Assembly (NCBI GenBank): GCA_963666485.2
Contig: CAXXUO010000009.1
Coordinates: 416,001 to 480,000, forward strand
Length of the DNA: 64,000 nt
Direction of reading: 5' to 3'
From: Syntrophorhabdaceae bacterium
Lineage (GTDB): Bacteria; Desulfobacterota; Syntrophorhabdia; Syntrophorhabdales; Syntrophorhabdaceae
Part shown: piece by piece, positions 1 to 64,000 of the stretch
How the letters are laid out: each line of letters starts with the position of its first letter
Numbering within the stretch: position 1 is the stretch's first letter
Position numbers and translations under genes: made by a program
Notes under the pieces: generated by a model
Told to the model about the DNA's origin: nothing
Databases searched by the model: none
The model's input: the letters and a program-made list of their open reading frames with translations, nothing else

Positions 1-75
1 CGAGGTCGACGAAAACATTTCCCGACGAATTAATAATTTTTTCTCTTTTTCGATATTTCATAATTGCTATTTGAT

Positions 76-2211
76 TTACTGCTCGATCTCCTTTGATTCG
101 GTCTCGGGCATTCCGTTCTTCCGCTTTGTACCCATGCTGTTTACGTCGTCTTTTTTGATGCCGTGCTTTCCCGTGGTCGTGAACTTGTCCACGTAATCGC
201 CCGTCAACTTTTTCGCATCCTGCTGGTTCTTCATGACATGGGGAGTCAGGAGGATGATGATCTCCGTGCGGGAACAGTCATCAGTCGTGTTGCCGAAGAG
301 ATGGCCCAGGAGCGGTATCTTGCTAAGCCACGGAATGCCTGTGATCGCTTTTGTCGTATCCTCCCTGATCAGGCCCCCGATCACTATGGTCTCCCCGTCC
401 TGAACGATCAGGTTCGTGGACGCCTCAGTTTTATTGATGATGATGTTCTTCTCATTTGAAAAAAGCTCAATGGTGCTGAAGGTGGATACCTCCTGTGCCA
501 GGGCAAGAGACACGAGGCCGCTTTCGTTCACCTGCGGTGTCACCTTGAGTATCACACCTATATCCTTGTACTGGATGGTCCTCTGCGGTGCCACGGTCGT
601 CGATCCGAACGTTTCTGAGGTGGCGACGGGCACCTGCTGACCGACCTGTATCCGCGCCTCGCGGTTATCGGCTACGAGAATATGGGGGGCCGCAAGTACT
701 TTTGCCCGGGACTTCGTCGCCAGCGCCGAAATCACCGCCCTTATATCGTCGCCCACCTTACCGACAAAGGTAAAACCCGACCCGGGCAGGCTGTTGGGAT
801 CGAGGCCCGAAGGGTTCAAAGAGAGAGTCCCGTTAACTTTGCTGCCCGAGAAAGTGAAAGTCGTTTTAACGGACGCAGACAGGCCGATGCTCAGGTTGTC
901 CGTAAGCATCACTTCCGCAATGATCCCCTCGATAACAACCTGCCGCGGCACTATATCGATCTGCCCGATGGTCTCCTTGATGAGAGCATAATCTTCCGGC
1001 GTCGCGAGAACGATGACCGCATTCATGATCTCGTCGTGAAATATTTTGGTGATGTCCGACACAATAGCGTCCTTGCCCCGGGCCGGGACGGACTGGTCAC
1101 TGTGAGCGGCTATGGATGCGGGCTGCGCTGAAGCGGTCCCACCGGCACCCGGTCTCCCGGCCTGGGACATTGCCGTTTGCCCCGGCTGCACTCCAAGGAA
1201 GATCTGCTGGAGCAGCGCCGCCACATTCCTCGCCTTTCCGTTCTGCACGTGATAGACGAAGACCCGGGCCTGCTTCCTTTTCTGCTGCTCGTTATCGAGG
1301 GCATTGACAAGCTGCACCATCCTTTTCACACTCGCATCGGTATCGACCACGATGACCTGGTTCGTCTTCGGTATGTCGACGACAAGTGCATTTGCCGACA
1401 AAAAAGGTGTAATGAGCTTGATCACCTCCGAAGATTGAAGATACAGAATCGGTATCACCTGGACGAGCGATCTCCCTCCCGACGGTATCTTGTCAATGTC
1501 TCGCCCGAACCCAATCTGCGTCGGTTCACGGGCGACCTCGCTGATGGGGACGATCCTGTAGAGGCCCGCGTCCTCGACCACCCCGATGCCGTTCAATCTC
1601 AATATCACCTCCATGACCGCAAGTACCTTGTCCGACGGGACCGGCGCAATAGACCGGAAGGTCACGCGCCCTTTCACCCGCGCATCCACGATGTAATTCG
1701 TCCGCAACACGTCGCCGAAGATCGTCTGGATAACCTGGTACACATCTGCATCGTCAAAATTGAGACTGATGGGACGTCCACCAGGGGAACGGTTCGAAGC
1801 GGGGGCGGAGGGTCGTGCCGGGCGCGGTGGGGCGGGCGGCAGCGGATCGACAGGGGTGGCAGGCGGCTTTTGAGGAGAGGATATCGCGGTTGCCTGTGGC
1901 TGAGGCGGTGGCGAAGAGGCGATATCGGGTGGTTCCGGGGGTAAGGCCGGTCTCGGCTTGTCCTGGGCCGAAGGCTGCATTCCTGCACCGGGTAAGTGCG
2001 GTGGTGCCGTTTCAGGAGGTGCCGCGGCGGGTGCCGGAATTTTTGCAGAAGAACCGGAGGCTCCCATCTCTGTAGGAACCAGGGGCCTGACTTTGACAGT
2101 ACCCTGATCGGCAGTTATCTGTTCATCGGACAACACCTGTCCCGCAACAATTCCTCCAACGAGGACAAAGCCTACGATGACAAGGACGTGCAGCTTTATC
2201 AAGAGACTCAT
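76..2211 (-). CDS. gspD: Type II secretion system secretin GspD
   Basis: 711 aa; N-terminal hydrophobic segment, Pro-rich linker, N0 domain (ISLNFDDADVYQVI), secretin core (QVVIEGIIAEV, APHILVADNREARIQVG, DGETIVIGGLI, GIPWLSKIPLLGHLF); adjacent to gspG. Confidence 0.92.
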   Translation of the reverse strand: MSLLIKLHVLVIVGFVLVGGIVAGQVLSDEQITADQGTVKVRPLVPTEMGASGSSAKIPAPAAAPPETAPPHLPGAGMQPSAQDKPRPALPPEPPDIASSPPPQPQATAISSPQKPPATPVDPLPPAPPRPARPSAPASNRSPGGRPISLNFDDADVYQVIQTIFGDVLRTNYIVDARVKGRVTFRSIAPVPSDKVLAVMEVILRLNGIGVVEDAGLYRIVPISEVAREPTQIGFGRDIDKIPSGGRSLVQVIPILYLQSSEVIKLITPFLSANALVVDIPKTNQVIVVDTDASVKRMVQLVNALDNEQQKRKQARVFVYHVQNGKARNVAALLQQIFLGVQPGQTAMSQAGRPGAGGTASAQPASIAAHSDQSVPARGKDAIVSDITKIFHDEIMNAVIVLATPEDYALIKETIGQIDIVPRQVVIEGIIAEVMLTDNLSIGLSASVKTTFTFSGSKVNGTLSLNPSGLDPNSLPGSGFTFVGKVGDDIRAVISALATKSRAKVLAAPHILVADNREARIQVGQQVPVATSETFGSTTVAPQRTIQYKDIGVILKVTPQVNESGLVSLALAQEVSTFSTIELFSNEKNIIINKTEASTNLIVQDGETIVIGGLIREDTTKAITGIPWLSKIPLLGHLFGNTTDDCSRTEIIILLTPHVMKNQQDAKKLTGDYVDKFTTTGKHGIKKDDVNSMGTKRKNGMPETESKEIEQ

Positions 2212-2269
2212 TTTGAATTTTAAAAGGAGAAATTTTACTCAATGCGGGCACCGATCGGCCATACCGGCT

Positions 2270-2692
2270 TTATTCCCAATTTGTCACGTCTTTGTCCTCT
2301 CCTTCTCCTCCCTGCATACCATCCCTTCCATATGAATACAGATCATACTCTCCGTGCGTACCGGGACATTGATAGGCATATGGCTTGCCCCACGGGTCGT
2401 TGGGAAGACCTTTTGTAAGGTAAGGCCCGTCCCAGTTCTCCCCGCCTGAAGGTTTCGCAGTCAGCGCACTCAACCCCTCCTGCGTTGTAGGGTACCTTCC
2501 GGAATCAAGCCTCATCTGATCGAGCGCCTGCCCGAGCAGCGCTATCTGCGCCTTAGCGGCCGACTGCCTCCCTTTCCCCAGTTTAGGAAACAACCTAGGA
2601 CCGACAAGAGCCGCAAGAAGGCCGACGATGACCATCACCACCAGCAGTTCAATCAGGGTGAAACCGCGGTGATCTCTATTGCAAAACTTCAT
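2270..2692 (-). CDS. gspG: Type II secretion major pseudopilin GspG
   Basis: Prepilin motif RGFTLIELLVV; YPTTQEGLSAL, WDGPYL, DPWGKPY, LYSYGRDG. Confidence 0.95.
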   Translation of the reverse strand: MKFCNRDHRGFTLIELLVVMVIVGLLAALVGPRLFPKLGKGRQSAAKAQIALLGQALDQMRLDSGRYPTTQEGLSALTAKPSGGENWDGPYLTKGLPNDPWGKPYAYQCPGTHGEYDLYSYGRDGMQGGEGEDKDVTNWE

Positions 2693-2976
2693 CAGTTCGC
2701 TCCTGTTTAAACTTGGGACCCTGTGGTACGACGACCAGTTTTGTTATGCCCTTTTATTGCCCGTCGGTGACTGCATTTCCCCGGTTACAGGTATTCATTA
2801 CAGATCATTACTTCAAGGAAGATTACCAACCGGGCCATCACCGGGCAATATCAATTAAGTATTGGTATAATAGGACGAATGATTTTTATCAGTCTCCTTT
2901 TTCCGGCCTATCATGGTATTCTATCTAAGGTCTGAGACGGAACTAAATTGACTCATGCAATTATTATGGTGAGATA

Positions 2977-3819
2977 GTGTGTGAATTCTGCGTAAAACAC
3001 GGTGAAGGCGAGAAGTGGTATCTCAACGCATCGAATTACTCGGAAGACCTGTTAAGCGACCTCCGCCGCCGCAGGCTTATCGAAGAATTTCTGTCGGACA
3101 CCGACGGGCTCGCGCGCGCAAGTAAATACCTCGAATTTCTCGGAAAGATGCCGCGGCCGGTGAAGGACATGGTGGGCCGCATTGTCACGCGCAAGATGAA
3201 GAAGAATCATTTCGGTCAGGTAGTCCCGATCGAAGATATCGAGAAGATCTTCGGCCTTGTCAATTCTATAGTGCGGGTCTCGTGCGTCTGCCGACATGTC
3301 ACATCAGGGAAAGACCAGCGCTACTGCTACGCCGTCAGCCTCGGCCCCGGCGGCGGAAGGCTCGCCGAGATCATGCGCGGCATCGACGACAGTTATCTGA
3401 GCGGCCCGGATTGCGCCGATAATGAAGTGCTCAAAAAAGATGATGCCATCGCAGCCCTGCGCGAACACGAGCAGGAAGGCCTCTGCCATTCCGTTTGGAC
3501 ATTCAAAACCCCATTTATCGCCGCCATCTGCAATTGCGGCCGCACCGAATGTCTCGCAATGCACACGGTGGCGCACGGCATCCCCCTCATGTTCCGTGCC
3601 GAATACGTCGCCGAGATATATTCCGACACCTGCATAGGTTGCCGCGCATGCCTGTCCGTCTGTCAATTCGGGGCAATAAGCTTCAACGCGAACGCGGGAT
3701 ATGCAGTCATCGACCAGAGGTCATGTTACGGCTGCGGGGTCTGCCGTTCTGTGTGCAGCTCGCAGGCAATAACACTCAAAGAACGCGACACTACACCGGC
3801 TGCCGCGAACCTCTGGTAA
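2977..3819 (+). CDS. 4Fe-4S dicluster (ferredoxin-like) domain protein
   Basis: CIGCRACLSVC and CYGCGVCRSVC motifs plus additional Cys motifs (CEFC, CVCR, ICNC). Confidence 0.85.
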   Translation: MCEFCVKHGEGEKWYLNASNYSEDLLSDLRRRRLIEEFLSDTDGLARASKYLEFLGKMPRPVKDMVGRIVTRKMKKNHFGQVVPIEDIEKIFGLVNSIVRVSCVCRHVTSGKDQRYCYAVSLGPGGGRLAEIMRGIDDSYLSGPDCADNEVLKKDDAIAALREHEQEGLCHSVWTFKTPFIAAICNCGRTECLAMHTVAHGIPLMFRAEYVAEIYSDTCIGCRACLSVCQFGAISFNANAGYAVIDQRSCYGCGVCRSVCSSQAITLKERDTTPAAANLW

Positions 3820-3824
3820 CCCGA

Positions 3825-4322
3825 TCAGAGCTCTCCTTTTTCGTTCCAATCGATAATGTATTGTACTTGTTCGGGAGTTTCGGGAGAACTGCGGGAGATT
3901 GCCTTCGGGTTTCTGCGCCATAATTCCTGCAGGCGGTCAAGGGCCAATCGTCCAGGATATCCGTGGCGCGAAAGCCAGCACCCCACAATGGTGCCGGTTC
4001 TGCCCACTCCGCCCCAGCAATGGACATACACGATCCGACCATCCTTGATATGAACATCTATTGTATCGAGGACCTTCCGGGTTAAGGTCGTGGAACCGGG
4101 GACCGACAGGTCTCTTATGGGAAACCGATGATATATGATCCCCTGACCAGGTAAGAGCTGTGCGTACGGTGCCATTCCGTCGTCATCGTGCGTGAGATCT
4201 ATAAATGCGGTAACCCCCAGCGCGATCAATGCATCTATCTTGTCCTGGGAAGACGCGTCATCAGCATTTCTCGGATATTCCCCGGCGAGTAATTTATTCT
4301 CTTCTACCCAGTAATGGTTCAT
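3825..4322 (-). CDS. Dual-specificity/tyrosine phosphatase family protein
   Basis: Catalytic loop HCWGGVGRTG (CX5R); FPIRD acid loop; PETPEQ. Confidence 0.9.
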   Translation of the reverse strand: MNHYWVEENKLLAGEYPRNADDASSQDKIDALIALGVTAFIDLTHDDDGMAPYAQLLPGQGIIYHRFPIRDLSVPGSTTLTRKVLDTIDVHIKDGRIVYVHCWGGVGRTGTIVGCWLSRHGYPGRLALDRLQELWRRNPKAISRSSPETPEQVQYIIDWNEKGEL

Positions 4323-4367
4323 AAACTATCTCCTTGACGTTTATCAATTTAAAACCGACTTTCATCT

Positions 4368-4400
4368 ATGATATCACCAATTATTGACAACAGTGCGGCA
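4368..4400 (-). promoter_or_regulatory. Putative WYL operator plus -10 box upstream of the phosphatase
   Basis: Minus strand TGCCG-CACTGT-TGTCA-N11-TATCAT. Confidence 0.65.
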
Positions 4401-4525
4401 TGCTCAATTAAAAACCCGTATTCCAGAATGTTCTCAACCGGCAAACTGGCTTCCGATTATAACGGCTGGTTTATTCCTTTATAAGGTATCTACCCATTCT
4501 TCGTTCACAACAATTTTGTCGCAAT

Positions 4526-4962
4526 TACGTGAGGGCATATTGCCGGCTGAGGAAGGAATACCGGACCTTCGCTATTGACCGGATAGCCCTTCTCAAACCC
4601 CTCGACGACTTTTTTATGCCCATCCCGTATCGGCCGATGAGGACATGGCAGGCGCTTTTGGCGCGTACATTGATGGGGAACCTACGGATGTCACACTCGT
4701 TTTTGACGAAGAGATCCGCGCCCAGATCGGCAGGAAAAAATGGCACCCCAGCCAGAAACACAAAACACTCCCCGACGGCAGAATCGAAGTGTCGTTCACC
4801 GTAAACGGTTTTCAAGGCCTCAGGCACTGGATGTACCAGTGGATTCCCTATGTTGAAGTTATCCCCCCGGAGGAACTGAGGGTCATGCTGAAAGAGGACG
4901 CCGCGCGGGTTATTGCGAAAAATACCTCGGAGAACGGGCCAGCGGGACAGGCGGTAAAATAG
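4526..4962 (+). pseudogene. 5'-truncated, frameshifted WYL/WCX regulator remnant (paralog of 6665..7591)
   Basis: YVRAYCRLRKEYRTFAIDRI...FMP then, after a frameshift near 4625, SADEDMAGAFGAYIDGEP...QWIPYVEVIPPEELR; colinear with the C-terminal half of the intact WYL protein; no HTH region. Confidence 0.85.
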
Positions 4963-5000
4963 AAAACAAATGAGGGTAATGCAAGATTTAAAATCCAGAC

Positions 5001-5033
5001 TGCCATAACCCTGTCATGGAAGCGTCGTAATTA
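5001..5033 (+). promoter_or_regulatory. Putative WYL operator upstream of the DUF2779-like gene
   Basis: TGCCA-TAACCC-TGTCA-N11-TAATTA (imperfect -10). Confidence 0.6.
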
Positions 5034-5070
5034 ATAGTGAACCGGCAAGCCGACGGGTAAAGAGGAGACT

Positions 5071-6570
5071 ATGAGCCAGACAAACAATGATCCAATGTTG
5101 AGCAAGTCGAAATTCGTTCAGGGGCTGCAGTGCCACAAAGCGCTCTATTTGCAGATGCATAGCCCCGAACTTGCCGACCCGGTGCCGGCTTCCCGGGAGT
5201 CGCTTTTTCAGACCGGAAACGAGGTTGGCGCGCTGTCGCAAGGGCTCTTTCCGGGCGGCGTCATCATACCGTATGATGCGAATGATTACGAGGGCCAGAT
5301 TGTCCGGACAAAAGCGGAGATGGATAAAGGAACCGAGGTCCTGTATGAAGCAGCATTCAGTTATGACGGGGTGTTTGTCAAGGTGGACATCCTTCGTCTC
5401 GGCCGGGTCGGTTGGGAATTGTACGAGGTCAAGAGTTCGGCGTCCGTGCAGCCCTATCATGTCCCGGACATCGCCGTGCAGTATTACGTCCTCACCGGTG
5501 CGGGGGTAAATGTGTCGTCTGCACACCTCGTCCACATCAATACCGGGTATGTACGGAACGGCGCGATCGAACCGGAGAAGTTCTTCACCCTTGAGGATAT
5601 GACCGGCAAGGTGCAGGACATGGAGGCTTTCGTCAGGGACGAGATCGGGAAAATGAAAACAATGCTGAAAGGCGATATGCCCGTCATGGATATCGGGACA
5701 TATTGCACAAGTCCCTTTGACTGCAGTTTTTACGGCTATTGCTGGCAGCACATTCCGGAAGACTCCGTTTTCACCCTGCGGGACCGGGGTATCGACAAGT
5801 TCTCCCTGTACCGGAACGGGATCCTCCGGCTGCAGGATGTACCTCTCGATCTGCTCAATGCCCGACAGCGGCAGCAGGCAGAGCTGTTTCTCAGCAAGAA
5901 AGGATTCTTGGATAAAGGGGCCCTCAACGGTTTCCTGGAGACGATCCGGTACCCTATCCATTTCCTGGATTTTGAAACGGTCATGGCCGCCATTCCGCTG
6001 TATGACGGCACGTCCCCGTTTCAGCAGATCCCCTACCAGTACTCGATGCACTACCTGGAGCGTGAAGGGGGAGACCTAGGCCATTATGAATTCCTCGCCG
6101 AACCGAACGTCGATCCCCGCGAAGAGGTTGCGGCGAACCTGTGCAGACAAATCCCGGACAATTCGTGTGTGCTGGCCTATAATTCGCCTTTCGAAATTGG
6201 CATATTACACCGGCTCGGAAACGACTTCCCCCGCTATAAACAGAAGTTGGAGCGAATCATAGGCGGCACCATCGACCTCGCTGCCCCGTTCAGGTCGAGG
6301 CATGTATGCCACTGGAAGATGAACGGTTCATATTCTCAGAAAGTCGTTCTGCCGATCCTGGTACCCGGGCTCAGCTATAAGGGTATGGCTGTTGCCGACG
6401 GATCAATGGCCATGGACGCCTATTTCTCGATGTGCGCCGCCAAGGACCCTCATGAGATCGAGCTGATCCGGGCAAATCTCCTTGAATACTGCGCTCTCGA
6501 TACCCTGGGCATGGTCAGGATTCTGGAACGCCTGAAGACAATAGCCGAGACTGGGAAAATAACGGGATAG
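5071..6570 (+). CDS. DUF2779-family protein: N-terminal PD-(D/E)XK nuclease-like domain and C-terminal RNase H-like domain
   Basis: LSKSKFVQGLQC, KVDIL, LYEVKSS, DIAVQYYVL, C-x4-C-x5-C cluster; FLDFET, AYNSPFE, IDL, SYSQKVVLP, LLEYCALDT. Confidence 0.8.
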   Translation: MSQTNNDPMLSKSKFVQGLQCHKALYLQMHSPELADPVPASRESLFQTGNEVGALSQGLFPGGVIIPYDANDYEGQIVRTKAEMDKGTEVLYEAAFSYDGVFVKVDILRLGRVGWELYEVKSSASVQPYHVPDIAVQYYVLTGAGVNVSSAHLVHINTGYVRNGAIEPEKFFTLEDMTGKVQDMEAFVRDEIGKMKTMLKGDMPVMDIGTYCTSPFDCSFYGYCWQHIPEDSVFTLRDRGIDKFSLYRNGILRLQDVPLDLLNARQRQQAELFLSKKGFLDKGALNGFLETIRYPIHFLDFETVMAAIPLYDGTSPFQQIPYQYSMHYLEREGGDLGHYEFLAEPNVDPREEVAANLCRQIPDNSCVLAYNSPFEIGILHRLGNDFPRYKQKLERIIGGTIDLAAPFRSRHVCHWKMNGSYSQKVVLPILVPGLSYKGMAVADGSMAMDAYFSMCAAKDPHEIELIRANLLEYCALDTLGMVRILERLKTIAETGKITG

Positions 6571-6600
6571 TAAAAGGTCATCGAGGCCCGATAATTCAAA

Positions 6601-6616
6601 TGACATATTCCTGTCA
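6601..6616 (+). promoter_or_regulatory. Palindromic operator upstream of the WYL gene (probable autoregulation)
   Basis: TGACA-TATTCC-TGTCA, 48 nt before the ATG. Confidence 0.7.
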
Positions 6617-6664
6617 TTATGCCATGATTTATTCTAATCACTCGCAAAAAAAAGGGGGGGCCTT

Positions 6665-7591
6665 ATGTCGTACAAGTTCGATTCACTGATCACCATCCTG
6701 AATAAGATAGACAGCAAAGAAAGAGTGACGGCTGACTCCCTTGCCGATGAGCTGGAGATAAGCAAGAGAACGGTCTACAGGTATATTACTACCTTGACGA
6801 CCGCCGGGTTTCCCATTGACTTTGATAAGACCAATAAGACCTACGTGTTTACCGACAATTATACGTTGAAAAAACCGCATCTGTCGGTGGAAGAGGCACT
6901 GGCGTTCCAGCTTGCGAAGAAATCGCTTTCCAATCTCGGTCCCGGCCTTGAAAAAGGCCTGTGTTGTATCGAAGAAAGGCTGGCCATGGGAAAGAAAACC
7001 GATCTCAGGCACATAATTTTTTCCGGCGAAAAGGTACCGGAGCATGTCGTGGAATATTTCAGGACCATTCACGGCGCCATCGTTGATTACCGGAAGATCA
7101 GGATAACCTATAAAGCCTTTGCCGCCCAAAAGGCTACGACAGGCACGGTTGACCCTTACTACCTGTTCTTCTCGAATGGCCTGTGGTATTTCAGGGGTTT
7201 ACAGCATGCGAACAAGGCGGTCCGTACCTTTGCTCTCGATCGGATAGAATCAATTTCTGTGCTCGATAAACATTTCCTGCCCACCACTCTTGCGCCCGAA
7301 AAGGAATTGTCCGGAGCCTTCGGGCCGTTTGTCGATGGTGCCCCGGTTGACGTGGTCTTGAGATTTGATAAAACGTATACGCCCCTGATCACGCGGAAAA
7401 CCTGGCATGCGAGCCAAAAGGTAGAGGACCTGACTGACGGGGGGATCGAGGTCACATTCACAGTGAAGGGTATACACGGTATACGAAACTGGGTACATCA
7501 GTGGATACCTCACGTGGAGGTCATCGCCCCGCAGGAACTGCGCGATATGTTCCGCAATGACCTGGGCGCCGCGTTGAAACAGAACAGTTGA
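6665..7591 (+). CDS. WYL-domain transcriptional regulator (HTH-WYL-WCX, YafY/PafB-like)
   Basis: HTH LADELEISKRTVYRYI; VDPYYL...WYFRG...RTFALDRI; C-terminal VEVIAPQELR. Confidence 0.93.
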   Translation: MSYKFDSLITILNKIDSKERVTADSLADELEISKRTVYRYITTLTTAGFPIDFDKTNKTYVFTDNYTLKKPHLSVEEALAFQLAKKSLSNLGPGLEKGLCCIEERLAMGKKTDLRHIIFSGEKVPEHVVEYFRTIHGAIVDYRKIRITYKAFAAQKATTGTVDPYYLFFSNGLWYFRGLQHANKAVRTFALDRIESISVLDKHFLPTTLAPEKELSGAFGPFVDGAPVDVVLRFDKTYTPLITRKTWHASQKVEDLTDGGIEVTFTVKGIHGIRNWVHQWIPHVEVIAPQELRDMFRNDLGAALKQNS

Positions 7592-7733
7592 GATACAAGA
7601 ACAGAACCACGGACCGCTATTGAGGCCAACTTCCAAGAAAGAGTAGATTTAGCTCGACCCGCATCATCTTTTTCACATGAAACCCGACCGGGGAAATAAT
7701 AATAACCATACCAAATAATTACGTTTATAGCAC

Positions 7734-7766
7734 TGCCATAGTGCTGTCACAACCCGGGTTTATACT
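7734..7766 (+). promoter_or_regulatory. Putative WYL operator plus -10 box upstream of the small ORF and ARPP-1 gene
   Basis: TGCCA-TAGTGC-TGTCA-N11-TATACT. Confidence 0.7.
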
Positions 7767-7788
7767 ATTTTCAAAAAGGGGGCTTTCC

Positions 7789-7950
7789 ATGGGGAACAGG
7801 ACGGGAAAAGATCCCGGGGACGGGATTTGCTGTGATTGGTGCAAAATCGCTGAAGCGCTGGGGACATTTTTCGTCCCCGGGAAGGGTATCCTCAACCTCT
7901 GCGGGCGCTGCAGATTGCTGCTCATGGCGGTCCTCATAGATGAGATGTAA
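7789..7950 (+). CDS. Small putative Zn-binding protein (53 aa)
   Basis: ATG at 7789 after AAGGGGG; CDWC and CGRC pairs; stop abuts the GGAGG RBS of the next gene. Confidence 0.45.
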   Translation: MGNRTGKDPGDGICCDWCKIAEALGTFFVPGKGILNLCGRCRLLLMAVLIDEM

Positions 7951-7959
7951 GGAGGAATA

Positions 7960-8952
7960 ATGGAAAAGGTGATAGCTGACTTTATCGGTACGATCAATTT
8001 CGGAGAAGCAAAAACGCATCGGAACATGACCGTGATCCCTCTCTTCACGGATTCCAATCACGTGCCGGCTTTCCTGACACTCCGCAGGGCGTTGGAAGCG
8101 GGCCACCTCGTGATCACGGAGATCAGTGCAAGCGGGTCGGTGCCGGAGCTCCTGGCGAAAAATACGGGCGATCTGCCCATCCTGCTTCTTGACGGGGAAG
8201 AGCTTGCCGGCGCAAAGCAGAACAGGGTCCTCAACACGACGATATTGCTTCAGGAGAAGTCGGAAACGGTCATCCCCGTCAGCTGCACGGAGCATGGGCG
8301 GTGGTCGTACAGGGGCGCCCACTTCGATGATTCTGACGTGATAATGGCCAAGAAGGCGCGAGAGAACAAGGCGAGGACCGTGTCGTATTCTCTTCGGGAC
8401 CAGAAGTCGTACCGGTCAGACCAGGGGAAGGTCTGGGAAGACATAGCCGCATTGTCGGTCAAGCACGGCATTCGTTCGGAAACGGGGGCCATGCGGGATG
8501 TCTACGAATCCCGGAAGGTCTCCCTCGATGAATACATCGAGGCATTCCCTGTGCAGGACGGGCAGAAGGGGCTTTTTACCTTAATCGACGGCAAGATCGT
8601 CGGGTTCGACATCATCGCGTCCGCCGCCGGATATGCCGATCTGCATGGCAAACTTATCAAAAGCTACGCCATGGACGAACTGGCGTCCGGCGGGAAAGGG
8701 AACAATGGGGAAGACGCCCGGAAAAAAGCCAGGGAATTCTTCGAGATGCTCCTTTCGTCACGGGAAGAAAAATATAAATCGATAGGGTACGGCATCGATT
8801 ACCGTTTCGAGAATGGAATCGCGGTAGGCTCGGCCCTTGTCAGTTCCGAAAAAGTGATACACATGGCAGTCTTCAGGTCCACCCAGTCGGACAGGACGGG
8901 AAATATGTCGGGACCGGCGCAGAGGCGGGCCAACAGGTCGAGGGCCTTATAA
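7960..8952 (+). CDS. ARPP-1 (DUF6569) family protein
   Basis: ITEISASGSVPEL, LLLDGEELAGAKQNRVLN, IPVSCTEHGRW, SDQGKVW, KLIKSYA resemble this family; strong RBS. Confidence 0.75.
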   Translation: MEKVIADFIGTINFGEAKTHRNMTVIPLFTDSNHVPAFLTLRRALEAGHLVITEISASGSVPELLAKNTGDLPILLLDGEELAGAKQNRVLNTTILLQEKSETVIPVSCTEHGRWSYRGAHFDDSDVIMAKKARENKARTVSYSLRDQKSYRSDQGKVWEDIAALSVKHGIRSETGAMRDVYESRKVSLDEYIEAFPVQDGQKGLFTLIDGKIVGFDIIASAAGYADLHGKLIKSYAMDELASGGKGNNGEDARKKAREFFEMLLSSREEKYKSIGYGIDYRFENGIAVGSALVSSEKVIHMAVFRSTQSDRTGNMSGPAQRRANRSRAL

Positions 8953-8958
8953 CACATA

Positions 8959-9008
8959 GTGGGGCGGATACGGGGCAACATGGACGGTTGCTCCCGTATC
9001 CGCCCCAC
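8959..9008. terminator. Long hairpin between convergent genes (probable bidirectional terminator or REP-like element)
   Basis: GTGGGGCGGATACGGG (8959-8974) is the perfect reverse complement of CCCGTATCCGCCCCAC (8993-9008), with inner GCAAC/GTTGC. Confidence 0.6.
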
Positions 9009-9043
9009 AATTTAATAAGACAAGGAGATTATTACTCTAATTC

Positions 9044-11512
9044 TCATCCGGGGACATCTTTCATTTTCGCGATCCGTCCTTCAATTGCTGACGGCTGGCG
9101 CTGAAAGATGACGGATAATGTTTTGATATCGCCGGTCTCTTTATGGAGCCTGAAAAGCAGGTCGTCTTCTTCCCTGCTCCATGGCTCAAATGCCCTTTTA
9201 TATGTCAACCTGATCTTCTGAATCTCCGGGTCAAGCGTGTCATCATTCAGTATTACCATCGGAAGGCTGCTTATCTCATCTATGGCATCCCGCGTTGTTT
9301 CAGGAGACAGGACCCTGTCTATCACCGGCGTATCGGACTCCGTCTCGCTATTCACCATTACTCCGGAACTGTCGCTACTAACCTCAGATCCCTGACCATG
9401 TTCGTATGTTTTCATGGTGACGTGGGCCTTGTAAGCCCAGACGGTAGGCGGAGATACCCCGACTGTTTCAGCGATCTGGCTGGAATTTAATCTACCTTCT
9501 GCCAGCAGTCGCAATATCTCGGACTTCTTATCCTCTTTTGAATTGCAATCCAAATCAGTTCGTGAAGCAAGTACCGCTTTGCCTATGATTAACCCGGCTT
9601 GCCCGCCTGGCACATTCTCTTTCTTTTCGATATTGTGCGTTTTCTTGTACTCTCTTACGATCTCAAGGAACATCTCCCCGTACTGCTCCAGTCTTTTGGC
9701 CCCCACACCATAAATGCCTTGCATCTCATCGATCGAGTCGGGCAGCACGGTCGCCAATTCTTCCAGGGTGCGGTTATGAAAAATGACATAAGCCGGGAGA
9801 GAGTTCTTTTGGGCCAATTCCAGCCTGAATGATTTCAACTGCTCGAGGAGTTCCGCGTGGCACTCTCCCTGTACAAGCCTGGCGCCCGCATCACGATCGG
9901 GAGGTTTTGATTTTGCCATATTCTGCTTCACCGGGATAAGGGGGTCCTTGCGCAGCAGGAATTGTTCATCCCCCGACAGGATCGGTTTACATTTCCCTGT
10001 CAGTTTCAAGCCGCCATGGTTGGCCATATCTACCCTGAGAAACCTGTTGGCAACCAGCTGCCTGAATACCGACTTCCACTCGAATGCCGACAATTCTTTT
10101 CCGGTGCCGTAGACTGTTAGCGTATTGTGCCTGAAGTTCCTGATCCGCTCCGTGTCTTTCCCGAGAAGCACGTCGATAAGGTAGTTGGTGCCGAACATCT
10201 GGCCCGTCCTGTACGCGCATGTCAGCGCTTTCCTCGCGATGGCCGTCCCGTCGACGGTTTCCGTGCCGTTCATGCATATATCGCAATTGCCGCACGGCTC
10301 ATGCAGCGTTTCACCGAAATATGCCAGGAGCACCTCCCTCCTGCAATGGCCGCTTTCGCAATAACCGAGCATGGCTTCCATTTTTCTGTATTGGATCCGT
10401 TTAAACTCCTCGCTTCCCTGGGAGTCATCTATCATTTGCTGGAGCATGACGATATCCGCCATGTCGTATACCATCCACGCGTCGGCAGGCTCACCGTCGC
10501 GCCCGGCCCGGCCCGTCTCCTGGTAATAATTCTCGAGCGTTTTTGGAAGGTTCAGGTGCGCCACGAACCGTATGTCCGGCTTGTTGATCCCCATGCCGAA
10601 GGCTATTGTCGCGACCATGACGATCCCGTCGTTCCGCAGGAAACGCTCCTGGTTCTGCACACGGGCATCCCGCGTCAAACCGGCATGGTACGGGAAGGCG
10701 GTTATATCGTTGTCTCTCAGGAATTCAGCGATCTCCTCCGTCTTCTTACGCGTCATGCAGTACACGATGCCGGACTGCCCGGGATGTTCATTCTTCAGGA
10801 AATTCAACAACTGGACCTTTTCCTTGTTCTTCACCTCCACCCTGTACGTAATGTTCGGGCGGTCCAGCCCTGAAATGAAATGTTTGGCATCTTGAAAATG
10901 GAGTTTTTCAATGATGTCCCGGCGGGTGAATTCATCCGCCGTTGCCGTCAGGGCAATGCGGGGGATGTCCGGAAAAAGTTCGTACAGTTCACCGAGCCGG
11001 AGATATTCCGGCCTGAAGTCGTGGCCCCATTGCGACACGCAGTGGACCTCGTCTATGGCGAAGAGAGATATCTTCATATTTTTCAGTAAATTCAGGAACG
11101 GCCCGGTCATGAGCCTTTCCGGGGCAACATAGAGAAGGTCAAGGTCCCCGTTGATCGCTGCCCGTTGAATAGCATACGCTTCGTTGCCGGCCAGCATTGA
11201 ATTCAGGAAACCCGCCCGTATCCCCAGCTGCGTGACCGCGTCGACCTGGTCCTGCATGAGGGCGATCAACGGCGAGATCACGATGCATGTCCCCGGGGAC
11301 ATCAAGGCCGGGACCTGGTAGCAGATCGATTTGCCGCTTCCCGTGGGCATCAGCGCAAAAACGTCCCGGCCGGACATCAGGGATTGGATTATGTCTTCCT
11401 GGTACGACCGAAAAGCATCGTACCCGAAGTATTTTCTCAAAATAGTGAGGGGCAGAAGATTATCGCTTTGCATATCCATAAAGATCCGGAACCGGCCGTC
11501 CTTTCCCGTCAT
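9044..11512 (-). CDS. recQ: RecQ DNA helicase with HRDC domain and an extra C-terminal extension
   Basis: MPTGSGKSICYQ, DEVHCVSQWGHDFRPEY, ALTATA, ATIAFGMGINKPD, YYQETGRAGRDG, Zn site CRR...CGNCDIC, HRDC LPAYVIFHNRTL; exact start uncertain. Confidence 0.95.
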   Translation of the reverse strand: MTGKDGRFRIFMDMQSDNLLPLTILRKYFGYDAFRSYQEDIIQSLMSGRDVFALMPTGSGKSICYQVPALMSPGTCIVISPLIALMQDQVDAVTQLGIRAGFLNSMLAGNEAYAIQRAAINGDLDLLYVAPERLMTGPFLNLLKNMKISLFAIDEVHCVSQWGHDFRPEYLRLGELYELFPDIPRIALTATADEFTRRDIIEKLHFQDAKHFISGLDRPNITYRVEVKNKEKVQLLNFLKNEHPGQSGIVYCMTRKKTEEIAEFLRDNDITAFPYHAGLTRDARVQNQERFLRNDGIVMVATIAFGMGINKPDIRFVAHLNLPKTLENYYQETGRAGRDGEPADAWMVYDMADIVMLQQMIDDSQGSEEFKRIQYRKMEAMLGYCESGHCRREVLLAYFGETLHEPCGNCDICMNGTETVDGTAIARKALTCAYRTGQMFGTNYLIDVLLGKDTERIRNFRHNTLTVYGTGKELSAFEWKSVFRQLVANRFLRVDMANHGGLKLTGKCKPILSGDEQFLLRKDPLIPVKQNMAKSKPPDRDAGARLVQGECHAELLEQLKSFRLELAQKNSLPAYVIFHNRTLEELATVLPDSIDEMQGIYGVGAKRLEQYGEMFLEIVREYKKTHNIEKKENVPGGQAGLIIGKAVLASRTDLDCNSKEDKKSEILRLLAEGRLNSSQIAETVGVSPPTVWAYKAHVTMKTYEHGQGSEVSSDSSGVMVNSETESDTPVIDRVLSPETTRDAIDEISSLPMVILNDDTLDPEIQKIRLTYKRAFEPWSREEDDLLFRLHKETGDIKTLSVIFQRQPSAIEGRIAKMKDVPG

Positions 11513-11655
11513 GTACGGTAATTTGTAAGAAAGATGGATTTACTTTTCCTAATCTACGCATAACGACGGAACTTTCGCAAGAAAACTGAATATGAATTTT
11601 GTTCGTTCGCAATGAATTAATTTCGGCCACCCAAGCAGGCGGCGTGGTTTCCCCG

Positions 11656-13503
11656 TTACGTCTTTGATGACTGCAAGGCTTTTGACAGGCTGCGGATCAG
11701 CGGCGTCTCTTTCATGTAGGGAATAAACAGGTTGTACCGCGCCCGGGTGAGGCCGACATATGTCAGGTTCCTGATATGTTCAGCCGCCATTTTTTGTTCG
11801 GTTAATTGATCGAGCCCGACGAGAAATACACAGGCATAGTCGAGGCCTTTCGCGCTGTAGATCGTCGATATGGTCACACTGTTGGTGGTGATGTCATACG
11901 ATCTCTTTGACCTGTAATCTTCAGAGGCCCACTCAGACATTATTCCCCGCATATCGAGCGCGCCGGTCAATTCGTGTACCAGGTTCGTGTCCCGGCCGTC
12001 CAATGTTACATTTTTGGAAACATAGAGAATGGCGATCTCGGAAAATGAAAAGCCCTCCTTCATCGTAAGCGATTCAATTTTATTGGCGATGTAGGTTATT
12101 AAATCGGAAGGGCCTTTGAGCTTTTTTATAACGGGTTTTGGCCCATGGGATTCAAGCAGATCAGGCGCGAAAAGCATTTCCGGGGTATTTTCACAAATCA
12201 CCGGTTCTGCGCAATCCATCATGAACGACCTGACAAATTCGGTGATCTCCTTCGTGTTGCGATATACCGCGGTCAGATTCCTGACTTTGCCCAGCTTGAG
12301 AATGCCGGCGCCCTTGTTCCGGTAGATGATCTGTGACGGGTCTATTGCGATCGTCAGGCTGTCGGTAGCCGGGTTGAGAAGGCCCAGAAGGACCCTGTAC
12401 ATGTCTTCGTTGAAATCCTGACCTTCGTCTACCAGGATCGCATCGTATTTCAGGCTCGTTTCCGGTATCTTGTCAAGCGTCAACTGAACGACCGTATCGT
12501 AATAATCCGACTCCTCTTTTTCATAATGGACCGTTTCTCCGGTTATCCTGGCGCACAATTCAAAGAAGTGGTACACCTCTACGCCCTGAGGGCCCATGGA
12601 GACATGTTTCTCTGCGAGAAGCCTTTTTATGTAATGTGCCAGCGTGATGTTGAAGCAAACAAAAAGGATCGACTTTATGGCCGGGTTATACTTCTTCAGG
12701 AAGACCGCCTTATGGATCAGGACGAGCGTCTTGCCGCTGCCGGACGGGCCGGATATGATGCGGTGTCCCGGGTCAAACTGGCGGGCAAGCGTCTCCTGAC
12801 GGTGGTCCAGCATGGCAACGTATTCGACATGTTTCTGATATTTCTCCGAAGGCCCCCGGAACGGCAGAACGATCTTTACCGATGGGAAAATAAGGTATTT
12901 GAGATGTTCGATATCGGCCGCGGTCAGGGACACGTGAAATATCGGGGTGAACATCCGGGCGATGGCGCTGGTAAATTCAGTGCCCGATGTGTCCTCGCAT
13001 ATCGGGGAATATGTGCTCAGGTCGCCTTCGAAAAATATCTTGTTTGACGATATTACCCCGCGAAGCTTTTCTTCAAAATCATCTCTGAAAATATTCGGAA
13101 AGACGACCCCGCGGTCCAAAGGGATTTTTGGCTTTCCGGAATATTCCGGATCGGCCGATACAAGCCTCCTGTCACCTTTGATCTTATCCATCAAGCTATT
13201 GATGTACCGTTTTGCCTGTTTGTAGGGATTGGTCCTTTTTTCAACGTGGTTGCCATTGACGATGCTGAAATGTTCCGAATCCGCCCCTTCGATCTGGTCT
13301 ATAACCCAGTCTTTCACTTCGAAAATTATCAGACCTACATCCGGGGAAAAAAGGATGAAATCCGGCTCGTTGTCATTTATCTCGGGAGTATACCAAACAA
13401 TGTAGCGACTGTCGGGCTTGGCATATAATCGAAGAAAATTATAGAAAGTCTCTTCGCCCGGCGTGTTGAACTGCTCAATATCGGAGGGGATCATAAGCGC
13501 CAT
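11656..13503 (-). CDS. NERD nuclease domain fused to a UvrD-like SF1 helicase
   Basis: EPDFIL...FEVKDW...NPYKQA; GPSGSGKT, VDEGQD, STIYSAKGLD, YVGLTRAR. Confidence 0.85.
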   Translation of the reverse strand: MALMIPSDIEQFNTPGEETFYNFLRLYAKPDSRYIVWYTPEINDNEPDFILFSPDVGLIIFEVKDWVIDQIEGADSEHFSIVNGNHVEKRTNPYKQAKRYINSLMDKIKGDRRLVSADPEYSGKPKIPLDRGVVFPNIFRDDFEEKLRGVISSNKIFFEGDLSTYSPICEDTSGTEFTSAIARMFTPIFHVSLTAADIEHLKYLIFPSVKIVLPFRGPSEKYQKHVEYVAMLDHRQETLARQFDPGHRIISGPSGSGKTLVLIHKAVFLKKYNPAIKSILFVCFNITLAHYIKRLLAEKHVSMGPQGVEVYHFFELCARITGETVHYEKEESDYYDTVVQLTLDKIPETSLKYDAILVDEGQDFNEDMYRVLLGLLNPATDSLTIAIDPSQIIYRNKGAGILKLGKVRNLTAVYRNTKEITEFVRSFMMDCAEPVICENTPEMLFAPDLLESHGPKPVIKKLKGPSDLITYIANKIESLTMKEGFSFSEIAILYVSKNVTLDGRDTNLVHELTGALDMRGIMSEWASEDYRSKRSYDITTNSVTISTIYSAKGLDYACVFLVGLDQLTEQKMAAEHIRNLTYVGLTRARYNLFIPYMKETPLIRSLSKALQSSKT

Positions 13504-13521
13504 GAAATAGCCTCGCTATTT

Positions 13522-16500
13522 TTATTGTGCCCTGTATATCGTCAAATCACAACTGTTTCCGCCACGCAGGAAATTCAAAGTAATTTCGGTCTTTTCTCCG
13601 CGGCGGGTGCAGAAATCGAGGAGCGCGTGCATGTGTTCCAGGCCTTTCACCGCCTCCGGGTTCTGGAGGACGTCGAATGAAGGTTCGAGAAGGGGGCGGG
13701 GGAGGAAGACGATGCATTTTGACCGGGCGCGGCTCACGGACACGTTGATGCGGTTGAGGCTGTAAATGAACTCCGCCTCGCCCAGCGCCGTCTCGACATC
13801 GCTCACCCCGTAGCTGACAATGACGCAGTAGCTTTGCTGTCCCTGCATCTTATCCACGGTATCGACGAAGGACGGGCTTTCCCATCGCCGGGCCAGGGAG
13901 AGTTCATGCCGGATAGCGCGGATCTGCGCGTGGTGGGGACTGACGATGAAGAGCCCCCTGCGCCAGAATTCGGTGTCGCCGTCCCGGGTATCAGCATAGG
14001 CAGTGCCCGTATCGGGATTTATGAGACGCTCGCGAAGGTATTGAGTTATTTTGGCGACGAGCTCGGCCTCCGCCTGGTTCTCGACCGTCGCCCGGATACC
14101 CTCGAGGATGCACAGTGTCATGGGGTATTCGGGGGCAGTGATCCATTCGCAGAGTTTTTTCTCGTCGGGAGTTAAACCTCGTACGGGTTTATCACGCAAC
14201 GCCGCGCGCTGCACTTTTATGGACCCGGTGGCAGGCTGATACTCCGGGCCGTACAGTGTTTCGGCCGGGAAATCCGAGAGCGTCTGGTTCATGCGCCAGT
14301 TATCGGTCAATTGCTGCGTATACGGCTTCTCCCCGTCGTCGCGCGCGCGAAGATAGGCGAAGATCGAGCTGTCAAGGCCCGGCAGCCCGTCTTCCGGTTC
14401 GGGGTAGACGCCTTTCATGATGGGCGGCAGCTGGAGGTCGTCGCCGGCAAGGACCAGCTTTCCTCGCGGGGCAAGGACCTTCAGTGCCATAGCCAGCTCG
14501 CCGAACTTCATCTGTGATGCCTCGTCGACGACGAGCAGAGGGAAATCCCCCGTGATCTTCGTCTTGAACAGGCTGTATACGGTCCCGCCGATGACGCACA
14601 CATCGCTTGAAATGTCTGCCGCCTGGACCTCGGGAATGGAGTCGATATCTTCAGCCCGTGAGGTCGCGATGTGTTTCAGCTTGAAGATATCCGGGCCGCC
14701 TTCGATACCGAAGAGGGCCGCGTGGTCGCGGATCTCGACAAGCAGGTTCTCGACCGCCGCGTGCGTGAACGCGGTCACCGCTGCCCGAAAGGGCTTCCCG
14801 CTGTCTTGCGCAGCCTTTGCCATGCTGAGGACCGCCTTGGCGAGAAAATGCGTCTTGCCCGTGCCGGGAGGGCCCCAGATAAGTGTAAGCCTGTTCTTCA
14901 GCACATGGTTGAACGCCGATTCCTGGCTCCGGGTGAAGCCGGCGGCGGACCCGGCAACCCTCAGCGAGCGTACGGCATTGTCGCTGAGAAGGGATGTTTC
15001 ATGCGCAAATTGGTGCGGCGTCCTGATGAGCGAAAGGAAATCCCTGTCACCCGAGCGGTCCAATTCGCCGAGGTTGCCGATTATCCTGTCGACATTGGCA
15101 TCCGTGAACCGCGGATGCAGAACGGCCTCGTGGCCGCGCTCAAGCCGGGAATGCCTTTTGGACTCTTTGAGATCGAGGGAAAGATGGGTGACCTTGCCCG
15201 TCTGCGGATCGATCTGACGCCCTGTTATCCGGGCGAGCCGGACATTGTCGTCGGCGGGCGACCAAAAAGCCTTTCTGTGCCTGTAATCGTCGTATCCCAT
15301 CTGGGAGCGTTCCCCATTTCGTCCCGCGGGGACGAGAATGAACGAGAAGAAGTCACCGGCCTCCTCGATAACGCTGGCATCGAGGTCCGACTCCACCTGC
15401 CAGCTGTCAAAACCCTGTTTCTTGAGCGGTATGCTTGTCCCTTCCCTGACCCTTTCCGGCCATGGCAGCCCGCGCTGCTCACGGACATCGAGGGCGCCAA
15501 GGAGTGATTCATACCGCGCTATGAACGCGAGGCGGGACAACTCCGGGTTCACGAAATCAAGCGGGTCGGGGAATTTGAACTTCGTCGGCCACGCCAGCAG
15601 GCAATCCTGCACCTTTTCCCTCAAACCGTCAAGGACGAGCCCCGTTGCGTACAGGCGACGCGAGATCTCGCTCCGTATCCAGTCGAGGGCCTCCAGCCTG
15701 TTCTTCGTCCATGCGAGGAATATCGGGTCGCTCTTGAGGACGTTGCTGAGCTCGAACCAGAACATCTTGTTCGGCTCCAGCGTGTAATCGGACGCCGAAG
15801 GCGGGAGGACCTTGAGGACGTCGGGCAGGCGAAGTGACAGAGGCACGGGAAGCGCCAGAAGCTGGCGGATGACGCTTGTCATCACGATAACGGGGAAAGG
15901 GACATCATCCCTCGGATGCTCGTCGGCCTCCGCAAGTGTGGTGTCCTGAAAATGGAACAGGAGCTGGACAGCTATCTCGGACAGCTCCGGATCGGTTAAC
16001 GATTCCTTCAGCAGCCGGTTGAACAGGCTCAGTTCATAGGTGTCAAAGACATAGCTCTGCATCGACTTCTGCCCGGCCCAATCGTCTTTGCCCTCATTGT
16101 ATGCGTGGAGCACGGAAAGCTCGCGGAAAAGCGCCTTGAGGAAATCTTTACGGACGGAATCGCAATCGTCCGGTCTTTTCGCCAGGAATATCTCCTCATG
16201 CATCCCGTCACCAAAGATGTCCTTGCCCTTCAGCCTCCTGAATGCCGCCGCATAGACCCTTCCGGTGACCGGGTCTTCCTGGATGGTCATAAAGATCGCC
16301 ACATTTTCCATGACGGGCAATGACACGGTAAAACCGCCGTGACACAACACCTCCCCGTTCTTCAGAGCGGAAACGGCGTTCCGCAAGCGGTCCCCTTTCG
16401 ACCTCAACGAGCCGCAGGCATCGAGGCACGCATCGGACGCATCCTCTTTGAGGAAATCCTCGAGATCGTCGAGCGTGTTTATCGGCTCCGTCCCGCCCCA

Positions 16501-17312
16501 GGGCACCTCCCGGAGGTATGTCCTGCCCCCGATCGACAGGTACGGGATGAGCGAGATCGACCCCTTCTCGTCCGCCTCTTTTCTGCAATGCTCATAAAAC
16601 TCACACCACTCACACCGGAAGAAGAGGTGCCAGGACAGCTCATCGATCGGCGCCGTCAGGACCTTTCCGAGCTTTTCCCGGAGGAAATCCTCGATGGTGA
16701 GAAGACTGAACCTGAGGTCAAACCATTCCGGTTCCGGGTCACCATAAAGCCAGACCCCGCCGGTCCCGAGATCGAGGGGCAGATCGAGCCCGTTTGCCCG
16801 GGCAACATCCCGCAGTATGAGCGTGTAGGTGGCGACCTGGATCCGGTGGGATACCTTGAGCTCGGTGCTCGCCTTGATATCGATGACCTTCAGACGTGCA
16901 TCCCCGTTGTCCCCATGCATCTGGACCAGGTCCGGCCGGCAGGGCGGGAACTCGCAGAGATCGGACGCAATGCCGTAGCGTTTCAGAAAGATGTCCGGGA
17001 TCTGGAGGGTCGGCTGGTAAATTGCCTCCCCCGGCCTCAATGCGGGCAGGATGGCGAGAGTCTCGCCGACATCGTGAGCCCTCTCATGGACCTTCCCTTT
17101 TCCCCTCGCGACCCTTACCCGGTCCTTCAGCCTTTTCTCGATTATCTCCCTTTCCCAGGTGAACCCGCCCTCAAGTATCGCGGCCCTGACCGGGCTCGTA
17201 TCCCACGGGATGTCGGGCACCCCGTCCGCTTTCCTGCGGTCCTTCGGGGTGGCGTGATACCGCAAGTACCTTTCGCATTCGTGGTAAAAATACCGGGCTA
17301 TTCTCGACGGGC

Positions 17313-17331
<19 letters not shown>
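13522..17331 (-). CDS. N-terminal RecB/Cas4-like PD-(D/E)XK nuclease fused to a DNA2/Upf1-like (SF1B) helicase
   Basis: ECERYL...RPDLV...IDIKAS...HRIQVATY...CEWCEFYEHC; GPPGTGKT, VDEASQ, GDDLQLPP, TVDKMQG, RINVSVSRAR; ATG at 17331 preceded by GGAG. Confidence 0.85.
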
Positions 17332-20063
<2,732 letters not shown>

Positions 20064-20295
20064 GATGACCCTGTTTCACTCATTTAAGTAATGAAGTATT
20101 GCCATCAGGACCTCCCCCGGGTCCCGCTCTAAGGCCAATAATAGCAATAAGTAAAACAAATACTGACAATACATTTTGTATCCCGTTGACACCGAAAGCG
20201 CAAGCAAAAAGACTGTACGCGGACTCCCTCCCCAAGCATCATCCCCAATCCAACCCATGCGAACCTGCTTTTCACGTGGAACGTGGAACGTTCTT

Positions 20296-20763
20296 TTACG
20301 ACACCTGCGCCGTCGGCATCACCTCGACAATGCCGTCTTCCGCGTAAAAATCGAACTCGGAAGACTTCCTCATTTCGTCATGGTCTCTGTGTATGTCGTC
20401 CATGAAGATACCGAAGGCCCTTTTTTCGTAGGAGGCCGCAAATACCGCGCACATGTTCAGGTTCGGCCTTTCCCCGTCGACATTCGTGTAGAAGGCGCTG
20501 ACAAGGGACCTTCTGCTGAAATCGTTGATTATTTTCAGATAATCAGAAGCATAGTTCACAGCATTTTGCCCCATGCAATATGCGATCGAAACGCCGACCC
20601 CGACGAACCTTTTGAAGACCCAGAGTGACGGCCTGTGGTGGTGAGTTGCATAGAGGCCATGTTCGTCATCCTCACTGCCCGTATACCTGACCTCATAGCC
20701 CAGGTATTCGAGGTGCGCCAAAAAATACTGAAATTCGTTCCCCTTCTCGTCCTTTTTCGCCAT
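20296..20763 (-). CDS. Hypothetical protein, possibly YbjN/type III chaperone-like fold
   Basis: 155 aa with good RBS; HLEYLGY start and INDFSRRS pattern loosely recall YbjN. Confidence 0.55.
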   Translation of the reverse strand: MAKKDEKGNEFQYFLAHLEYLGYEVRYTGSEDDEHGLYATHHHRPSLWVFKRFVGVGVSIAYCMGQNAVNYASDYLKIINDFSRRSLVSAFYTNVDGERPNLNMCAVFAASYEKRAFGIFMDDIHRDHDEMRKSSEFDFYAEDGIVEVMPTAQVS

Positions 20764-20793
20764 CTTCCCCCCCCTTTTTTCTGAGATACCAAT

Positions 20794-20826
20794 ATACTAT
20801 CACCGGCCGATGACAACACCATGTCA
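20794..20826 (-). promoter_or_regulatory. Putative WYL operator plus -10 box
   Basis: Minus strand TGACA-TGGTGT-TGTCA-N11-TAGTAT. Confidence 0.7.
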
Positions 20827-21035
20827 CCCCGCAAACCCCTGTATTTTCAGGCGCGGAAGCCGGCCTTTCCCCATCGTTGTCCCGGCGCCGGACCTTCAAT
20901 TCCGCGAAGATAAAAACGCGTCACCGCCGTACAGTAGCCAACCCCGAAAGCCGGGTAGAGATTAGCGGAAGCAAAAAACCGGGAATGTGGTATTCTTTTT
21001 AGAGTAGCTTGTTTAAAAAAGGGGGAGGATGAACA

Positions 21036-22293
21036 ATGAGGAGAAGAATCGTTAGTGTGCTTTTAGTCGTATTCCTTGTCGTCCTGACGGTTGTACTGCT
21101 CAAGGTCCTTCCGCTCGCGGCGCCTGCCGCCCAGGGCGGCAATTATGACCCTGCCGTATGGGGAAAGGAATTCCCCCTCGAGTACAAGAGCTACCTCAAG
21201 AATTTTGAAATGGCACCCTCGCCCACAGGCTTTGGGGGCAATGAGCAAATCCAGAAATCCGTCAAGGAACCGGAGCTGCTCGCCAACTTCAAGGGGATGC
21301 CGTTCAGCATTGACTATGCTTACCGCCGCGGGCACCCGTATGCCCTTACGGACCTCAAGGAATCGAAACGGGTCAATAAACAGACGCTCGGCGGCTGCAT
21401 GACCTGCAAATCGGCAGACCTTATCGATATCTACAAGGACATGGGGGACGGTTACGCAAAGACGCCGCTCACCGAGCTTATGCCGAGGATGAGCCATTCC
21501 ATCACGTGCGCCAACTGCCATGAGGAGAAGACCATGAAGCTGCGCGTGGTCGTTCCCGCGTTCCTGCAGGCGTTGGAAAGGAGAAAGATAGACATCAAGA
21601 AGGCCTCCCGCCAGGACATGCGGGCTTATGTCTGCGGCCAGTGCCATTCAACATACTTTATCGAGCCCCAGGGAAAACGGGTGGTATTCCCGTGGGACAA
21701 AGGGTTATCGCCCGAGGAGATGTATTCCTTTTACCAGACAAAGCCCTTCGGGTTCGAGCAGGATTGGGTGCACCCGGTTTCCAAGGTCAAGGCACTCAAG
21801 GCGCGGCACCCCGATTACGAGACATGGAGCACCGGGGACCCACGGGCTTTCCGGGGTCACCTGCGTCGATTGCCACATGCCCCGTATGAAGGAAGGGGAT
21901 AAGACATACACGTCCCACTGGGTGACGAGCCCCATGAAAAGGATCGAGGATTCGTGCGGCCCCTGCCACAATCAGAGCAGCAAGTGGCTCCTCACCCGGG
22001 TCAAAACGATCCAGGGAAATACTTTCCAGCTTCAGCGGATCGCAGGGCAGACCATCGCGAGGGCGCATGACGTTATAGGAAAGGTCTCCCAGGTCAAAAA
22101 TGTGGATCCGGCGCAACTCGACCAGTCGAGGGAAATGCTCCGGAAGGCCCAGATCTTCTGGGACCTTGTAGCAGCGGAAAACGGGGTCGGCTTTCACAAT
22201 TCGTCCCAGTGCGAGAATACGTTAGGCCAGGCAATCGATCTCGCCCACAGGTCCATCGCCACCGCGAACAGGGCTGCAGGGACAAACTTCTGA
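21036..22293 (+). pseudogene. nrfA: Pentaheme cytochrome c nitrite reductase NrfA, split by a 1-nt frameshift (real or sequencing error)
   Basis: CMTCK (Lys-ligated heme), CANCH, CGQCH, ARHPDYE in one frame; CVDCHMP, CGPCH, AENGVGFHN in a second frame; switch at the GGGG run 21834-21837. Confidence 0.85.
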
Positions 22294-22561
22294 GCATGTT
22301 TTCCGTGAGGCCGAAAAGGAACCCGTCCAGCTGCCTGCGCATCTGCCGGGTGGTTTCCCTGATCGGCGAATATTCCCGGCCCTGAGGAAGTGACGCGAAC
22401 CCGTACTCCTGAGATCATAGCCTGTCACAGGCACGCCGGCCTACCTCCTGCAAGCCGTCCGCTGTTCCCCATCTTTCCTGTGGCGGATTACCGCAAAAAG
22501 TGTTAGTACATACGAACAGGATGCACATCACTACACTATCCAACAGAAAAGGAGATGCGCT

Positions 22562-23050
22562 ATGAAACTCGTCACGATCCTTGTTTTACTCATCGCCGTG
22601 TTCCTCGTCACACCGGCCTTCGCACAGAATGCCCCCGCCGCGGACAAACCGGCGGACAATATGGAGCTTCTCAAGGCCAAGATCAAAGCAGACAAAAAAT
22701 TTATCGTAGGTCAGAACATGGAGCTCACCGAGGCCGAGGCGAAGAATTTCTGGCCGGTTTACGAAGCATACCAGAAAGACCTGGACGCCCTTGATAAGAG
22801 GGTCGGGGCCATGATCAAATCCTATGCCGACGCCTGGAACGCGAAGACCATGGACAACGTAAAGGCAAAAAAGATGATTGATGAGATGCTGGCCATCAAG
22901 GCAGACGACGTGAAGCTGATGAAATCCTACGTGCCGAAACTCAGCAAGGTATTGCCGGCCCTGAAGGTTGCCCGCTACCTGCAGATCGAGAACAAGATCC
23001 GCGCGATCAGCAATTATGAACTGGCCGGAGCAGTGCCTCTTATCCCCTGA
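22562..23050 (+). CDS. Exported helical hypothetical protein
   Basis: Signal peptide ending AFA; LTEAEAKNFWPVYEAY; GGAG RBS. Confidence 0.75.
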   Translation: MKLVTILVLLIAVFLVTPAFAQNAPAADKPADNMELLKAKIKADKKFIVGQNMELTEAEAKNFWPVYEAYQKDLDALDKRVGAMIKSYADAWNAKTMDNVKAKKMIDEMLAIKADDVKLMKSYVPKLSKVLPALKVARYLQIENKIRAISNYELAGAVPLIP

Positions 23051-23073
23051 TCACCCGAACGTATAGATAAAAC

Positions 23074-23098
23074 GGGCCCTCACATCACATGAGGGCCC
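23074..23098. terminator. Hairpin, probable terminator
   Basis: GGGCCCTCA / TGAGGGCCC inverted repeat just after the stop. Confidence 0.5.
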
Positions 23099-23251
23099 AT
23101 CTACGCTTTTCACTCGCTAGCAGACCCATCCCGCGGGCCCGAACACAATGCTATCGTTCCCATAATACTTCATTTGACAGGTTTATGTATCTAATATAAC
23201 ATTGATAATGATCTTATATATCTCTGGCTGAATGGCGCCTTTGGGGGAGAG

Positions 23252-26200
23252 ATGAAAGATCCATCCAACAGATCACACCAGGAACTGATCGAAGAAGTCC
23301 TCGCATTGGAGCGGAGGATTGACGAGCTCGAGCAGGCAGGATCGGGGCTCAGGGCCGCAGAAACAGCATTGCGGGAAAGCGAGGAAAAATACCGCCGCCT
23401 CGTTGAAAACGCCTCCGAAGCCATTTTCGTCGCCCAGGGGGACAGACTGGTTTTTGCGAACAAGGCCACAACACAATTCACGGGATACGCGGCGCCCGAA
23501 CTTATGTCGCGGCCTTTCATTGAATTTATCCACCATGATGACCGCAATATGGTCATGGAACGTTACATTCGCAGGCAAAAAGGTGAAGAAGTTCCCGCGA
23601 CGTACACTTTTCGGGTGGTTCATAAAGACGGTCAGATCGTGTGGGGAGAATTAACCGGCATAGTTATCGACTGGGAAGGCAAGCCGGCGACGCTTAATTT
23701 CATGATGCCGATCAATGAGCGCATGCGCGCCGAAGAGGCGTTGCGGGAAAGCGAGGATGCGCAGCGAACTTTATTGGCCAATCTTCCCGCCGGTGTTGTA
23801 ATTATCGATCCCCTTACCAGAACGATCGAGGAAGTGAACAACGCCGGGGCTGAGATGTTTGGAGCTGAAGCCGGGTTTATCATTGGGCATCGCTGCCACG
23901 CATTCCTTTGCCCGGCAAGCGAGGGCGCTTGCCCGGTCTGTGATCTCGGACAGGAAGTGGACCATTCGGAACGACAGATGATCTGCACCAATGGTGACAG
24001 GCGCCCGGTCCTGAAATCTGTTAAACGGATTATCATAAAGGGGCAGGAAAAACTTCTTGAATGCTTTATAGATATCACGGATCGCGCTAAAGCAGACAGG
24101 GAGCTGAAAAGCGCCCACGCACATCTCGGCCGTATCCTTAAATTCAACGAGGCCCTTCTTTCGGCAATCCCCACCCCGGTATTCTACAAAGACAAGGAGG
24201 GGAAATACCTCGGCTGCAACAGGGCATTTACAGAGATAATGGGGGTCACGTCAGAGCAAATAGCGGGAAAGACGGTCATGGAGCTCTGGCCGAGTGAGCA
24301 TGCGGAGATGTACCACAATAAGGACCTGGAATTGATGGAGAAACCCACGCGCCAGGTCTATGAGTTCAAGGTGCACGATAAAGACGGCAAGGAACGTATG
24401 GTCGTTTTTGCGAAGGATGTTTTTCTCAACGAAGCCGGACAGGCAGCAGGAATTGTCGGCGCTTTTCTTGATATCACCAGCCAGAAACTTGCCGAAAAAA
24501 CCGTACGGCTGAACGAATCCCGCCTGGAGGCCCTGCTCAACCTGAACCAGATGGCAGAAGCAACTCTTGCCGAAATTACCTCTTTCGCGCTCGAAGAAGC
24601 TGTTCGGCTCACGAGGAGCAGCATCGGGTACCTCGCCTTTCTCAATGAGGATGAAAGCATTCTGACAATGCATTCGTGGTCCAAAACCGCCATGAGTGAT
24701 TGCGCAATGGAAGAGAAACCGATCCATTACCCTGTCGCAAAAACAGGCTTATGGGGAGAGGCGGTGCGTCAGCGTAAGCCGGTCATTACGAATGATTATA
24801 ATGCCCCCGGCCCATGGAAAAAGGGGTATCCTGACGGCCACGTTCGGGTTACCCGTCACATGAACGTTCCCATATTCATGGAATCAAGGATCGTACTGGT
24901 TGCAGGGGTGGGCAACAAGGAAGACGAGTACAACACGGCTGACGTGCAGCAGTTGACATTATTGATGGAAGGAATGTGGCGGCTCATCGAACGCAAGCGT
25001 TCCGGTGAGGAAATATTTGCAGAACGGGAAAAACTGAAGACGCTCTCCAATAACGCGCCGTTTGGAATGATCCTTGTCGACAAAGAGGGCCGCTTCACCT
25101 ACATGAACGAAAAATTTACCACTCTTTTCGGCTACACGATATCCGATACCCCGGACGGCAGGGCGTGGTTCAGAAAAGCGTATCCGGATACCGCGTACCG
25201 GCATGCTGCGATCGCCACCTGGCTGGAGGATACGGGAGACGCGAATCCGGGCCAGCAGAAACCGAGGATCTTTACCGTCACCTGTAAGGATGGCGCGCAG
25301 AAAATCATCAATTTCATCCCGTCCACCCTTGTTTCCGGCGATTATCTCATAACCTGCGAAGATATTACCGAACTAAAACATCTCGAGAATCAGCTCAGAC
25401 AGGCACAGAAGATAGAAGCTATCGGCACCCTCGCCGGCGGTATTGCCCATGACTTCAACAACATTCTCACCATAATGACAGGATACACCTCGCTTATACA
25501 AAAGGAACTGGACCCCTCACACCCCTTGCGGCCATATGTGGACCATGTAATCTCTGCTTGCAAGAAGGCAGCCGATCTGACCGGGAGCCTCCTGGCGTTC
25601 AGCAGGAAGCAGCCTATAACCCTCGCCCCCCTTAACCTTAACCGCACGATCAAGGAAACGGAGAAGCTCTTGAGACGGCTTCTTACCGATGACATCGAAC
25701 TGCATACATCCTTTACGCAGGACGATACCTTTGTCATGGCCGACAAATCCCAGATCGACCAGATCCTTTTTAATCTTGCCACTAATGCACGGGATGCCAT
25801 GCCAAAAGGCGGAACGCTCTCCATAAAAACCTCTCTCGCCGTTATAGATGACAGATTCATAGCAACGCACGGATTGGGAGAACGGGGAAGGTACATAGAG
25901 ATAAGCGTCTCCGATACGGGAACGGGTATGGATGCGACAACACGGGAAAATATCTTCGACCCCTTCTTTACCACGAAAGAAGTCGGGAAAGGCACCGGGC
26001 TCGGCCTCGCGACGGTCTATGGCATCGTCAAGCAGCATAACGGGTTTATCACGGTGGACAGCGCGCCGGGTCGAGGCGCCACTTTTAACGTCTATCTCCC
26101 CGTGGTACAGATGGCTGTCGATGACACGCAGGATATGGGACCTCCCCTCCAGAGAGGAAAAGAGACGATCCTTATCGCTGAAGACAATGAAGATGTACGG

Positions 26201-26513
26201 AGCTTAATGCGGGATGTGCTTCAACAATACGGTTACGAAACCCTTGAAGCGGCGGACGGTGAAACTGCCATAGAGACATTCCGGCAGCACCGGGATGTGG
26301 ACCTTATAATCATTGACTCGGTGATGCCCAAAAAGAACGGGCGCGAGGTTTACGAGACGATATGCGGCACAAACCCTCAGATTAAAGTGCTTTTTACAAG
26401 CGGATATAATCCTCGACAAGGGGATCGAAGAAAAAGAATTAGACTTTATTGCTAAACCGCTGTTGCTGGATGTTTTTCTCCGGAAGGTCCGCGAAGTGCT
26501 CGACAGAACATAA
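23252..26513 (+). CDS. Multi-PAS/GAF hybrid histidine kinase with receiver domain; frameshift near the C-terminus
   Basis: PAS repeats, GAF, H-box LAGGIAHDFNNIL, FDPFFTTKEVGKGTGLGL, receiver ILIAEDNEDVR; ORF stops at 26455 but the expected tail IILDKG...FIAKP...KVREVLDRT* lies in another frame to 26513. Confidence 0.9.
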
Positions 26514-26574
26514 ACAAGTTTCCCATTCCCCTTTTACATTCGCACGGCGTCGATGACAGGTGCGAGGTTTCATA

Positions 26575-26904
26575 CTAAGCTTCCAACAGCCTTCTTTGAA
26601 GCAAAGTCTGCATATCACGTCTGCCGTCAATTACCAAGAGAACATACACTCTCTTTCCCGCAATGCGATAGATCATGCGATATGGTTTAAAAAATATTTC
26701 CCTGTAGTCGCGAATGCCTAAATTCCGCAACTCGTTCGGATAAGAACCACGTTCGGGGGCAGTCGACAGGCTGCCCAGCGCCTTTTCGATCTTACTCAGC
26801 ACATATGCCGCTTTTTCCGGGGAATCATGCTCGCTTATAAAGCCGATGAGCTCTTCGAGATCGGAGACCGCGGAATTGGTCAGGAACACCTCAAATGATC
26901 TCAT
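26575..26904 (-). CDS. RelE/ParE family toxin
   Basis: AVSDLEELIGFI, PERG, YREIFFKPYRMIYRI, DGRRDMQTLL; 4-nt overlap with the antitoxin. Confidence 0.9.
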   Translation of the reverse strand: MRSFEVFLTNSAVSDLEELIGFISEHDSPEKAAYVLSKIEKALGSLSTAPERGSYPNELRNLGIRDYREIFFKPYRMIYRIAGKRVYVLLVIDGRRDMQTLLQRRLLEA

Positions 26905-27176
26905 GTATTCTTTTGTTTGCCGCGCAGGCGCCTGATAACGTCATCGGCGGCCTCGATCTTCCCGTCGTCAGCCTGTTTATTGCCGAGCGCCAGTATCTTC
27001 AAAAGGGCCATTGTCTCCATTGTCTGCTCATAGCTCTCTATATCTTGTATAATAGCCTTCGCTGTCCCATTTTGAGTGATGATAAGCGGTTCCTTTTGTC
27101 CCCCTATATCCCTGACTATCTCGGATGCATGGGCCTTTAAATAACTGATGGGTTTTATGCGGCTGGACAATTTCAT
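26901..27176 (-). CDS. Phd/YefM family antitoxin
   Basis: MKLSSRIKPISYLKAH...PLIITQNGTAKAII; start at 27176 supported by GAGGT RBS and a promoter just upstream. Confidence 0.9.
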   Translation of the reverse strand: MKLSSRIKPISYLKAHASEIVRDIGGQKEPLIITQNGTAKAIIQDIESYEQTMETMALLKILALGNKQADDGKIEAADDVIRRLRGKQKNT

Positions 27177-27203
27177 AATCACCTCGATGCACGAATATGA
27201 CCG

Positions 27204-27232
27204 ATTATAGTCCAAATACAGGTCAATGTCAA
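27204..27232 (-). promoter_or_regulatory. Consensus sigma70 promoter of the TA operon
   Basis: TTGACA-N17-TATAAT on the minus strand. Confidence 0.85.
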
Positions 27233-27336
27233 TCCAGGCTGCACGGAGAGAGTAAGATAGTGAAAGAAAAAGACTTCTCTCGCCCGCTTCGCTTGAGGAC
27301 ACAGAGAACGCGGGGAACAGCGGAGAAGAAAAGACT

Positions 27337-27374
27337 TGTCGACTGATCGCGGAGCCGACCACGATCAGTCGACA
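27337..27374. repeat. 13-bp perfect inverted repeat in a structured intergenic element
   Basis: TGTCGACTGATCG (27337-27349) / CGATCAGTCGACA (27362-27374). Confidence 0.6.
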
Positions 27375-27790
27375 CTTCCGTCGGCTTCGCCGAGAAAAGA
27401 TGAGCGAACTTGGGCCGGTCTTTTGTTGCACTGCATATGCTTATGTCGATACAAAAGGGAACCTGGTATTTTTACCTCAGTAAGATAGCCGGAGAGTGGA
27501 AGGATGAAAAATAGTCCGCTTCTTTATTACAAAACACGGGAGGATATCAATTCCTACCGGAAAAAACCGGTCAAGGCAAAACTCTGTTGGCTTGAAGCAC
27601 AAATGGAATTCTTCCACAAGGCAATGCCGGAAAAAGCAAAAAAGATACGTAAAAAACTGAATGGTTAGTCCCCTCATCATTCCGGAATATGACATTTTGG
27701 GCTCATGTTCTTATCTTTGAATATGAGATGCATCTTCCCGTTCCCGGAAACGTCTTGTTGAAATTTGCGTCAAACTATCCCGCGCCAAGA

Positions 27791-27823
27791 TGACAAGCAT
27801 ATGTCACCTCGCACTGCTAAAAT
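27791..27823 (+). promoter_or_regulatory. Putative WYL operator plus -10 box upstream of the ADP-ribosylglycohydrolase
   Basis: TGACA-AGCATA-TGTCA-N11-TAAAAT. Confidence 0.72.
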
Positions 27824-27879
27824 TATATAACGGTACAATTTACGGTGCAGAATAATAAAATAAACTGGGAGAATTGTGT

Positions 27880-28647
27880 ATGATCGGTGCAATTGCAGGT
27901 GATATCATCGGCTCGGTGTACGAGTGGCATAACCTCAAAACGATCGATTTCCCTCTCTTTGATCCACTCTGCACTTTCACCGACGACACCGTCCTCACCA
28001 TTGCCATCGCCGACGCGATCCTGTCCGGCACTGATTACGGCCCCAGGCTCAAGGAATGGTATCGTCTGTACCCGGACCGGGGTTACGGTTCCGGCTTTCG
28101 CCGCTGGGCCAGAAGTCACAGTCGTCAGGGCGACAGCATGGGCAACGGCTCTGCCATGCGCGTGAGCCCCGTCGGCTTCGCCTTCAACACGCTGGAAGAC
28201 GTGCTGGAAGAAGCTCGAAAAAGCGCCCTCCCGAGCCACAACCACCCCGAGGGCATCAAGGGCGCGCAATCCGTCGCCTCCGCCATCTTCCTCGCCCGCA
28301 CGGGAACCGGCAAGGAAGATATCAAGAAATACATTCAGGAGACATTCGGCTACAACCTTAACCGTACCCTCGAAGACATCCGCCCCCGCTACCGCTTCGA
28401 CGCCACCTGCCCCGGTTCCGTCCCCGAGGCAATAACCGCATTCCTCGAATCAAACGATTTCGAAGACGCTATTCGCAAAGCGATCTCCCTCGGCGGCGAT
28501 TCCGACACGATCGCATGCATTGCCGGCGGCATCGCCGAGGCGTTTTACGGCATTCCCGACTACATTCGTATCCGGACGCTGGAGGAACTTGACGATACGT
28601 TGCTGAGTACCGTGGACTCCTTCACCAAAGAATACTGTTCTGCATAA
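27880..28647 (+). CDS. ADP-ribosylglycohydrolase (DraG/ARH family)
   Basis: GAIAGDIIGS, FTDDT, GNGSAMRVSP, SHNHP, GGDSDTIACIAG. Confidence 0.93.
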   Translation: MIGAIAGDIIGSVYEWHNLKTIDFPLFDPLCTFTDDTVLTIAIADAILSGTDYGPRLKEWYRLYPDRGYGSGFRRWARSHSRQGDSMGNGSAMRVSPVGFAFNTLEDVLEEARKSALPSHNHPEGIKGAQSVASAIFLARTGTGKEDIKKYIQETFGYNLNRTLEDIRPRYRFDATCPGSVPEAITAFLESNDFEDAIRKAISLGGDSDTIACIAGGIAEAFYGIPDYIRIRTLEELDDTLLSTVDSFTKEYCSA

Positions 28648-28718
28648 AAAAAATCTTTTGCGGTGATGAAAACGTGTCATCATGGGTCCGGTGGCAAACC
28701 CTGCCTCCAAAGAACTCT

Positions 28719-28747
28719 TTGATAATGATATCATTTGGTGATACCAT
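28719..28747 (+). promoter_or_regulatory. hicB promoter with overlapping inverted repeat
   Basis: TTGATA-N17-TACCAT; ATGATATCA/TGATACCAT inverted repeat. Confidence 0.55.
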
Positions 28748-28756
28748 GTTCCCATT

Positions 28757-29089
28757 ATGATGACATATAAAGGATATACCGCAAAAGTCGAATTTGACGA
28801 CGAGGACATGATATTTCACGGCGAGGTGATCGGGATCCGGGATGTTGTCACATTTGAAGGCGACAGCGTGAAGGAGATCGAAAAAGCTTTCCGCGACTCC
28901 GTCGACGACTACCTGAACATGTGCAAAGAAAGGAACGAGGCCCCGGACAAGCCCTTTTCCGGTAAATTCGTTGTGAGACTCTCCCCCGAGATCCACCGGA
29001 AAATACATGCATCAGCCAAAAAAGCAGGCCTCAGCGTCAACGCGTGGCTCAATGTGAAATTACGAAATCTGTTGAACGATCGTTGTTAA
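28757..29089 (+). CDS. hicB: HicB family antitoxin, no adjacent hicA
   Basis: MMTYKGY, FHGEVIGIRDVVTFEG, FRDSVDDYL, KPFSGKFVVRLSPEIH, SVNAW. Confidence 0.9.
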   Translation: MMTYKGYTAKVEFDDEDMIFHGEVIGIRDVVTFEGDSVKEIEKAFRDSVDDYLNMCKERNEAPDKPFSGKFVVRLSPEIHRKIHASAKKAGLSVNAWLNVKLRNLLNDRC

Positions 29090-29158
29090 TTTCGGCTGAC
29101 CCTCTATCCCCGGAATGCACCATGCGGATCGCTGTCGACTTCTCCTGGATCGTATAGA

Positions 29159-29366
29159 TCAGCATTTTGCTATGAATCTCCGAATGGTCTTTTCTATATA
29201 CTCCGTCGGCAGCTGCGCGTCTTCGATCCCCCTGTTGATCTCCTCCGCATAGCCCGTGCGGGGCACACCCTCACCCTCGACCGGGTCCACATACAAGAGA
29301 CATCTCGCAAGAGAGCCGTTCACCTCCACATCCAAGTGTTTCCTATCGTAGGCACCGGCCTTCACC
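29159..29366 (-). pseudogene. 3' remnant of a gamma-glutamylcyclotransferase gene (copy of 38477..38905)
   Basis: YVDPVEGEGVPRxGYAEEINRGIEDAQLPTEYIEKTIRRFI shared with the intact gene; 5' half absent. Confidence 0.85.
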
Positions 29367-29598
29367 GAGAATTAGGTGTTTAGCTTTCTTCATAACACTG
29401 CCTCCTGAGAATTGGATTGTCATCATCTATGACAGAATTATACCACTTCAGCCGTCAGGAGGATCACCTGATATTTTTTGGACGAGATTTCGGCGGGTGA
29501 ATCGATGGTCTGATGCTGAAGAATCATTCTTTATTTTCTTTCTTACTGGTGATACATTCGTTTTACAAGAAGGACAGTACAGGCAAGGAGAAGAAGTT

Positions 29599-30660
29599 AT
29601 GGTGCACAGGATTGCGGTCATTCCCGGCGATGGTATTGGAAAGGAAGTTGTTCCCGAGGGAATTCGGGTTCTCGACGCCGCGGGAGAACGATTTAATATA
29701 AGGTTTCAATGGGAATTCTTTCCCTGGGGATGCGAATATTATTCATTACACGGGAATATGATGCCGTCCGACGGGCTGGCCACACTGAAAAAATTCGAGG
29801 CGATCTATCTTGGCGCCGTCGGTGCACCCGGGGTGCCGGACCATATCTCGCTGTGGGGTTTACTGATCCCCATACGCACAAACTTCCGGCAGTACGTCAA
29901 TTTAAGGCCGGTGAGGCTGCTTGAGGGTCTGCAAAGTCCTCTCAAAAACAAGAGGCCTGGTGATATCGATCTGTGCATCGTGCGTGAAAATAATGAGGGC
30001 GAATATTCCCGGGTCGGCGGGAGGATGTATGAAGGGGCCGACCGGGAAATGGCTATACAAATTTCGATCTTCACGAGGGAAGGTGTTGAAAGGGTGATAC
30101 GGTTCGCTTTTGAACTCGCGAAGAGAAGACCAAAAAAACATCTCACATCTGCCACGAAATCAAACGGGCTCATTCACACCATGCCTTTCTGGGACGAGAT
30201 ATTCCGGGAAATTTCACAGGATTACCCGGAAGTAAGAGCTGACCAGTTCCACATAGATGCGCTGGCCGCCGCCCTCGTCCTCCGCCCTGAGAATTTCGAC
30301 GTCCTCGTGGGAAGCAACCTTTTCGGAGATATCCTCTCAGACCTTGCTCCGGCCCTTGCAGGGGGCCTCGGTATCGCCCCGTCGGCGAATCTCAATCCCG
30401 AGCATGAATTTCCCTCCATGTTTGAGCCCGTTCATGGCTCCGCACCTGATATCGCCGGAAAAGGCACTGCGAATCCCATTGGGCAGATATGGTCCGGTGC
30501 AATGATGCTCGACCATCTCGGTCATAGCGATGCCGCTCAGGCAATAGAAGAAGCCATAGAAAGAGCACTGTTGGAAGAGAAGACCCGGACACCCGATCTT
30601 AACGGAAGCGCATCCACTCAGGAAGTAGGCATAGCAATCAGGGATTATGTCATGAGATAG
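29599..30660 (+). CDS. ttuC: Tartrate dehydrogenase / D-malate dehydrogenase (decarboxylating)
   Basis: IAVIPGDGIGKEV, VPDHISLWGLLIPIR, RENNEGEYS, TSATKSNG, SNLFGDILSDL, FEPVHGSAPDIAG; ATG at 29599 after AAGGAG. Confidence 0.9.
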   Translation: MVHRIAVIPGDGIGKEVVPEGIRVLDAAGERFNIRFQWEFFPWGCEYYSLHGNMMPSDGLATLKKFEAIYLGAVGAPGVPDHISLWGLLIPIRTNFRQYVNLRPVRLLEGLQSPLKNKRPGDIDLCIVRENNEGEYSRVGGRMYEGADREMAIQISIFTREGVERVIRFAFELAKRRPKKHLTSATKSNGLIHTMPFWDEIFREISQDYPEVRADQFHIDALAAALVLRPENFDVLVGSNLFGDILSDLAPALAGGLGIAPSANLNPEHEFPSMFEPVHGSAPDIAGKGTANPIGQIWSGAMMLDHLGHSDAAQAIEEAIERALLEEKTRTPDLNGSASTQEVGIAIRDYVMR

Positions 30661-30734
30661 ACTGGCTTCTCCCGAAAAAAAACGGGACACATCCGGGCCA
30701 AATTCGATTGGAAGAACGACTGGTTCCCGAGGGA

Positions 30735-31730
30735 TCATTCACCAGTTTTATGGCTGGCGACAACCTTCTTATAAAATCTTTCCGCCTTTGCCGGGTTTAT
30801 TCGTTTTAATTCATGATAGGCATTCATGACTTTTTCTTCCCGGCCGGCTATTTTATATACAACTCCCAGGTCGAACCAGGCATCCGCATAATCCGGATCG
30901 AGTTCGACACATTTTTCGTAGCTTGCGGCGGCTTTATTCGTTTCCTGCAAGGTCATATACGCAAACCCCAGGTTAAACCAGGCCTTTTTATCACCCGGGT
31001 AAAGGTCCAATGATTTCCTCAAATACACGATGCCTTTGCCCGTTTCGCCCGCAATTGCATATATCGTTCCCAGGGAATGCCAGGCAGCGGCATTTTTCGG
31101 TTCCACCATCGTCCAAACCTGGCAATACGCTATTATTCCCTGGATATCATTCTGCGCTTCGAGATTAGCCAATTCTGCCCGCCGATCTTCTGAAATGAAG
31201 GAACCACCCTGTTGTCCTTTCTCCACGGCCCGCTTCCCGCCATCGGATGACGTTCCCTTGGGAATTTCCAGGTCTGCAGGTAAACATACCTCGCTTGCCA
31301 GCCGTTCAATAAATGTGTTCGGAGGAATCGGCCTGAATCCAAATCCACCGCGTTTTTTGTTTTTATCCCCGGTACTAACATCATTAAAATTGGCATCCCG
31401 GAAAACAATTTCGACCTGGTTGTATTCCCATTTCCTGCAGTCGATTTTCTCACGGGATTGATAATGCGTGGCCCGCGGTGATCCGGGAAGGCTTTCGGCC
31501 ATAACTACCATCATTTCCGTGGACAAAATATGGCGGGTTTTAACCGAAATTATTCCCTTCCCTTCGTGCACGACGGAAAGCCTGTCATATACCAGCGTTC
31601 CGGTCCTATTTTCTCCCACCTCGACCCATTCCGGGTTCGGAGCTTCCCGGCAGAAACCGAATACAGCCACACATATGCACAGCACAATAGTTCCCACAAT
31701 GATCGCAATTCCTGGATTGAAGCGACTCAT
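30735..31730 (-). CDS. Exported or membrane-anchored protein with C-terminal TPR repeats
   Basis: N-terminal hydrophobic segment; AWHSLG, AWFNLG, AWFDLG repeats. Confidence 0.8.
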   Translation of the reverse strand: MSRFNPGIAIIVGTIVLCICVAVFGFCREAPNPEWVEVGENRTGTLVYDRLSVVHEGKGIISVKTRHILSTEMMVVMAESLPGSPRATHYQSREKIDCRKWEYNQVEIVFRDANFNDVSTGDKNKKRGGFGFRPIPPNTFIERLASEVCLPADLEIPKGTSSDGGKRAVEKGQQGGSFISEDRRAELANLEAQNDIQGIIAYCQVWTMVEPKNAAAWHSLGTIYAIAGETGKGIVYLRKSLDLYPGDKKAWFNLGFAYMTLQETNKAAASYEKCVELDPDYADAWFDLGVVYKIAGREEKVMNAYHELKRINPAKAERFYKKVVASHKTGE

Positions 31731-31833
31731 ATCGGTGTCTCCTTTGCTTTTATATACACCCAGTGCACTGACGAATAGAGATTGGCGGCGGTGATGAAGC
31801 GTAATCGCCGGAGGAACCCCGCAATAACGAAAA

Positions 31834-31866
31834 ATTATATCGCACTAAGGTGACATCATCATGGCA
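31834..31866 (-). promoter_or_regulatory. Putative WYL operator plus consensus -10 box upstream of the TPR gene
   Basis: Minus strand TGCCA-TGATGA-TGTCA-N11-TATAAT. Confidence 0.72.
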
Positions 31867-32035
31867 CTCCCTTGCTTCCGGCACCGGCGAATCAGGACAG
31901 AAACGTGGTCTTGAGCCGGGCCATCCGCCTGGGCCGTTTACAAAACTCTATAGGTGTCATAGGTTTGCATTGAATGCCCGATATGGCTTAGCGGACCATC
32001 AACAACCACAGGCTTAACTTCAAGGAAGGTGGAAA

Positions 32036-34507
32036 ATGAACGCAATACGGGTAAGGTTTCTCATCTGTTTGTTTCTCGCATCAATCATGATCGCCACCTA
32101 CTCATCCGCCGCGAATGCACCGGCCATCGAGGTAGGCCATGTGTATTATTTGGATGGAGAAGTCCTCCGCTATGTTCCCCAGGAACAGGACTGGGTCGCG
32201 GTGGTCAGGGACGCGCCCGTTACCACCGAAGACGCGCTTTATTCAGCAGACACCGGAAGGGCGGAAATCATCATCCCCAACGGAAGCCTGATCAGGATCG
32301 GGAATATCACTCAATTGCAGTTCACAGGTCTCAGTGCAGACCTGTCCGAAGCGGACATCGCCTCCGGCGTGGCACGGTTCTACAGTAGAGGCGCCCGTAC
32401 GGTTATTAAGGCGACAAGTCCTTTCGGATATGTCCTGGCGAATCCCGGCACGGTCTTTGACTTTTACGTCGGCGAAAATTCTGTCGAAGTGGTCGCCATA
32501 AAGGGAACGGTCAGTTTCATCCACCTGGCGACAAATGCGCGGTACGATGTGGTGGCCGGGTCCCCATCGATCCTTGCGGACGCAAATCAGGTCTCGTCGG
32601 GTGAAGGAACAGTCGATGCTGATTGGGACAAGTGGAATGCTGCCCGGGATAGTTTCTGGGCGGCGAGGTTGAAGGCAAGAGGCCGGTCTGCGGGATATCT
32701 TCCTCCCAATCTTGAGCCGGAGGCGTATGCCCTCGACGAGAATGGGACGTGGGAAATGGTCCCGTACCAGGGGAGGCAATGCTGGTTCTGGCGGCCTACT
32801 GACGTGCCTTCAGGGTGGTCACCCTTTACCAGGGGCCGTTGGACGGATTGGTACGGAGACCAGACATGGATACCGGACGAACCTTTCGGATATGTGACCC
32901 ACCATTACGGCAACTGGGTCTATGCCAGGGACAGATGGTATTGGGCCCCGCCGGTAGCCGGTTTCAGGGTCGGCCTTTCCTTTCTCAACATAGCTTTCTT
33001 CTTCAGTCCCGGAAGAGTTTCATGGATTCATAGCGAAAGATATGTAGGCTGGGTGCCCCTGGCGCCAGATGAGCGGTACTATTCCAGGCGCAACTGGGGA
33101 GACCCTCACGAAGTGGTCGTGAACAACGTAAACATCACCCGGATTACCATCAATGTACGCAATTACGCCTATGCGGACCATGCCGTCGTGGTCCCCCAGG
33201 GCGACTTCTATAATGTGAAGGACTACAGGAACGTGCGCGTGGCCAACGTAAACAGGGCGACCATCAATACCTACCGTGCAGCCCCGGTTGTCGATAACAC
33301 GGTGGTCCCCAACTACACCACAAACCGGCAACGGTACCAGTACGCCAACGTGCCCGTGAAGGAGAAGCCGCACAGCACTGTTATCAAACGGATCCAGCAC
33401 AACGAAACGACCATTCGTGGTGCCAGGAAAGCGAATGCCGCCGTGGTGGAGCGGCAGGTAAAGTCGGTCAAACAGGGAAAGATCAATCGTGAGGCCAAGA
33501 TAGGGCCACCGAAGACCACAGATTATCTTGTTCCTGTTAATGAGGTTAACCGGCCGAAATCGGAAGTGAAACTGCAGCAGAAGGATCTCAAGCGCGCCGG
33601 AGGCACCGTCCGGCCGGCCCAGCCAGCTCAGGTTGTCGTGCCCCGATATGTTGCACCGGCAAAACCGGGCGGAAAAAAACAGGTGGTGGTACCTGAACAC
33701 GTGGCGCCGGCACAGCCTGAACATCCGGGCCAGGCCGTTGTACCTGAACATGCAATACCGGCGAAACCGGGCCAGAAAAGCCAGGTGGTCGTACCCGAAC
33801 ATGCAACGCCGGTGAAACCGGGCCAGAAGGAGCGCCCCGGCCAGGTCGTTGTGCCGCAGCATACGGCACCGGCAAAGCCGGGTCAACCCGGCCAGGTGGT
33901 CGTACCCGAGCATGTATTGCCTGCACGGCCGACGCAGCCTGCGCCTCCCGGTCAAGTCGTTGTCCCTCAGCACGTGGCGCCGGCAAGGCCGGATCAGTCA
34001 AAAAAGGTCGTGGTCCCTCAGCACGTGGCACCGGCACAGCCTGAACATCCGAGCCATGCGGTGGTACCCGAGCACGTAGCACCCGCAGGGCGAGGTCAAT
34101 CAGGCCAGGTGGTCGTACCCGAGCACGCGACGCCGGCAAAACCGCCTCAGAAGGAGCGCCCGGGTCAGGTCGTTGTCCCTCAGCACACGGCACCGGCAAG
34201 TCCGGCCCAAGCACAAAAGGTCGTTGTCCCTCAACACGTGGCACCGGTGAAGCCTTCTTCACCGCCGCCGCCCGCTCAACCTCCGCGTCCGCCGCAGGCG
34301 CAGCAGCCCCCGGCTCCGCAACCGCCTCCACACGCGGCGCCGCCAAAACCTGCTCCACCGCCCCCTCAGGTACAGCCGCCGGCAAAGCCCCCTACTCCAC
34401 CACCACCTGCTCAACCTCCTCATCCGCCGCAGGTCCAGCCTCCGGCAAAGCCCCAACCGCCCCAGCCCCCTAAAAAACCTGAAGGAGAGGGTGAACCAAA
34501 AAAATAA
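32036..34507 (+). CDS. Exported FecR-like + DUF6600-like protein with Pro-rich repeat tail
   Basis: Signal peptide; GRAEI...GSLIRIG; WSPFTRGRW...EPFGYVTHHYGNW...VGWVPLAP; repeats. Confidence 0.8.
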   Translation: MNAIRVRFLICLFLASIMIATYSSAANAPAIEVGHVYYLDGEVLRYVPQEQDWVAVVRDAPVTTEDALYSADTGRAEIIIPNGSLIRIGNITQLQFTGLSADLSEADIASGVARFYSRGARTVIKATSPFGYVLANPGTVFDFYVGENSVEVVAIKGTVSFIHLATNARYDVVAGSPSILADANQVSSGEGTVDADWDKWNAARDSFWAARLKARGRSAGYLPPNLEPEAYALDENGTWEMVPYQGRQCWFWRPTDVPSGWSPFTRGRWTDWYGDQTWIPDEPFGYVTHHYGNWVYARDRWYWAPPVAGFRVGLSFLNIAFFFSPGRVSWIHSERYVGWVPLAPDERYYSRRNWGDPHEVVVNNVNITRITINVRNYAYADHAVVVPQGDFYNVKDYRNVRVANVNRATINTYRAAPVVDNTVVPNYTTNRQRYQYANVPVKEKPHSTVIKRIQHNETTIRGARKANAAVVERQVKSVKQGKINREAKIGPPKTTDYLVPVNEVNRPKSEVKLQQKDLKRAGGTVRPAQPAQVVVPRYVAPAKPGGKKQVVVPEHVAPAQPEHPGQAVVPEHAIPAKPGQKSQVVVPEHATPVKPGQKERPGQVVVPQHTAPAKPGQPGQVVVPEHVLPARPTQPAPPGQVVVPQHVAPARPDQSKKVVVPQHVAPAQPEHPSHAVVPEHVAPAGRGQSGQVVVPEHATPAKPPQKERPGQVVVPQHTAPASPAQAQKVVVPQHVAPVKPSSPPPPAQPPRPPQAQQPPAPQPPPHAAPPKPAPPPPQVQPPAKPPTPPPPAQPPHPPQVQPPAKPQPPQPPKKPEGEGEPKK
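33625..34255 (+). repeat. Intragenic tandem repeats, 12 x about 17-20 aa (QVVVP(E/Q)HxAP)
   Basis: Counted in the translation; boundaries approximate. Confidence 0.8.
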
Positions 34508-34559
34508 AATTATATTGCTGGTTTTTCTGCGAGCTTTTGCCCGGTATGGGCCGATTTAA

Positions 34560-34853
34560 TTAAGACCCAATAATCACTTCATAAAACGCCGGGGTTGGAT
34601 TACCTTCGAATAAGGGCTGCACACGTTTTCCGGCTTCATCGTGGGCTGGACTATTGTGCATATTCATGAAGGTATCCCGGCTCTCATGTTCGACGACGGC
34701 CGCATAATTACCGCCCTGCACCGGCTTGAGAAGCTTGCGGCTGATAAAGCCCGGCATTCTTGAGAACTCCTCGTTGGACCAGGAGAACCATTTTCGGAAT
34801 TCATCATCCTTTCCTTCCTTGATCGGTGGAAAATTAATAATAGCGACAAACAT
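34560..34853 (-). CDS. Antibiotic biosynthesis monooxygenase (ABM) domain protein
   Basis: 97 aa; MPGFISRKLL, ESRDTF...HNSPAH. Confidence 0.8.
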   Translation of the reverse strand: MFVAIINFPPIKEGKDDEFRKWFSWSNEEFSRMPGFISRKLLKPVQGGNYAAVVEHESRDTFMNMHNSPAHDEAGKRVQPLFEGNPTPAFYEVIIGS

Positions 34854-34932
34854 AACCGAATCCCTCCTTATAGATTGATTACGTCCAAACTATAGTATAA
34901 TACGTCGATAAAAACCCGACAGGAAGTGACCG

Positions 34933-35277
34933 TTATTTTCGACCAACGAGGATCTTGTGAGCCCAGTGCCGAAGGGCAAGGATGGGGTGGCGCGTCAGCA
35001 TGCGCGGTCCGGCGTATCGCATGACGTCACGCACCTTTTCCCGCATGGCAGGTTTGTAGCAGTGTATGGAACATAGGGAACATACCGGTTTCCGTGGACG
35101 GACGGCACACTTATGGATGCGCTCCGCGGCATAGTCAAGCAGTTCCCGGCAATCGGGGCAGAGTTCAGAGGCTGCATGGCGGTCCCTGCAGTAAATTGTG
35201 ATCATGGCCCGGATAGTCCTGATCTCCCTTTCCAGACGAATTTTCGCCCGGGGTTTATTTCGCGCTTTATCCGACAT
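34933..35277 (-). CDS. YgbA-like (nitrous oxide-stimulated promoter family) Cys-rich protein
   Basis: MITIYC, LCPDCRELLDYA, KPVCSLCSIHCYKP, VMRYAGPRML. Confidence 0.85.
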   Translation of the reverse strand: MSDKARNKPRAKIRLEREIRTIRAMITIYCRDRHAASELCPDCRELLDYAAERIHKCAVRPRKPVCSLCSIHCYKPAMREKVRDVMRYAGPRMLTRHPILALRHWAHKILVGRK

Positions 35278-35309
35278 TATTTTTCCCGGACACCCGCAAT
35301 TGACATATT

Positions 35310-36761
35310 TTAATTATATCCGCCCTGCTTCTTTTTTGTCGCCATCGAGAGGATTATGACGGCCGCGCTGAGACAGGACACGATGAGGACCACGTCATGA
35401 AGCGCCGGTATAGTCGAATGCCTGAGCAGTTCAACCGCATCAGGTTCTTTTGAATGCAGGATATCGCTATAGATCCCCTGCCTGATAGAAAAGACCGACC
35501 CGGTCATGGCCATGCCGATCGATATGGAGACCTGGCGCGTGGTGCCCATCAGCGCCGAGACAGACCCGAGGCGGGAAGGTTCGACGGCGCCCATGACGGC
35601 GCTATTGTTGGGCGGCTGGAATACGCCGACGCCGAACCCGAGAAGTGCAAGGACGGCGACGATCTCGGACAGGCCCGTAAAGAGGCCGAACCGCAACATC
35701 AAAAGAAAGCTTGCCGTGATCATGCCTGCTCCAACCACGGATGGCCATCTCGGGCCCAGCCGGTCAGAAACGAAACCGCTCAGCGGGCTTGCTATTAAAG
35801 TAGCGACCGGAATCGCGGCAAGAACAAGGCCAGCCCTCGATGCGCTAAGCCCGACCGCGTCCATGAGAAAGAACGGCATGATGACGGCATAGAGCGGCAC
35901 GGTGAGAAAAAAAGCAAAAAACGCCGACATCGCGCAGGAAAAGGCCCGTTCCCTGAAGAGCCCGAGATCAACGATCGGCTCCTCGGCGCGGCCCTCCCAT
36001 ACCAGGAAAAAAATGAAGAAAATTACTGCAGCGCAAATGAGGACAATGTTCATGCCGGATGCCAAACCGTACGTCTTGACCTGTCCCATCCCGAGAAGGA
36101 GACATAAAACGCTGGCAAAACTCAGGACGGTGCCCGGTATGTCAAGCGTGATCTTTTTCTGCCGCACCTCGTCCTTTTTGAGAAGCAGGAAGGCCAGCGC
36201 GACGGCGAGGACGCCGAACGGTATCCGCGTGTAGAAGATGGCTCGCCACCCCAGCCAATCAAGGAGAAATCCTCCCGCGACCGGTCCGACAATAAATCCC
36301 AGCGAGACGGCTATGCCGAGCATCCCAAGGCCCCTCCCCATTTCCCCGGGAGGAAAAGCCTCCGTTACTATCGCCGTGCTGCACCCGATAGACATTGCCG
36401 CCCCGACCGCCTGGATGATCCTGAAAATAACGATCTCCGGCACATCCCGCGCCACACTGCATAGCGCCATCCCGACGGTGAATATCACAAGTCCCGTGGC
36501 ATAGATCTTCTTCCTGCCGATGGTGTCGCTCAGCTTCCCGAAGGCAAGCATGGACCCGCTGCTCACGATGATGTACACGAGGGTCACCCAGATGACAGTT
36601 GTGAGATCAACCCCGAACACCCGGGTCAAATGGGGATACGCAATATTAATAATGCTCGCATCGAGGGTGGCCAACATCGTCCCGAGCGCCACCGTGATAA
36701 GCGCCTTCCATTTATACTGAAAACGTTCCGCCGCCGCAGCCCCTTCGACCATTAGCCGCAA
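35310..36761 (-). CDS. MFS transporter, DHA2 (EmrB/QacA-like)
   Basis: LDASIINIA, GKLSDTIGRKK, FRIIQAVG, GPVAGGFL...WRAIF; many TM segments; start uncertain. Confidence 0.9.
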   Translation of the reverse strand: MRLMVEGAAAAERFQYKWKALITVALGTMLATLDASIINIAYPHLTRVFGVDLTTVIWVTLVYIIVSSGSMLAFGKLSDTIGRKKIYATGLVIFTVGMALCSVARDVPEIVIFRIIQAVGAAMSIGCSTAIVTEAFPPGEMGRGLGMLGIAVSLGFIVGPVAGGFLLDWLGWRAIFYTRIPFGVLAVALAFLLLKKDEVRQKKITLDIPGTVLSFASVLCLLLGMGQVKTYGLASGMNIVLICAAVIFFIFFLVWEGRAEEPIVDLGLFRERAFSCAMSAFFAFFLTVPLYAVIMPFFLMDAVGLSASRAGLVLAAIPVATLIASPLSGFVSDRLGPRWPSVVGAGMITASFLLMLRFGLFTGLSEIVAVLALLGFGVGVFQPPNNSAVMGAVEPSRLGSVSALMGTTRQVSISIGMAMTGSVFSIRQGIYSDILHSKEPDAVELLRHSTIPALHDVVLIVSCLSAAVIILSMATKKKQGGYN

Positions 36762-37022
36762 CGCCTCGATGCTCCGGCCCTCGGTTCCTTCCTGTTCCCG
36801 ACGGCCCTGAATCGACCCCGTTTCCGTATTCCGAGGATCACGTGGTGGAGAATGGCTGCTTCAATAAGGGGTTGGCACGGCATGGCGCAATCGTAGGGTT
36901 TTAGTAATGACACGACACTTCCTTAGGATGGTCAGATACCTATGGCTAGGTTATCGTTCGTCAAGCTATATGTCAAGTTTGGCCTGAAAGAGCGGGGGAA
37001 AGCCCTGAACCTGTCACACGCG

Positions 37023-37319
37023 TTATCGGCTTTCTTCTGAAACAGGGTAACCGTGTGACCTGAGATCGTCTGCAACCGGTTGAGGGGAGAATGACCAGAA
37101 TTCTATCTCTTTTTTTATGGCAGGGTCATTATGGATAAAAATGAAACGATGATTGAGAAACGATCTGCGGATAATGATCGCTTCGATGTATGGACGCTTT
37201 ATCTCAACATCCTGCAGCATTGTTCTCATCGCGACCCTGTCATCGCTTATCGTCAATTTCACGAACGGCCACGAATTCTGAATTTTCCCAAATCTGCTTC
37301 CACCCCTGTGCTCACCCAT
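37023..37319 (-). CDS. Hypothetical protein
   Basis: 98 aa with an AAGG-rich upstream region; no family recognised. Confidence 0.5.
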   Translation of the reverse strand: MGEHRGGSRFGKIQNSWPFVKLTISDDRVAMRTMLQDVEIKRPYIEAIIIRRSFLNHRFIFIHNDPAIKKEIEFWSFSPQPVADDLRSHGYPVSEESR

Positions 37320-37444
37320 AACGTGCCCTTCCTTTCCCCGCTGCTTCCATTTCTCCTATACTTCCGCCTTTATGGGATCATTCTCAGGTTATCATAAACT
37401 AATCGCTAATCGTAGAAAAGATCTCCTGATATTTATGGAATTCG

Positions 37445-37556
37445 ATTCCCGACCACATTCGTATCCGGCGCTTGAGGAACTTGACGATACGTTAGGGAGT
37501 ATCGTGGACACCTTCACCAGAAAATACTGTTCTGCATAAAAAAGATCTTTTGCCGT
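37445..37556 (+). pseudogene. Degenerate copy of the 3' end of the ADP-ribosylglycohydrolase gene and its downstream sequence (28552..28664)
   Basis: Shared blocks ACATTCGTATCCGG, GAGGAACTTGACGATACGTT, AATACTGTTCTGCATAAAAAA, ATCTTTTGC; 1-nt deletion. Confidence 0.88.
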
Positions 37557-37621
37557 CATTTAAGAGCTGCACCATCAAGGCCCGAGGCCCGGTGACAAAC
37601 CTGGCCTTCGGGTGCTGCATC

Positions 37622-37649
37622 TTGACATTCATGTTATATCAGTTATACT
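37622..37649 (+). promoter_or_regulatory. sigma70-like promoter of the TA operon
   Basis: TTGACA-N16-TATACT. Confidence 0.6.
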
Positions 37650-37687
37650 AATCGATGTAATTGTGTCAACTATATGAGGTGAGTCAG

Positions 37688-37966
37688 ATGATCAAGAAAC
37701 TCCCCGCCTTAAAGGCCAGACAGAATCTCGGCCAGATTATGAACGAGGTATCCATAAAAGGTGATGATTACATCATCGAGAGGGCGGGCAAACCACTGGT
37801 TGCCATCATCTCTATCGACAAGTATCAAACGATACAACAGGATAGAAAAGAGGCGCTGGAAGCGCTCACCGATGTCTGGGGAAAAATGGCGGAAGTAGAT
37901 CCGGACGTGATCGAAGACGCCATCACAAAGGCGGTCCGGGCGGTAAGAAGTAAACACCGCGCATGA
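37688..37966 (+). CDS. Phd/YefM family antitoxin
   Basis: ARQNLGQIMNEV, YIIERAGKPLVAIIS; ATG after GAGGTG. Confidence 0.88.
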   Translation: MIKKLPALKARQNLGQIMNEVSIKGDDYIIERAGKPLVAIISIDKYQTIQQDRKEALEALTDVWGKMAEVDPDVIEDAITKAVRAVRSKHRA

Positions 37967-38394
37967 CAAGGATTGTCCTCGATACAAACCTGTTTATAAG
38001 CGCCTTTCTTTCACCCCGGGGCAAACCGGCGAGCATCCTTGCAATGTGCGTCAGCGGAGAAATGGACCTGCTGATCTCCCCCGCCATCTTGAAAGAGATC
38101 ACACTTGTTCTGGGCTATGCGAAGATCCTGAGGCTCCTGAAGAAACAGGGCATTACCCGGATCTATATTGCAGAAAAACTGCAAAAGGTCATCAAGACCG
38201 CCATCATGGTGCCCGGTGATCTTACCGTGCACCACATCGAGTCAGACCCCTCGGACAACGACATTCTGGCTTGTGCCCTCGAAGGCCGGGCGGATTACAT
38301 CATCTCCGGCGATCATCATCTTACCGACCTGGGATCTTTTCAGGGCATCCCGATCCTCACCCCGGATGTGTTTTTGAACATACTTCATAGGTAG
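37963..38394 (+). CDS. PIN-domain toxin
   Basis: IVLDTNLFISA, DPSDNDILACA, ADYIISGDHHL; ATGA overlap with the antitoxin. Confidence 0.9.
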   Translation: MTRIVLDTNLFISAFLSPRGKPASILAMCVSGEMDLLISPAILKEITLVLGYAKILRLLKKQGITRIYIAEKLQKVIKTAIMVPGDLTVHHIESDPSDNDILACALEGRADYIISGDHHLTDLGSFQGIPILTPDVFLNILHR

Positions 38395-38476
38395 GACCCT
38401 CTCAGACAAAAAAACAACTCCAGAGTATCCACGAAGGCAACCAGGTCCCTTTGTGTCAATCTCCTGCTGTCATATA

Positions 38477-38905
38477 TCAATGCCCGGTTATGAATCTCCG
38501 AATGGTCTTTTCTATATACTCCGTCGGCAGCTGCGCGTCTTCGATCCCCCTGTTGATCTCTTCCGCATAGCCCTTGCGGGGCACACCTTCGCCCTCGACC
38601 GGATCCACATAGACGAGACATCTCACGGGGGAACCATGAATCTCCACATCCGGGTATTCCTTCACGTACGCGCCGCCCTTCACCCCTTCGTAACGGTCCA
38701 AGAATCTCTCATCCGAATCCGATATTTCATAAACGAGACCATACACGGCATCTAACGGTGACTTAATTATATTGGCGTACCCCCGGGCGGAGATGATCCA
38801 CCGATATCCCGACAGGGTCCCCTTGCCGATCACACGGTGGTCAGGGCACCTCCTGTCCATTTGCCGCCGGCACATGTTTGAACCATACGCAAAATAGAGG
38901 GTCAT
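38477..38905 (-). CDS. Gamma-glutamylcyclotransferase (AIG2-like) family protein
   Basis: LYFAYGSNM, VYGLVYEI, LDRYEGV. Confidence 0.9.
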   Translation of the reverse strand: MTLYFAYGSNMCRRQMDRRCPDHRVIGKGTLSGYRWIISARGYANIIKSPLDAVYGLVYEISDSDERFLDRYEGVKGGAYVKEYPDVEIHGSPVRCLVYVDPVEGEGVPRKGYAEEINRGIEDAQLPTEYIEKTIRRFITGH

Positions 38906-39357
38906 GTCGCTTGTTCTCCCTTTAAATTACTCAACCACTCGAGCGTCCTATGGTCCGGCTCCCCGTCGAAGTACTTAGCGAGGGCCCCGGCGAAAACGGA
39001 TTCCGGACCGGTCACGCTCGCAAACAGCGTCATGCAGGACCTGAATTTCAAATCGTCAGGATAGTCGAAGATCTCGGATATTCCGCGTCCTTCGATGGCC
39101 AGGACCGCTTCCGTGCACTCCGTGAGCCTCGTTTCGAGGATGGGGTGGTCGAGGTAGCGTTTCGCTTCCACGATGCTCTTAATGGCGTAAAACTCGCTCG
39201 TCCGCGTATACCCTAACCCGTCGATCTGGGGGAAGATAAACCACATCCAGTGGGTCCTCTTTCTGCCGCCTTTCAGTTCTGCGAGGATTCTGTTGTAATT
39301 ACCGGCCTGGGCGTCCATGAAGCGGTCTATAAAGAACGGGTCGCTGTATGTCGTCAT
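38902..39357 (-). CDS. DUF1810 family protein
   Basis: RFMDAQ, ELKGGRKRTHWMWFIFPQIDGLG, PDDLKFRSCMTLF; ATGA overlap with the GGCT gene. Confidence 0.88.
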   Translation of the reverse strand: MTTYSDPFFIDRFMDAQAGNYNRILAELKGGRKRTHWMWFIFPQIDGLGYTRTSEFYAIKSIVEAKRYLDHPILETRLTECTEAVLAIEGRGISEIFDYPDDLKFRSCMTLFASVTGPESVFAGALAKYFDGEPDHRTLEWLSNLKGEQAT

Positions 39358-39462
39358 AGAGGTTCGGTCACCGTCTGCTTCGGCCCATCGTTCATATCAG
39401 GTTCACCTTTTTAAGCCCCATCCGAGCTTGCCCAATTACGCTTCCTTCCCGGTTGGTGCGAA

Positions 39463-39909
39463 TTATCCCTCTCGCAACCTAAAGAGCTGAACCGCTTCTT
39501 TCGTACTCAACCTGGTCGGGTCAACTTTAATCCCGACCCTCGGAAGGTCTAACCTGTCCGCATCCCAACATGTCTGAATTGAAACGTCATCGCTTCTCGA
39601 ACATGGTTTGTCATGGAAACGACAGGCGAAGATCAATTGGCCCAATTGTTTCCCGGAAACGTCCAGCATCCGTTTAGCGAATAGTTCCTGCACGAATACT
39701 GCCGCCCTTTCGCCGTGGCCATCATCGTCGGACTCGTCAACCCTTTTTGAGTCGTGCAGATAGGAAAACAAATACACCACTGTCAGGTCGGCCCCGTTAT
39801 TTTTCCCGATGGCTTGTCCAAATTCCCAGACATGGTCCCAATGCCTTTTTCCATGAATAGAATCAGAACCCAGCCTGAATTCTTTTTCTACGAGACTTAA
39901 AATATCCAC
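39463..39909 (-). CDS. HD-domain phosphohydrolase
   Basis: HGKRHW...LHDSKR...HG...HD...DADRLDL. Confidence 0.82.
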   Translation of the reverse strand: MDILSLVEKEFRLGSDSIHGKRHWDHVWEFGQAIGKNNGADLTVVYLFSYLHDSKRVDESDDDGHGERAAVFVQELFAKRMLDVSGKQLGQLIFACRFHDKPCSRSDDVSIQTCWDADRLDLPRVGIKVDPTRLSTKEAVQLFRLREG

Positions 39910-39944
39910 AGGCTATTGTAACTTATCCCTTCTATGTTTCCGGT

Positions 39945-40193
39945 CTATACCTCTATTATTTCTATTGATTGCGGGCTGATCAGGCTTGGCGTTCGGTGGC
40001 TTCGTTGGTTGCTCATGCGTATGCTATAGCCCTTTTTAAGATACGGTAAGAGTTCCTCAATGGTATTAACCCATATATAGTCTCTTTCAAAGCGGGTCAT
40101 GCTTGCAACATATTTCCCGTCGCTATGTTGATGAGGATATAGTACTGCCCCACGGCTTTCCCCGCGTGTCACTGTATAGCGCAGCGTTATCAT
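39945..40193 (-). CDS. Hypothetical protein
   Basis: 82 aa, co-directional with the HD gene; GGGGA upstream. Confidence 0.6.
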   Translation of the reverse strand: MITLRYTVTRGESRGAVLYPHQHSDGKYVASMTRFERDYIWVNTIEELLPYLKKGYSIRMSNQRSHRTPSLISPQSIEIIEV

Positions 40194-40516
40194 AGTGCGA
40201 TCCCCAATGTATCGTATTTATTTTGTAAATTTGATGTTTAGCACGATAACCAATATCCCAGTTTGGACGGTTCCCCGACCCGGGTATATCGCCTTTCGAC
40301 GGGTTTCGTTTTTGCTGCACTCCATGTTAGCGATGAATCCGGAATGTCTCTTATATTTCTGCCTTTTAGTGGATCATGCTTAGCTTATCATAAACCAATC
40401 GGTCGCCTATCAGAAAAGACATTCACGAATTCAGGGGCGTCCCTGAACCCTCCAATTGTACCTCTTGAAATCATATCCCGATGGTTGCCTATTTGGTTAC
40501 AGTTAAGTTCCCACTA

Positions 40517-41383
40517 TTATTCGTGGTACTCCCACGCTGTTTTAAATAATTCTTTTAGACCATCTGATGTCTTCGGATTATCTAATCTAAGCTGAATCGC
40601 AAAGGAATCGGCGCGTTTTTTCTTGTTAAATGCGATTTCGGCATTGTCCAAAAGTTCTTTTATCTTTTCAACGTTTTCATCCCCAACGCGAATTTCGAAG
40701 TGACAGTACGTTTCCTTCTTCTTGGGATGAAACCATGCGAAATTCTTTCTTGGTGTTCCGACCGCTATATGGCCCTTATTGTATGTGATTTTCGGGTTAT
40801 ATCCAAGCCCTTCGATGTTCTTTACGGCCTGGTCAAAAATGGATATCGATTTGTTATTGGCTCGTTTCACCCAGTAAGACCGGTCGGCTTTTTCGGCAGC
40901 TTCCGTATCTTCTTCCTCGGGCTCTTCGTATACATCGAGGACTTTTGTAAAATTGAGGATAATCTTATCTTCATATTTGATTGCAGCGAGTTGAATGGCT
41001 ATTATTGGAATTGATCTATTTAGCAACGAAATCACGTTGAAAAAACGATTGGTAATGTCTTCCGCTACAATGACAGCGACATGGTCCTTTGACAAGAAAC
41101 GACGTCTTTCGATGTCCCAATATTCTATTGTTCGTATAATATGACTCTCATCGAGTGTGCCGAGCATAATCTCGGTTTCATACATGGTCTGAGCATCGGG
41201 ATCTACCAACAAAAGATCAATTTTGCCTCCAGAAGATTGTTTTTTTTCCTTCTGATATAATGTTAAATCGCCTAATCCTAAGATTGATGGATCTTCTGCA
41301 ATTCTATCTTGCAGCCATTTTTCATTAAGGTCAGGATGTTTCTTCAGGCTAATTATATCTGGTTTTATGTATTCAAGATTCAT
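40517..41383 (-). CDS. NucS-like PD-(D/E)XK domain protein with a DUF5655-like C-terminus
   Basis: EKWLQDRI, GGKIDLLLVD, YETEIMLG, HIIRTIEYWD; GAGG RBS. Confidence 0.65.
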   Translation of the reverse strand: MNLEYIKPDIISLKKHPDLNEKWLQDRIAEDPSILGLGDLTLYQKEKKQSSGGKIDLLLVDPDAQTMYETEIMLGTLDESHIIRTIEYWDIERRRFLSKDHVAVIVAEDITNRFFNVISLLNRSIPIIAIQLAAIKYEDKIILNFTKVLDVYEEPEEEDTEAAEKADRSYWVKRANNKSISIFDQAVKNIEGLGYNPKITYNKGHIAVGTPRKNFAWFHPKKKETYCHFEIRVGDENVEKIKELLDNAEIAFNKKKRADSFAIQLRLDNPKTSDGLKELFKTAWEYHE

Positions 41384-41513
41384 CTTCCTCTCCTCTCTGT
41401 TGATGAAATGCTCTCTGAAATAGTTTGAATAACGCCTATTATTCTAACCTTTTACCCTTTAAATAAAAGTATTTCAAGGCCAATGGATCGAGAAAGGGTG
41501 AGGAATGTGGTAT

Positions 41514-41900
41514 TTATCTGGATGATCGTTGTACGAATTTATGAATCCCTCGGGCTTTTTTGTGGTCAAGGCCAAGGCGATATAGGTCATCTGGATGTAT
41601 GTTTGCCAAGTGTTCGATGCTTTTTATTCCGTTGTCTACTAATTTCATTACGGTCACTTTGCCGATTCTATCTATAGCCAGAAGCTTTCCGAGCGTGGCG
41701 CCGAGGCTAATGTTGTTGATTAACTCGAGTGTTTTCATTTTAAGGGAATCGAGTTTTGTAGCATTTGCGGGAATCGCAGATCTGTGAGATGACGTTCAAG
41801 GCCCAGACGCAGGTGAATTTGAGATCGTCCTCCAGCTTGCCTACCTCGGTGTTGTATTCGCGGGTTAGTTGGTCGAGTTTTGTGCCTTTCGCGTGGCGGT
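41514..41900 (-). pseudogene. C-terminal remnant of a probable Ski2/Hel308-like helicase
   Basis: KGTKLDQLTREYNTEVGKLEDDL...WALNVI, then a frameshift near 41755, then ...LLAIDRIGKVTVMKLVDNGIKSIEHL (HhH-like). Confidence 0.5.
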
Positions 41901-42105
41901 GAGGTAGGTTGGACACCCATAAGGCTCCTCCGCCTGTTGCTTCGGTAATAGATCCTTAGCCCAGCTTTTATCCCCTGGGTGATCAAATTTCAAGGAAAAA
42001 GGAATGCTATCAGAATCTATTTAAAAACCTAAGAGGCCAGCCGATGATTAGTTATGTCTCGCGGTTCCGCGGATTAGTAACAACGCTTAGTAGCAATTAC
42101 TTAAT

Positions 42106-42654
42106 CTATCCTTGTCCGCAAGCCCTGAGAAGGCTGAACAGTTCCTCCTCGGTCGCGTTTCCCCATTGGACGGCTTCCCTGGGATTTCTGTTGACTGCAT
42201 CGAGCGCCTCTTCTACGGGCAGGCCATACCGATATACGACCCACGCCGCCAGGACATGCCCTGTCCTTCCCAACCCGCCCGAGCAGTGGACAAGGACCGG
42301 CAATTCCTTCTCTTCAGACTCTGCAAGAAACGGAAGGATTTCATCTCTCAGCGCAGAAATCTCTGCAAGATGGAAATCTTTAACCGGAACAGCTAGAACG
42401 TTCAAATCACCGAATTCCTTCGAATACGTTTCGACAAGATTATTTTCATAGTAGGTTTGCAATTCCCGCTCCTGCAAAAGACAGCAAATACGCCTTATCC
42501 CCTTTTCTTTTATAAAAGACAACCAAACGTGTACCGCTGATAAGGACACTTTTCCGGGTCCATAACCCGGTCTTTGAGATCCGAATACAAACCTCTCTTC
42601 CGAACACGCTGGCCCAAACGCAAATTTGTCGTGGCTCACCAACTCCTCCTTCAC
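42106..42654 (-). CDS. Dual-specificity phosphatase family protein
   Basis: VHCSGGLGRTG; GSQRPGY; PVKD. Confidence 0.88.
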   Translation of the reverse strand: MKEELVSHDKFAFGPACSEERFVFGSQRPGYGPGKVSLSAVHVWLSFIKEKGIRRICCLLQERELQTYYENNLVETYSKEFGDLNVLAVPVKDFHLAEISALRDEILPFLAESEEKELPVLVHCSGGLGRTGHVLAAWVVYRYGLPVEEALDAVNRNPREAVQWGNATEEELFSLLRACGQG

Positions 42655-43020
42655 ACTTTTGATACTTTCTTATACCACATAACGGCGACAGCGTTATGGC
42701 ACTTTGCTTCTTAAAAGACTTACTGCAAGATCGATCACATTTTCTTCATCGTGCGGAGAACATTCTACGATATCGTTGGCCGCCATCATCATATTGGTAA
42801 CGGTCTGGATTGCACTACGCAGGCACAATGGGAAGGCCGGGCATTGACTAGTTCGACAGGTGGCACCTCTGTTTTCCCCAATACTGTGTCTTGGCTGTCT
42901 TTGTGCGTCAGATAGAGCACTAGTATAAAACAAGATTTATACGATATCTTCATGATAGGCGAAGTCGAAAGATAGGATTCGGCAATGCGGACAAGCTCGT
43001 ATTGAATACATGGGGGAGTT

Positions 43021-46000
43021 ATGATTGAAGAAATAGTAGCTTTAAAAGATAATCATGTTCCAACTATTTTGTTTTATGATTCGGAGCAACAACATTACAT
43101 AATCGGGCAGGAAGCACGCCAATTTGGACTGCAGGGCAAGACTAATGCATTCAATTTCAAGGTTGATCTCGGTGCTAATGATAAGACGTTTTCTCTAGAC
43201 AAGAAGTACTGGATCGTTCCTAAGCATGGATACCTTGAGTCAAAAAAGACGTCCGTTACAATAGATGCACGAAGCCTTACAGCAAAGGAGGTAACCGTAT
43301 TCTTTCTGAAAGAATTTCTCAAAGATCTACAAATGCCCAAGGAGATCATAATTGGTGAACCGGCTGAAAGAGATACCGTGTGGCGAGAAAACTTCAGACG
43401 ACATATGCGAGATGTTTTCGAGGAGCTCTATCACATAACCCCCCAGTTTTTTCCTGAACCTTTTGCGGTGTTTCAGTATTATAGACATTACGAAAGCACG
43501 TTCAGAACCGAGAGTGTGTCTGAGACTGTCCTAATAATTGACGTCGGAGGAGGTACGTTTAACAGTTGCATTATTAGCACTACAGAAGAAGGTTATCTGT
43601 CAAGGGGCGGGGCCAAATCAGTGCCTCAAGGATTTCAGGCGGAATTCTGCGGCGGTACCCAAATAGACAAGAAATTGCTCGAGACAGTAATAGCAAAAGC
43701 AAAACGACAGGGCATAAAATGGAAGGACGATCCAATTGCTCGAGCCGAAAAATCGCAGATCCCAGTGTTATTGACCATAGAGGATGTCAAAATAAAACTG
43801 TCAGATAGAATTGGCCCGTCAGGAAAGCTCTCAGACGATTTTTCTAACATAAAGGAAGTTGTCTGTTTAGAGCAGGGTACTTTGCATCCCGATTCAGATA
43901 TCCGAGTGGAAATCAGTGGAGAGGATCTGAAGCTAGTCATAAGATATATGTGGCGCCATCACTGGGCTAACATTATTACGAAAACCGTCACAGAGGCTAA
44001 GAAAAAAATACAATTTGATAATCTTGATAAAATTCTTGTTGCTGGCGGTTCATCTAGGCTGCCATTCTCGAAAGAAGAAATACACCTTGTTATGAGATCT
44101 CTTGTCGATTTCCAGGACATACACTTTAGTTCCGATACAGGAAAAGCGGTCGCATTTGGAATAGCATGTGAGTGTATGGAACAGATCAAAAGGAACCCTC
44201 AGCTCTCAGTCGGAAAAATAGCTCCATGCATTCTCAACGACCTATATCTAGGATTTCGAAAGACAAGGAGAGATCCGGTGATAATTCCCAAGAAGATTCA
44301 TGGACCAGATGGATCGATCTCTAAGGAAGGTCAACTTCTTTCGGCTCCCTTTGAGACTGAGGAACTATCTCTTAGATACAAAGTTGATTTGCCGTTTGAC
44401 TGTGAAGGACGGCTCTTCTATTGTTTTAGCGACGTACCCTTCGAAGACGGGCCTGATAGAACGTATCTGAATCTCAACCAGGACGTTTTGTCGGTGACAA
44501 ATAGAGGGAGCAAATACCGAAGAAAATGCGAGCTTCAAATTGATTTTAAAACGAATGGCACAATTAAACCCATTTTTTATTTTACAAGGGAAGGTAAAGA
44601 TGCGGGAGAGGAAATAGTACCATGTGGCGAGTTCTATATGGAAAATCTTCGCATACAGGAAGGTGAGAGTTTCCTTGGAATCGATTTCGGATCTTCAAAT
44701 TCATATTTGGCTAAATTACTTAGGGCTGAAGAGAAGGTTCAATCATTTGAATTCCCGGATTATAAAATAAAATCCGAAGTGATGGACCTGCTCAGGAAAC
44801 TTGAAGGAGAAATTGATGAACTGCGCACAGGAAAGGCCCTTAGCAAGCAAGCCATGATGGAGTACGCAAAGGACCAAATACTGCTGTTAGTCTTTCATTC
44901 AAATAAGATCGAGGGTAGTCCCTTGACCAAAGGGGAAACCGAAACGGCATTTGGAAAACAGGAGTCTGTTGAGATTACGAAACAAGAGCTTGAAGCAAGA
45001 AATCTCCGAAATGCGTATGGTTGGATGATTGATAATGCTGATTATGTTTACACCGACCCAGAAGGATTTATCAGACAGGTCAATAGCATGATTCTCGATG
45101 GTATCATTCATGGGGGAGGTGCATACCGAAAGAAAAGTGTGAGTTTGGCTGGAATGGATTACACGCCACCTCCGAGTATATCGATTCCTTCCTATATGGA
45201 GAGACTAAGGGAGGACCTGGTCACCGGACCAACGGGACGTTCTTTGTTGGAGTTCGCCATCACAATGCATACAAAACTTGTTGCAATACATCCCTTTATT
45301 GACGCAAACGGCCGAACGGCGCGGCTGTTGATGAACGCTATCCTATTGGCTGGCGGGCTTCCTGTCGTCATAATAAATTTTGACGACAAACAGAGATACT
45401 TAGACGCCCTGTCCGAATCTAACCATGGCGATATTTCAGCATTAGTAGTCTTTGTGTCGGAATGCTTTCGTGCCCAACTGGATGAGCTTAGAACACAGCC
45501 AGTGATGACTGAAGAAATAATCCCGACAACGACTTTGCCGGAAGGTGCTGATCCCATTGCAGAGGCACTCAAAGAGATAGGGGTGGAATTTGTAGATGAC
45601 CCACTTCAACTAATAATGAATCAGAGGCTTAAGGAATTAGCTGAAATGAAAGAGGCTCAATATGGTTCCTGGAAACAGGCATTTTCAACCTTGCTATCGG
45701 AAATGAGATCCATATGTGAGGGGTTTAACTGTAATTCGAAGTTTAGAAATGAAGGATTCCGCATTGATCTTATGGAATATGATATGCTCTCTTCGGACAA
45801 GTATTTGGATATTTTAGCCAACAAAAAAGTATCAAGAACTTGGTTTTTTGGTTTAGCAGTTCTTGGTCCTTCATCCTATGTCAAGGCGTTATTCTTTTTC
45901 GAACACCTCCCCGTACACTTTGGGGATATGCCCGAGATAAACAAGGTGATGTTGACATTGGTTCGTTTCAATGGTGCAACCTACGATAGACTAACATCAG

Positions 46001-46146
46001 AACCCATAACTTTGAGAGGAGTTGCATATAGCAACGGTCAACTCGTTTTTCTGGGACGCAATAGCATAATAGAAAAGGATACTCCAAGGCATGCGCTTAC
46101 TGTCTTATTGGCCGATTTGATTACCGCCTATGTTACGGTTAAGTAA
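43021..46146 (+). CDS. Hsp70-like ATPase (apparently circularly permuted) fused to a Fic domain
   Basis: PEPFA, IDVGGGTFN, GGTQID, EDVKIKLS, AGGSSRLP, AVAFG; internal LGIDFGSSNS at about aa 552; SNKIEG; HPFIDANGRTAR. Confidence 0.88.
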   Translation: MIEEIVALKDNHVPTILFYDSEQQHYIIGQEARQFGLQGKTNAFNFKVDLGANDKTFSLDKKYWIVPKHGYLESKKTSVTIDARSLTAKEVTVFFLKEFLKDLQMPKEIIIGEPAERDTVWRENFRRHMRDVFEELYHITPQFFPEPFAVFQYYRHYESTFRTESVSETVLIIDVGGGTFNSCIISTTEEGYLSRGGAKSVPQGFQAEFCGGTQIDKKLLETVIAKAKRQGIKWKDDPIARAEKSQIPVLLTIEDVKIKLSDRIGPSGKLSDDFSNIKEVVCLEQGTLHPDSDIRVEISGEDLKLVIRYMWRHHWANIITKTVTEAKKKIQFDNLDKILVAGGSSRLPFSKEEIHLVMRSLVDFQDIHFSSDTGKAVAFGIACECMEQIKRNPQLSVGKIAPCILNDLYLGFRKTRRDPVIIPKKIHGPDGSISKEGQLLSAPFETEELSLRYKVDLPFDCEGRLFYCFSDVPFEDGPDRTYLNLNQDVLSVTNRGSKYRRKCELQIDFKTNGTIKPIFYFTREGKDAGEEIVPCGEFYMENLRIQEGESFLGIDFGSSNSYLAKLLRAEEKVQSFEFPDYKIKSEVMDLLRKLEGEIDELRTGKALSKQAMMEYAKDQILLLVFHSNKIEGSPLTKGETETAFGKQESVEITKQELEARNLRNAYGWMIDNADYVYTDPEGFIRQVNSMILDGIIHGGGAYRKKSVSLAGMDYTPPPSISIPSYMERLREDLVTGPTGRSLLEFAITMHTKLVAIHPFIDANGRTARLLMNAILLAGGLPVVIINFDDKQRYLDALSESNHGDISALVVFVSECFRAQLDELRTQPVMTEEIIPTTTLPEGADPIAEALKEIGVEFVDDPLQLIMNQRLKELAEMKEAQYGSWKQAFSTLLSEMRSICEGFNCNSKFRNEGFRIDLMEYDMLSSDKYLDILANKKVSRTWFFGLAVLGPSSYVKALFFFEHLPVHFGDMPEINKVMLTLVRFNGATYDRLTSEPITLRGVAYSNGQLVFLGRNSIIEKDTPRHALTVLLADLITAYVTVK

Positions 46147-47133
46147 GTTTTTCCTAGCTAGTCAAGGGGCCAAGGGGACGTTGATGAATACTACATAAGA
46201 ATTACTTCATCTTTAAAATCGCCTCGGTGGGTCATTTTTCGGTGATTACTTGCCCTTTAGATGACTAAGTTGTTAGGTTATCGCAACCAGTTGTCGTACG
46301 GAGAGAGAGGATTGCCGTTGGAAAAAGGTTATGTCTTCTGAGTTCTTTAGTTATTTACGGTCGTCCCTCTAGTTTCCTCATTTTTTTGCCAGATATCTTT
46401 ATGCGACTGGAGAACTAGCGAATAACGATTTGCCTGTCAATCAAAAGTCTTCCCAAATCGGCTTCGGAGAGCCAACCTAAACACATTCTGCATTTCTGAA
46501 AAACTGGCTCTGGCCAACTTGTCTCCGGAAAGCAGCCATCTGTTTTTTTGATCCGGATGTTTTATCAGCAGGCCGCGAATGTTTGTGGGAATATCATTTG
46601 CGTCCAGGTAGAGATCAAGATGAATGGCTTTCTTGTCGCGTGGCGATAGGAGTCAGTGGTGAACGCGACGTTTTCCTCTTCCCGTAAATACGTTATTAAG
46701 AAATCACCTTGTTTTTCATTGTTTTTTCCGACCCAATCTATAAGCTTCAGTACGTTATCGCGGGACTGCGCATTGATTGCCTGAGTCTTCCTTTCCAAGT
46801 GATCGTAAACATCGCTAAGTGATATAACATTGGACATATCTTCCCCCTTGATTTTCAAATTGTGTCGTCAATCCGTGATGCACGGTTGCATCCCCCCTTG
46901 CTCAAAAAATAATCAAGTCCGTAAAGGAGTTAGAGTCTGGCAGGACCTCTTTTTCTCGTTAAGTTTTGCTACCATCATTGCTAATCTCAGTGCAATTAAC
47001 AAAGGATCTTCAATAGCTGTATCCAATCAAAAGAACGGCTGAAGCGGGCAATGACGCCCCAGCATTCAACGTTAGGCAGCACGACATCTCTGCCTGTTAT
47101 ATTTGTGTTTGCTATCTCGTCCATTCACATCTA

Positions 47134-48849
47134 CTAATTATCGCTTGCATTGTCTTTGAAATTGTTAACCTCAAAAAACTTTTTTATTTCTGTCGGACAA
47201 CTACTTACCTGCCATTGATAAGGGAATCTGAAAGTTGCGAATGATACTGATTCCTCCATAATCTTCTCAATACATGATGTTTCGCGTGCGTTGGTTATCT
47301 TGCAATGCTCATAAATCATGAAAGGATCGAGTTGTAAAAATAATTCGCTTCCCGGAGCTTTGAGATATAGTCGTCCTTTTCTTAAACGAGAACGCCATTC
47401 AACAATTTCCCCCCGTGGTACAAAAAATTCTCCCATTAGCCAGCGAACTTGGTATATGTTAGTAGATAAATCCTTTTCGCTGAAATCGATCAGATCTTCT
47501 AAGAAAAAAAGCTCATAATCGAAGAGAGGCTTCGCGTCACTGATAGCACTTTTCCACATTGGTTCAACTTTTTCAAGCCACTTTTTACAGGTGGTCTCGT
47601 CGACAATAAAGGAATCATGTATCTTATTACGCATCTCAAGAAGACCTCTCAAAAGTCCACCGAGATGCGACTTGTTGTTATTCTTGATAAACAAGCCAGG
47701 ATATTCTTTTATCACGGTTGCCTCTGGACCATTGGAAAAAGCTTGGGAGATTTCCTCAATTATTTTGAGCCATGCACCATCAGTTAGTGGTTTCTTGAAA
47801 ATATCTATTATTTTCGCATTAAGTTCTTTTGAAAAAGCTCCGGCTGCATAATATTCGGCGATACCGAGGATGGCCAAATAACGCAAAAAGATGGAAAATG
47901 CTTTCCTCATGTTTTCCGCTCTAAGTGCTCGTCCATGCTCTGCTTCGGCCATACTTACAGCAAATGCTATTGGCAATGGTAGATGAACTGTAGCTGATTC
48001 GCTTGAATGCACTCGACTTCTCTCTTCTCTAAGTATTCTTACCTGCTCTCGTAAATTGAAAATGTCTTCTTCAAGAGTTTTCAGGGTGATCGCAGGAATT
48101 GTAACGTAATCTCCTGGAGACCCTTCATCTGTCGCGTAGCTATGTTTTCGTACAAGACTCGGTCTCACAAAGAAGAAATTGTATTTACTGTCAGATTGTT
48201 TATGAAGGCTACGACCAAGAGTCGAAGACCATGCTTCTGCTGTGGTGATATCACTCGAAGGCAGCGCGTTCTTCGCAGGCTCAATTAATTTATACCGCAC
48301 CGCATTAGCAAGACGGTCGAAGGTGTCTTTATCTTTATGGACGACTATCCGAACCTCTCTGAGAGTTGAATTCTTATCCAGATTATTTTCCAGGCTGTTC
48401 AGGATGGCTTCGGCGATAATCATCTTGGGGTAACCCAGTGAGCCAGTAGCAAAAATTGGCATAGCTAGGGACTCGACTCCGAGTTCATTAGCCTTTTTGA
48501 TTATTTTCTCAATCCCCTTAGCTATGACATAAAGCCGAACCACCATATCATCCTGAGAAATGGCCCTCTCCTCTTCTTGCGTTCCGTGCGTAGCAAGATG
48601 AAAAATATATTTGCAGGGAAGGCCATACCCTTTGGTTATAGCAATGCCACCTATATCAACAGGTACTTTGCTACCGTTGAGTTCATCTTGTATTTTTCCA
48701 TGTGTTTTGATTAAGATTGTACCGGCAACAGATCTTCGCCCACCGAGCGACATCCAAGTGTTTGCGGAGTTTACCATTACATCTACTTTCTGGGTTGTAA
48801 TGTCCCCATCGACGACAACGATGTTTGTTTTGTCAATGGCTGCCTGCAT
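47134..48849 (-). CDS. Macro-domain protein with a coiled-coil and an uncharacterised C-terminal domain
   Basis: VVDGDITTQKVDVMVNSAN, GG...VAGTI, TKGYGLPCKYIFH, SLAMPIFATGSLGYP. Confidence 0.85.
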   Translation of the reverse strand: MQAAIDKTNIVVVDGDITTQKVDVMVNSANTWMSLGGRRSVAGTILIKTHGKIQDELNGSKVPVDIGGIAITKGYGLPCKYIFHLATHGTQEEERAISQDDMVVRLYVIAKGIEKIIKKANELGVESLAMPIFATGSLGYPKMIIAEAILNSLENNLDKNSTLREVRIVVHKDKDTFDRLANAVRYKLIEPAKNALPSSDITTAEAWSSTLGRSLHKQSDSKYNFFFVRPSLVRKHSYATDEGSPGDYVTIPAITLKTLEEDIFNLREQVRILREERSRVHSSESATVHLPLPIAFAVSMAEAEHGRALRAENMRKAFSIFLRYLAILGIAEYYAAGAFSKELNAKIIDIFKKPLTDGAWLKIIEEISQAFSNGPEATVIKEYPGLFIKNNNKSHLGGLLRGLLEMRNKIHDSFIVDETTCKKWLEKVEPMWKSAISDAKPLFDYELFFLEDLIDFSEKDLSTNIYQVRWLMGEFFVPRGEIVEWRSRLRKGRLYLKAPGSELFLQLDPFMIYEHCKITNARETSCIEKIMEESVSFATFRFPYQWQVSSCPTEIKKFFEVNNFKDNASDN

Positions 48850-48891
48850 CTGTCCCTCCTGCTTCTTGTTCCTATCGCTTCACATGTCGTA

Positions 48892-48955
48892 CAATAACGT
48901 CGAGGTCACTGCGAAGCCGGATCTATCGGCAATCCGGTAGAGCTCCTCGTTGGTC
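48892..48955 (-). other. Degenerate attC-like site (64 bp)
   Basis: GACCAAC-N5-GCTCTACC...AGTGACC-N5-GTTATTG directly after a stop codon; the inverse core matches the upstream GTTGGGC at 6/7. Confidence 0.5.
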
Positions 48956-49638
48956 TATTTCTTAAAGAATCTTTCAATCACCGCCGGATCACAGCCCTGC
49001 GTTATGGTAATCCAGAAATACTCGTCTATCACTTTGGGATAGGCTTTATGCTTCTTCTGCAGAATCCTAGGCAAGTCGTCCCACTCTGTCCCAGAATTTA
49101 GCAATTCAGCTCTGACTTCTTTCAATTCTTCCTGAATTCTTAAGAGATAGTCTACATAGCCAGAGCCATTGCCTTCCAGACCTAGCGTCTTGTAAATAGG
49201 GGTATCCCAAGGAGAAAAGATATTTGGCCGAAGAGCAAATAGCGTTTTCGCAGTTCCCACTGGACCAATGCGGACGTTGATGCCCTGACCATCACGTTCT
49301 TTTTTTGCCGCTCGTTGACGCGATAGAACATCAAAAAGGCTAACAATTGTTCTTTTGTTTGTCGACAAATCATAGTCTATCAAGCAGTCGTCTGGGAGTG
49401 GGAGTTGCGATTGATGAATTTCGTACCACGTCATGAAGCCGTTGATCGATATTTGCTCATCAGTCTTCTTAAACTGACGGCAACCCCAGGAACGAAGCCA
49501 TTCAATTAGTGCAATGACTTGATCCTTGCTCTCCAATTGGAGATTTGGATATTTTGTCGATAAGGACAGATACGTCGCATCATAATCAGAAAACTGATTA
49601 TATAAATAGCATGCCGTTCGCAAGTGTGCCAATTTCAT
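48955..49638 (-). CDS. Hypothetical protein, possibly alpha-helical (HhH-GPD-like) DNA glycosylase fold
   Basis: WLRSWG, IGPVGTAKTLFALRP...PWDTPI, KVIDEYFW. Confidence 0.6.
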   Translation of the reverse strand: MKLAHLRTACYLYNQFSDYDATYLSLSTKYPNLQLESKDQVIALIEWLRSWGCRQFKKTDEQISINGFMTWYEIHQSQLPLPDDCLIDYDLSTNKRTIVSLFDVLSRQRAAKKERDGQGINVRIGPVGTAKTLFALRPNIFSPWDTPIYKTLGLEGNGSGYVDYLLRIQEELKEVRAELLNSGTEWDDLPRILQKKHKAYPKVIDEYFWITITQGCDPAVIERFFKK

Positions 49639-49817
49639 CTTATTCTATGCCCAACCTCATAATCGCGCGCGCGGCGCACAGAGAGTGAAATCCGGAGAAA
49701 CCCTCCCTGATTCCGCTTGACATTTCCCCTCATCGGGTGCCACGTCGGGTCATCTTTCTTGAACACCAATTCGAAATAAGCACCCTTTTCCCTCATGTGC
49801 TGCGCTTTTCATCTCGT

Positions 49818-50885
49818 TTAGTTTTTTTGAAAAGACTCGGTCACGTCAATTACGCCCGTGCTTGGTGGAGCATCATCAAGATAGACGGTCCAACTCAGAA
49901 TCACTCCCTGTTTCTCTAGGGGTGTTCCTGCGGGAACATGAATGATCAAGCTTTCATCCGGGAAAATAACCCGATCTTCAGGAAAGATTTTTATTTCGGC
50001 CGAACGATATTCATTCATGGGTAGTGTAGTACTTTGTGAACCAGTAGCAAATCGAAATCCGAATTTTGTATCGGACGGTACTTCCGAAAGGAAAGTGGTG
50101 CCGCGTAATTTTACCTTAAAGAGTTCCGAGCTCATCGAAAAAGCCAGGCACAGTACCAAGTCACGAATTGTCACTTCACCGGTATTGACAAGAGAAAGTT
50201 GAAAAGAAAATTGATCATAGTCTCGCTTTGGGGCCACAAGATCTTTATGCTCTGGTACTCCACGACCGTATAAAACAACTTCTCCTTCCTTCCTGCGACG
50301 TTCAATTTCCGCCAGTTTGGCTTGTCGGGTTGCCCATTCCTGCTCGGCAGTCAGGATACGGCAATTGGAAATCTCGACACGGATCTGCGGAACGCGACCA
50401 CGAGACATAAGGAGGCGAATGACATTGTCGGGCAGGGGCTTTGACTCAAACTCCGATCGTCCGTAGTATCGATATGAGTGCCTTGCCTGATAGGCAGTAC
50501 TGCCCTTAGGGACTGTCACGATATATGCAACTCGTCCCTCCTTATCGCCGGACAGAAGGATGGGTCGGACTCTCAGACCGGGAATAGGGGGGCTGATGTT
50601 AGATGTGATGATTTGTTCAAGTGTTTCTGGCGGCATTACTAAGGGATCACAGCCTTCATCAATCTCTTTTGCAACGCTTTTCCTCCCGTGCCTACCCTCA
50701 CGTAGACCTATAACAATAACTCCTCCCTCCGTGTTCGCAAATGCAGAAACATCCTCGGTAAGCTGTTTTTCTATTCGCTCTTTGGGTTGGTCGAGAAGGG
50801 CAGACGCCTTGAAATCCAATCGTATGGACTCATACTGTCCGATGAGTTGTTTCAGGTCTTCTTCTGTCTCTATGCTTTTTTCCAT
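49818..50885 (-). CDS. AlbA_2/Schlafen-like domain protein with an unknown C-terminal domain
   Basis: ESIRLDFKAS, DVSAFANTEGGVIVIGLRE, ISPPI, YYGR. Confidence 0.85.
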   Translation of the reverse strand: MEKSIETEEDLKQLIGQYESIRLDFKASALLDQPKERIEKQLTEDVSAFANTEGGVIVIGLREGRHGRKSVAKEIDEGCDPLVMPPETLEQIITSNISPPIPGLRVRPILLSGDKEGRVAYIVTVPKGSTAYQARHSYRYYGRSEFESKPLPDNVIRLLMSRGRVPQIRVEISNCRILTAEQEWATRQAKLAEIERRRKEGEVVLYGRGVPEHKDLVAPKRDYDQFSFQLSLVNTGEVTIRDLVLCLAFSMSSELFKVKLRGTTFLSEVPSDTKFGFRFATGSQSTTLPMNEYRSAEIKIFPEDRVIFPDESLIIHVPAGTPLEKQGVILSWTVYLDDAPPSTGVIDVTESFQKN

Positions 50886-50915
50886 TGGCCCCCTCCTAGA
50901 AGTGCAACGCGTTGT

Positions 50916-53900
50916 TTATAGCATTTTCTTTATTCTTTCCAGGAAAATTGTTTTAGCTGTATCGGATAATCCCTGAAATTTGGCTACGAGACCGTCCACT
51001 TCAAGCTCGTCAAGTCGTTTATCACACGAAGCTGCAGCCGCATGCACTTTCTTGAGATCTTCTTCGCTGAGGAAAGCAGGGGGGTTTTGCAATTTTACAC
51101 GGATTTGGTTCACGCTTACCGCGTCAAGAGTGGAAATGGCCGAGGCTCCCGGCACTGAAGTGTCAATCCACCTGATAGATTGTTCTTTCCGCTGTATTTT
51201 GCACGAATCTAAAAGTTTTTCATAAGTCTCTTCTATATCCCACGGTGGTTCTTCTTCATCGAAAGCATCCTTGGCTTTGGATAAACAATTCGTGAATATA
51301 TCTAGCTGTTGTTCGTCGGTAATTTGGAGAGAACCGAATTCATGGAAATGATCTATCATCATTCGCAAATAGCTATCAATGGTCTTAAAGTCCTCAAGAT
51401 CTTTGTCTTGACCCTCATAAAGATCTCGTAATATTCCAACCTCTCGCAAAATATCACTTATATCATCAATTTTCGAAATATCGCTATTCCATAATTGTTC
51501 TCCGCGTTCTTTGTCTGCATCTAATTGTTTTTGGCATTTATCTCTCAAATCGCGAATTTTTCCTGCAGCGGAATCCAATTGTGGTATCGCGCTAGATGAT
51601 TTATTTGATCTTGCCGATAGAATAGTATCCGATATACGTTTTGCGGTACTCATAATATTATGAAGATCTTTCACTTTAGTAAATTCAGATATTATTTGCG
51701 AATTGACAAAGGCATTGGCTTCATCAACAACGTATTTTATTCGCTGATTTTCATCAATATCGGACCTTATTCGATCAACATGATCTTCTAATTTTTTTCG
51801 TTCTTCCGGCAATCCAAGGGTCGTTAAATTCTGCTGAATGCGTCGCATTTTCTGTTCAAAATCACCCCAAGCTTTGAGATCTATAATAACTTCACCCTTG
51901 ACCCAACTCGGAAAAAATTGCTTGGTTGCATTTTTTGCTTTTTGAAGAAGGTTCTCAACTCGAGAGAAATCTTCGTCCAGCCAAGCATCCTCTTTGTTAT
52001 TCATTCGGTCCAAAATCCTGGCCAACTCTGCCCCGCATCTCGATATATTGCCAGCGTTTTGTTTTTGATAGGCTCTTTCCAGAAACTCATCCTGTTTTTC
52101 AATTTCGTTATCCCAACGTTCGAGCTCATCTTGTGCGTCTTTGGAGCGATTCGCAAGCAACTCGTAGTGATGCAATCTATCGGGAGGGAGAGGTATTCGT
52201 TTTTTAAGCTCATAGGCCTTAAAAATCCAATCAAGTTGTGCGCGATATTTTTTTTCAGAATCCCACGAACTGAGGAGATCATTCCATTCATCCGTAGCCC
52301 CAGTGTCTACGGCCTTTATGGCGGTTGACTCCAAGTAATTCAGTGAAAGATAGTTGCCGGTAAAAGCTCCACTCAACCACTTATCGATAGGTATGATTTC
52401 ACTACCGATCAAAAACCATAATTTATCATGGCGAGGACAAATGAATAGACCAATGAGCATACCGGCTGAAGCTATGTTACAGCCATACGGGGGTAGGCAA
52501 AGCTCACGTGCAAAAGAACCCAGATTTACCGATATTCCCGCCTTCAACTGAGAATCAAGCGTGGCGCATATCTTAGCTACCGAACTGTTGCGAGGCTTCG
52601 TTGTTATCAAGCCATCGGAACCCAATGCTTTCCAACTATTATTTAGAACAGAAACAAGGCGATTCCTCTGCTGGGCATTGCGTGTTGCGATGTAACTTTG
52701 AGTGAGGCTACCCCTAAAAAGTTCCGTTGTGAATACTTGACAATCCTTCGCTGCGCCTCCTTTGGTTTTATGAAAGCCATCAAACGGGAAAGGGATGCAG
52801 GAAGTATATATTCCATTAAAAAGATCGTATAGAGCGTCTCTGATTTTGATTCCGCGCTTCAGTTGCTTATTGCCGGCGAAAAATAAGCCTTCATTCTCCT
52901 GTTTCCTAAAAGTTCCCTGCAATTCTTCTAATGCATTAGGTTGCCTATCCATGATGAAATTTGTAAATCGTTTCATATCTTCATCATTGCCTTTATTGGC
53001 AAGAATCCAATGTTCTGCGATTAATTTACCGAGATTGCCATCTTTATCGTGAAGAAATGCCACTAGCAAAGGGATTTTAGTATCTTCATTGACGCCAAGC
53101 TTTTCGAGGGTTGAGTTCCATAACAGAGTGCTGTTTTCGACAACCCGAGCATAATCGCTATCAGGTCCAACATAACAATAGATGAGTTGTCCTCGGGGAT
53201 CATCCGGTGTGACCGCCTCTCTCCAATTACGGATAGCATATGCAATATGGCCACCAAGCATTTGTATTGTCGAGATTGTAACTGTATATTTCCATTCGGG
53301 TGTTGTAATCTGATTCTTCATCCCGAAATCTGTTTCTACGTGATCAATGGACAGCCAATCCTTAATGTGAGTTGCGAAAAGTTCTCCTCGCTTATCAAGT
53401 GATATTTCACTGATCTTGGCTTCGAGGACATCCAGGAAAGCACGCCTAGGAAGAGCATCGCCGATGATCTCGAACTGATGAATGGAATCATTCCATTCGA
53501 TCACATTATGTTCAGATGTAAGTCTTTTTATCGTTTCTTTTATTTCTTTTGTTTGTCTTGCACTGAGCGAGCCTAGGATTGTTTCCCATTCCTGTTGTGT
53601 TTCGCCACGGCAACTTACTTTGGACGCGAGCAATATTGCTTTAAGAACATCAACATCCTTGCTTTTGAATTCATGAGAATATTTATTTATGACGGTGCCG
53701 TAAGCATGGGCCATCGCGCCCTGCTGCCCGAATCTTTCTGAAGCTATGAATTCATTTATCATATCATCGGTGCATAACGCAGTCGCAGGAAGTGTCCAAT
53801 ATCCATTCGCAACTTCCTTGGCGCGATATTGATCTATCGCTAATGCCAATAAGTACAGCGCTGAACGGTTTTGAAGAGATTTACCTGCAGCGGACAACTT

Positions 53901-55169
53901 ATAGAGAAACCAGGTTGCCATAGGATGCAGAGGCCAACATCCTTCCACTATTATTTTGGAAAAATGCGCTGGTTCTATCCAGAGAGGATATTTTGATGAA
54001 TCCGGGAACCATTGCTTTAAATTATGCATAGTTTGATACTTCTCGGATTCGCTCACGTTTTTCTCTATATATGTTTTCAATAACTTTTCATCTTTCTTCT
54101 GTATTAAGCTTGCAATAAGGGTTTCAAGATTTGTTGAAAGATGAACTCTTGTTGCTGAATCATAGCGTGTGACGTATCTATTGAGACCGTCACGGAACTC
54201 CGGCGCTACCCTCGACATATATGCTTTCAATTCATACTGGATGAAACATAATAGTGAGACTACATCGCTTTCGGCTTGTACGGCCTCGAAAAGTTGCTGC
54301 AATACTCCACTGCCCGCTACATAAGGTTTCTGGACCGCAAACTCCAAGTAGCGCCCAAATTCGTCGAATATGATGAAGATCCCTTTAAATGCCTTATCGG
54401 GGCCGCAGTAGGTCTTACGTAAAACCGACATGAATTCTTGCAATGATTCCTGCCCGACCGATATGATTGGTGTTCCCATTTTGTCTTCAAAAATACGACT
54501 TATTTTCTCAAATACTTCTTCGTCTTGATCTAAAAGCCGTTGAAGCAAAGCTTCTTTGTTAACATCCCGACCAAAGATTTCGGAAAATTCTTTTTCTAAC
54601 GATTCATAAAATGATTCAACGAAGCTCTTAGCCGACTTAAACCGCGGCCGAAGATCTTCCAAGGGTTTGACGTCGAGGTTATGCAATTTCAGGCGTAAGA
54701 AAACCTGCCGAATTATTTCCCGTGACAAGTTAAAATCCTGCATTCCGTTAATGGCGAGAACCAGATAAGGTTGTTCGAGATTCGTCAGTATATGGGAGAC
54801 AAGAGATCCGATTGAACCATCGGCTTGTTTAATATTATCGATAATACACTTAGCCGTATCTCCGTCGGGTTCGCTCAAAAGTTCAGCAATTGTTACCCCT
54901 AAATGAGACTTGCCCGTGCCCCAACCCGAGATCGCGAGCGTAAAGGGGTCGGACGAATTATCCTCTCCCGTTATTCTTGTGAGGATGTCTCTGACAAAAG
55001 TAGCTGTATCTATGTCGGATTCGCCTGCACCATGATAGTCAGGCCCGTGGAAAACAAAATGTTCGGCTGCCTTTTTGCTTTGGGAAGGATCAGTTTCAAA
55101 CCAACTTATCTGGACCGCTCCTTGAAAAAGACGGTCTTTACGGAAAGTAATTAAATCGGCAAGTTTCAT
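50916..55169 (-). CDS. Large P-loop ATPase, SspC/BrxC-like
   Basis: SGWGTGKSHL, IIFDEFGRYLE, CWPLHP, LQNRS; long helical C-terminus; follows a DUF4007-like gene. Confidence 0.7.
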   Translation of the reverse strand: MKLADLITFRKDRLFQGAVQISWFETDPSQSKKAAEHFVFHGPDYHGAGESDIDTATFVRDILTRITGEDNSSDPFTLAISGWGTGKSHLGVTIAELLSEPDGDTAKCIIDNIKQADGSIGSLVSHILTNLEQPYLVLAINGMQDFNLSREIIRQVFLRLKLHNLDVKPLEDLRPRFKSAKSFVESFYESLEKEFSEIFGRDVNKEALLQRLLDQDEEVFEKISRIFEDKMGTPIISVGQESLQEFMSVLRKTYCGPDKAFKGIFIIFDEFGRYLEFAVQKPYVAGSGVLQQLFEAVQAESDVVSLLCFIQYELKAYMSRVAPEFRDGLNRYVTRYDSATRVHLSTNLETLIASLIQKKDEKLLKTYIEKNVSESEKYQTMHNLKQWFPDSSKYPLWIEPAHFSKIIVEGCWPLHPMATWFLYKLSAAGKSLQNRSALYLLALAIDQYRAKEVANGYWTLPATALCTDDMINEFIASERFGQQGAMAHAYGTVINKYSHEFKSKDVDVLKAILLASKVSCRGETQQEWETILGSLSARQTKEIKETIKRLTSEHNVIEWNDSIHQFEIIGDALPRRAFLDVLEAKISEISLDKRGELFATHIKDWLSIDHVETDFGMKNQITTPEWKYTVTISTIQMLGGHIAYAIRNWREAVTPDDPRGQLIYCYVGPDSDYARVVENSTLLWNSTLEKLGVNEDTKIPLLVAFLHDKDGNLGKLIAEHWILANKGNDEDMKRFTNFIMDRQPNALEELQGTFRKQENEGLFFAGNKQLKRGIKIRDALYDLFNGIYTSCIPFPFDGFHKTKGGAAKDCQVFTTELFRGSLTQSYIATRNAQQRNRLVSVLNNSWKALGSDGLITTKPRNSSVAKICATLDSQLKAGISVNLGSFARELCLPPYGCNIASAGMLIGLFICPRHDKLWFLIGSEIIPIDKWLSGAFTGNYLSLNYLESTAIKAVDTGATDEWNDLLSSWDSEKKYRAQLDWIFKAYELKKRIPLPPDRLHHYELLANRSKDAQDELERWDNEIEKQDEFLERAYQKQNAGNISRCGAELARILDRMNNKEDAWLDEDFSRVENLLQKAKNATKQFFPSWVKGEVIIDLKAWGDFEQKMRRIQQNLTTLGLPEERKKLEDHVDRIRSDIDENQRIKYVVDEANAFVNSQIISEFTKVKDLHNIMSTAKRISDTILSARSNKSSSAIPQLDSAAGKIRDLRDKCQKQLDADKERGEQLWNSDISKIDDISDILREVGILRDLYEGQDKDLEDFKTIDSYLRMMIDHFHEFGSLQITDEQQLDIFTNCLSKAKDAFDEEEPPWDIEETYEKLLDSCKIQRKEQSIRWIDTSVPGASAISTLDAVSVNQIRVKLQNPPAFLSEEDLKKVHAAAASCDKRLDELEVDGLVAKFQGLSDTAKTIFLERIKKML

Positions 55170-55188
55170 TGAATCCTCTTATTAATAC

Positions 55189-56004
55189 CTATTTGTAAAT
55201 TTGAGACCAAACTTCTGAAGATGGTTGTAATTTGTGAATGATCCATGGACGCATCTGCCTGTCTATCCTGACCGAGTTGGTCTCTTCAATGAGATTGAGA
55301 ATGGCGTCTGTATCCGATTGAACCCAGGAAGCGGCGTCGAACATTCCGCTAACTGAATTAAGGTCGTATGCAGTAACCTGTATTTGACCGGGAAATTCAT
55401 CTTCGATGATCTGTAAAATATAAGCTGCGTAAACTCTTGCGTAATTCCTGGCAATTGGCGCCTTACCGCTAACAACCTGCTTTTCCAGTTTTTTCAAAGG
55501 ATCTATTTTGCCTAATGCAACATCGTCATGATAAGTTCTTATTAAAGGACCAATCCGATTCCTACCGGGTCCAAAAATGTTCTTGAGATAGTCCTCAAGC
55601 TTGGTCACCGTGAAGGAAGCACCCAATATATCTCTGCCCCTGACAAATGTCTCATACCATGCCGCTGCACCATGCGAAGGATGACATAAACTGAGGTGCG
55701 CGATCCACTGGGTTACCGGTTGACTCAGCAAAGCATCTTCAAGCAACACAATTCGACCAAAATTCGTTAGAACAGGATGTCTGATACCGTTCTTGGATTT
55801 CAAATCATACTGGATTAAGCCCATTCCCCTAGCATAATCTATGATTGCCGGCACCTTGCCATTTGATTTTCCCATCGGGATCCCGGTGGCACCGGCTATG
55901 TCATGGTAGCTTCCTGACAAACCGTTTCCCGCATACTGAAGCAAGCTATTAAGCAGTCGTCTTTCCGGAATAAAAGTTCTATGAAAGTTAATTGGCAATG
56001 ACAT
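55189..56004 (-). CDS. DUF4007-like (SspB-like) protein
   Basis: FHRTF, KVPAIIDYARGMGLI, LTNFGRIVLLEDALL...TQWIAHLSL...AAAWYETF. Confidence 0.68.
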   Translation of the reverse strand: MSLPINFHRTFIPERRLLNSLLQYAGNGLSGSYHDIAGATGIPMGKSNGKVPAIIDYARGMGLIQYDLKSKNGIRHPVLTNFGRIVLLEDALLSQPVTQWIAHLSLCHPSHGAAAWYETFVRGRDILGASFTVTKLEDYLKNIFGPGRNRIGPLIRTYHDDVALGKIDPLKKLEKQVVSGKAPIARNYARVYAAYILQIIEDEFPGQIQVTAYDLNSVSGMFDAASWVQSDTDAILNLIEETNSVRIDRQMRPWIIHKLQPSSEVWSQIYK

Positions 56005-59000
56005 TTAGGTCGCACTCTCCTTACCAATATCTTTGAAACGTGATCTTAAAGATTCGATCTTGATGTGAAATGCTTTCGTCTCGAGCCCCTGCTGAGTGTT
56101 CAGCGAAGGTCCTAGGGAATAACATTCTCCTTTTTTAAGCCTGGAAAGACGTTGTATCCATATTTCAGCTTTTTCATTCGTGGTGTTTTCCAATATTTGG
56201 GCATAACTTCGCAATTCGGTATCCGCGGGCTTAAAGAATAATTTATGACTCGCTTGAAATAATCTGTCTTGTTCATCTTTTTTAAGATTGCTTAGAGTCT
56301 GCGTTGCCACAATGAGGGAGATCCCGAATTTTCTTCCCTCCGTTAGAAATTTACCGAGAGGACTTTCAAGGTCATGATCCAGGTTTTGAATTTCATCGAG
56401 TATTATGATCCTGGGTCTGTCTTTATTGCCCTTACCACGATAATACCAGTATAGATCGATAAGGGTGAATTCCGTGATCAACTTCGATGCATCCTTTAGA
56501 AAACCTGCCAGTTGAAGGATATGACAGCGGGAATTTTGATCCATAAACAAGGTCTCCCAATTATCGCCTTCCTCAGCGCCAAACGGATTCATATCGACAA
56601 AAGGCTGGATCTTGCTTACGACCGTCAAAGAAGATGGATTTTCGTCAACCATTTCTTTGAGTTCTTCGATCAATAAAGGCAAGGTCATTTCATTTCCGTG
56701 CGTTTCTATTCCTCTCTTTATGGCCGTGTAGAGGGCCGATTTTTGCTGGTCGCCAAATTCGTAAACTTCGGAAAAAACCCCGCTAACCCTCTGTGCCGTA
56801 TTAGACGGGTCTTCCGGAAGAAGCATTTCGCCGATCATGTCTTCCTGCCGCCTGAAAGGATTTATGGGTAATGGATCCTTTCGTACAATATGTTGAACAG
56901 GTTTCAACATCTTTCTTGTCTCAGTTTCCAGCTGATTGTCATAAAATCCGTTGGTATAGTCCACTATTAAAGAATTTTGGCCGGCCCGACCGAGTTCACA
57001 TAATAAGGCTTGGATCGCATACGTCTTTCCCATCCCGGACGTGCCAAATATGAGTATATGCCTGTTCGCTAAGTCCTGGTGACCGAATTCCCAGAACACT
57101 TGTCTATTGCCTTGAGCGCCTTGGCCCAGAAAGATCCTCTGGGGCAATTTCGGCTCAATTGTGCCGCGATACTCGGGTTCGCTAACGTCCGGTTTCTTGT
57201 CTGAGATTGATGTCTGTGAATCGTTGTCCGAAGCACTGCCCGTCTCACCTCCCGGTGCTTGTTGTTTCTCTTCGTTGATTTCTATCGAAGGTTTTATTTC
57301 TTTTTCTAGCGTAATACTTGAATAATCAAGGCTTTGTTCACCCAAAGGCAAATAGGTATCAAGGTTGTTCAGGCATAGAGATTTTACGAATTGACGGCCG
57401 GCGGATATCACCCCTGCCATCAGAGTGTTTTCGCCTACTTGAAACTCCCAATCGGCGACCCTGGCTATGTTCGATTGATCGGAGTCAGTCCAAAAGGTAA
57501 CCGCCGCCGCCTTCCATTGAATCGTAAAAAAACCATCGCTCAGCCTCTCAAGGGCATTAATAGCATCTTTAAACTGCGGATACTTCACTCGTCCCTTGCT
57601 CGCTATCAGGCGTTGGAGCTGCAGCCACCAATATCGCTGATCGGGCCTGTCATCAATTCCCTCATTCTTACCTTGACGAGGTTTGAAGCAATCTACCAAA
57701 TGGCTCAGACCACTCTGAAGCTGTTCTCGGGCCTTTTCAAGATGCGTCTCAGATTCCTGGGCGAGTTTGCACTCGAACAGTTGCGATTCGATCCGGAACT
57801 GCCCATCTATTATTGTGGCCTTCAAACGCAATAGATCTGGTCTGTTATTATTTGGTGACGAATCAAACCAATGCCGAAAGGCATCGAGAGAGACAATCTC
57901 GTCACAGAAAGCATCGGCATCCCTTGGAAGCAATTTTCGCAACAAAGCGTACGAGATATAATCTCTGACGTATTGCGACGGCCCCGTGGCCTTAACGAGG
58001 GACAAACCCGCCATATGCAGAGATTCGCTGATGATGCTTGATGCCATATTGTTGCTTGCCTCGTGATCCAAAGGCCCCAGTTTCGACGCTATGTGCGACG
58101 CAATCTTAGACCGGACTTGTGCGATCCTGAAGAAATCCGTCGATATGGTATAGTTATGCTCGCCATGGCTACCGACGCCAGACCCAAATCCGATAATTTC
58201 TCTTTGCCGGATACCATTATGATCTTCTTTTCCTATTAGCCTTTCATCTACGGATGGGTCGATACACACTACCCAGGTGCTTCTTTCGTGCAGTTTGTCG
58301 ACCAGTCTTTTCCAAGGTGCAAAATCGCCTTTTCCCATTACTATGTAATCCTTCTCTGCAACATGCGTCGGCAGCTTCAAGCGTGCCATTACTTGAGAAT
58401 GCAGGGTGCCTAAGACAAATTGGCGATTGCTGATAATCCTTTCGCGTACCCAATCCATACCGCCGCCTACCACTGAGCAACAGGCTTTTTCTAAGACGGG
58501 GAACATTCGGAATTTTCCGCTTGCGTCATACGGCTCAATCTCTTCAAACTTATTTCCCCCCGCCCCTGCACGGACAAAATGGACCAAGAAGGATAGATCA
58601 ACATTAATTTGGGAGATCAGGTTTTCGAACAATGTATGGTCTTTCTGCTGGGTAATGAGGCGGTGAGCAACTGAGATCTTACACCAACTGTAGTAGTCAT
58701 ACTTTGCCGAATACTCTGCACCAATCCACCTTTCACGCCAAGCACTAACCCATTTTGTCATTGCGGTGTCATCCTGAGTTTCGGCAAAGAGGATGAGCGA
58801 AAGAGTGTAAGGTCTATCGCCGCTCCTAATTTTTGCCAGTTCGCGCAAATAGGCATCTATACCTGCTATAACAGGTTGGACAGGCCCCCCGCAGTAGGCA
58901 CTTATGGATAGGCCATCGTCAGCGTGGGCATACAGTGACCGATAGTCTTCCAATACCCTTTGAATAAGTCGAGACTCTCGGGTTTCTTCGAACAAGTCCT

Positions 59001-61290
59001 CATCCGATATATCATCCTCGTCGCCCGTATCATAACGAAGAAGAAGTTTCGTCGACAGGCTGGTATCACCGGAGCTATCTTCACCGACTATATGGAAAAT
59101 TCCGAAACTCTTTACGTTTGTGTCCAAGATCTGGTCTTCGTTGCGGAGCGTACCGTATATTGGCCATTGTATTTTGGCGAGGTCCATGACATCCGTCCAC
59201 CGCCTCTCATTAAATCCTTTTTGGCTAGATACCCATAGCGCTTGTCGTGCCGCAGTTTCGAAACTTTCAGAAAGAAAGGAATGTTGGTGTACGATCATCT
59301 CAAGGAGTGCCGGGTGCAAAGGAGTGATAATTGCTGAAGGCTCGAAGCCCTTCCATATCCACAGGCTTGTCGGGTGATCCTCACGTTCACCCACCATAAA
59401 AAATGCCTTGAACAGCAGGGCGCCCAATCGGCTCGTTTTACACTCGGGATCCACCAGAAATGCTTTGTACGTCTTCCGATAGGCTGCATCCAGTGGACCG
59501 AACTTATTATTTAGCGCCGAAAAGAGGCCTTCTTCATGGGCTTCCTTAATGAAGTGTCCGTAGGCATAAGCAAGTTCCATCAAATGAGAGTATGTCTTGT
59601 CGTGCGTGTCTATGCCGTCGGCGCCAAGAAGATGCACGATATTTTTCGATTCGCTCTCCAAAGCCTGCACCAATATTCGATTTACTTCATCATCATCTTT
59701 TGCCAATGAGAGCTCTTCGCTGTAAGGAATGCAGAAGACGGGCAAGGCATTAATGCGCTTTGAAAGCGCATGTTCATATGCCCAAGAAAACATGGAAGCC
59801 ATATTACGGTATGGATGGTTCTTGGGAATAGGCCAAACGAATTTTCTTGTGACGCCCTTGTTGGGTCCTAAAATAGACACCGTAAATTCCAAAAGGGGTT
59901 CGGCTCTAATAGACCGATTATAAGCCAGATCACCATCCTCCATAGAAGGGCACAGGGAGCAACTGATTCCTATGGTATCCTCAGGTGTTTCTCTGGGATT
60001 AGGTGCGAACGCAAGGTGTTCTTCAATATAATTATCGAGACCTCCGATCAGCTGTCTTAAAAGTTGGTGTGCGATATCCGGGTCATTTTCTTCGCAGTCA
60101 TGCCGAAACAAGTTCCCTTGGATCCTGATCTCTTTGATTGCTTCGCCTGCAATTATCCCCTGTTCTTGCGTCCACCTTTTATATTCAGCCAAAGTTATCC
60201 AGACCGATCGCAGAACAACTTCAAGGGGCATCCCTGTTAACTTTCTTGTCTTTATTTCCCTGCTTTTTTCCTTTCTTTTCCTAAACCCAAGAATCTCGTC
60301 CAAAATGTAGGGAAAATCTGAATACATCAAATTTGCTTGTGCATTCGAATCCTTTTTCTCGATGTAACGCTTCAGATCTTCAATCAATTCTTGAATCGTC
60401 TTATAGTGACCACCTAAATCATCGAGATCTACCTCTTCCGCCTTCCCGGTCTCTATTAAGTGCTGCAAATATTGATCAATTTTTTGAATCGCTTTCTTTC
60501 GGCCTTGTTTATCAAGAAAACTTCCATAGTTAAAAAATTCCACGGCGGACTTAATATAGTGGCGAATTCGAACTTTTCTTTTAGCCGACATCAATCCCTT
60601 CATAGAGGGAAGTCTAAAGTACCCCAAACTTTCTACGATAACCCTCATGGCATCCCTGCCATCCTGGGCATGCGAAAGGTCGATGCTTTCCAAAAAAATG
60701 CTTATCCGGATAATATCGGCAAGACTCGTGTCGACGAGTGACTTGAGTATCTCGTCTATAAAAGCAATGTGATCACTTTCCGCTTCGACAGAAGCCTCCT
60801 TGAGCCTTCGTCTTATCCAGGGTGAGAACGTGCCTTGAAGCCACTGCTCCCATAATGTTTGGTAATCAAGCCGATAGAAGTCATAGAGACTTGCTTGGTC
60901 GGGTACCTGATCGGATCCGATCAATACGGTAACCAGGACATCTTCCGTTTGGGGATTTCTTTTTTCGTTTCTCGAAGCTGTAAGATGATTTTCTGCATCA
61001 TACCACCCGCGCTGCTCAATCTCCTTGAACAGGGCCGACTCTTCCGGATCGTTGCTTGCTCTCCATAGTTGGCCCAACCTGTATGCCGTTTTTATGATTA
61101 ACTTGATCCGACAATCCGGCTTTTTGGTATCGCGGTATTCCTCCAATGCCTCACCAATTGCGAGGACGATCCTTGCTGGGGCAGAAGGCAATACGACTCT
61201 GAGCTCCCTTGCGTCAGTTGACGGGGTCTTCAACATATTCTTGATTTGTTCTAGGATTGCATCTATTACCGAAGAGGAGTAGAAGATCAT
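56005..61290 (-). CDS. DndH/SspH-like protein with a C-terminal HerA/FtsK-type ATPase
   Basis: 1761 aa; HILIFGTSGMGKT, ILDEIQN, EGRKFGISLIVATQ; internal PDLL...ECK nuclease-like motif; TPLHP. Confidence 0.75.
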   Translation of the reverse strand: MIFYSSSVIDAILEQIKNMLKTPSTDARELRVVLPSAPARIVLAIGEALEEYRDTKKPDCRIKLIIKTAYRLGQLWRASNDPEESALFKEIEQRGWYDAENHLTASRNEKRNPQTEDVLVTVLIGSDQVPDQASLYDFYRLDYQTLWEQWLQGTFSPWIRRRLKEASVEAESDHIAFIDEILKSLVDTSLADIIRISIFLESIDLSHAQDGRDAMRVIVESLGYFRLPSMKGLMSAKRKVRIRHYIKSAVEFFNYGSFLDKQGRKKAIQKIDQYLQHLIETGKAEEVDLDDLGGHYKTIQELIEDLKRYIEKKDSNAQANLMYSDFPYILDEILGFRKRKEKSREIKTRKLTGMPLEVVLRSVWITLAEYKRWTQEQGIIAGEAIKEIRIQGNLFRHDCEENDPDIAHQLLRQLIGGLDNYIEEHLAFAPNPRETPEDTIGISCSLCPSMEDGDLAYNRSIRAEPLLEFTVSILGPNKGVTRKFVWPIPKNHPYRNMASMFSWAYEHALSKRINALPVFCIPYSEELSLAKDDDEVNRILVQALESESKNIVHLLGADGIDTHDKTYSHLMELAYAYGHFIKEAHEEGLFSALNNKFGPLDAAYRKTYKAFLVDPECKTSRLGALLFKAFFMVGEREDHPTSLWIWKGFEPSAIITPLHPALLEMIVHQHSFLSESFETAARQALWVSSQKGFNERRWTDVMDLAKIQWPIYGTLRNEDQILDTNVKSFGIFHIVGEDSSGDTSLSTKLLLRYDTGDEDDISDEDLFEETRESRLIQRVLEDYRSLYAHADDGLSISAYCGGPVQPVIAGIDAYLRELAKIRSGDRPYTLSLILFAETQDDTAMTKWVSAWRERWIGAEYSAKYDYYSWCKISVAHRLITQQKDHTLFENLISQINVDLSFLVHFVRAGAGGNKFEEIEPYDASGKFRMFPVLEKACCSVVGGGMDWVRERIISNRQFVLGTLHSQVMARLKLPTHVAEKDYIVMGKGDFAPWKRLVDKLHERSTWVVCIDPSVDERLIGKEDHNGIRQREIIGFGSGVGSHGEHNYTISTDFFRIAQVRSKIASHIASKLGPLDHEASNNMASSIISESLHMAGLSLVKATGPSQYVRDYISYALLRKLLPRDADAFCDEIVSLDAFRHWFDSSPNNNRPDLLRLKATIIDGQFRIESQLFECKLAQESETHLEKAREQLQSGLSHLVDCFKPRQGKNEGIDDRPDQRYWWLQLQRLIASKGRVKYPQFKDAINALERLSDGFFTIQWKAAAVTFWTDSDQSNIARVADWEFQVGENTLMAGVISAGRQFVKSLCLNNLDTYLPLGEQSLDYSSITLEKEIKPSIEINEEKQQAPGGETGSASDNDSQTSISDKKPDVSEPEYRGTIEPKLPQRIFLGQGAQGNRQVFWEFGHQDLANRHILIFGTSGMGKTYAIQALLCELGRAGQNSLIVDYTNGFYDNQLETETRKMLKPVQHIVRKDPLPINPFRRQEDMIGEMLLPEDPSNTAQRVSGVFSEVYEFGDQQKSALYTAIKRGIETHGNEMTLPLLIEELKEMVDENPSSLTVVSKIQPFVDMNPFGAEEGDNWETLFMDQNSRCHILQLAGFLKDASKLITEFTLIDLYWYYRGKGNKDRPRIIILDEIQNLDHDLESPLGKFLTEGRKFGISLIVATQTLSNLKKDEQDRLFQASHKLFFKPADTELRSYAQILENTTNEKAEIWIQRLSRLKKGECYSLGPSLNTQQGLETKAFHIKIESLRSRFKDIGKESAT

Positions 61291-61291
61291 A

Positions 61292-62929
61292 TCAACCTCC
61301 CTTCCGGCCGCTCAAGCTTTGGTCCAACGAGAACGGATTTTGAACAAGCGAACATGCATCGGAAAGATGGACTAAGAAACCGGAAGCCTGCAGCATGGCC
61401 ATAAGCCAGCTGCTCCCCATCGTCCCACCGGTATCGATCCGTGGAAAATCGCACCATGACAAGGCATTGGCCAACTGCTCCCCTTCTATGGCAATTCCAT
61501 AATGGGTATAGAGGCTCCTCTTGAAGTCCTCATACGTCCTGCGCGAGCCGGGAGGTATCATTGTCAGGACAAGGTATCGAAGGATCCTTTCGTTGAAGAC
61601 AAAACGCGCTCCCGGCCCTCTCTTTGGCACTATAAACCCCAATCTTTTTCCGATGGAGAGGAAGAGTTTATGGCCGTAGCTAGTGTCCGCTTCATCATAA
61701 AGTTTATCTAATTTGGTCTTCCGGCTTTTTTGGGCATTTTCATAAATTTCTTTTGTCCGCAGGGCCTGCTGAATAAATGTCAACAGTATGTTCATATTCC
61801 GCTGGGAGAGTTGCTTAATGGCACGCTCCGTTCCCTCCGGATCGGAAATTATCCAGGCAAAATTGAGTGGTACAACATTCTCGTTCTTCTGGATATTTGG
61901 ACTGCAATGCCTCATTGACTGTGCGCAGAGGCTTCTCAATATTTGAAGCCCGCAACCCACCATAAGCAGCTCAATGCGTTCAATCGGGTCAATAATGGCA
62001 CTGCATAATCTATTAAGCTCTACGGCAAAAAGATATCCCTCCCGCCAACTCTCTTCCGGACACCAACCGCACTCGACAAAACGTTCGCTTCGATTTGTGA
62101 CACCCCAAGTGCTACCATCAATTGTGTCAATCAAATCAACAATGGCGTCCAATACGTCTGGAACCTTAGCGGTAATAGCGCGTAACTCCCCATTTAAAGA
62201 TGCCAAAAGTTTTTGCGGGTTTTTTTCATCTTCTGTAAGATCATAAGAAGTCACGAAATTATCTAATTGAGGATCCCGTTTACGAAATGCATTACAGAGT
62301 TGTAAATATAGCAGCTCGCCACCGCGTGCCATAAAAATTCGTTTATCATATGCAAAATATTGAATGGCTTGATCCCATGATTTAACACCATCCCGCGTCG
62401 CTACCGTTTGCTCCCATATAGCTTCAGAGCATAGGAAAGACTTACTTAAAGGATAAAGAGTCTGCGCACACCAAGTACGGTCAACGCCAACACCCTGGAA
62501 ACCTAGATATAAATTCTCGAGACTCTTTAGGACATCTCTTTTGTCAACCCCTTCTGTCCTAATCACATTTTCTAGCTTACGAAGGAGATCCTTGTAGTGT
62601 TGTTTATGACTTTCATGCCTACTGTCAATCCTCGAAGCTCCTAAGAATGCAAACAGTTTTAGGTTGAGACGTATTGGCACTCTATACTCCAAGCTTTTCC
62701 CAATGGGCCAACCCTGAATTTGCTCCCAAGAAGGTAACGAATTATCAAAGATTGAAATGTTATCAAGCCTTTTAGGAGAATTAAATATGAGAAGCAATTC
62801 TGCAAGATGCTCCAATATAGTCTGATCTGTAAAAAAACGTTTTCCGAAAAGTTGAATCCCTGGATTTGCATCACTTCCTTTTACTTCATAATCAAGCTTT
62901 ACTTTGGGAAAAGCTTCCGGTAATGGCAT
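61292..62929 (-). CDS. DndG/SspG-like protein
   Basis: Position between F-like and H-like genes; tail FKRSLYTHYGIAI...LQASGFLVHLSDACSLVQNPF. Confidence 0.62.
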   Translation of the reverse strand: MPLPEAFPKVKLDYEVKGSDANPGIQLFGKRFFTDQTILEHLAELLLIFNSPKRLDNISIFDNSLPSWEQIQGWPIGKSLEYRVPIRLNLKLFAFLGASRIDSRHESHKQHYKDLLRKLENVIRTEGVDKRDVLKSLENLYLGFQGVGVDRTWCAQTLYPLSKSFLCSEAIWEQTVATRDGVKSWDQAIQYFAYDKRIFMARGGELLYLQLCNAFRKRDPQLDNFVTSYDLTEDEKNPQKLLASLNGELRAITAKVPDVLDAIVDLIDTIDGSTWGVTNRSERFVECGWCPEESWREGYLFAVELNRLCSAIIDPIERIELLMVGCGLQILRSLCAQSMRHCSPNIQKNENVVPLNFAWIISDPEGTERAIKQLSQRNMNILLTFIQQALRTKEIYENAQKSRKTKLDKLYDEADTSYGHKLFLSIGKRLGFIVPKRGPGARFVFNERILRYLVLTMIPPGSRRTYEDFKRSLYTHYGIAIEGEQLANALSWCDFPRIDTGGTMGSSWLMAMLQASGFLVHLSDACSLVQNPFSLDQSLSGRKGG

Positions 62930-64000
62930 TAGTTGGTTACCTCCAAAATGCCTTCATTTATATTGAAACTCTGGCTCTTGAACTGATGGTTTAATTGCAA
63001 CCGAACGAGCATCATGTCGCCCCTGTTTTTATCCGTCGTACTCTCCAAGAGCGCTAATTTGAACTTTTCCAATCGATCAATATAGAACGTTTTTAATTGT
63101 TGGGCTATTTCTCCCTGATGCCTGCTATGAACGTAGTCGAGAAACGGTAGATCGAGATCAATACTGCAGTCCTTTCTGGAGAAAAGGGGTCGATATTGTA
63201 TTATTCCGATCCGCAAATCGACCGGTTCTAAGTATAGTTGAAATTCATCAGCGGAAATTTTGGTGAGCACGATCTGGGCAGTCTGTCTGATATCGTAATT
63301 CCTACGATTCAGTGTAATAAACAGCGTTTCCTGGTCTCCCGCTGTTTCCGGGAGCCGCAAACCGGTAAAATGCTCTTGAAGGATATGGATTATGCCCCTT
63401 CGTAATCGCCGCAGTTCTAATTGCGATCGTATTTTACCGGTTTTCTGCCATTCCACATATGTTTCCAGTAAGGGCGAATCGAGAAATGTTGATAAGAAAT
63501 GCTTTCCCAACTCAGCGTCTTGAAAGGCCCCATGAAAGTAAATCAAGCGCCGGACCTGCAACCGTGCCAAGGATGGCTGCAATTTATCATTCTTCGTCCC
63601 CCTGCCCGCATTCCGGAGGTACAGATAGATCTCCTCCAATGTCGTATTGGCAAAGGATACCGGTTGGGAAGATTCTTCGATCCAGAGCATTCGATCTAAA
63701 CCTGGATTGGGCCTCGATCCCGATTCCAACGTACGCGCAAACCTTACGGCATTTATTTGGTTCGAGGTGATATCCTCTTCATCGCCGGAGTCTCCAAAAA
63801 ACCTGTTAAAGAAGAGGTAATGCCGCAACGGGGGCCGTAGCGCAAGGGAAGATATCTCTTGTATGGAATAATAATCCAGGCCGGCCGTGATCGCATACGC
63901 CAGGTGTTCCGTCATCTGTCGGATCGTTAAACGATAACCGTATTCATAGAGCCTTCGGTAAAATAACTCAATTCCCTTGAGCGCGGCTGATTTGCTTGCG
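62929..64000 (-). CDS. DndF/SspF-like protein, C-terminal part (5' end outside window)
   Basis: Frame is open to the window edge (...YGYRLTIRQMTEHLAYAITAG); RRLIYF, LDLPFLDY; TAATG coupling to the next gene. Confidence 0.58.
   Translation of the reverse strand, partial: ASKSAALKGIELFYRRLYEYGYRLTIRQMTEHLAYAITAGLDYYSIQEISSLALRPPLRHYLFFNRFFGDSGDEEDITSNQINAVRFARTLESGSRPNPGLDRMLWIEESSQPVSFANTTLEEIYLYLRNAGRGTKNDKLQPSLARLQVRRLIYFHGAFQDAELGKHFLSTFLDSPLLETYVEWQKTGKIRSQLELRRLRRGIIHILQEHFTGLRLPETAGDQETLFITLNRRNYDIRQTAQIVLTKISADEFQLYLEPVDLRIGIIQYRPLFSRKDCSIDLDLPFLDYVHSRHQGEIAQQLKTFYIDRLEKFKLALLESTTDKNRGDMMLVRLQLNHQFKSQSFNINEGILEVTN

Follow-up and report, generated by a model that had tools for sequence, protein, structure and literature searches.

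What lies at the locus?

The window, by which we mean the whole stretch of DNA analysed, comprises 64,000 nt of a Syntrophorhabdaceae bacterium (GCA_963666485.2, contig CAXXUO010000009.1, positions 416,001-480,000 of the forward strand), and holds a gene for a WYL-domain regulator together with scattered genes for phosphatases, nucleases, an ARPP-1 protein, an ADP-ribosylglycohydrolase (ARG) and a TPR protein (Table 1). Pfam bears out the labels that a preliminary description had given to the phosphatase, DUF2779, WYL, ARPP-1, ARG and TPR genes; its 'YbjN-like' label found no Pfam hit, but is backed by ESM Atlas neighbours (0.92), with PF10722 on 21-24% of their members. The same description had placed seven boxes of the form TG(A/C)CA-N6-TGTCA in front of these genes, and all seven are where it put them, on the strands claimed, each 5' of a gene on the same strand. 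It was also right about a TANNNT hexamer exactly 11 nt past TGTCA at five sites, about TAATTA at the DUF2779 site and about the deviation of the WYL site, where the hexamer reads TTTATT; the DUF2779 site thus lacks the last base of the -10 pattern and the WYL site the second. What did not stand is the limit of seven transcription units, since an eighth site in the window precedes a second phosphatase gene and more box sites lie on other contigs of the source genome.

The neighbourhoods of these genes are varied. The ARG gene lies about 19 kb from ARPP-1 and at least 14 kb from either phosphatase, among ParE/Phd and HicB genes, and within the window no ADP-ribosyltransferase or sirtuin gene adjoins it. 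A run of four helicase/nuclease genes begins 233 nt past the YbjN-like gene, with which it is possibly co-transcribed; behind the homologs of the YbjN-like gene stand genes other than this set.

Table 1. Genes and sites of the window in order of position; bit scores come from the position weight matrix described in the text.
Feature	Position	Strand	Basis or remark
Rhodanese-phosphatase-superfamily (DSP/PTP-like) phosphatase 1	3825..4322	-	Pfam Tc-R-P, PTP-SAK
Box (4385-4400, left half TGCCG) plus -10 TATCAT, before phosphatase 1	4368..4400	-	
Remnant of a second WYL gene: frameshifted, keeps the WYL tail and WCX but no HTH	4520..4962	+	
Box (5001-5016) plus weak -10 TAATTA, before DUF2779	5001..5033	+	Weakest site
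DUF2779 / Cas4-like PD-(D/E)XK nuclease	5071..6570	+	
Regulator's own promoter	6600..6628	+	Box 6601-6616; -10 CATGAT 6623-6628
wHTH-WYL-WCX regulator, 308 aa, proposed activator	6665..7591	+	Pfam HTH_11/WYL/WCX, genome searches, model
Box (7734-7749) plus -10 TATACT, before small CxxC ORF and ARPP-1	7734..7766	+	
53-aa CxxC...CxxC protein	7789..7950	+	Recurrent first gene of regulon
ARPP-1 protein	7960..8952	+	Pfam PF20208; most consistent enzyme-like member
Four co-oriented helicase/nuclease genes (UvrD-PDDEXK, AAA_11/12, NERD-UvrD, RecQ)	9044..20063	-	Pfam
Probable YbjN/TY-chaperone	20296..20763	-	ESM Atlas neighbours
Box (20811-20826) plus -10 TAGTAT, before YbjN-like gene	20794..20826	-	
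Box (27791-27806) plus -10 TAAAAT, before ARG	27791..27823	+	
ADP-ribosylglycohydrolase (ARG)	27880..28647	+	Pfam
TPR protein, probably exported	30735..31730	-	Pfam; hydrophobic N-terminus
Box (31851-31866) plus -10 TATAAT, before TPR gene	31834..31866	-	31.1 bits
DSP/PTP-like phosphatase 2, likely GTG start at 42639	42106..42639	-	Pfam
Eighth site, TGCCA-N6-TGTCG (42686-42701), -10 TATAAG	42669..42701	-	22.5 bits

Is the box more than a chance match?

The preliminary description had itself named a motif equally common in coding or shuffled sequence as the outcome that would sink it, and the counts go the other way. The window holds seven distinct boxes against a mean of 0.61 and a maximum of 3 in 150 order-4 Markov simulations, and five boxes with a -10, a combination that appeared in none of the 150. 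Across the source genome, where intergenic DNA makes up 14% by our own ORF caller, 23 of 40 strand-matches of the box are intergenic, compared with 2 of 35 for an N5 spacer and 4 of 59 for N7, and all nine genome-wide matches to box plus -10 are intergenic. The box alone is only weakly enriched (26 matches at N6 versus 6-19 at other spacers), and therefore the signal is the box together with its -10 and its position. A peak at an N13 spacer in the same genome counts was set aside as the shadow of TATA(A/C)T, and a count of LexA boxes gave no enrichment at N4. When the window was scanned with a position weight matrix trained on 112 sites, all from other genomes, six of the seven originally claimed sites scored at least 21 bits and the DUF2779 site 13.7.

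How are the promoters built, and which relatives carry them?

The box sits 11 nt ahead of a sigma70 -10 in target promoters that have no -35, and the distance is fixed: in 65 genomes of the family the strict pattern has 143 matches at this spacing, against 14 at N10 and 17 at N12, while the reversed pattern has 3. A 7-nt centre of the DriD/DdaA type was rejected, with 32 matches in the same genomes. In 78 target promoters, -10 positions that the search had left free show T at 72%, A at 86% and A/C at 94%, and on average no more than 1.6 of 6 bases agree with TTGACA at spacers of 15-19. Neither a -35 nor TGn is found in 53 of the 78. The other 25 have an extended -10 (TGn), so that a third of the targets could be active unaided.

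The distribution of sites follows that of WYL genes, with the reservation that these genomes are kin, not independent samples, so that co-occurrence statistics overstate the support. Genomes with the close WYL clade have 3.74 strict sites each (at least one in 23 of 23), those with only a distant WYL protein 2.18 (sites in 20 of 22) and those without a WYL hit 0.45, eight of these 20 holding one or two sites, which may reflect fragmented MAGs or another binder. A strict site lies within 5 kb of 39 of 54 family WYL genes; in 10 genomes outside the family, 19 of 19 sites fall inside the WYL locus; and 29 of 39 close WYL orthologs, from Syntrophorhabdales, Nitrospirota and other deltaproteobacteria, have a box no more than 120 nt upstream. 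A second WYL clade of 30-37% identity uses the identical box in other genomes, and is split from the first (SH-aLRT 100) in a quick tree that served only for this separation. A search of a plasmid collection returned just four distant matches (25-28%). In the main texts of openly accessible papers, our literature search found no paper on this operator or on a Syntrophorhabdus WYL regulon.

The promoter of the regulator itself is a special case. Here the left half-site of the box doubles as a -35 (ATGACA), which a spacer of 17 nt separates from an extended -10, TGcCATGAT. A generic scan called this promoter independently at 6600-6628, and the -10 at 11 nt has decayed. Among relatives, the promoters of WYL genes have TANNNT at N6 in 18 of 27 cases, against 7 of 78 target promoters, and this second -10, using the box as its -35, suggests autoregulation. 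Binding to a box that overlaps the basal sigma70 promoter would shut the basal start and, in relatives, would turn on an activated start lying 5 nt further downstream; with the -10 of that activated start decayed in the source genome, negative feedback would be what is left.

What kind of protein is the regulator?

The protein encoded at 6665 is the sole intact HTH-WYL-WCX regulator that we found in the genome; the other WYL copies are fragments, a result that led us to reject a PafBC-like heterodimer in this organism, and no adjacent pafB-pafC-like pair occurs among the 54 family WYL genes listed. Its model places helices at 75-89, 93-105 and 126-140 between the wHTH and WYL domains, which fits an architecture of wHTH, a bundle of three helices (3HB), a WYL and then a WCX domain. 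DriD is the top structural match by Foldseek and VIA-align (Z 18.9 over 300 aligned residues at an rmsd of 10.8; Z 18.7 and rmsd 3.5 for the C-domain), compared with Z 11.5-12.8 for BrxR/CapW, and a sequence search with the protein gave no match to CapW/BrxR. R35 and R39, which form an RxxxR motif, are invariant in 39 of 39 close-clade and 24 of 24 second-clade proteins; the motif also occurs in five of six outgroup WYL proteins lacking the box, is common to many WYL proteins, and is therefore not diagnostic. The RWHVR motif of CapW is absent from the consensus, and the 6665 protein reads RTFALDR at the strand equivalent to the ssDNA-binding strand of DriD. The DriD ssDNA residues Y168, Y192 and R204 are kept as Y149, Y175 and R187, the contacts R207 and R178 are replaced in the alignment by A190 (36 of 39 orthologs) and G160, and R177 is invariant in 39 of 39 close orthologs.

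Which genes does the proposed operator bring together?

ARPP-1 provides the cleanest case. When ARPP-1 genes were chosen by Pfam alone, blind to the motif, 19 of 21 carried the box, 19 of these 19 with a -10 at 11 nt, and ARPP-1 is present in 21 of 45 WYL-positive and in none of 20 WYL-negative genomes. Each of the five homologs found of the YbjN-like gene is the first gene after a box, DUF2779 follows strict sites eight times in related loci, and relatives have DSP-ARG operons. Further target families are calcineurin-like phosphatases, ERCC4 nucleases, beta-flower proteins and small unknown proteins, including a 60-aa acidic one with no Pfam or NCBIfam hit and only Atlas hits below 0.9; relatives also place Cas3, type I R-M and other defence genes behind the box. 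No full-length TPR ortholog was found at E 1e-25 in 64 family genomes, and the membership of the TPR gene therefore depends on its site. The TPR product is probably exported, to judge from its sequence.

The preliminary description had expected a DNA-damage regulon in the style of DriD and PafBC, and this part of it finds no support. A box plus -10 precedes recA in none of 30 family loci, nor does it lie upstream of recA in the source genome, whose lexA is also without a box, and recA, lexA, uvrA, ssb and ruv are all missing from the annotated target proteins. A dispersed regulon with activator geometry and no recA therefore looks like a conflict or defence response and not a recA-type damage response. 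LexA and RecA are both present in the source genome, so the description's phrase 'LexA-independent' can stand only in the presumed sense of a response that runs parallel to LexA.

How might the switch work, and what else could explain it?

We think it probable that the box is the operator of a homodimer of the 6665 protein, acting as an activator of the DriD/SiwR/PafBC type on a conflict-response set, with binding, activation and ligand all inferred. That there is one regulon with this WYL protein as its likely regulator, as originally proposed, gains support from the comparative evidence, namely site counts that track WYL and shared target families, and the proposed PafBC-type spacing is reproduced exactly, as TGTC-N12-TANNNT. 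Each wHTH would read one GTC/GAC half-site through R35 and R39. If transcription begins about 7 nt past the -10, the box would lie at about -39 to -24 and GTC at about -26, covering the -35 zone, and the bound dimer would supply RNA-polymerase contacts in place of the absent -35; alpha-CTD may be served by an A/T tract upstream. The regulator would be switched on by a nucleic-acid-type ligand bound in its WYL/WCX pocket, ssDNA being the leading guess by analogy, and the output would be ARG, DSP and calcineurin-like phosphatases, ARPP-1, the YbjN-like chaperone, DUF2779/ERCC4 nucleases and small proteins.

Could the same protein on the same operator instead be a repressor that blocks the -35 zone until a ligand releases it? 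The box does overlap the expected position of sigma region 4, the -10s are near consensus and sometimes extended, the regulator's own promoter has the geometry of a repressor site, and PMC9503650 calls such regulators negative, going by gene context alone. Against this stand the 53 targets with neither a -35 nor TGn, a spacing fixed to the base across unrelated targets and equal to the PafBC register, and a fold and sequence nearer to DriD/PafBC than to CapW/BrxR, without RWHVR; promoter geometry and the DriD-like model thus favour activation, as the preliminary description predicted, and we regard repression as distinctly unlikely. That the box belongs to another transcription factor, which also controls the WYL gene, would account for the sites in genomes without a WYL hit, but site numbers follow WYL, and the proximity of sites to WYL genes within the family and their confinement to the WYL locus in the 10 outside genomes make this very improbable. 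Scarcely credible is the idea that the sites are copies of a duplicated promoter cassette or chance matches: two sites on contig C2 of the source genome are a near-identical duplication, the contig C3 site duplicates the WYL promoter and the central 6 nt of the box are biased to TACTGT, yet the eight window sites have no flanking sequence in common, the counts are far above shuffles and spacing controls, and the pattern is found again, in three phyla-level groups, ahead of gene families that are unrelated, by which the idea is largely refuted.

A different question, compatible with activation by the WYL homodimer, is whether the ligand is not ssDNA but an ADP-ribose, cyclic-phosphate or RNA-fragment type of molecule arising from phage attack. 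The target enzymes act on ADP-ribose and terminal phosphates, the pocket is unlike that of DriD at A190, G160 and the invariant R177, Nudix (ADPr-sensing) and WYL regulators are mutually exclusive in ARG systems according to PMC9503650, and c-di-GMP is the signal of MbpR, a WYL protein whose half-site, TG(C/T/A)CA, is similar. On the other side, Y149, Y175 and R187 are kept, DriD, PafBC and CapW all bind ssDNA, and DdaA, with a similar Arg-to-Ala change that our own mapping puts at the same position, still needs its ssDNA tyrosines for damage induction, so we treat such a ligand as a possibility that is more doubtful than not. A bolder proposal, on the improbable side as a whole, is that the clade is a dedicated switch against phage ADP-ribosylation, which would answer to an ADP-ribose or damaged-end signal in place of generic ssDNA, run a dispersed regulon including CRISPR-Cas3 and R-M in parallel to LexA, and use its own operator to flip from a basal to an activated promoter.

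What does this add, and how does it compare with known systems?

The general mechanism of WYL activators is already known, and the gene set is already predicted, in PMC9503650, as a WYL-associated anti-ADP-ribosylation system. What the analysis adds to these predicted ARG/phosphatase/ARPP systems is the sequence of an operator, the layout of its promoters and a list of members, with activation as the predicted sign of control, opposite to the published model. The operator groups ARPP-1, the 60-aa acidic, 53-aa CxxC, beta-flower and DUF2779 proteins into one response, so that they can be tested jointly; it extends the -26 register of WYL activators from actinobacteria and Caulobacter to syntrophic deltaproteobacteria and Nitrospirota, in a regulon that here appears to have left DNA repair to LexA.

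DriD of Caulobacter crescentus (PMC13004042, PMC10853764; PDB 8TP8, 9PFV) is likewise of the wHTH-3HB-WYL-WCX homodimer type with a palindrome read by RxxxR, and its sites, including one at its own promoter, keep a fixed distance to the -10 and overlap the -35 zone of -35-less promoters, as here; on our reading, two of its promoters, as printed, have xANNNT 12 nt past TG(T/G)C, which is the register seen here. Its site, however, is CGAC-N7-GTCG (GAC-N7-GTC) and not TGACA-N6-TGTCA (GAC-N8-GTC), its targets include recA, recJ, dnaG and didA, whereas recA is not a target here, and identity is about 23%. DriD R37/R41 and PafB R46/R50 read the same GTC triplet that we predict for R35/R39. Mycobacterial PafBC (PMC8635444), with tGTCgg(N10)tA(N3)T, has the identical register, GTC at about -26 and no -35, but is a heterodimer from tandem genes that uses one half-site to control recA and about 150 damage genes, in place of one gene and a full palindrome. 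SiwR of Mycobacterium smegmatis (PMC10693628) is likewise, as proposed here, a WYL activator that works as a homodimer; its imperfect palindrome lies between the -35 and -10 zones, and it requires an element at -26, but it uses a GGA triplet and serves a single adjacent dinB-like operon in place of many dispersed genes.

DdaA of Moraxellaceae (PMC12392091, PMC13010146) is a WYL activator of CRISPR-Cas and R-M promoters with a CGWCA half-site and an Arg-to-Ala change in the ssDNA strand; its site, CGWCA-N5-TGWCG, lies about 50 bp upstream of the start, and it replaces SOS for recA, uvrA and ssb, whereas the present genome has LexA, and those three genes are not among its targets. CapW/BrxR (PMC11662680) share WYL regulation of defence genes through palindromic operators, but are local repressors released by ssDNA, with the lower structural match given above and the RWHVR motif that our consensus lacks. 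In parts, the ARG systems of Iyer 2022 (PMC9503650) are the same: an ARG to which no transferase is coupled, R-P and calcineurin-like phosphatases, ARPP, YbjN/TY-chaperone, REase-fold nucleases with helicases, and WYL, with reversal of phage ADP-ribosylation as their predicted role. Section 3.8 places them in tight neighbourhoods controlled by negative regulators, with release by ADPr, and names no operator, whereas here the genes are spread across several contigs and tens of kb behind a single one.

Is the proposed operator real?

The box, TG(A/C)CA-N6-TGTCA with a TANNNT -10 element behind it, is a real and comparatively well supported feature. All seven boxes named in the preliminary description were recovered in place, each in gene orientation, and TANNNT lies exactly 11 nt past TGTCA in five; the DUF2779 site reads TAATTA and the WYL site TTTATT. 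The worry that shuffled or coding sequence might hold the motif as often did not materialise: 150 order-4 Markov simulations of the window gave a mean of 0.61 boxes (maximum 3) against seven seen, and box plus -10, present five times, appeared in none, while all nine genome matches to a slightly wider box plus -10 pattern are intergenic. Across the host genome (3.77 Mb), TANNNT follows the box 8 times at 11 nt and never at 4-10 or 12 nt; seven cases at 13 nt are read as a TATA shadow. The box without its -10 is only mildly enriched. A position weight matrix (PWM) trained on 112 sites, all from other genomes, found 14 host sites of at least 20 bits against a mean of 0.5 in column-permuted controls; 13 of the 14 are intergenic. 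Of the seven sites reported first, six score at least 21 bits and the DUF2779 site 13.7.

Features of the window and host genome (G000; C1, C2, C3 and C9 are contigs)
Feature	Position	Strand	Remarks
Eighth site, TGCCA-N6-TGTCG, -10 TATAAG	window 42686-42701	minus	looser pattern; precedes second DSP-type phosphatase
Regulator promoter, ATGACA-17-CATGAT with TG	window 6600-6628		generic promoter scan, exact same promoter
Site	C2:650661		PWM scan; upstream of small protein and DSP phosphatase
Site	C2:653653		PWM scan; decayed duplicate of C2:650661
Site	C9:83722		PWM scan; upstream of another DSP phosphatase
Site	C1:1412317		PWM scan; upstream of calcineurin-like phosphoesterase, then ERCC4 nuclease
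Site	C1:539936		PWM scan; upstream of 60-aa acidic protein and beta-flower protein
PIF1-like helicase with C-terminal WYL domain	C9:14689-16251 (L015)		other WYL match
Frameshifted WYL/WCX remnant	window 4520-4962		other WYL match; C-terminal part, 48% identity
HTH-only WYL copy	C3:225248-225436		88% identity; promoter same as intact gene's

The same register dominates in 65 family genomes, where the -10 lies at 11 nt in 143 cases, at 10 nt in 14 and at 12 nt in 17; a 7-nt centre gave 32 matches and backward reading 3. Family WYL matches split into a close clade (at least 40% identity) and a second clade (30-37%), both present in three genomes (G028, G029, G062). Genomes with the close clade hold 3.74 sites each (one or more in 23/23); the figure is 2.18 where the distant clade stands alone (20/22) and 0.45 where no WYL match exists (8/20), contrasts that are inflated by kinship among the genomes. 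A strict site (box with -10 at 11 nt) lies within 5 kb of 39/54 family WYL genes. In a motif-independent test, with genes picked without reference to the box, ARPP-1 occurred in 21 family genomes, every one WYL-positive; 19 of the 21 genes have a box within 500 nt, all 19 with TANNNT at 11 nt, and the other two lie at a contig end and directly behind a WYL gene. Nine of ten genomes outside the family have sites (19 in total, 4 in controls), all within the WYL locus. The regulon is therefore confined to one locus in those genomes, whereas in this family it is scattered.

What does it control?

Sequence was fetched behind most family sites, excluding those before WYL genes and seven near contig ends, and the first three ORFs were counted behind 149 distinct strict sites from all loci fetched. 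About 25 lacked an ORF call, among them reversed real sites and probable chance matches. The commonest targets were a 60-aa acidic protein (21), ARPP-1 (21), WYL (17) and beta-flower (14), then a 53-aa CxxC protein (10), DUF2779 (8), ERCC4 (7), YbjN-like (5), Cas3 (5), DSP phosphatase (4), UvrD (4), type I R-M methyltransferase (3), ADP-ribosylglycohydrolase (ARG; 3), Bro-N (3) and SbcD-like (2). Single cases were Tpt1/KptA, YpsA SLOG, an exonuclease, UDG, HmaA and a TIR protein that matches PADLOC Aga (Argonaute-associated) entries. The acidic protein (L009:2990-3172, with 21 homologs), among the most frequent first genes, has no family match; phage proteins (0.83) are among the weak neighbours that Atlas gives for it. 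In relatives the box precedes Cas3 (type I-C-like; loci L099, L071, L130) and type I R-M operons (L100, L124, L125), as reported for DdaA in Acinetobacter.

None of recA, lexA, uvrA, ssb or ruv is among the targets behind strict sites, and box plus -10 at 11 nt was absent from all 30 recA loci found in 63 genomes (up to 1.5 kb searched). The host encodes LexA and RecA, with no box upstream of either gene. Immediately upstream of lexA, on contig C1, stands GTAC-N4-GTTC, which we take to resemble a GAAC-N4-GTTC-type LexA box; recA is internal to an operon that shows no obvious box.

Several neighbouring loci deserve mention. Behind the eighth site's phosphatase, co-oriented minus-strand genes (38477-42654) encode an HhH protein, a 288-aa possible nuclease, an 82-aa unknown, an HD phosphohydrolase-like protein, DUF1810 and a gamma-glutamyl cyclotransferase-like protein, possibly an extended operon. 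Toxin-antitoxin genes are interspersed with regulon members (ParE/Phd, HicB, Phd/PIN at 26575-27176, 28757-29089, 37661-38394). A long, low-GC, minus-strand defence cluster of the phosphorothioate Ssp type (47134-64000, continued in L225, C9:478500-493000) encodes SspB, SspC, SspD, two kinases, kinase-SspF, SspG, SspH/DndH-like, a second DUF4007 and SspC-like pair, Schlafen AlbA_2 and Macro proteins. It is a weak candidate target, because it is headed by a box-like TGACG-N6-TGTCA (C9:489136) whose TATTAT, at 12 nt, is one position out of register. Elsewhere, a cytochrome c552 (NrfA-like) gene occupies two overlapping frames (21036-22293; frameshift or assembly error), and 43021-46146 encodes a 1041-aa fusion of Hsp70-like and Fic domains (SoFic/PDC-S04-like matches).

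The regulator and its own promoter

The 6665 protein (6665..7591, plus strand; HTH_11-WYL-WCX in Pfam) is the sole intact regulator of its type found in the host genome, and the two WYL remnants are complementary parts. Syntrophorhabdus MAGs supply its nearest named relatives (79% and 63-64%), and others occur in Nitrospirota and further deltaproteobacteria. Second-clade proteins, of about 330 aa, are encoded directly upstream of box-bearing promoters in family genomes (e.g. L148, L185, L188). R35 and R39, counterparts of DriD R37/R41 (PMC10853764), are invariant in both clades; since 5/6 outgroup proteins have equivalents too, they are consistent with pairing of protein and box without proving it.

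Among close orthologs, 29/39 have a box within 120 nt upstream, with TANNNT at 11 nt in 24 and at 6 nt in 15. The 6-nt position is taken in 18/27 own promoters against 7/78 targets, and makes the left half-site plus one preceding base (nTGACA) a -35 with 17-nt spacing. From this arrangement and the generic scan call, the gene seems to carry a basal promoter and, in relatives, also an activated one 5 nt downstream; a bound dimer would block the basal promoter. The host's own 11-nt -10 appears to be degraded: it reads TTTATT where a 77%-identical relative has TAGAAT.

Activator or repressor?

The preliminary description had proposed PafBC-like short, fixed spacing, and the PafBC consensus tGTCgg(N10)tA(N3)T, that is TGTC-N12-TANNNT, has the identical register (PMC8635444). 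DriD sites keep a single, constant distance to the -10 in promoters without a -35 (PMC13004042), and SiwR requires a -26 element within its palindrome (PMC10693628). Across 78 target promoters the mean match to TTGACA does not exceed 1.6 of 6 for spacers of 15-19, only 25 have an extended -10, and the free -10 positions read T (72%), A (86%) and A/C (53/41%). The stretch 6-10 nt upstream of the box, the expected place of an UP element, is 51-63% T. The 6-nt centre is neither random nor palindromic, with G at box position 10 in 70/78 targets against C at its mirror in 19 and a consensus TACTGT across unrelated target families; asymmetric docking, or a contact with polymerase, might account for this bias.

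Could the WYL protein instead repress its targets? A third of them could work as extended -10 promoters, and in the host systems that Iyer et al. 2022 predicted to act against phage ADP-ribosylation, WYL or Nudix proteins were assigned to the gene neighbourhoods as negative regulators (PMC9503650). The AlphaFold model (pLDDT 85) points the other way: its top match is the activator DriD (Foldseek E 5.8e-19; Z 18.9 across 300 residues, with a high whole-chain rmsd of 10.8; Z 18.7 and rmsd 3.5 for the C-domain), followed by PafBC (Z 13.5), with the repressors BrxR/CapW third (Z 11.5-12.8).

As for what an activator would sense, Y149, Y175 and R187 take the places of DriD Y168, Y192 and R204 in the alignment, whereas R207 is replaced by A190 (in 36/39 close orthologs) and R178 by G160 (R in 22/39). 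DdaA is reported to have a similar Arg-to-Ala change and still to use its ssDNA tyrosines (PMC12392091, PMC13010146), CapW likewise binds ssDNA (PMC11662680), and MbpR, whose site includes TG(C/T/A)CA, senses c-di-GMP (PMC11880434). We take ssDNA as the default guess; the ligand may instead be of an ADP-ribose or end-damage type.

Comparison with known systems

The target parts list matches that predicted by Iyer et al. for ARG systems (PMC9503650); the parts are common to both, but the operon layout is not, and the sign of control probably differs. We found no published report of this operator in the literature searched (supplements and regulon databases excluded). On sequence grounds, the 6665 regulon would work like DriD, SiwR and PafBC, yet it is orthologous to none of these systems, because its spacer and targets differ and it has no heterodimer; what sets this case apart is its operator, the make-up of its regulon and the apparent dual promoter of the regulator gene.

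Follow-up and report, generated by a model that had tools for sequence, protein, structure and literature searches.

Hsp70 chaperones are among the most conserved proteins known, and one-gene defences of the STAND and NACHT type (Avs, bNACHT) use an NTPase switch with swappable effectors. Divergent Hsp70 nucleotide-binding and substrate-binding domains (SBD) occur in conflict systems, namely CoCoNuT CnuD, Hsp70-McrB fusions (PMC11090510), and the Hsp70s of DO-GTPase/GAP1-N2 systems (PMC7159879). A sensor role has been proposed for lidless DnaK-like domains that occur in fusion with EACC1-protease modules (PMC12642450). Among Fic enzymes, FICD recognizes BiP through TPR (PMC8373988), Sofic aborts phage infection through AMPylation (PMC12249575), and SoFic AMPylates EF-Tu (10.64898/2026.07.09.737422). 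An allosteric link to the active site has been suggested for the helix that precedes the inhibitory helix of SoFic.

The protein described here, P0001, shares with Hsp70/DnaK (and with Hsp110 and Ssz1) the actin-fold ATPase, all catalytic motifs, and a linker strand followed by an SBD-beta-like sandwich. Unlike them, it is permuted, lidless, and only 20 to 21% identical to DnaK, does not keep the J-domain arginine, carries a fused output, and is encoded by an accessory gene. FICD/HYPE and BiP are two proteins, whereas P0001 is one chain without TPR, in which, on a weak alignment, the loop threonine is not conserved and a tail domain is added. SoFic is likewise a bacterial class II Fic but ends in a winged-helix tail and lacks an ATPase sensor. 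EACC1-protease-DnaK modules also place a lidless Hsp70-like domain in a defence module, yet their DnaK part is about 50% identical to DnaK and works with a protease and a pore former (PMC12642450), while P0001 has no protease domain. The CoCoNuT and DO-GTPase/GAP1-N2 systems are multigene and the CnuD motifs described as degenerate (PMC11090510, PMC7159879), whereas P0001 stands alone and the motifs of its family are invariant. The main texts of these two papers make no mention of permutation or Fic, and the stem "permut" is absent from the main text of PMC12642450. The likeness to STAND/NACHT proteins is one of analogy, a one-gene switch with a swappable effector on an unrelated NTPase fold. 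On the tested features, P0001 falls outside DnaK, FICD, SoFic, CnuD, and EACC1-DnaK. A literature search turned up neither a permuted Hsp70 nor a fusion of Hsp70 to Fic in bacteria; subscription journals lay mostly outside its range, and supplementary tables, those of defence-gene surveys for instance, could list such proteins. The permuted Hsp70-Fic family is real and conserved, apparently undescribed, and a structurally unusual variant on the theme of Hsp70 in defence.

Architecture of P0001

P0001 is encoded within the window, i.e., the whole stretch of 64,000 nucleotides analyzed here, and its parts are as follows.

43021..46146, + strand: whole ORF of P0001 (1041 aa), with permuted Hsp70 module, class II Fic domain (by motif), and C-terminal domain
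43021..44196, + strand: Hsp70 ATPase core without its first two strands, aa 1-392, with K47, E146, D174, T179, GGSS at 342-345, and the connect-2 glycine G380
44197..44640, + strand: linker and SBD-beta-like beta-sandwich without helical lid, aa 393-540
44653..44727, + strand: beta1-beta2 hairpin in its displaced position, aa 545-569, carrying LGIDFGSSNS as phosphate-1 motif; D555 and G557 invariant
44767..45504, + strand: class II Fic domain (by motif), aa 583-828, with inhibitory SNKIEG at 44899-44916 (E631) and catalytic HPFIDANGRTAR at 45289-45324 (H757)
45592..46143, + strand: C-terminal alpha/beta domain (from the model) without family match, aa 858-1041, behind a disordered linker, with profile matches to stand-alone Fic proteins

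The N-terminal half runs from VPT at residue 13 (within VPTILFYD) through PEPFA (145-149), IDVGGGTF (173), and AGGSSRL (341) to KAVAFG (375-380). About 165 residues later follow LGIDFGSSNS (552-561; 44674-44703), SNKIEG (627-632), and HPFIDANGRTAR (757-768). The only Pfam families recognized are HSP70 (33 bits, residues 166-385) and Fic (57 bits, residues 683-775). The ATG is preceded by a purine-rich GGGGGAG that ends two bases 5' of it; a promoter scan gave 8 hits against 9.1 expected, and a repeat search revealed nothing notable. The AlphaFold2 model has a mean pLDDT of 90.4 and a pTM of 0.61, the latter of which suggests that the placement of the Fic domain on the Hsp70 module is not fixed in the model.

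The Hsp70 module is circularly permuted

P0001 is a circularly permuted, lidless Hsp70. Its residues 5-388 align with residues 29-376 of the host DnaK, and the missing phosphate-1 hairpin, corresponding to DnaK 2-28, is found at residues 548-574 (probability 80, E 1.4e-5), C-terminal of the SBD-beta-like sandwich. A sequence-only reading of the window had proposed this permutation, and the fusion to a Fic domain, from motifs that include VPTILFYD, LGIDFGSSNS, SNKIEG, and HPFIDANGRTAR, whose coordinates proved exact, and had noted that no phosphate-1 motif lies just upstream of the ATG. The latter holds as well: in all six frames of the window, 44677 is the sole place at which the phosphate-1 pattern turns up, and the 3 kb upstream gave no match to an HMM of the hairpin. 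Moreover, the stop-to-stop frame measures 1046 codons against an ORF of 1041 residues, so the upstream space is too small for the roughly 28 missing residues.

The same reading had named an ordinary N-terminal GIDFG in homologs, with truncation or misassembly of this copy, as one possible objection. Among 229 full-length relatives (proteins of at least 850 residues with the ATPase core, 101 with and 128 without the Fic motif), the hairpin is internal, at about residues 520-660, in 228 and N-terminal to the core in none. In P0320, for instance, it lies at 586-607 as in the other relatives; the sole exception is P0160, with a 3.5-bit hairpin trace at 524-539. No phosphate-1 motif was seen by eye in the six longest N-terminal extensions among the relatives. 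Since this motif order is common to relatives from independent sources, and the nearest of them (78, 74, and 72% identity) have an identical start and length, the chance that a truncated, misassembled, or fortuitous motif accounts for the arrangement is negligible; judged by the sequences of the relatives, that explanation is already refuted.

The hairpin strands (545-555 and 560-569) are modeled at a pLDDT of about 90. L96-I554, a hairpin-to-core pair, is the top covariation pair (rank 1, z 9.0); 18 such pairs stand among the top 120, of which only 4 fit Hsp70 geometry and the rest are noise-like. The best non-self match of the hairpin profile in 29,207 frames was the DnaK N terminus, at an E of only 0.41. 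With the hairpin moved to its end, the module anchors the SBD on either side, and the ATP- and Mg-holding strand carries the output domain directly. A natural permutation of Hsp70 is thus fixed across hundreds of sequences without loss of the catalytic residues, and this doubly tethered, lidless SBD with an output on the phosphate-1 strand offers a natural experiment on Hsp70 allostery.

ATPase and SBD-beta-like domain

The Asp, Lys, Glu, Asp, and Thr of the Hsp70 site have established catalytic roles, and P0001 has an actin-fold nucleotide-binding domain of the Hsp70 type in which all five are kept: D555 in 108/108 rows, K47 in 100/100 nongap rows, E146 and D174 in 105/105, and T179 conserved. 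Of 261 modules, only 10 have Arg at the position aligned with the DnaK arginine used by J-domains.

Placement of an SBD-beta behind the linker is supported by structure: the model of a sister family protein (see below) superimposes on 5e84 over 450 aligned residues (rmsd 5.3 A), while the P0001 model fits 5obu at 12 A. By sequence, the SBD-like region and DnaK are barely alike (probability 0.7), and its profile did not recover DnaK in hmmsearch. No helical lid (SBD-alpha) is present in the model, where the sandwich passes directly into the hairpin. Three core residues of the SBD-like domain, Y467, F469, and G513, are near-invariant in both families; a peptide-binding role of this domain is conjectural.

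Fic domain and C-terminal tail

By its motifs, the Fic part is a class II Fic with a FICD-like fold, for which AMPylation and de-AMPylation are predicted. The inhibitory (S/T)xxxE(G/N) motif lies N-terminal of the catalytic motif, with S627 kept in 107 and E631 in all of 108 sequences; H757 is kept in 107/108, and H757, D761, N763, G764, R765, and R768 each in 107 to 108. Compared with HPFx(D/E)GN(G/K)R, the HPFIDANGR of P0001 has Ala in place of Gly at 762 (A in 16 and G in 91 of 108). The nearest solved structure is FICD, whose matching part opens at residue 187, with the hairpin of P0001 in front of the match; this top rank may simply reflect how few bacterial Fics of this kind have solved structures. 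The class II layout proposed from the motifs is thereby borne out. PADLOC's SoFic profile matches residues 577-822 at 79 bits, and NCBIfam SoFic (NF046030) scores 20.1 bits, below its cutoff of 550.

The Fic domain and tail also exist without the Hsp70 module, in stand-alone proteins of about 430 to 490 residues (e.g., P0186, P0193, P0177, and P0175, found with tail profile A6). One stand-alone Fic protein with the same tail, P0174 (608 aa), additionally has a NUDIX-like domain.

Family members and a sister family with another output

A word search for relatives of P0001 gave 92 proteins, most of 1020 to 1060 residues and 24 to 78% identical, and a representative search added deeper members. 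Six deep Fic-type lineages (P0090, P0131, P0133, P0135, P0141, and P0143) carry SNRIEG and are 21 to 26% identical to P0001; the distance of their ATPase cores to that of P0001 is about that of the sister family.

The sister family, represented by P0091 (about 900 to 930 aa), has the same permuted module at about 25 to 31% identity and no Fic domain. P0091 had 207 matches, 120 of them listed, and the family includes at least 128 full-length proteins. Its C-terminal domain, of about 300 residues and helical plus beta, is unrelated to the output of P0001; conserved in it are H735 (127/127), K734 (125/127), E654 (123), N754 (122), and an RSAGP motif. HEPN RNases carry an R-x4-6-H motif on a helical bundle. 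The sister domain has a somewhat HEPN-like look but not the usual Arg: H735 is kept, and the position five residues before it is hydrophobic. A HEPN family with His but no Arg has been listed (PMC3710099). The sister domain had no usable match in PADLOC, and the C-terminal domains of both families had none in Pfam or PDB sequences. An Atlas search with the two domains gave no match in one run and unnamed clusters (0.81-0.82) in the other, and in fold searches with the whole models, Hsp70 and Fic took up the matches. We point out both as uncharacterized domains; that the sister domain is toxic is a guess.

In a quick, unrooted tree of 55 ATPase cores (a random subset of 29 Fic-type and 25 sister proteins, plus the host DnaK), the two families fall on opposite sides of one branch (support 89), with one label change. 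This single change implies that module and output are separable parts, and the finding of the module with another output, together with Fic plus tail alone, implies that the module drives swappable outputs; only one output change was seen among the collected proteins. A search for longer fusions (1100 to 3140 aa), weak in that it missed known 1100-aa members and may have passed over a third output type, gave one match, P0348. In this 1752-aa protein, a sister-type module is cut about 80 residues into the C-terminal domain and followed by NRPS domains; it is probably a chimera or rearrangement.

A proposed sensor-effector mechanism

We lean, with moderate confidence, towards P0001 being a one-gene defence protein against phage, in which an Hsp70 sensor is joined to a toxic effector. 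The Hsp70 module would serve as an ATP-dependent switch and not as a foldase. At rest, E631 would hold the Fic domain off or permit de-AMPylation. Binding of a phage protein or unfolded peptide by the SBD-like domain, or the ensuing hydrolysis, would move the hairpin, and with it the helix that begins about 15 residues further on and leads into the inhibitory helix. E631 would then be displaced, and the Fic domain would AMPylate an essential host protein in trans, for which EF-Tu is the precedent, halting the infected cell. More tentatively, and with somewhat less than even confidence, the two families may together be one-gene immune receptors of a class not yet described. Their circularly permuted Hsp70 would be a chaperone turned into a decoy or sensor, with the substrate-binding domain tied into the ATP-binding strand in such a way that binding of viral or misfolded proteins mechanically triggers the fused toxin. 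If true, STAND/NLR receptors would have a counterpart based on Hsp70, and the Fic branch would echo the FICD-BiP circuit within a single bacterial protein; the sister branch would use a possibly new nuclease-like domain where the other family has Fic.

A distinctly unlikely alternative makes the Hsp70 module a private chaperone or antitoxin-like clamp that holds the effector in its folded or inactive form and is released by proteolysis, by exhaustion of ATP, or when the module is lost, and not by an SBD ligand. It would fit the permutation, by which the effector fold begins at the ATP-binding strand, the scarcity of the J-domain arginine, and the P0091 model, a single rigid body (pLDDT 90.8, pTM 0.87). 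Stand-alone Fic-plus-tail proteins, however, do without the module, and Y467, F469, and G513 of the SBD-like domain are near-invariant in both families.

The sequence-only reading had offered either an enzyme-substrate or a sensor-effector pair. The sister family, with its other output, strengthened the sensor-effector half. We regard the enzyme-substrate half, in which the Fic domain would AMPylate and de-AMPylate its own Hsp70 module or the host DnaK and so tune the chaperone, as very unlikely. In its favor, the Fic domain is nearest to FICD among solved structures, and by our own mapping a Thr occupies the matching loop in the host DnaK. The sister module is also modeled in a pose resembling ATP-state BiP, the state preferred by FICD (PMC8373988). 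Against it, P0001 has no TPR match in Pfam and its FICD alignment opens only at residue 187. E524, which matches BiP Thr518, is replaced by Lys in 60 of the 108 sequences, by a gap in 23, and by Ser in 3. This mapping is anchored at an NG turn in a weak alignment and draws on the sequence context in BiP and on the Thr518/525/527 spacing (PMC4739761); by the same mapping, no position from 522 to 531 has a conserved Ser or Thr. The module occurs without Fic and Fic without the module. The lack of TPR, the apparent lack of a conserved loop Thr, and the separable parts together weaken the FICD/BiP analogy.

The sensor-effector reading makes P0001 a directly clonable single-gene candidate for a long-suspected idea, that chaperone-like domains sense phage proteins or proteotoxic stress and set off a toxin. 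It could also show how an allosteric partner, and not a shift in oligomer state, activates a class II Fic.

Distribution and genomic context

The P0001 gene is accessory and patchy, not housekeeping, with a modest enrichment of defence genes around its relatives. The host carries a normal DnaK besides P0001. The gene was found in none of 30 relatives, 18 of the same genus included (0/18), and in 2 of 401 genomes of the phylum, its own among them; the other copy is a 919-codon frame of sister length. In viral contigs, 186 pattern matches yielded no confirmed copy. GC content drops from about 0.55 to 0.42-0.45 beyond about 40 kb of the window, and the surrounding genes are as follows.

40517-41383, - strand: 288-aa ORF with a weak PDC-S11 match
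42106-42654, - strand: dual-specificity phosphatase, divergent from P0001
47134-50885, - strand: Macro-domain protein (571 aa) with unmatched C-terminal part, 227-aa ORF, and Schlafen AlbA_2 protein (355 aa)
50916-61290, - strand: operon of SspC-like (1417 aa), SspB/DUF4007-like (271 aa), and SspH/DndH-like HerA (1761 aa) proteins, all far from their profiles

Downstream of P0001 thus lie the Macro and Schlafen genes and the SspB/SspC/SspH-DndH-like operon, a candidate divergent phosphorothioate or BREX-like system. Neither the phosphatase nor the 288-aa ORF recurs beside P0001 relatives. Across 80 metagenome loci, no recurring partner gene was found, in keeping with the original description of a stand-alone gene, and the gene was not seen fused to, or in an operon with, McrB/McrC homologs. 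AAA_5-like genes lie near only two loci (L081 and L158) and are not adjacent.

Neighbors within 5 kb were scanned at 22 loci of each type, picked for longer flanks from 41 Fic-type and 39 sister loci. A PADLOC match of at least 150 bits, a threshold set after the lists had been seen, was present at 8 of 22 loci of each type and in none of 17 control windows (Fisher p 0.003); two of the loci (L138 and L151) are not independent. The controls were 17 of 20 drawn random 10-kb windows of the host's own genome only (132/154 ORFs), where the best match reached 119 bits. Without a kinase, an IscS, and a partial MzaA, 6 Fic-type and 7 sister loci remain (13/44, p 0.012); for Fic-type loci alone, p is 0.027. 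The matched neighbors comprise PsyrTA, type I and II RM, Mrr, DndH, SspH, AbiE, HEC-06, and Hma. With 13 to 16 of 44 loci beside defence genes against 0/17 controls, and with the low-GC region and its Ssp-like operon, the defence-island setting claimed for this gene is upheld.

The other 28 of 44 loci have no strong defence neighbor, and several, among them L086, L098, and L110, lie in housekeeping surroundings. This leaves room for a reading that we consider rather unlikely, in which the same switch reads general proteotoxic stress, an unfolded load leading to reversible AMPylation of a translation factor and to slowed synthesis or dormancy, in effect an unfolded-protein response made of one protein. 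A lidless SBD-beta-like sandwich on an intact ATPase would suit such an input, class II Fics add and remove AMP (10.64898/2026.07.09.737422), and stress sensing has been raised for lidless DnaK-like fusions (PMC12642450). Yet the patchy, island- and plasmid-borne spread is typical of conflict genes and not of core stress regulators, and no DnaJ or GrpE was found in 99 Pfam-scanned neighbors of Fic-type loci. Phage defence by a sensor-effector protein is the reading that we prefer.

At seven loci (L098, L099, L104, L133, L136, L142, and L144), copies are split into at least two ORFs by stops or frame changes, which could reflect decay of a costly gene or sequence errors. Examples of sister loci are L137:9938-12652 and L189:7938-10670, and the L137 copy lies 3' of, and codirectional with, a type I RM operon. 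Another sister gene sits on a conjugative plasmid of Bradyrhizobium, flanked by the transfer genes and by a DUF6361-helicase locus.
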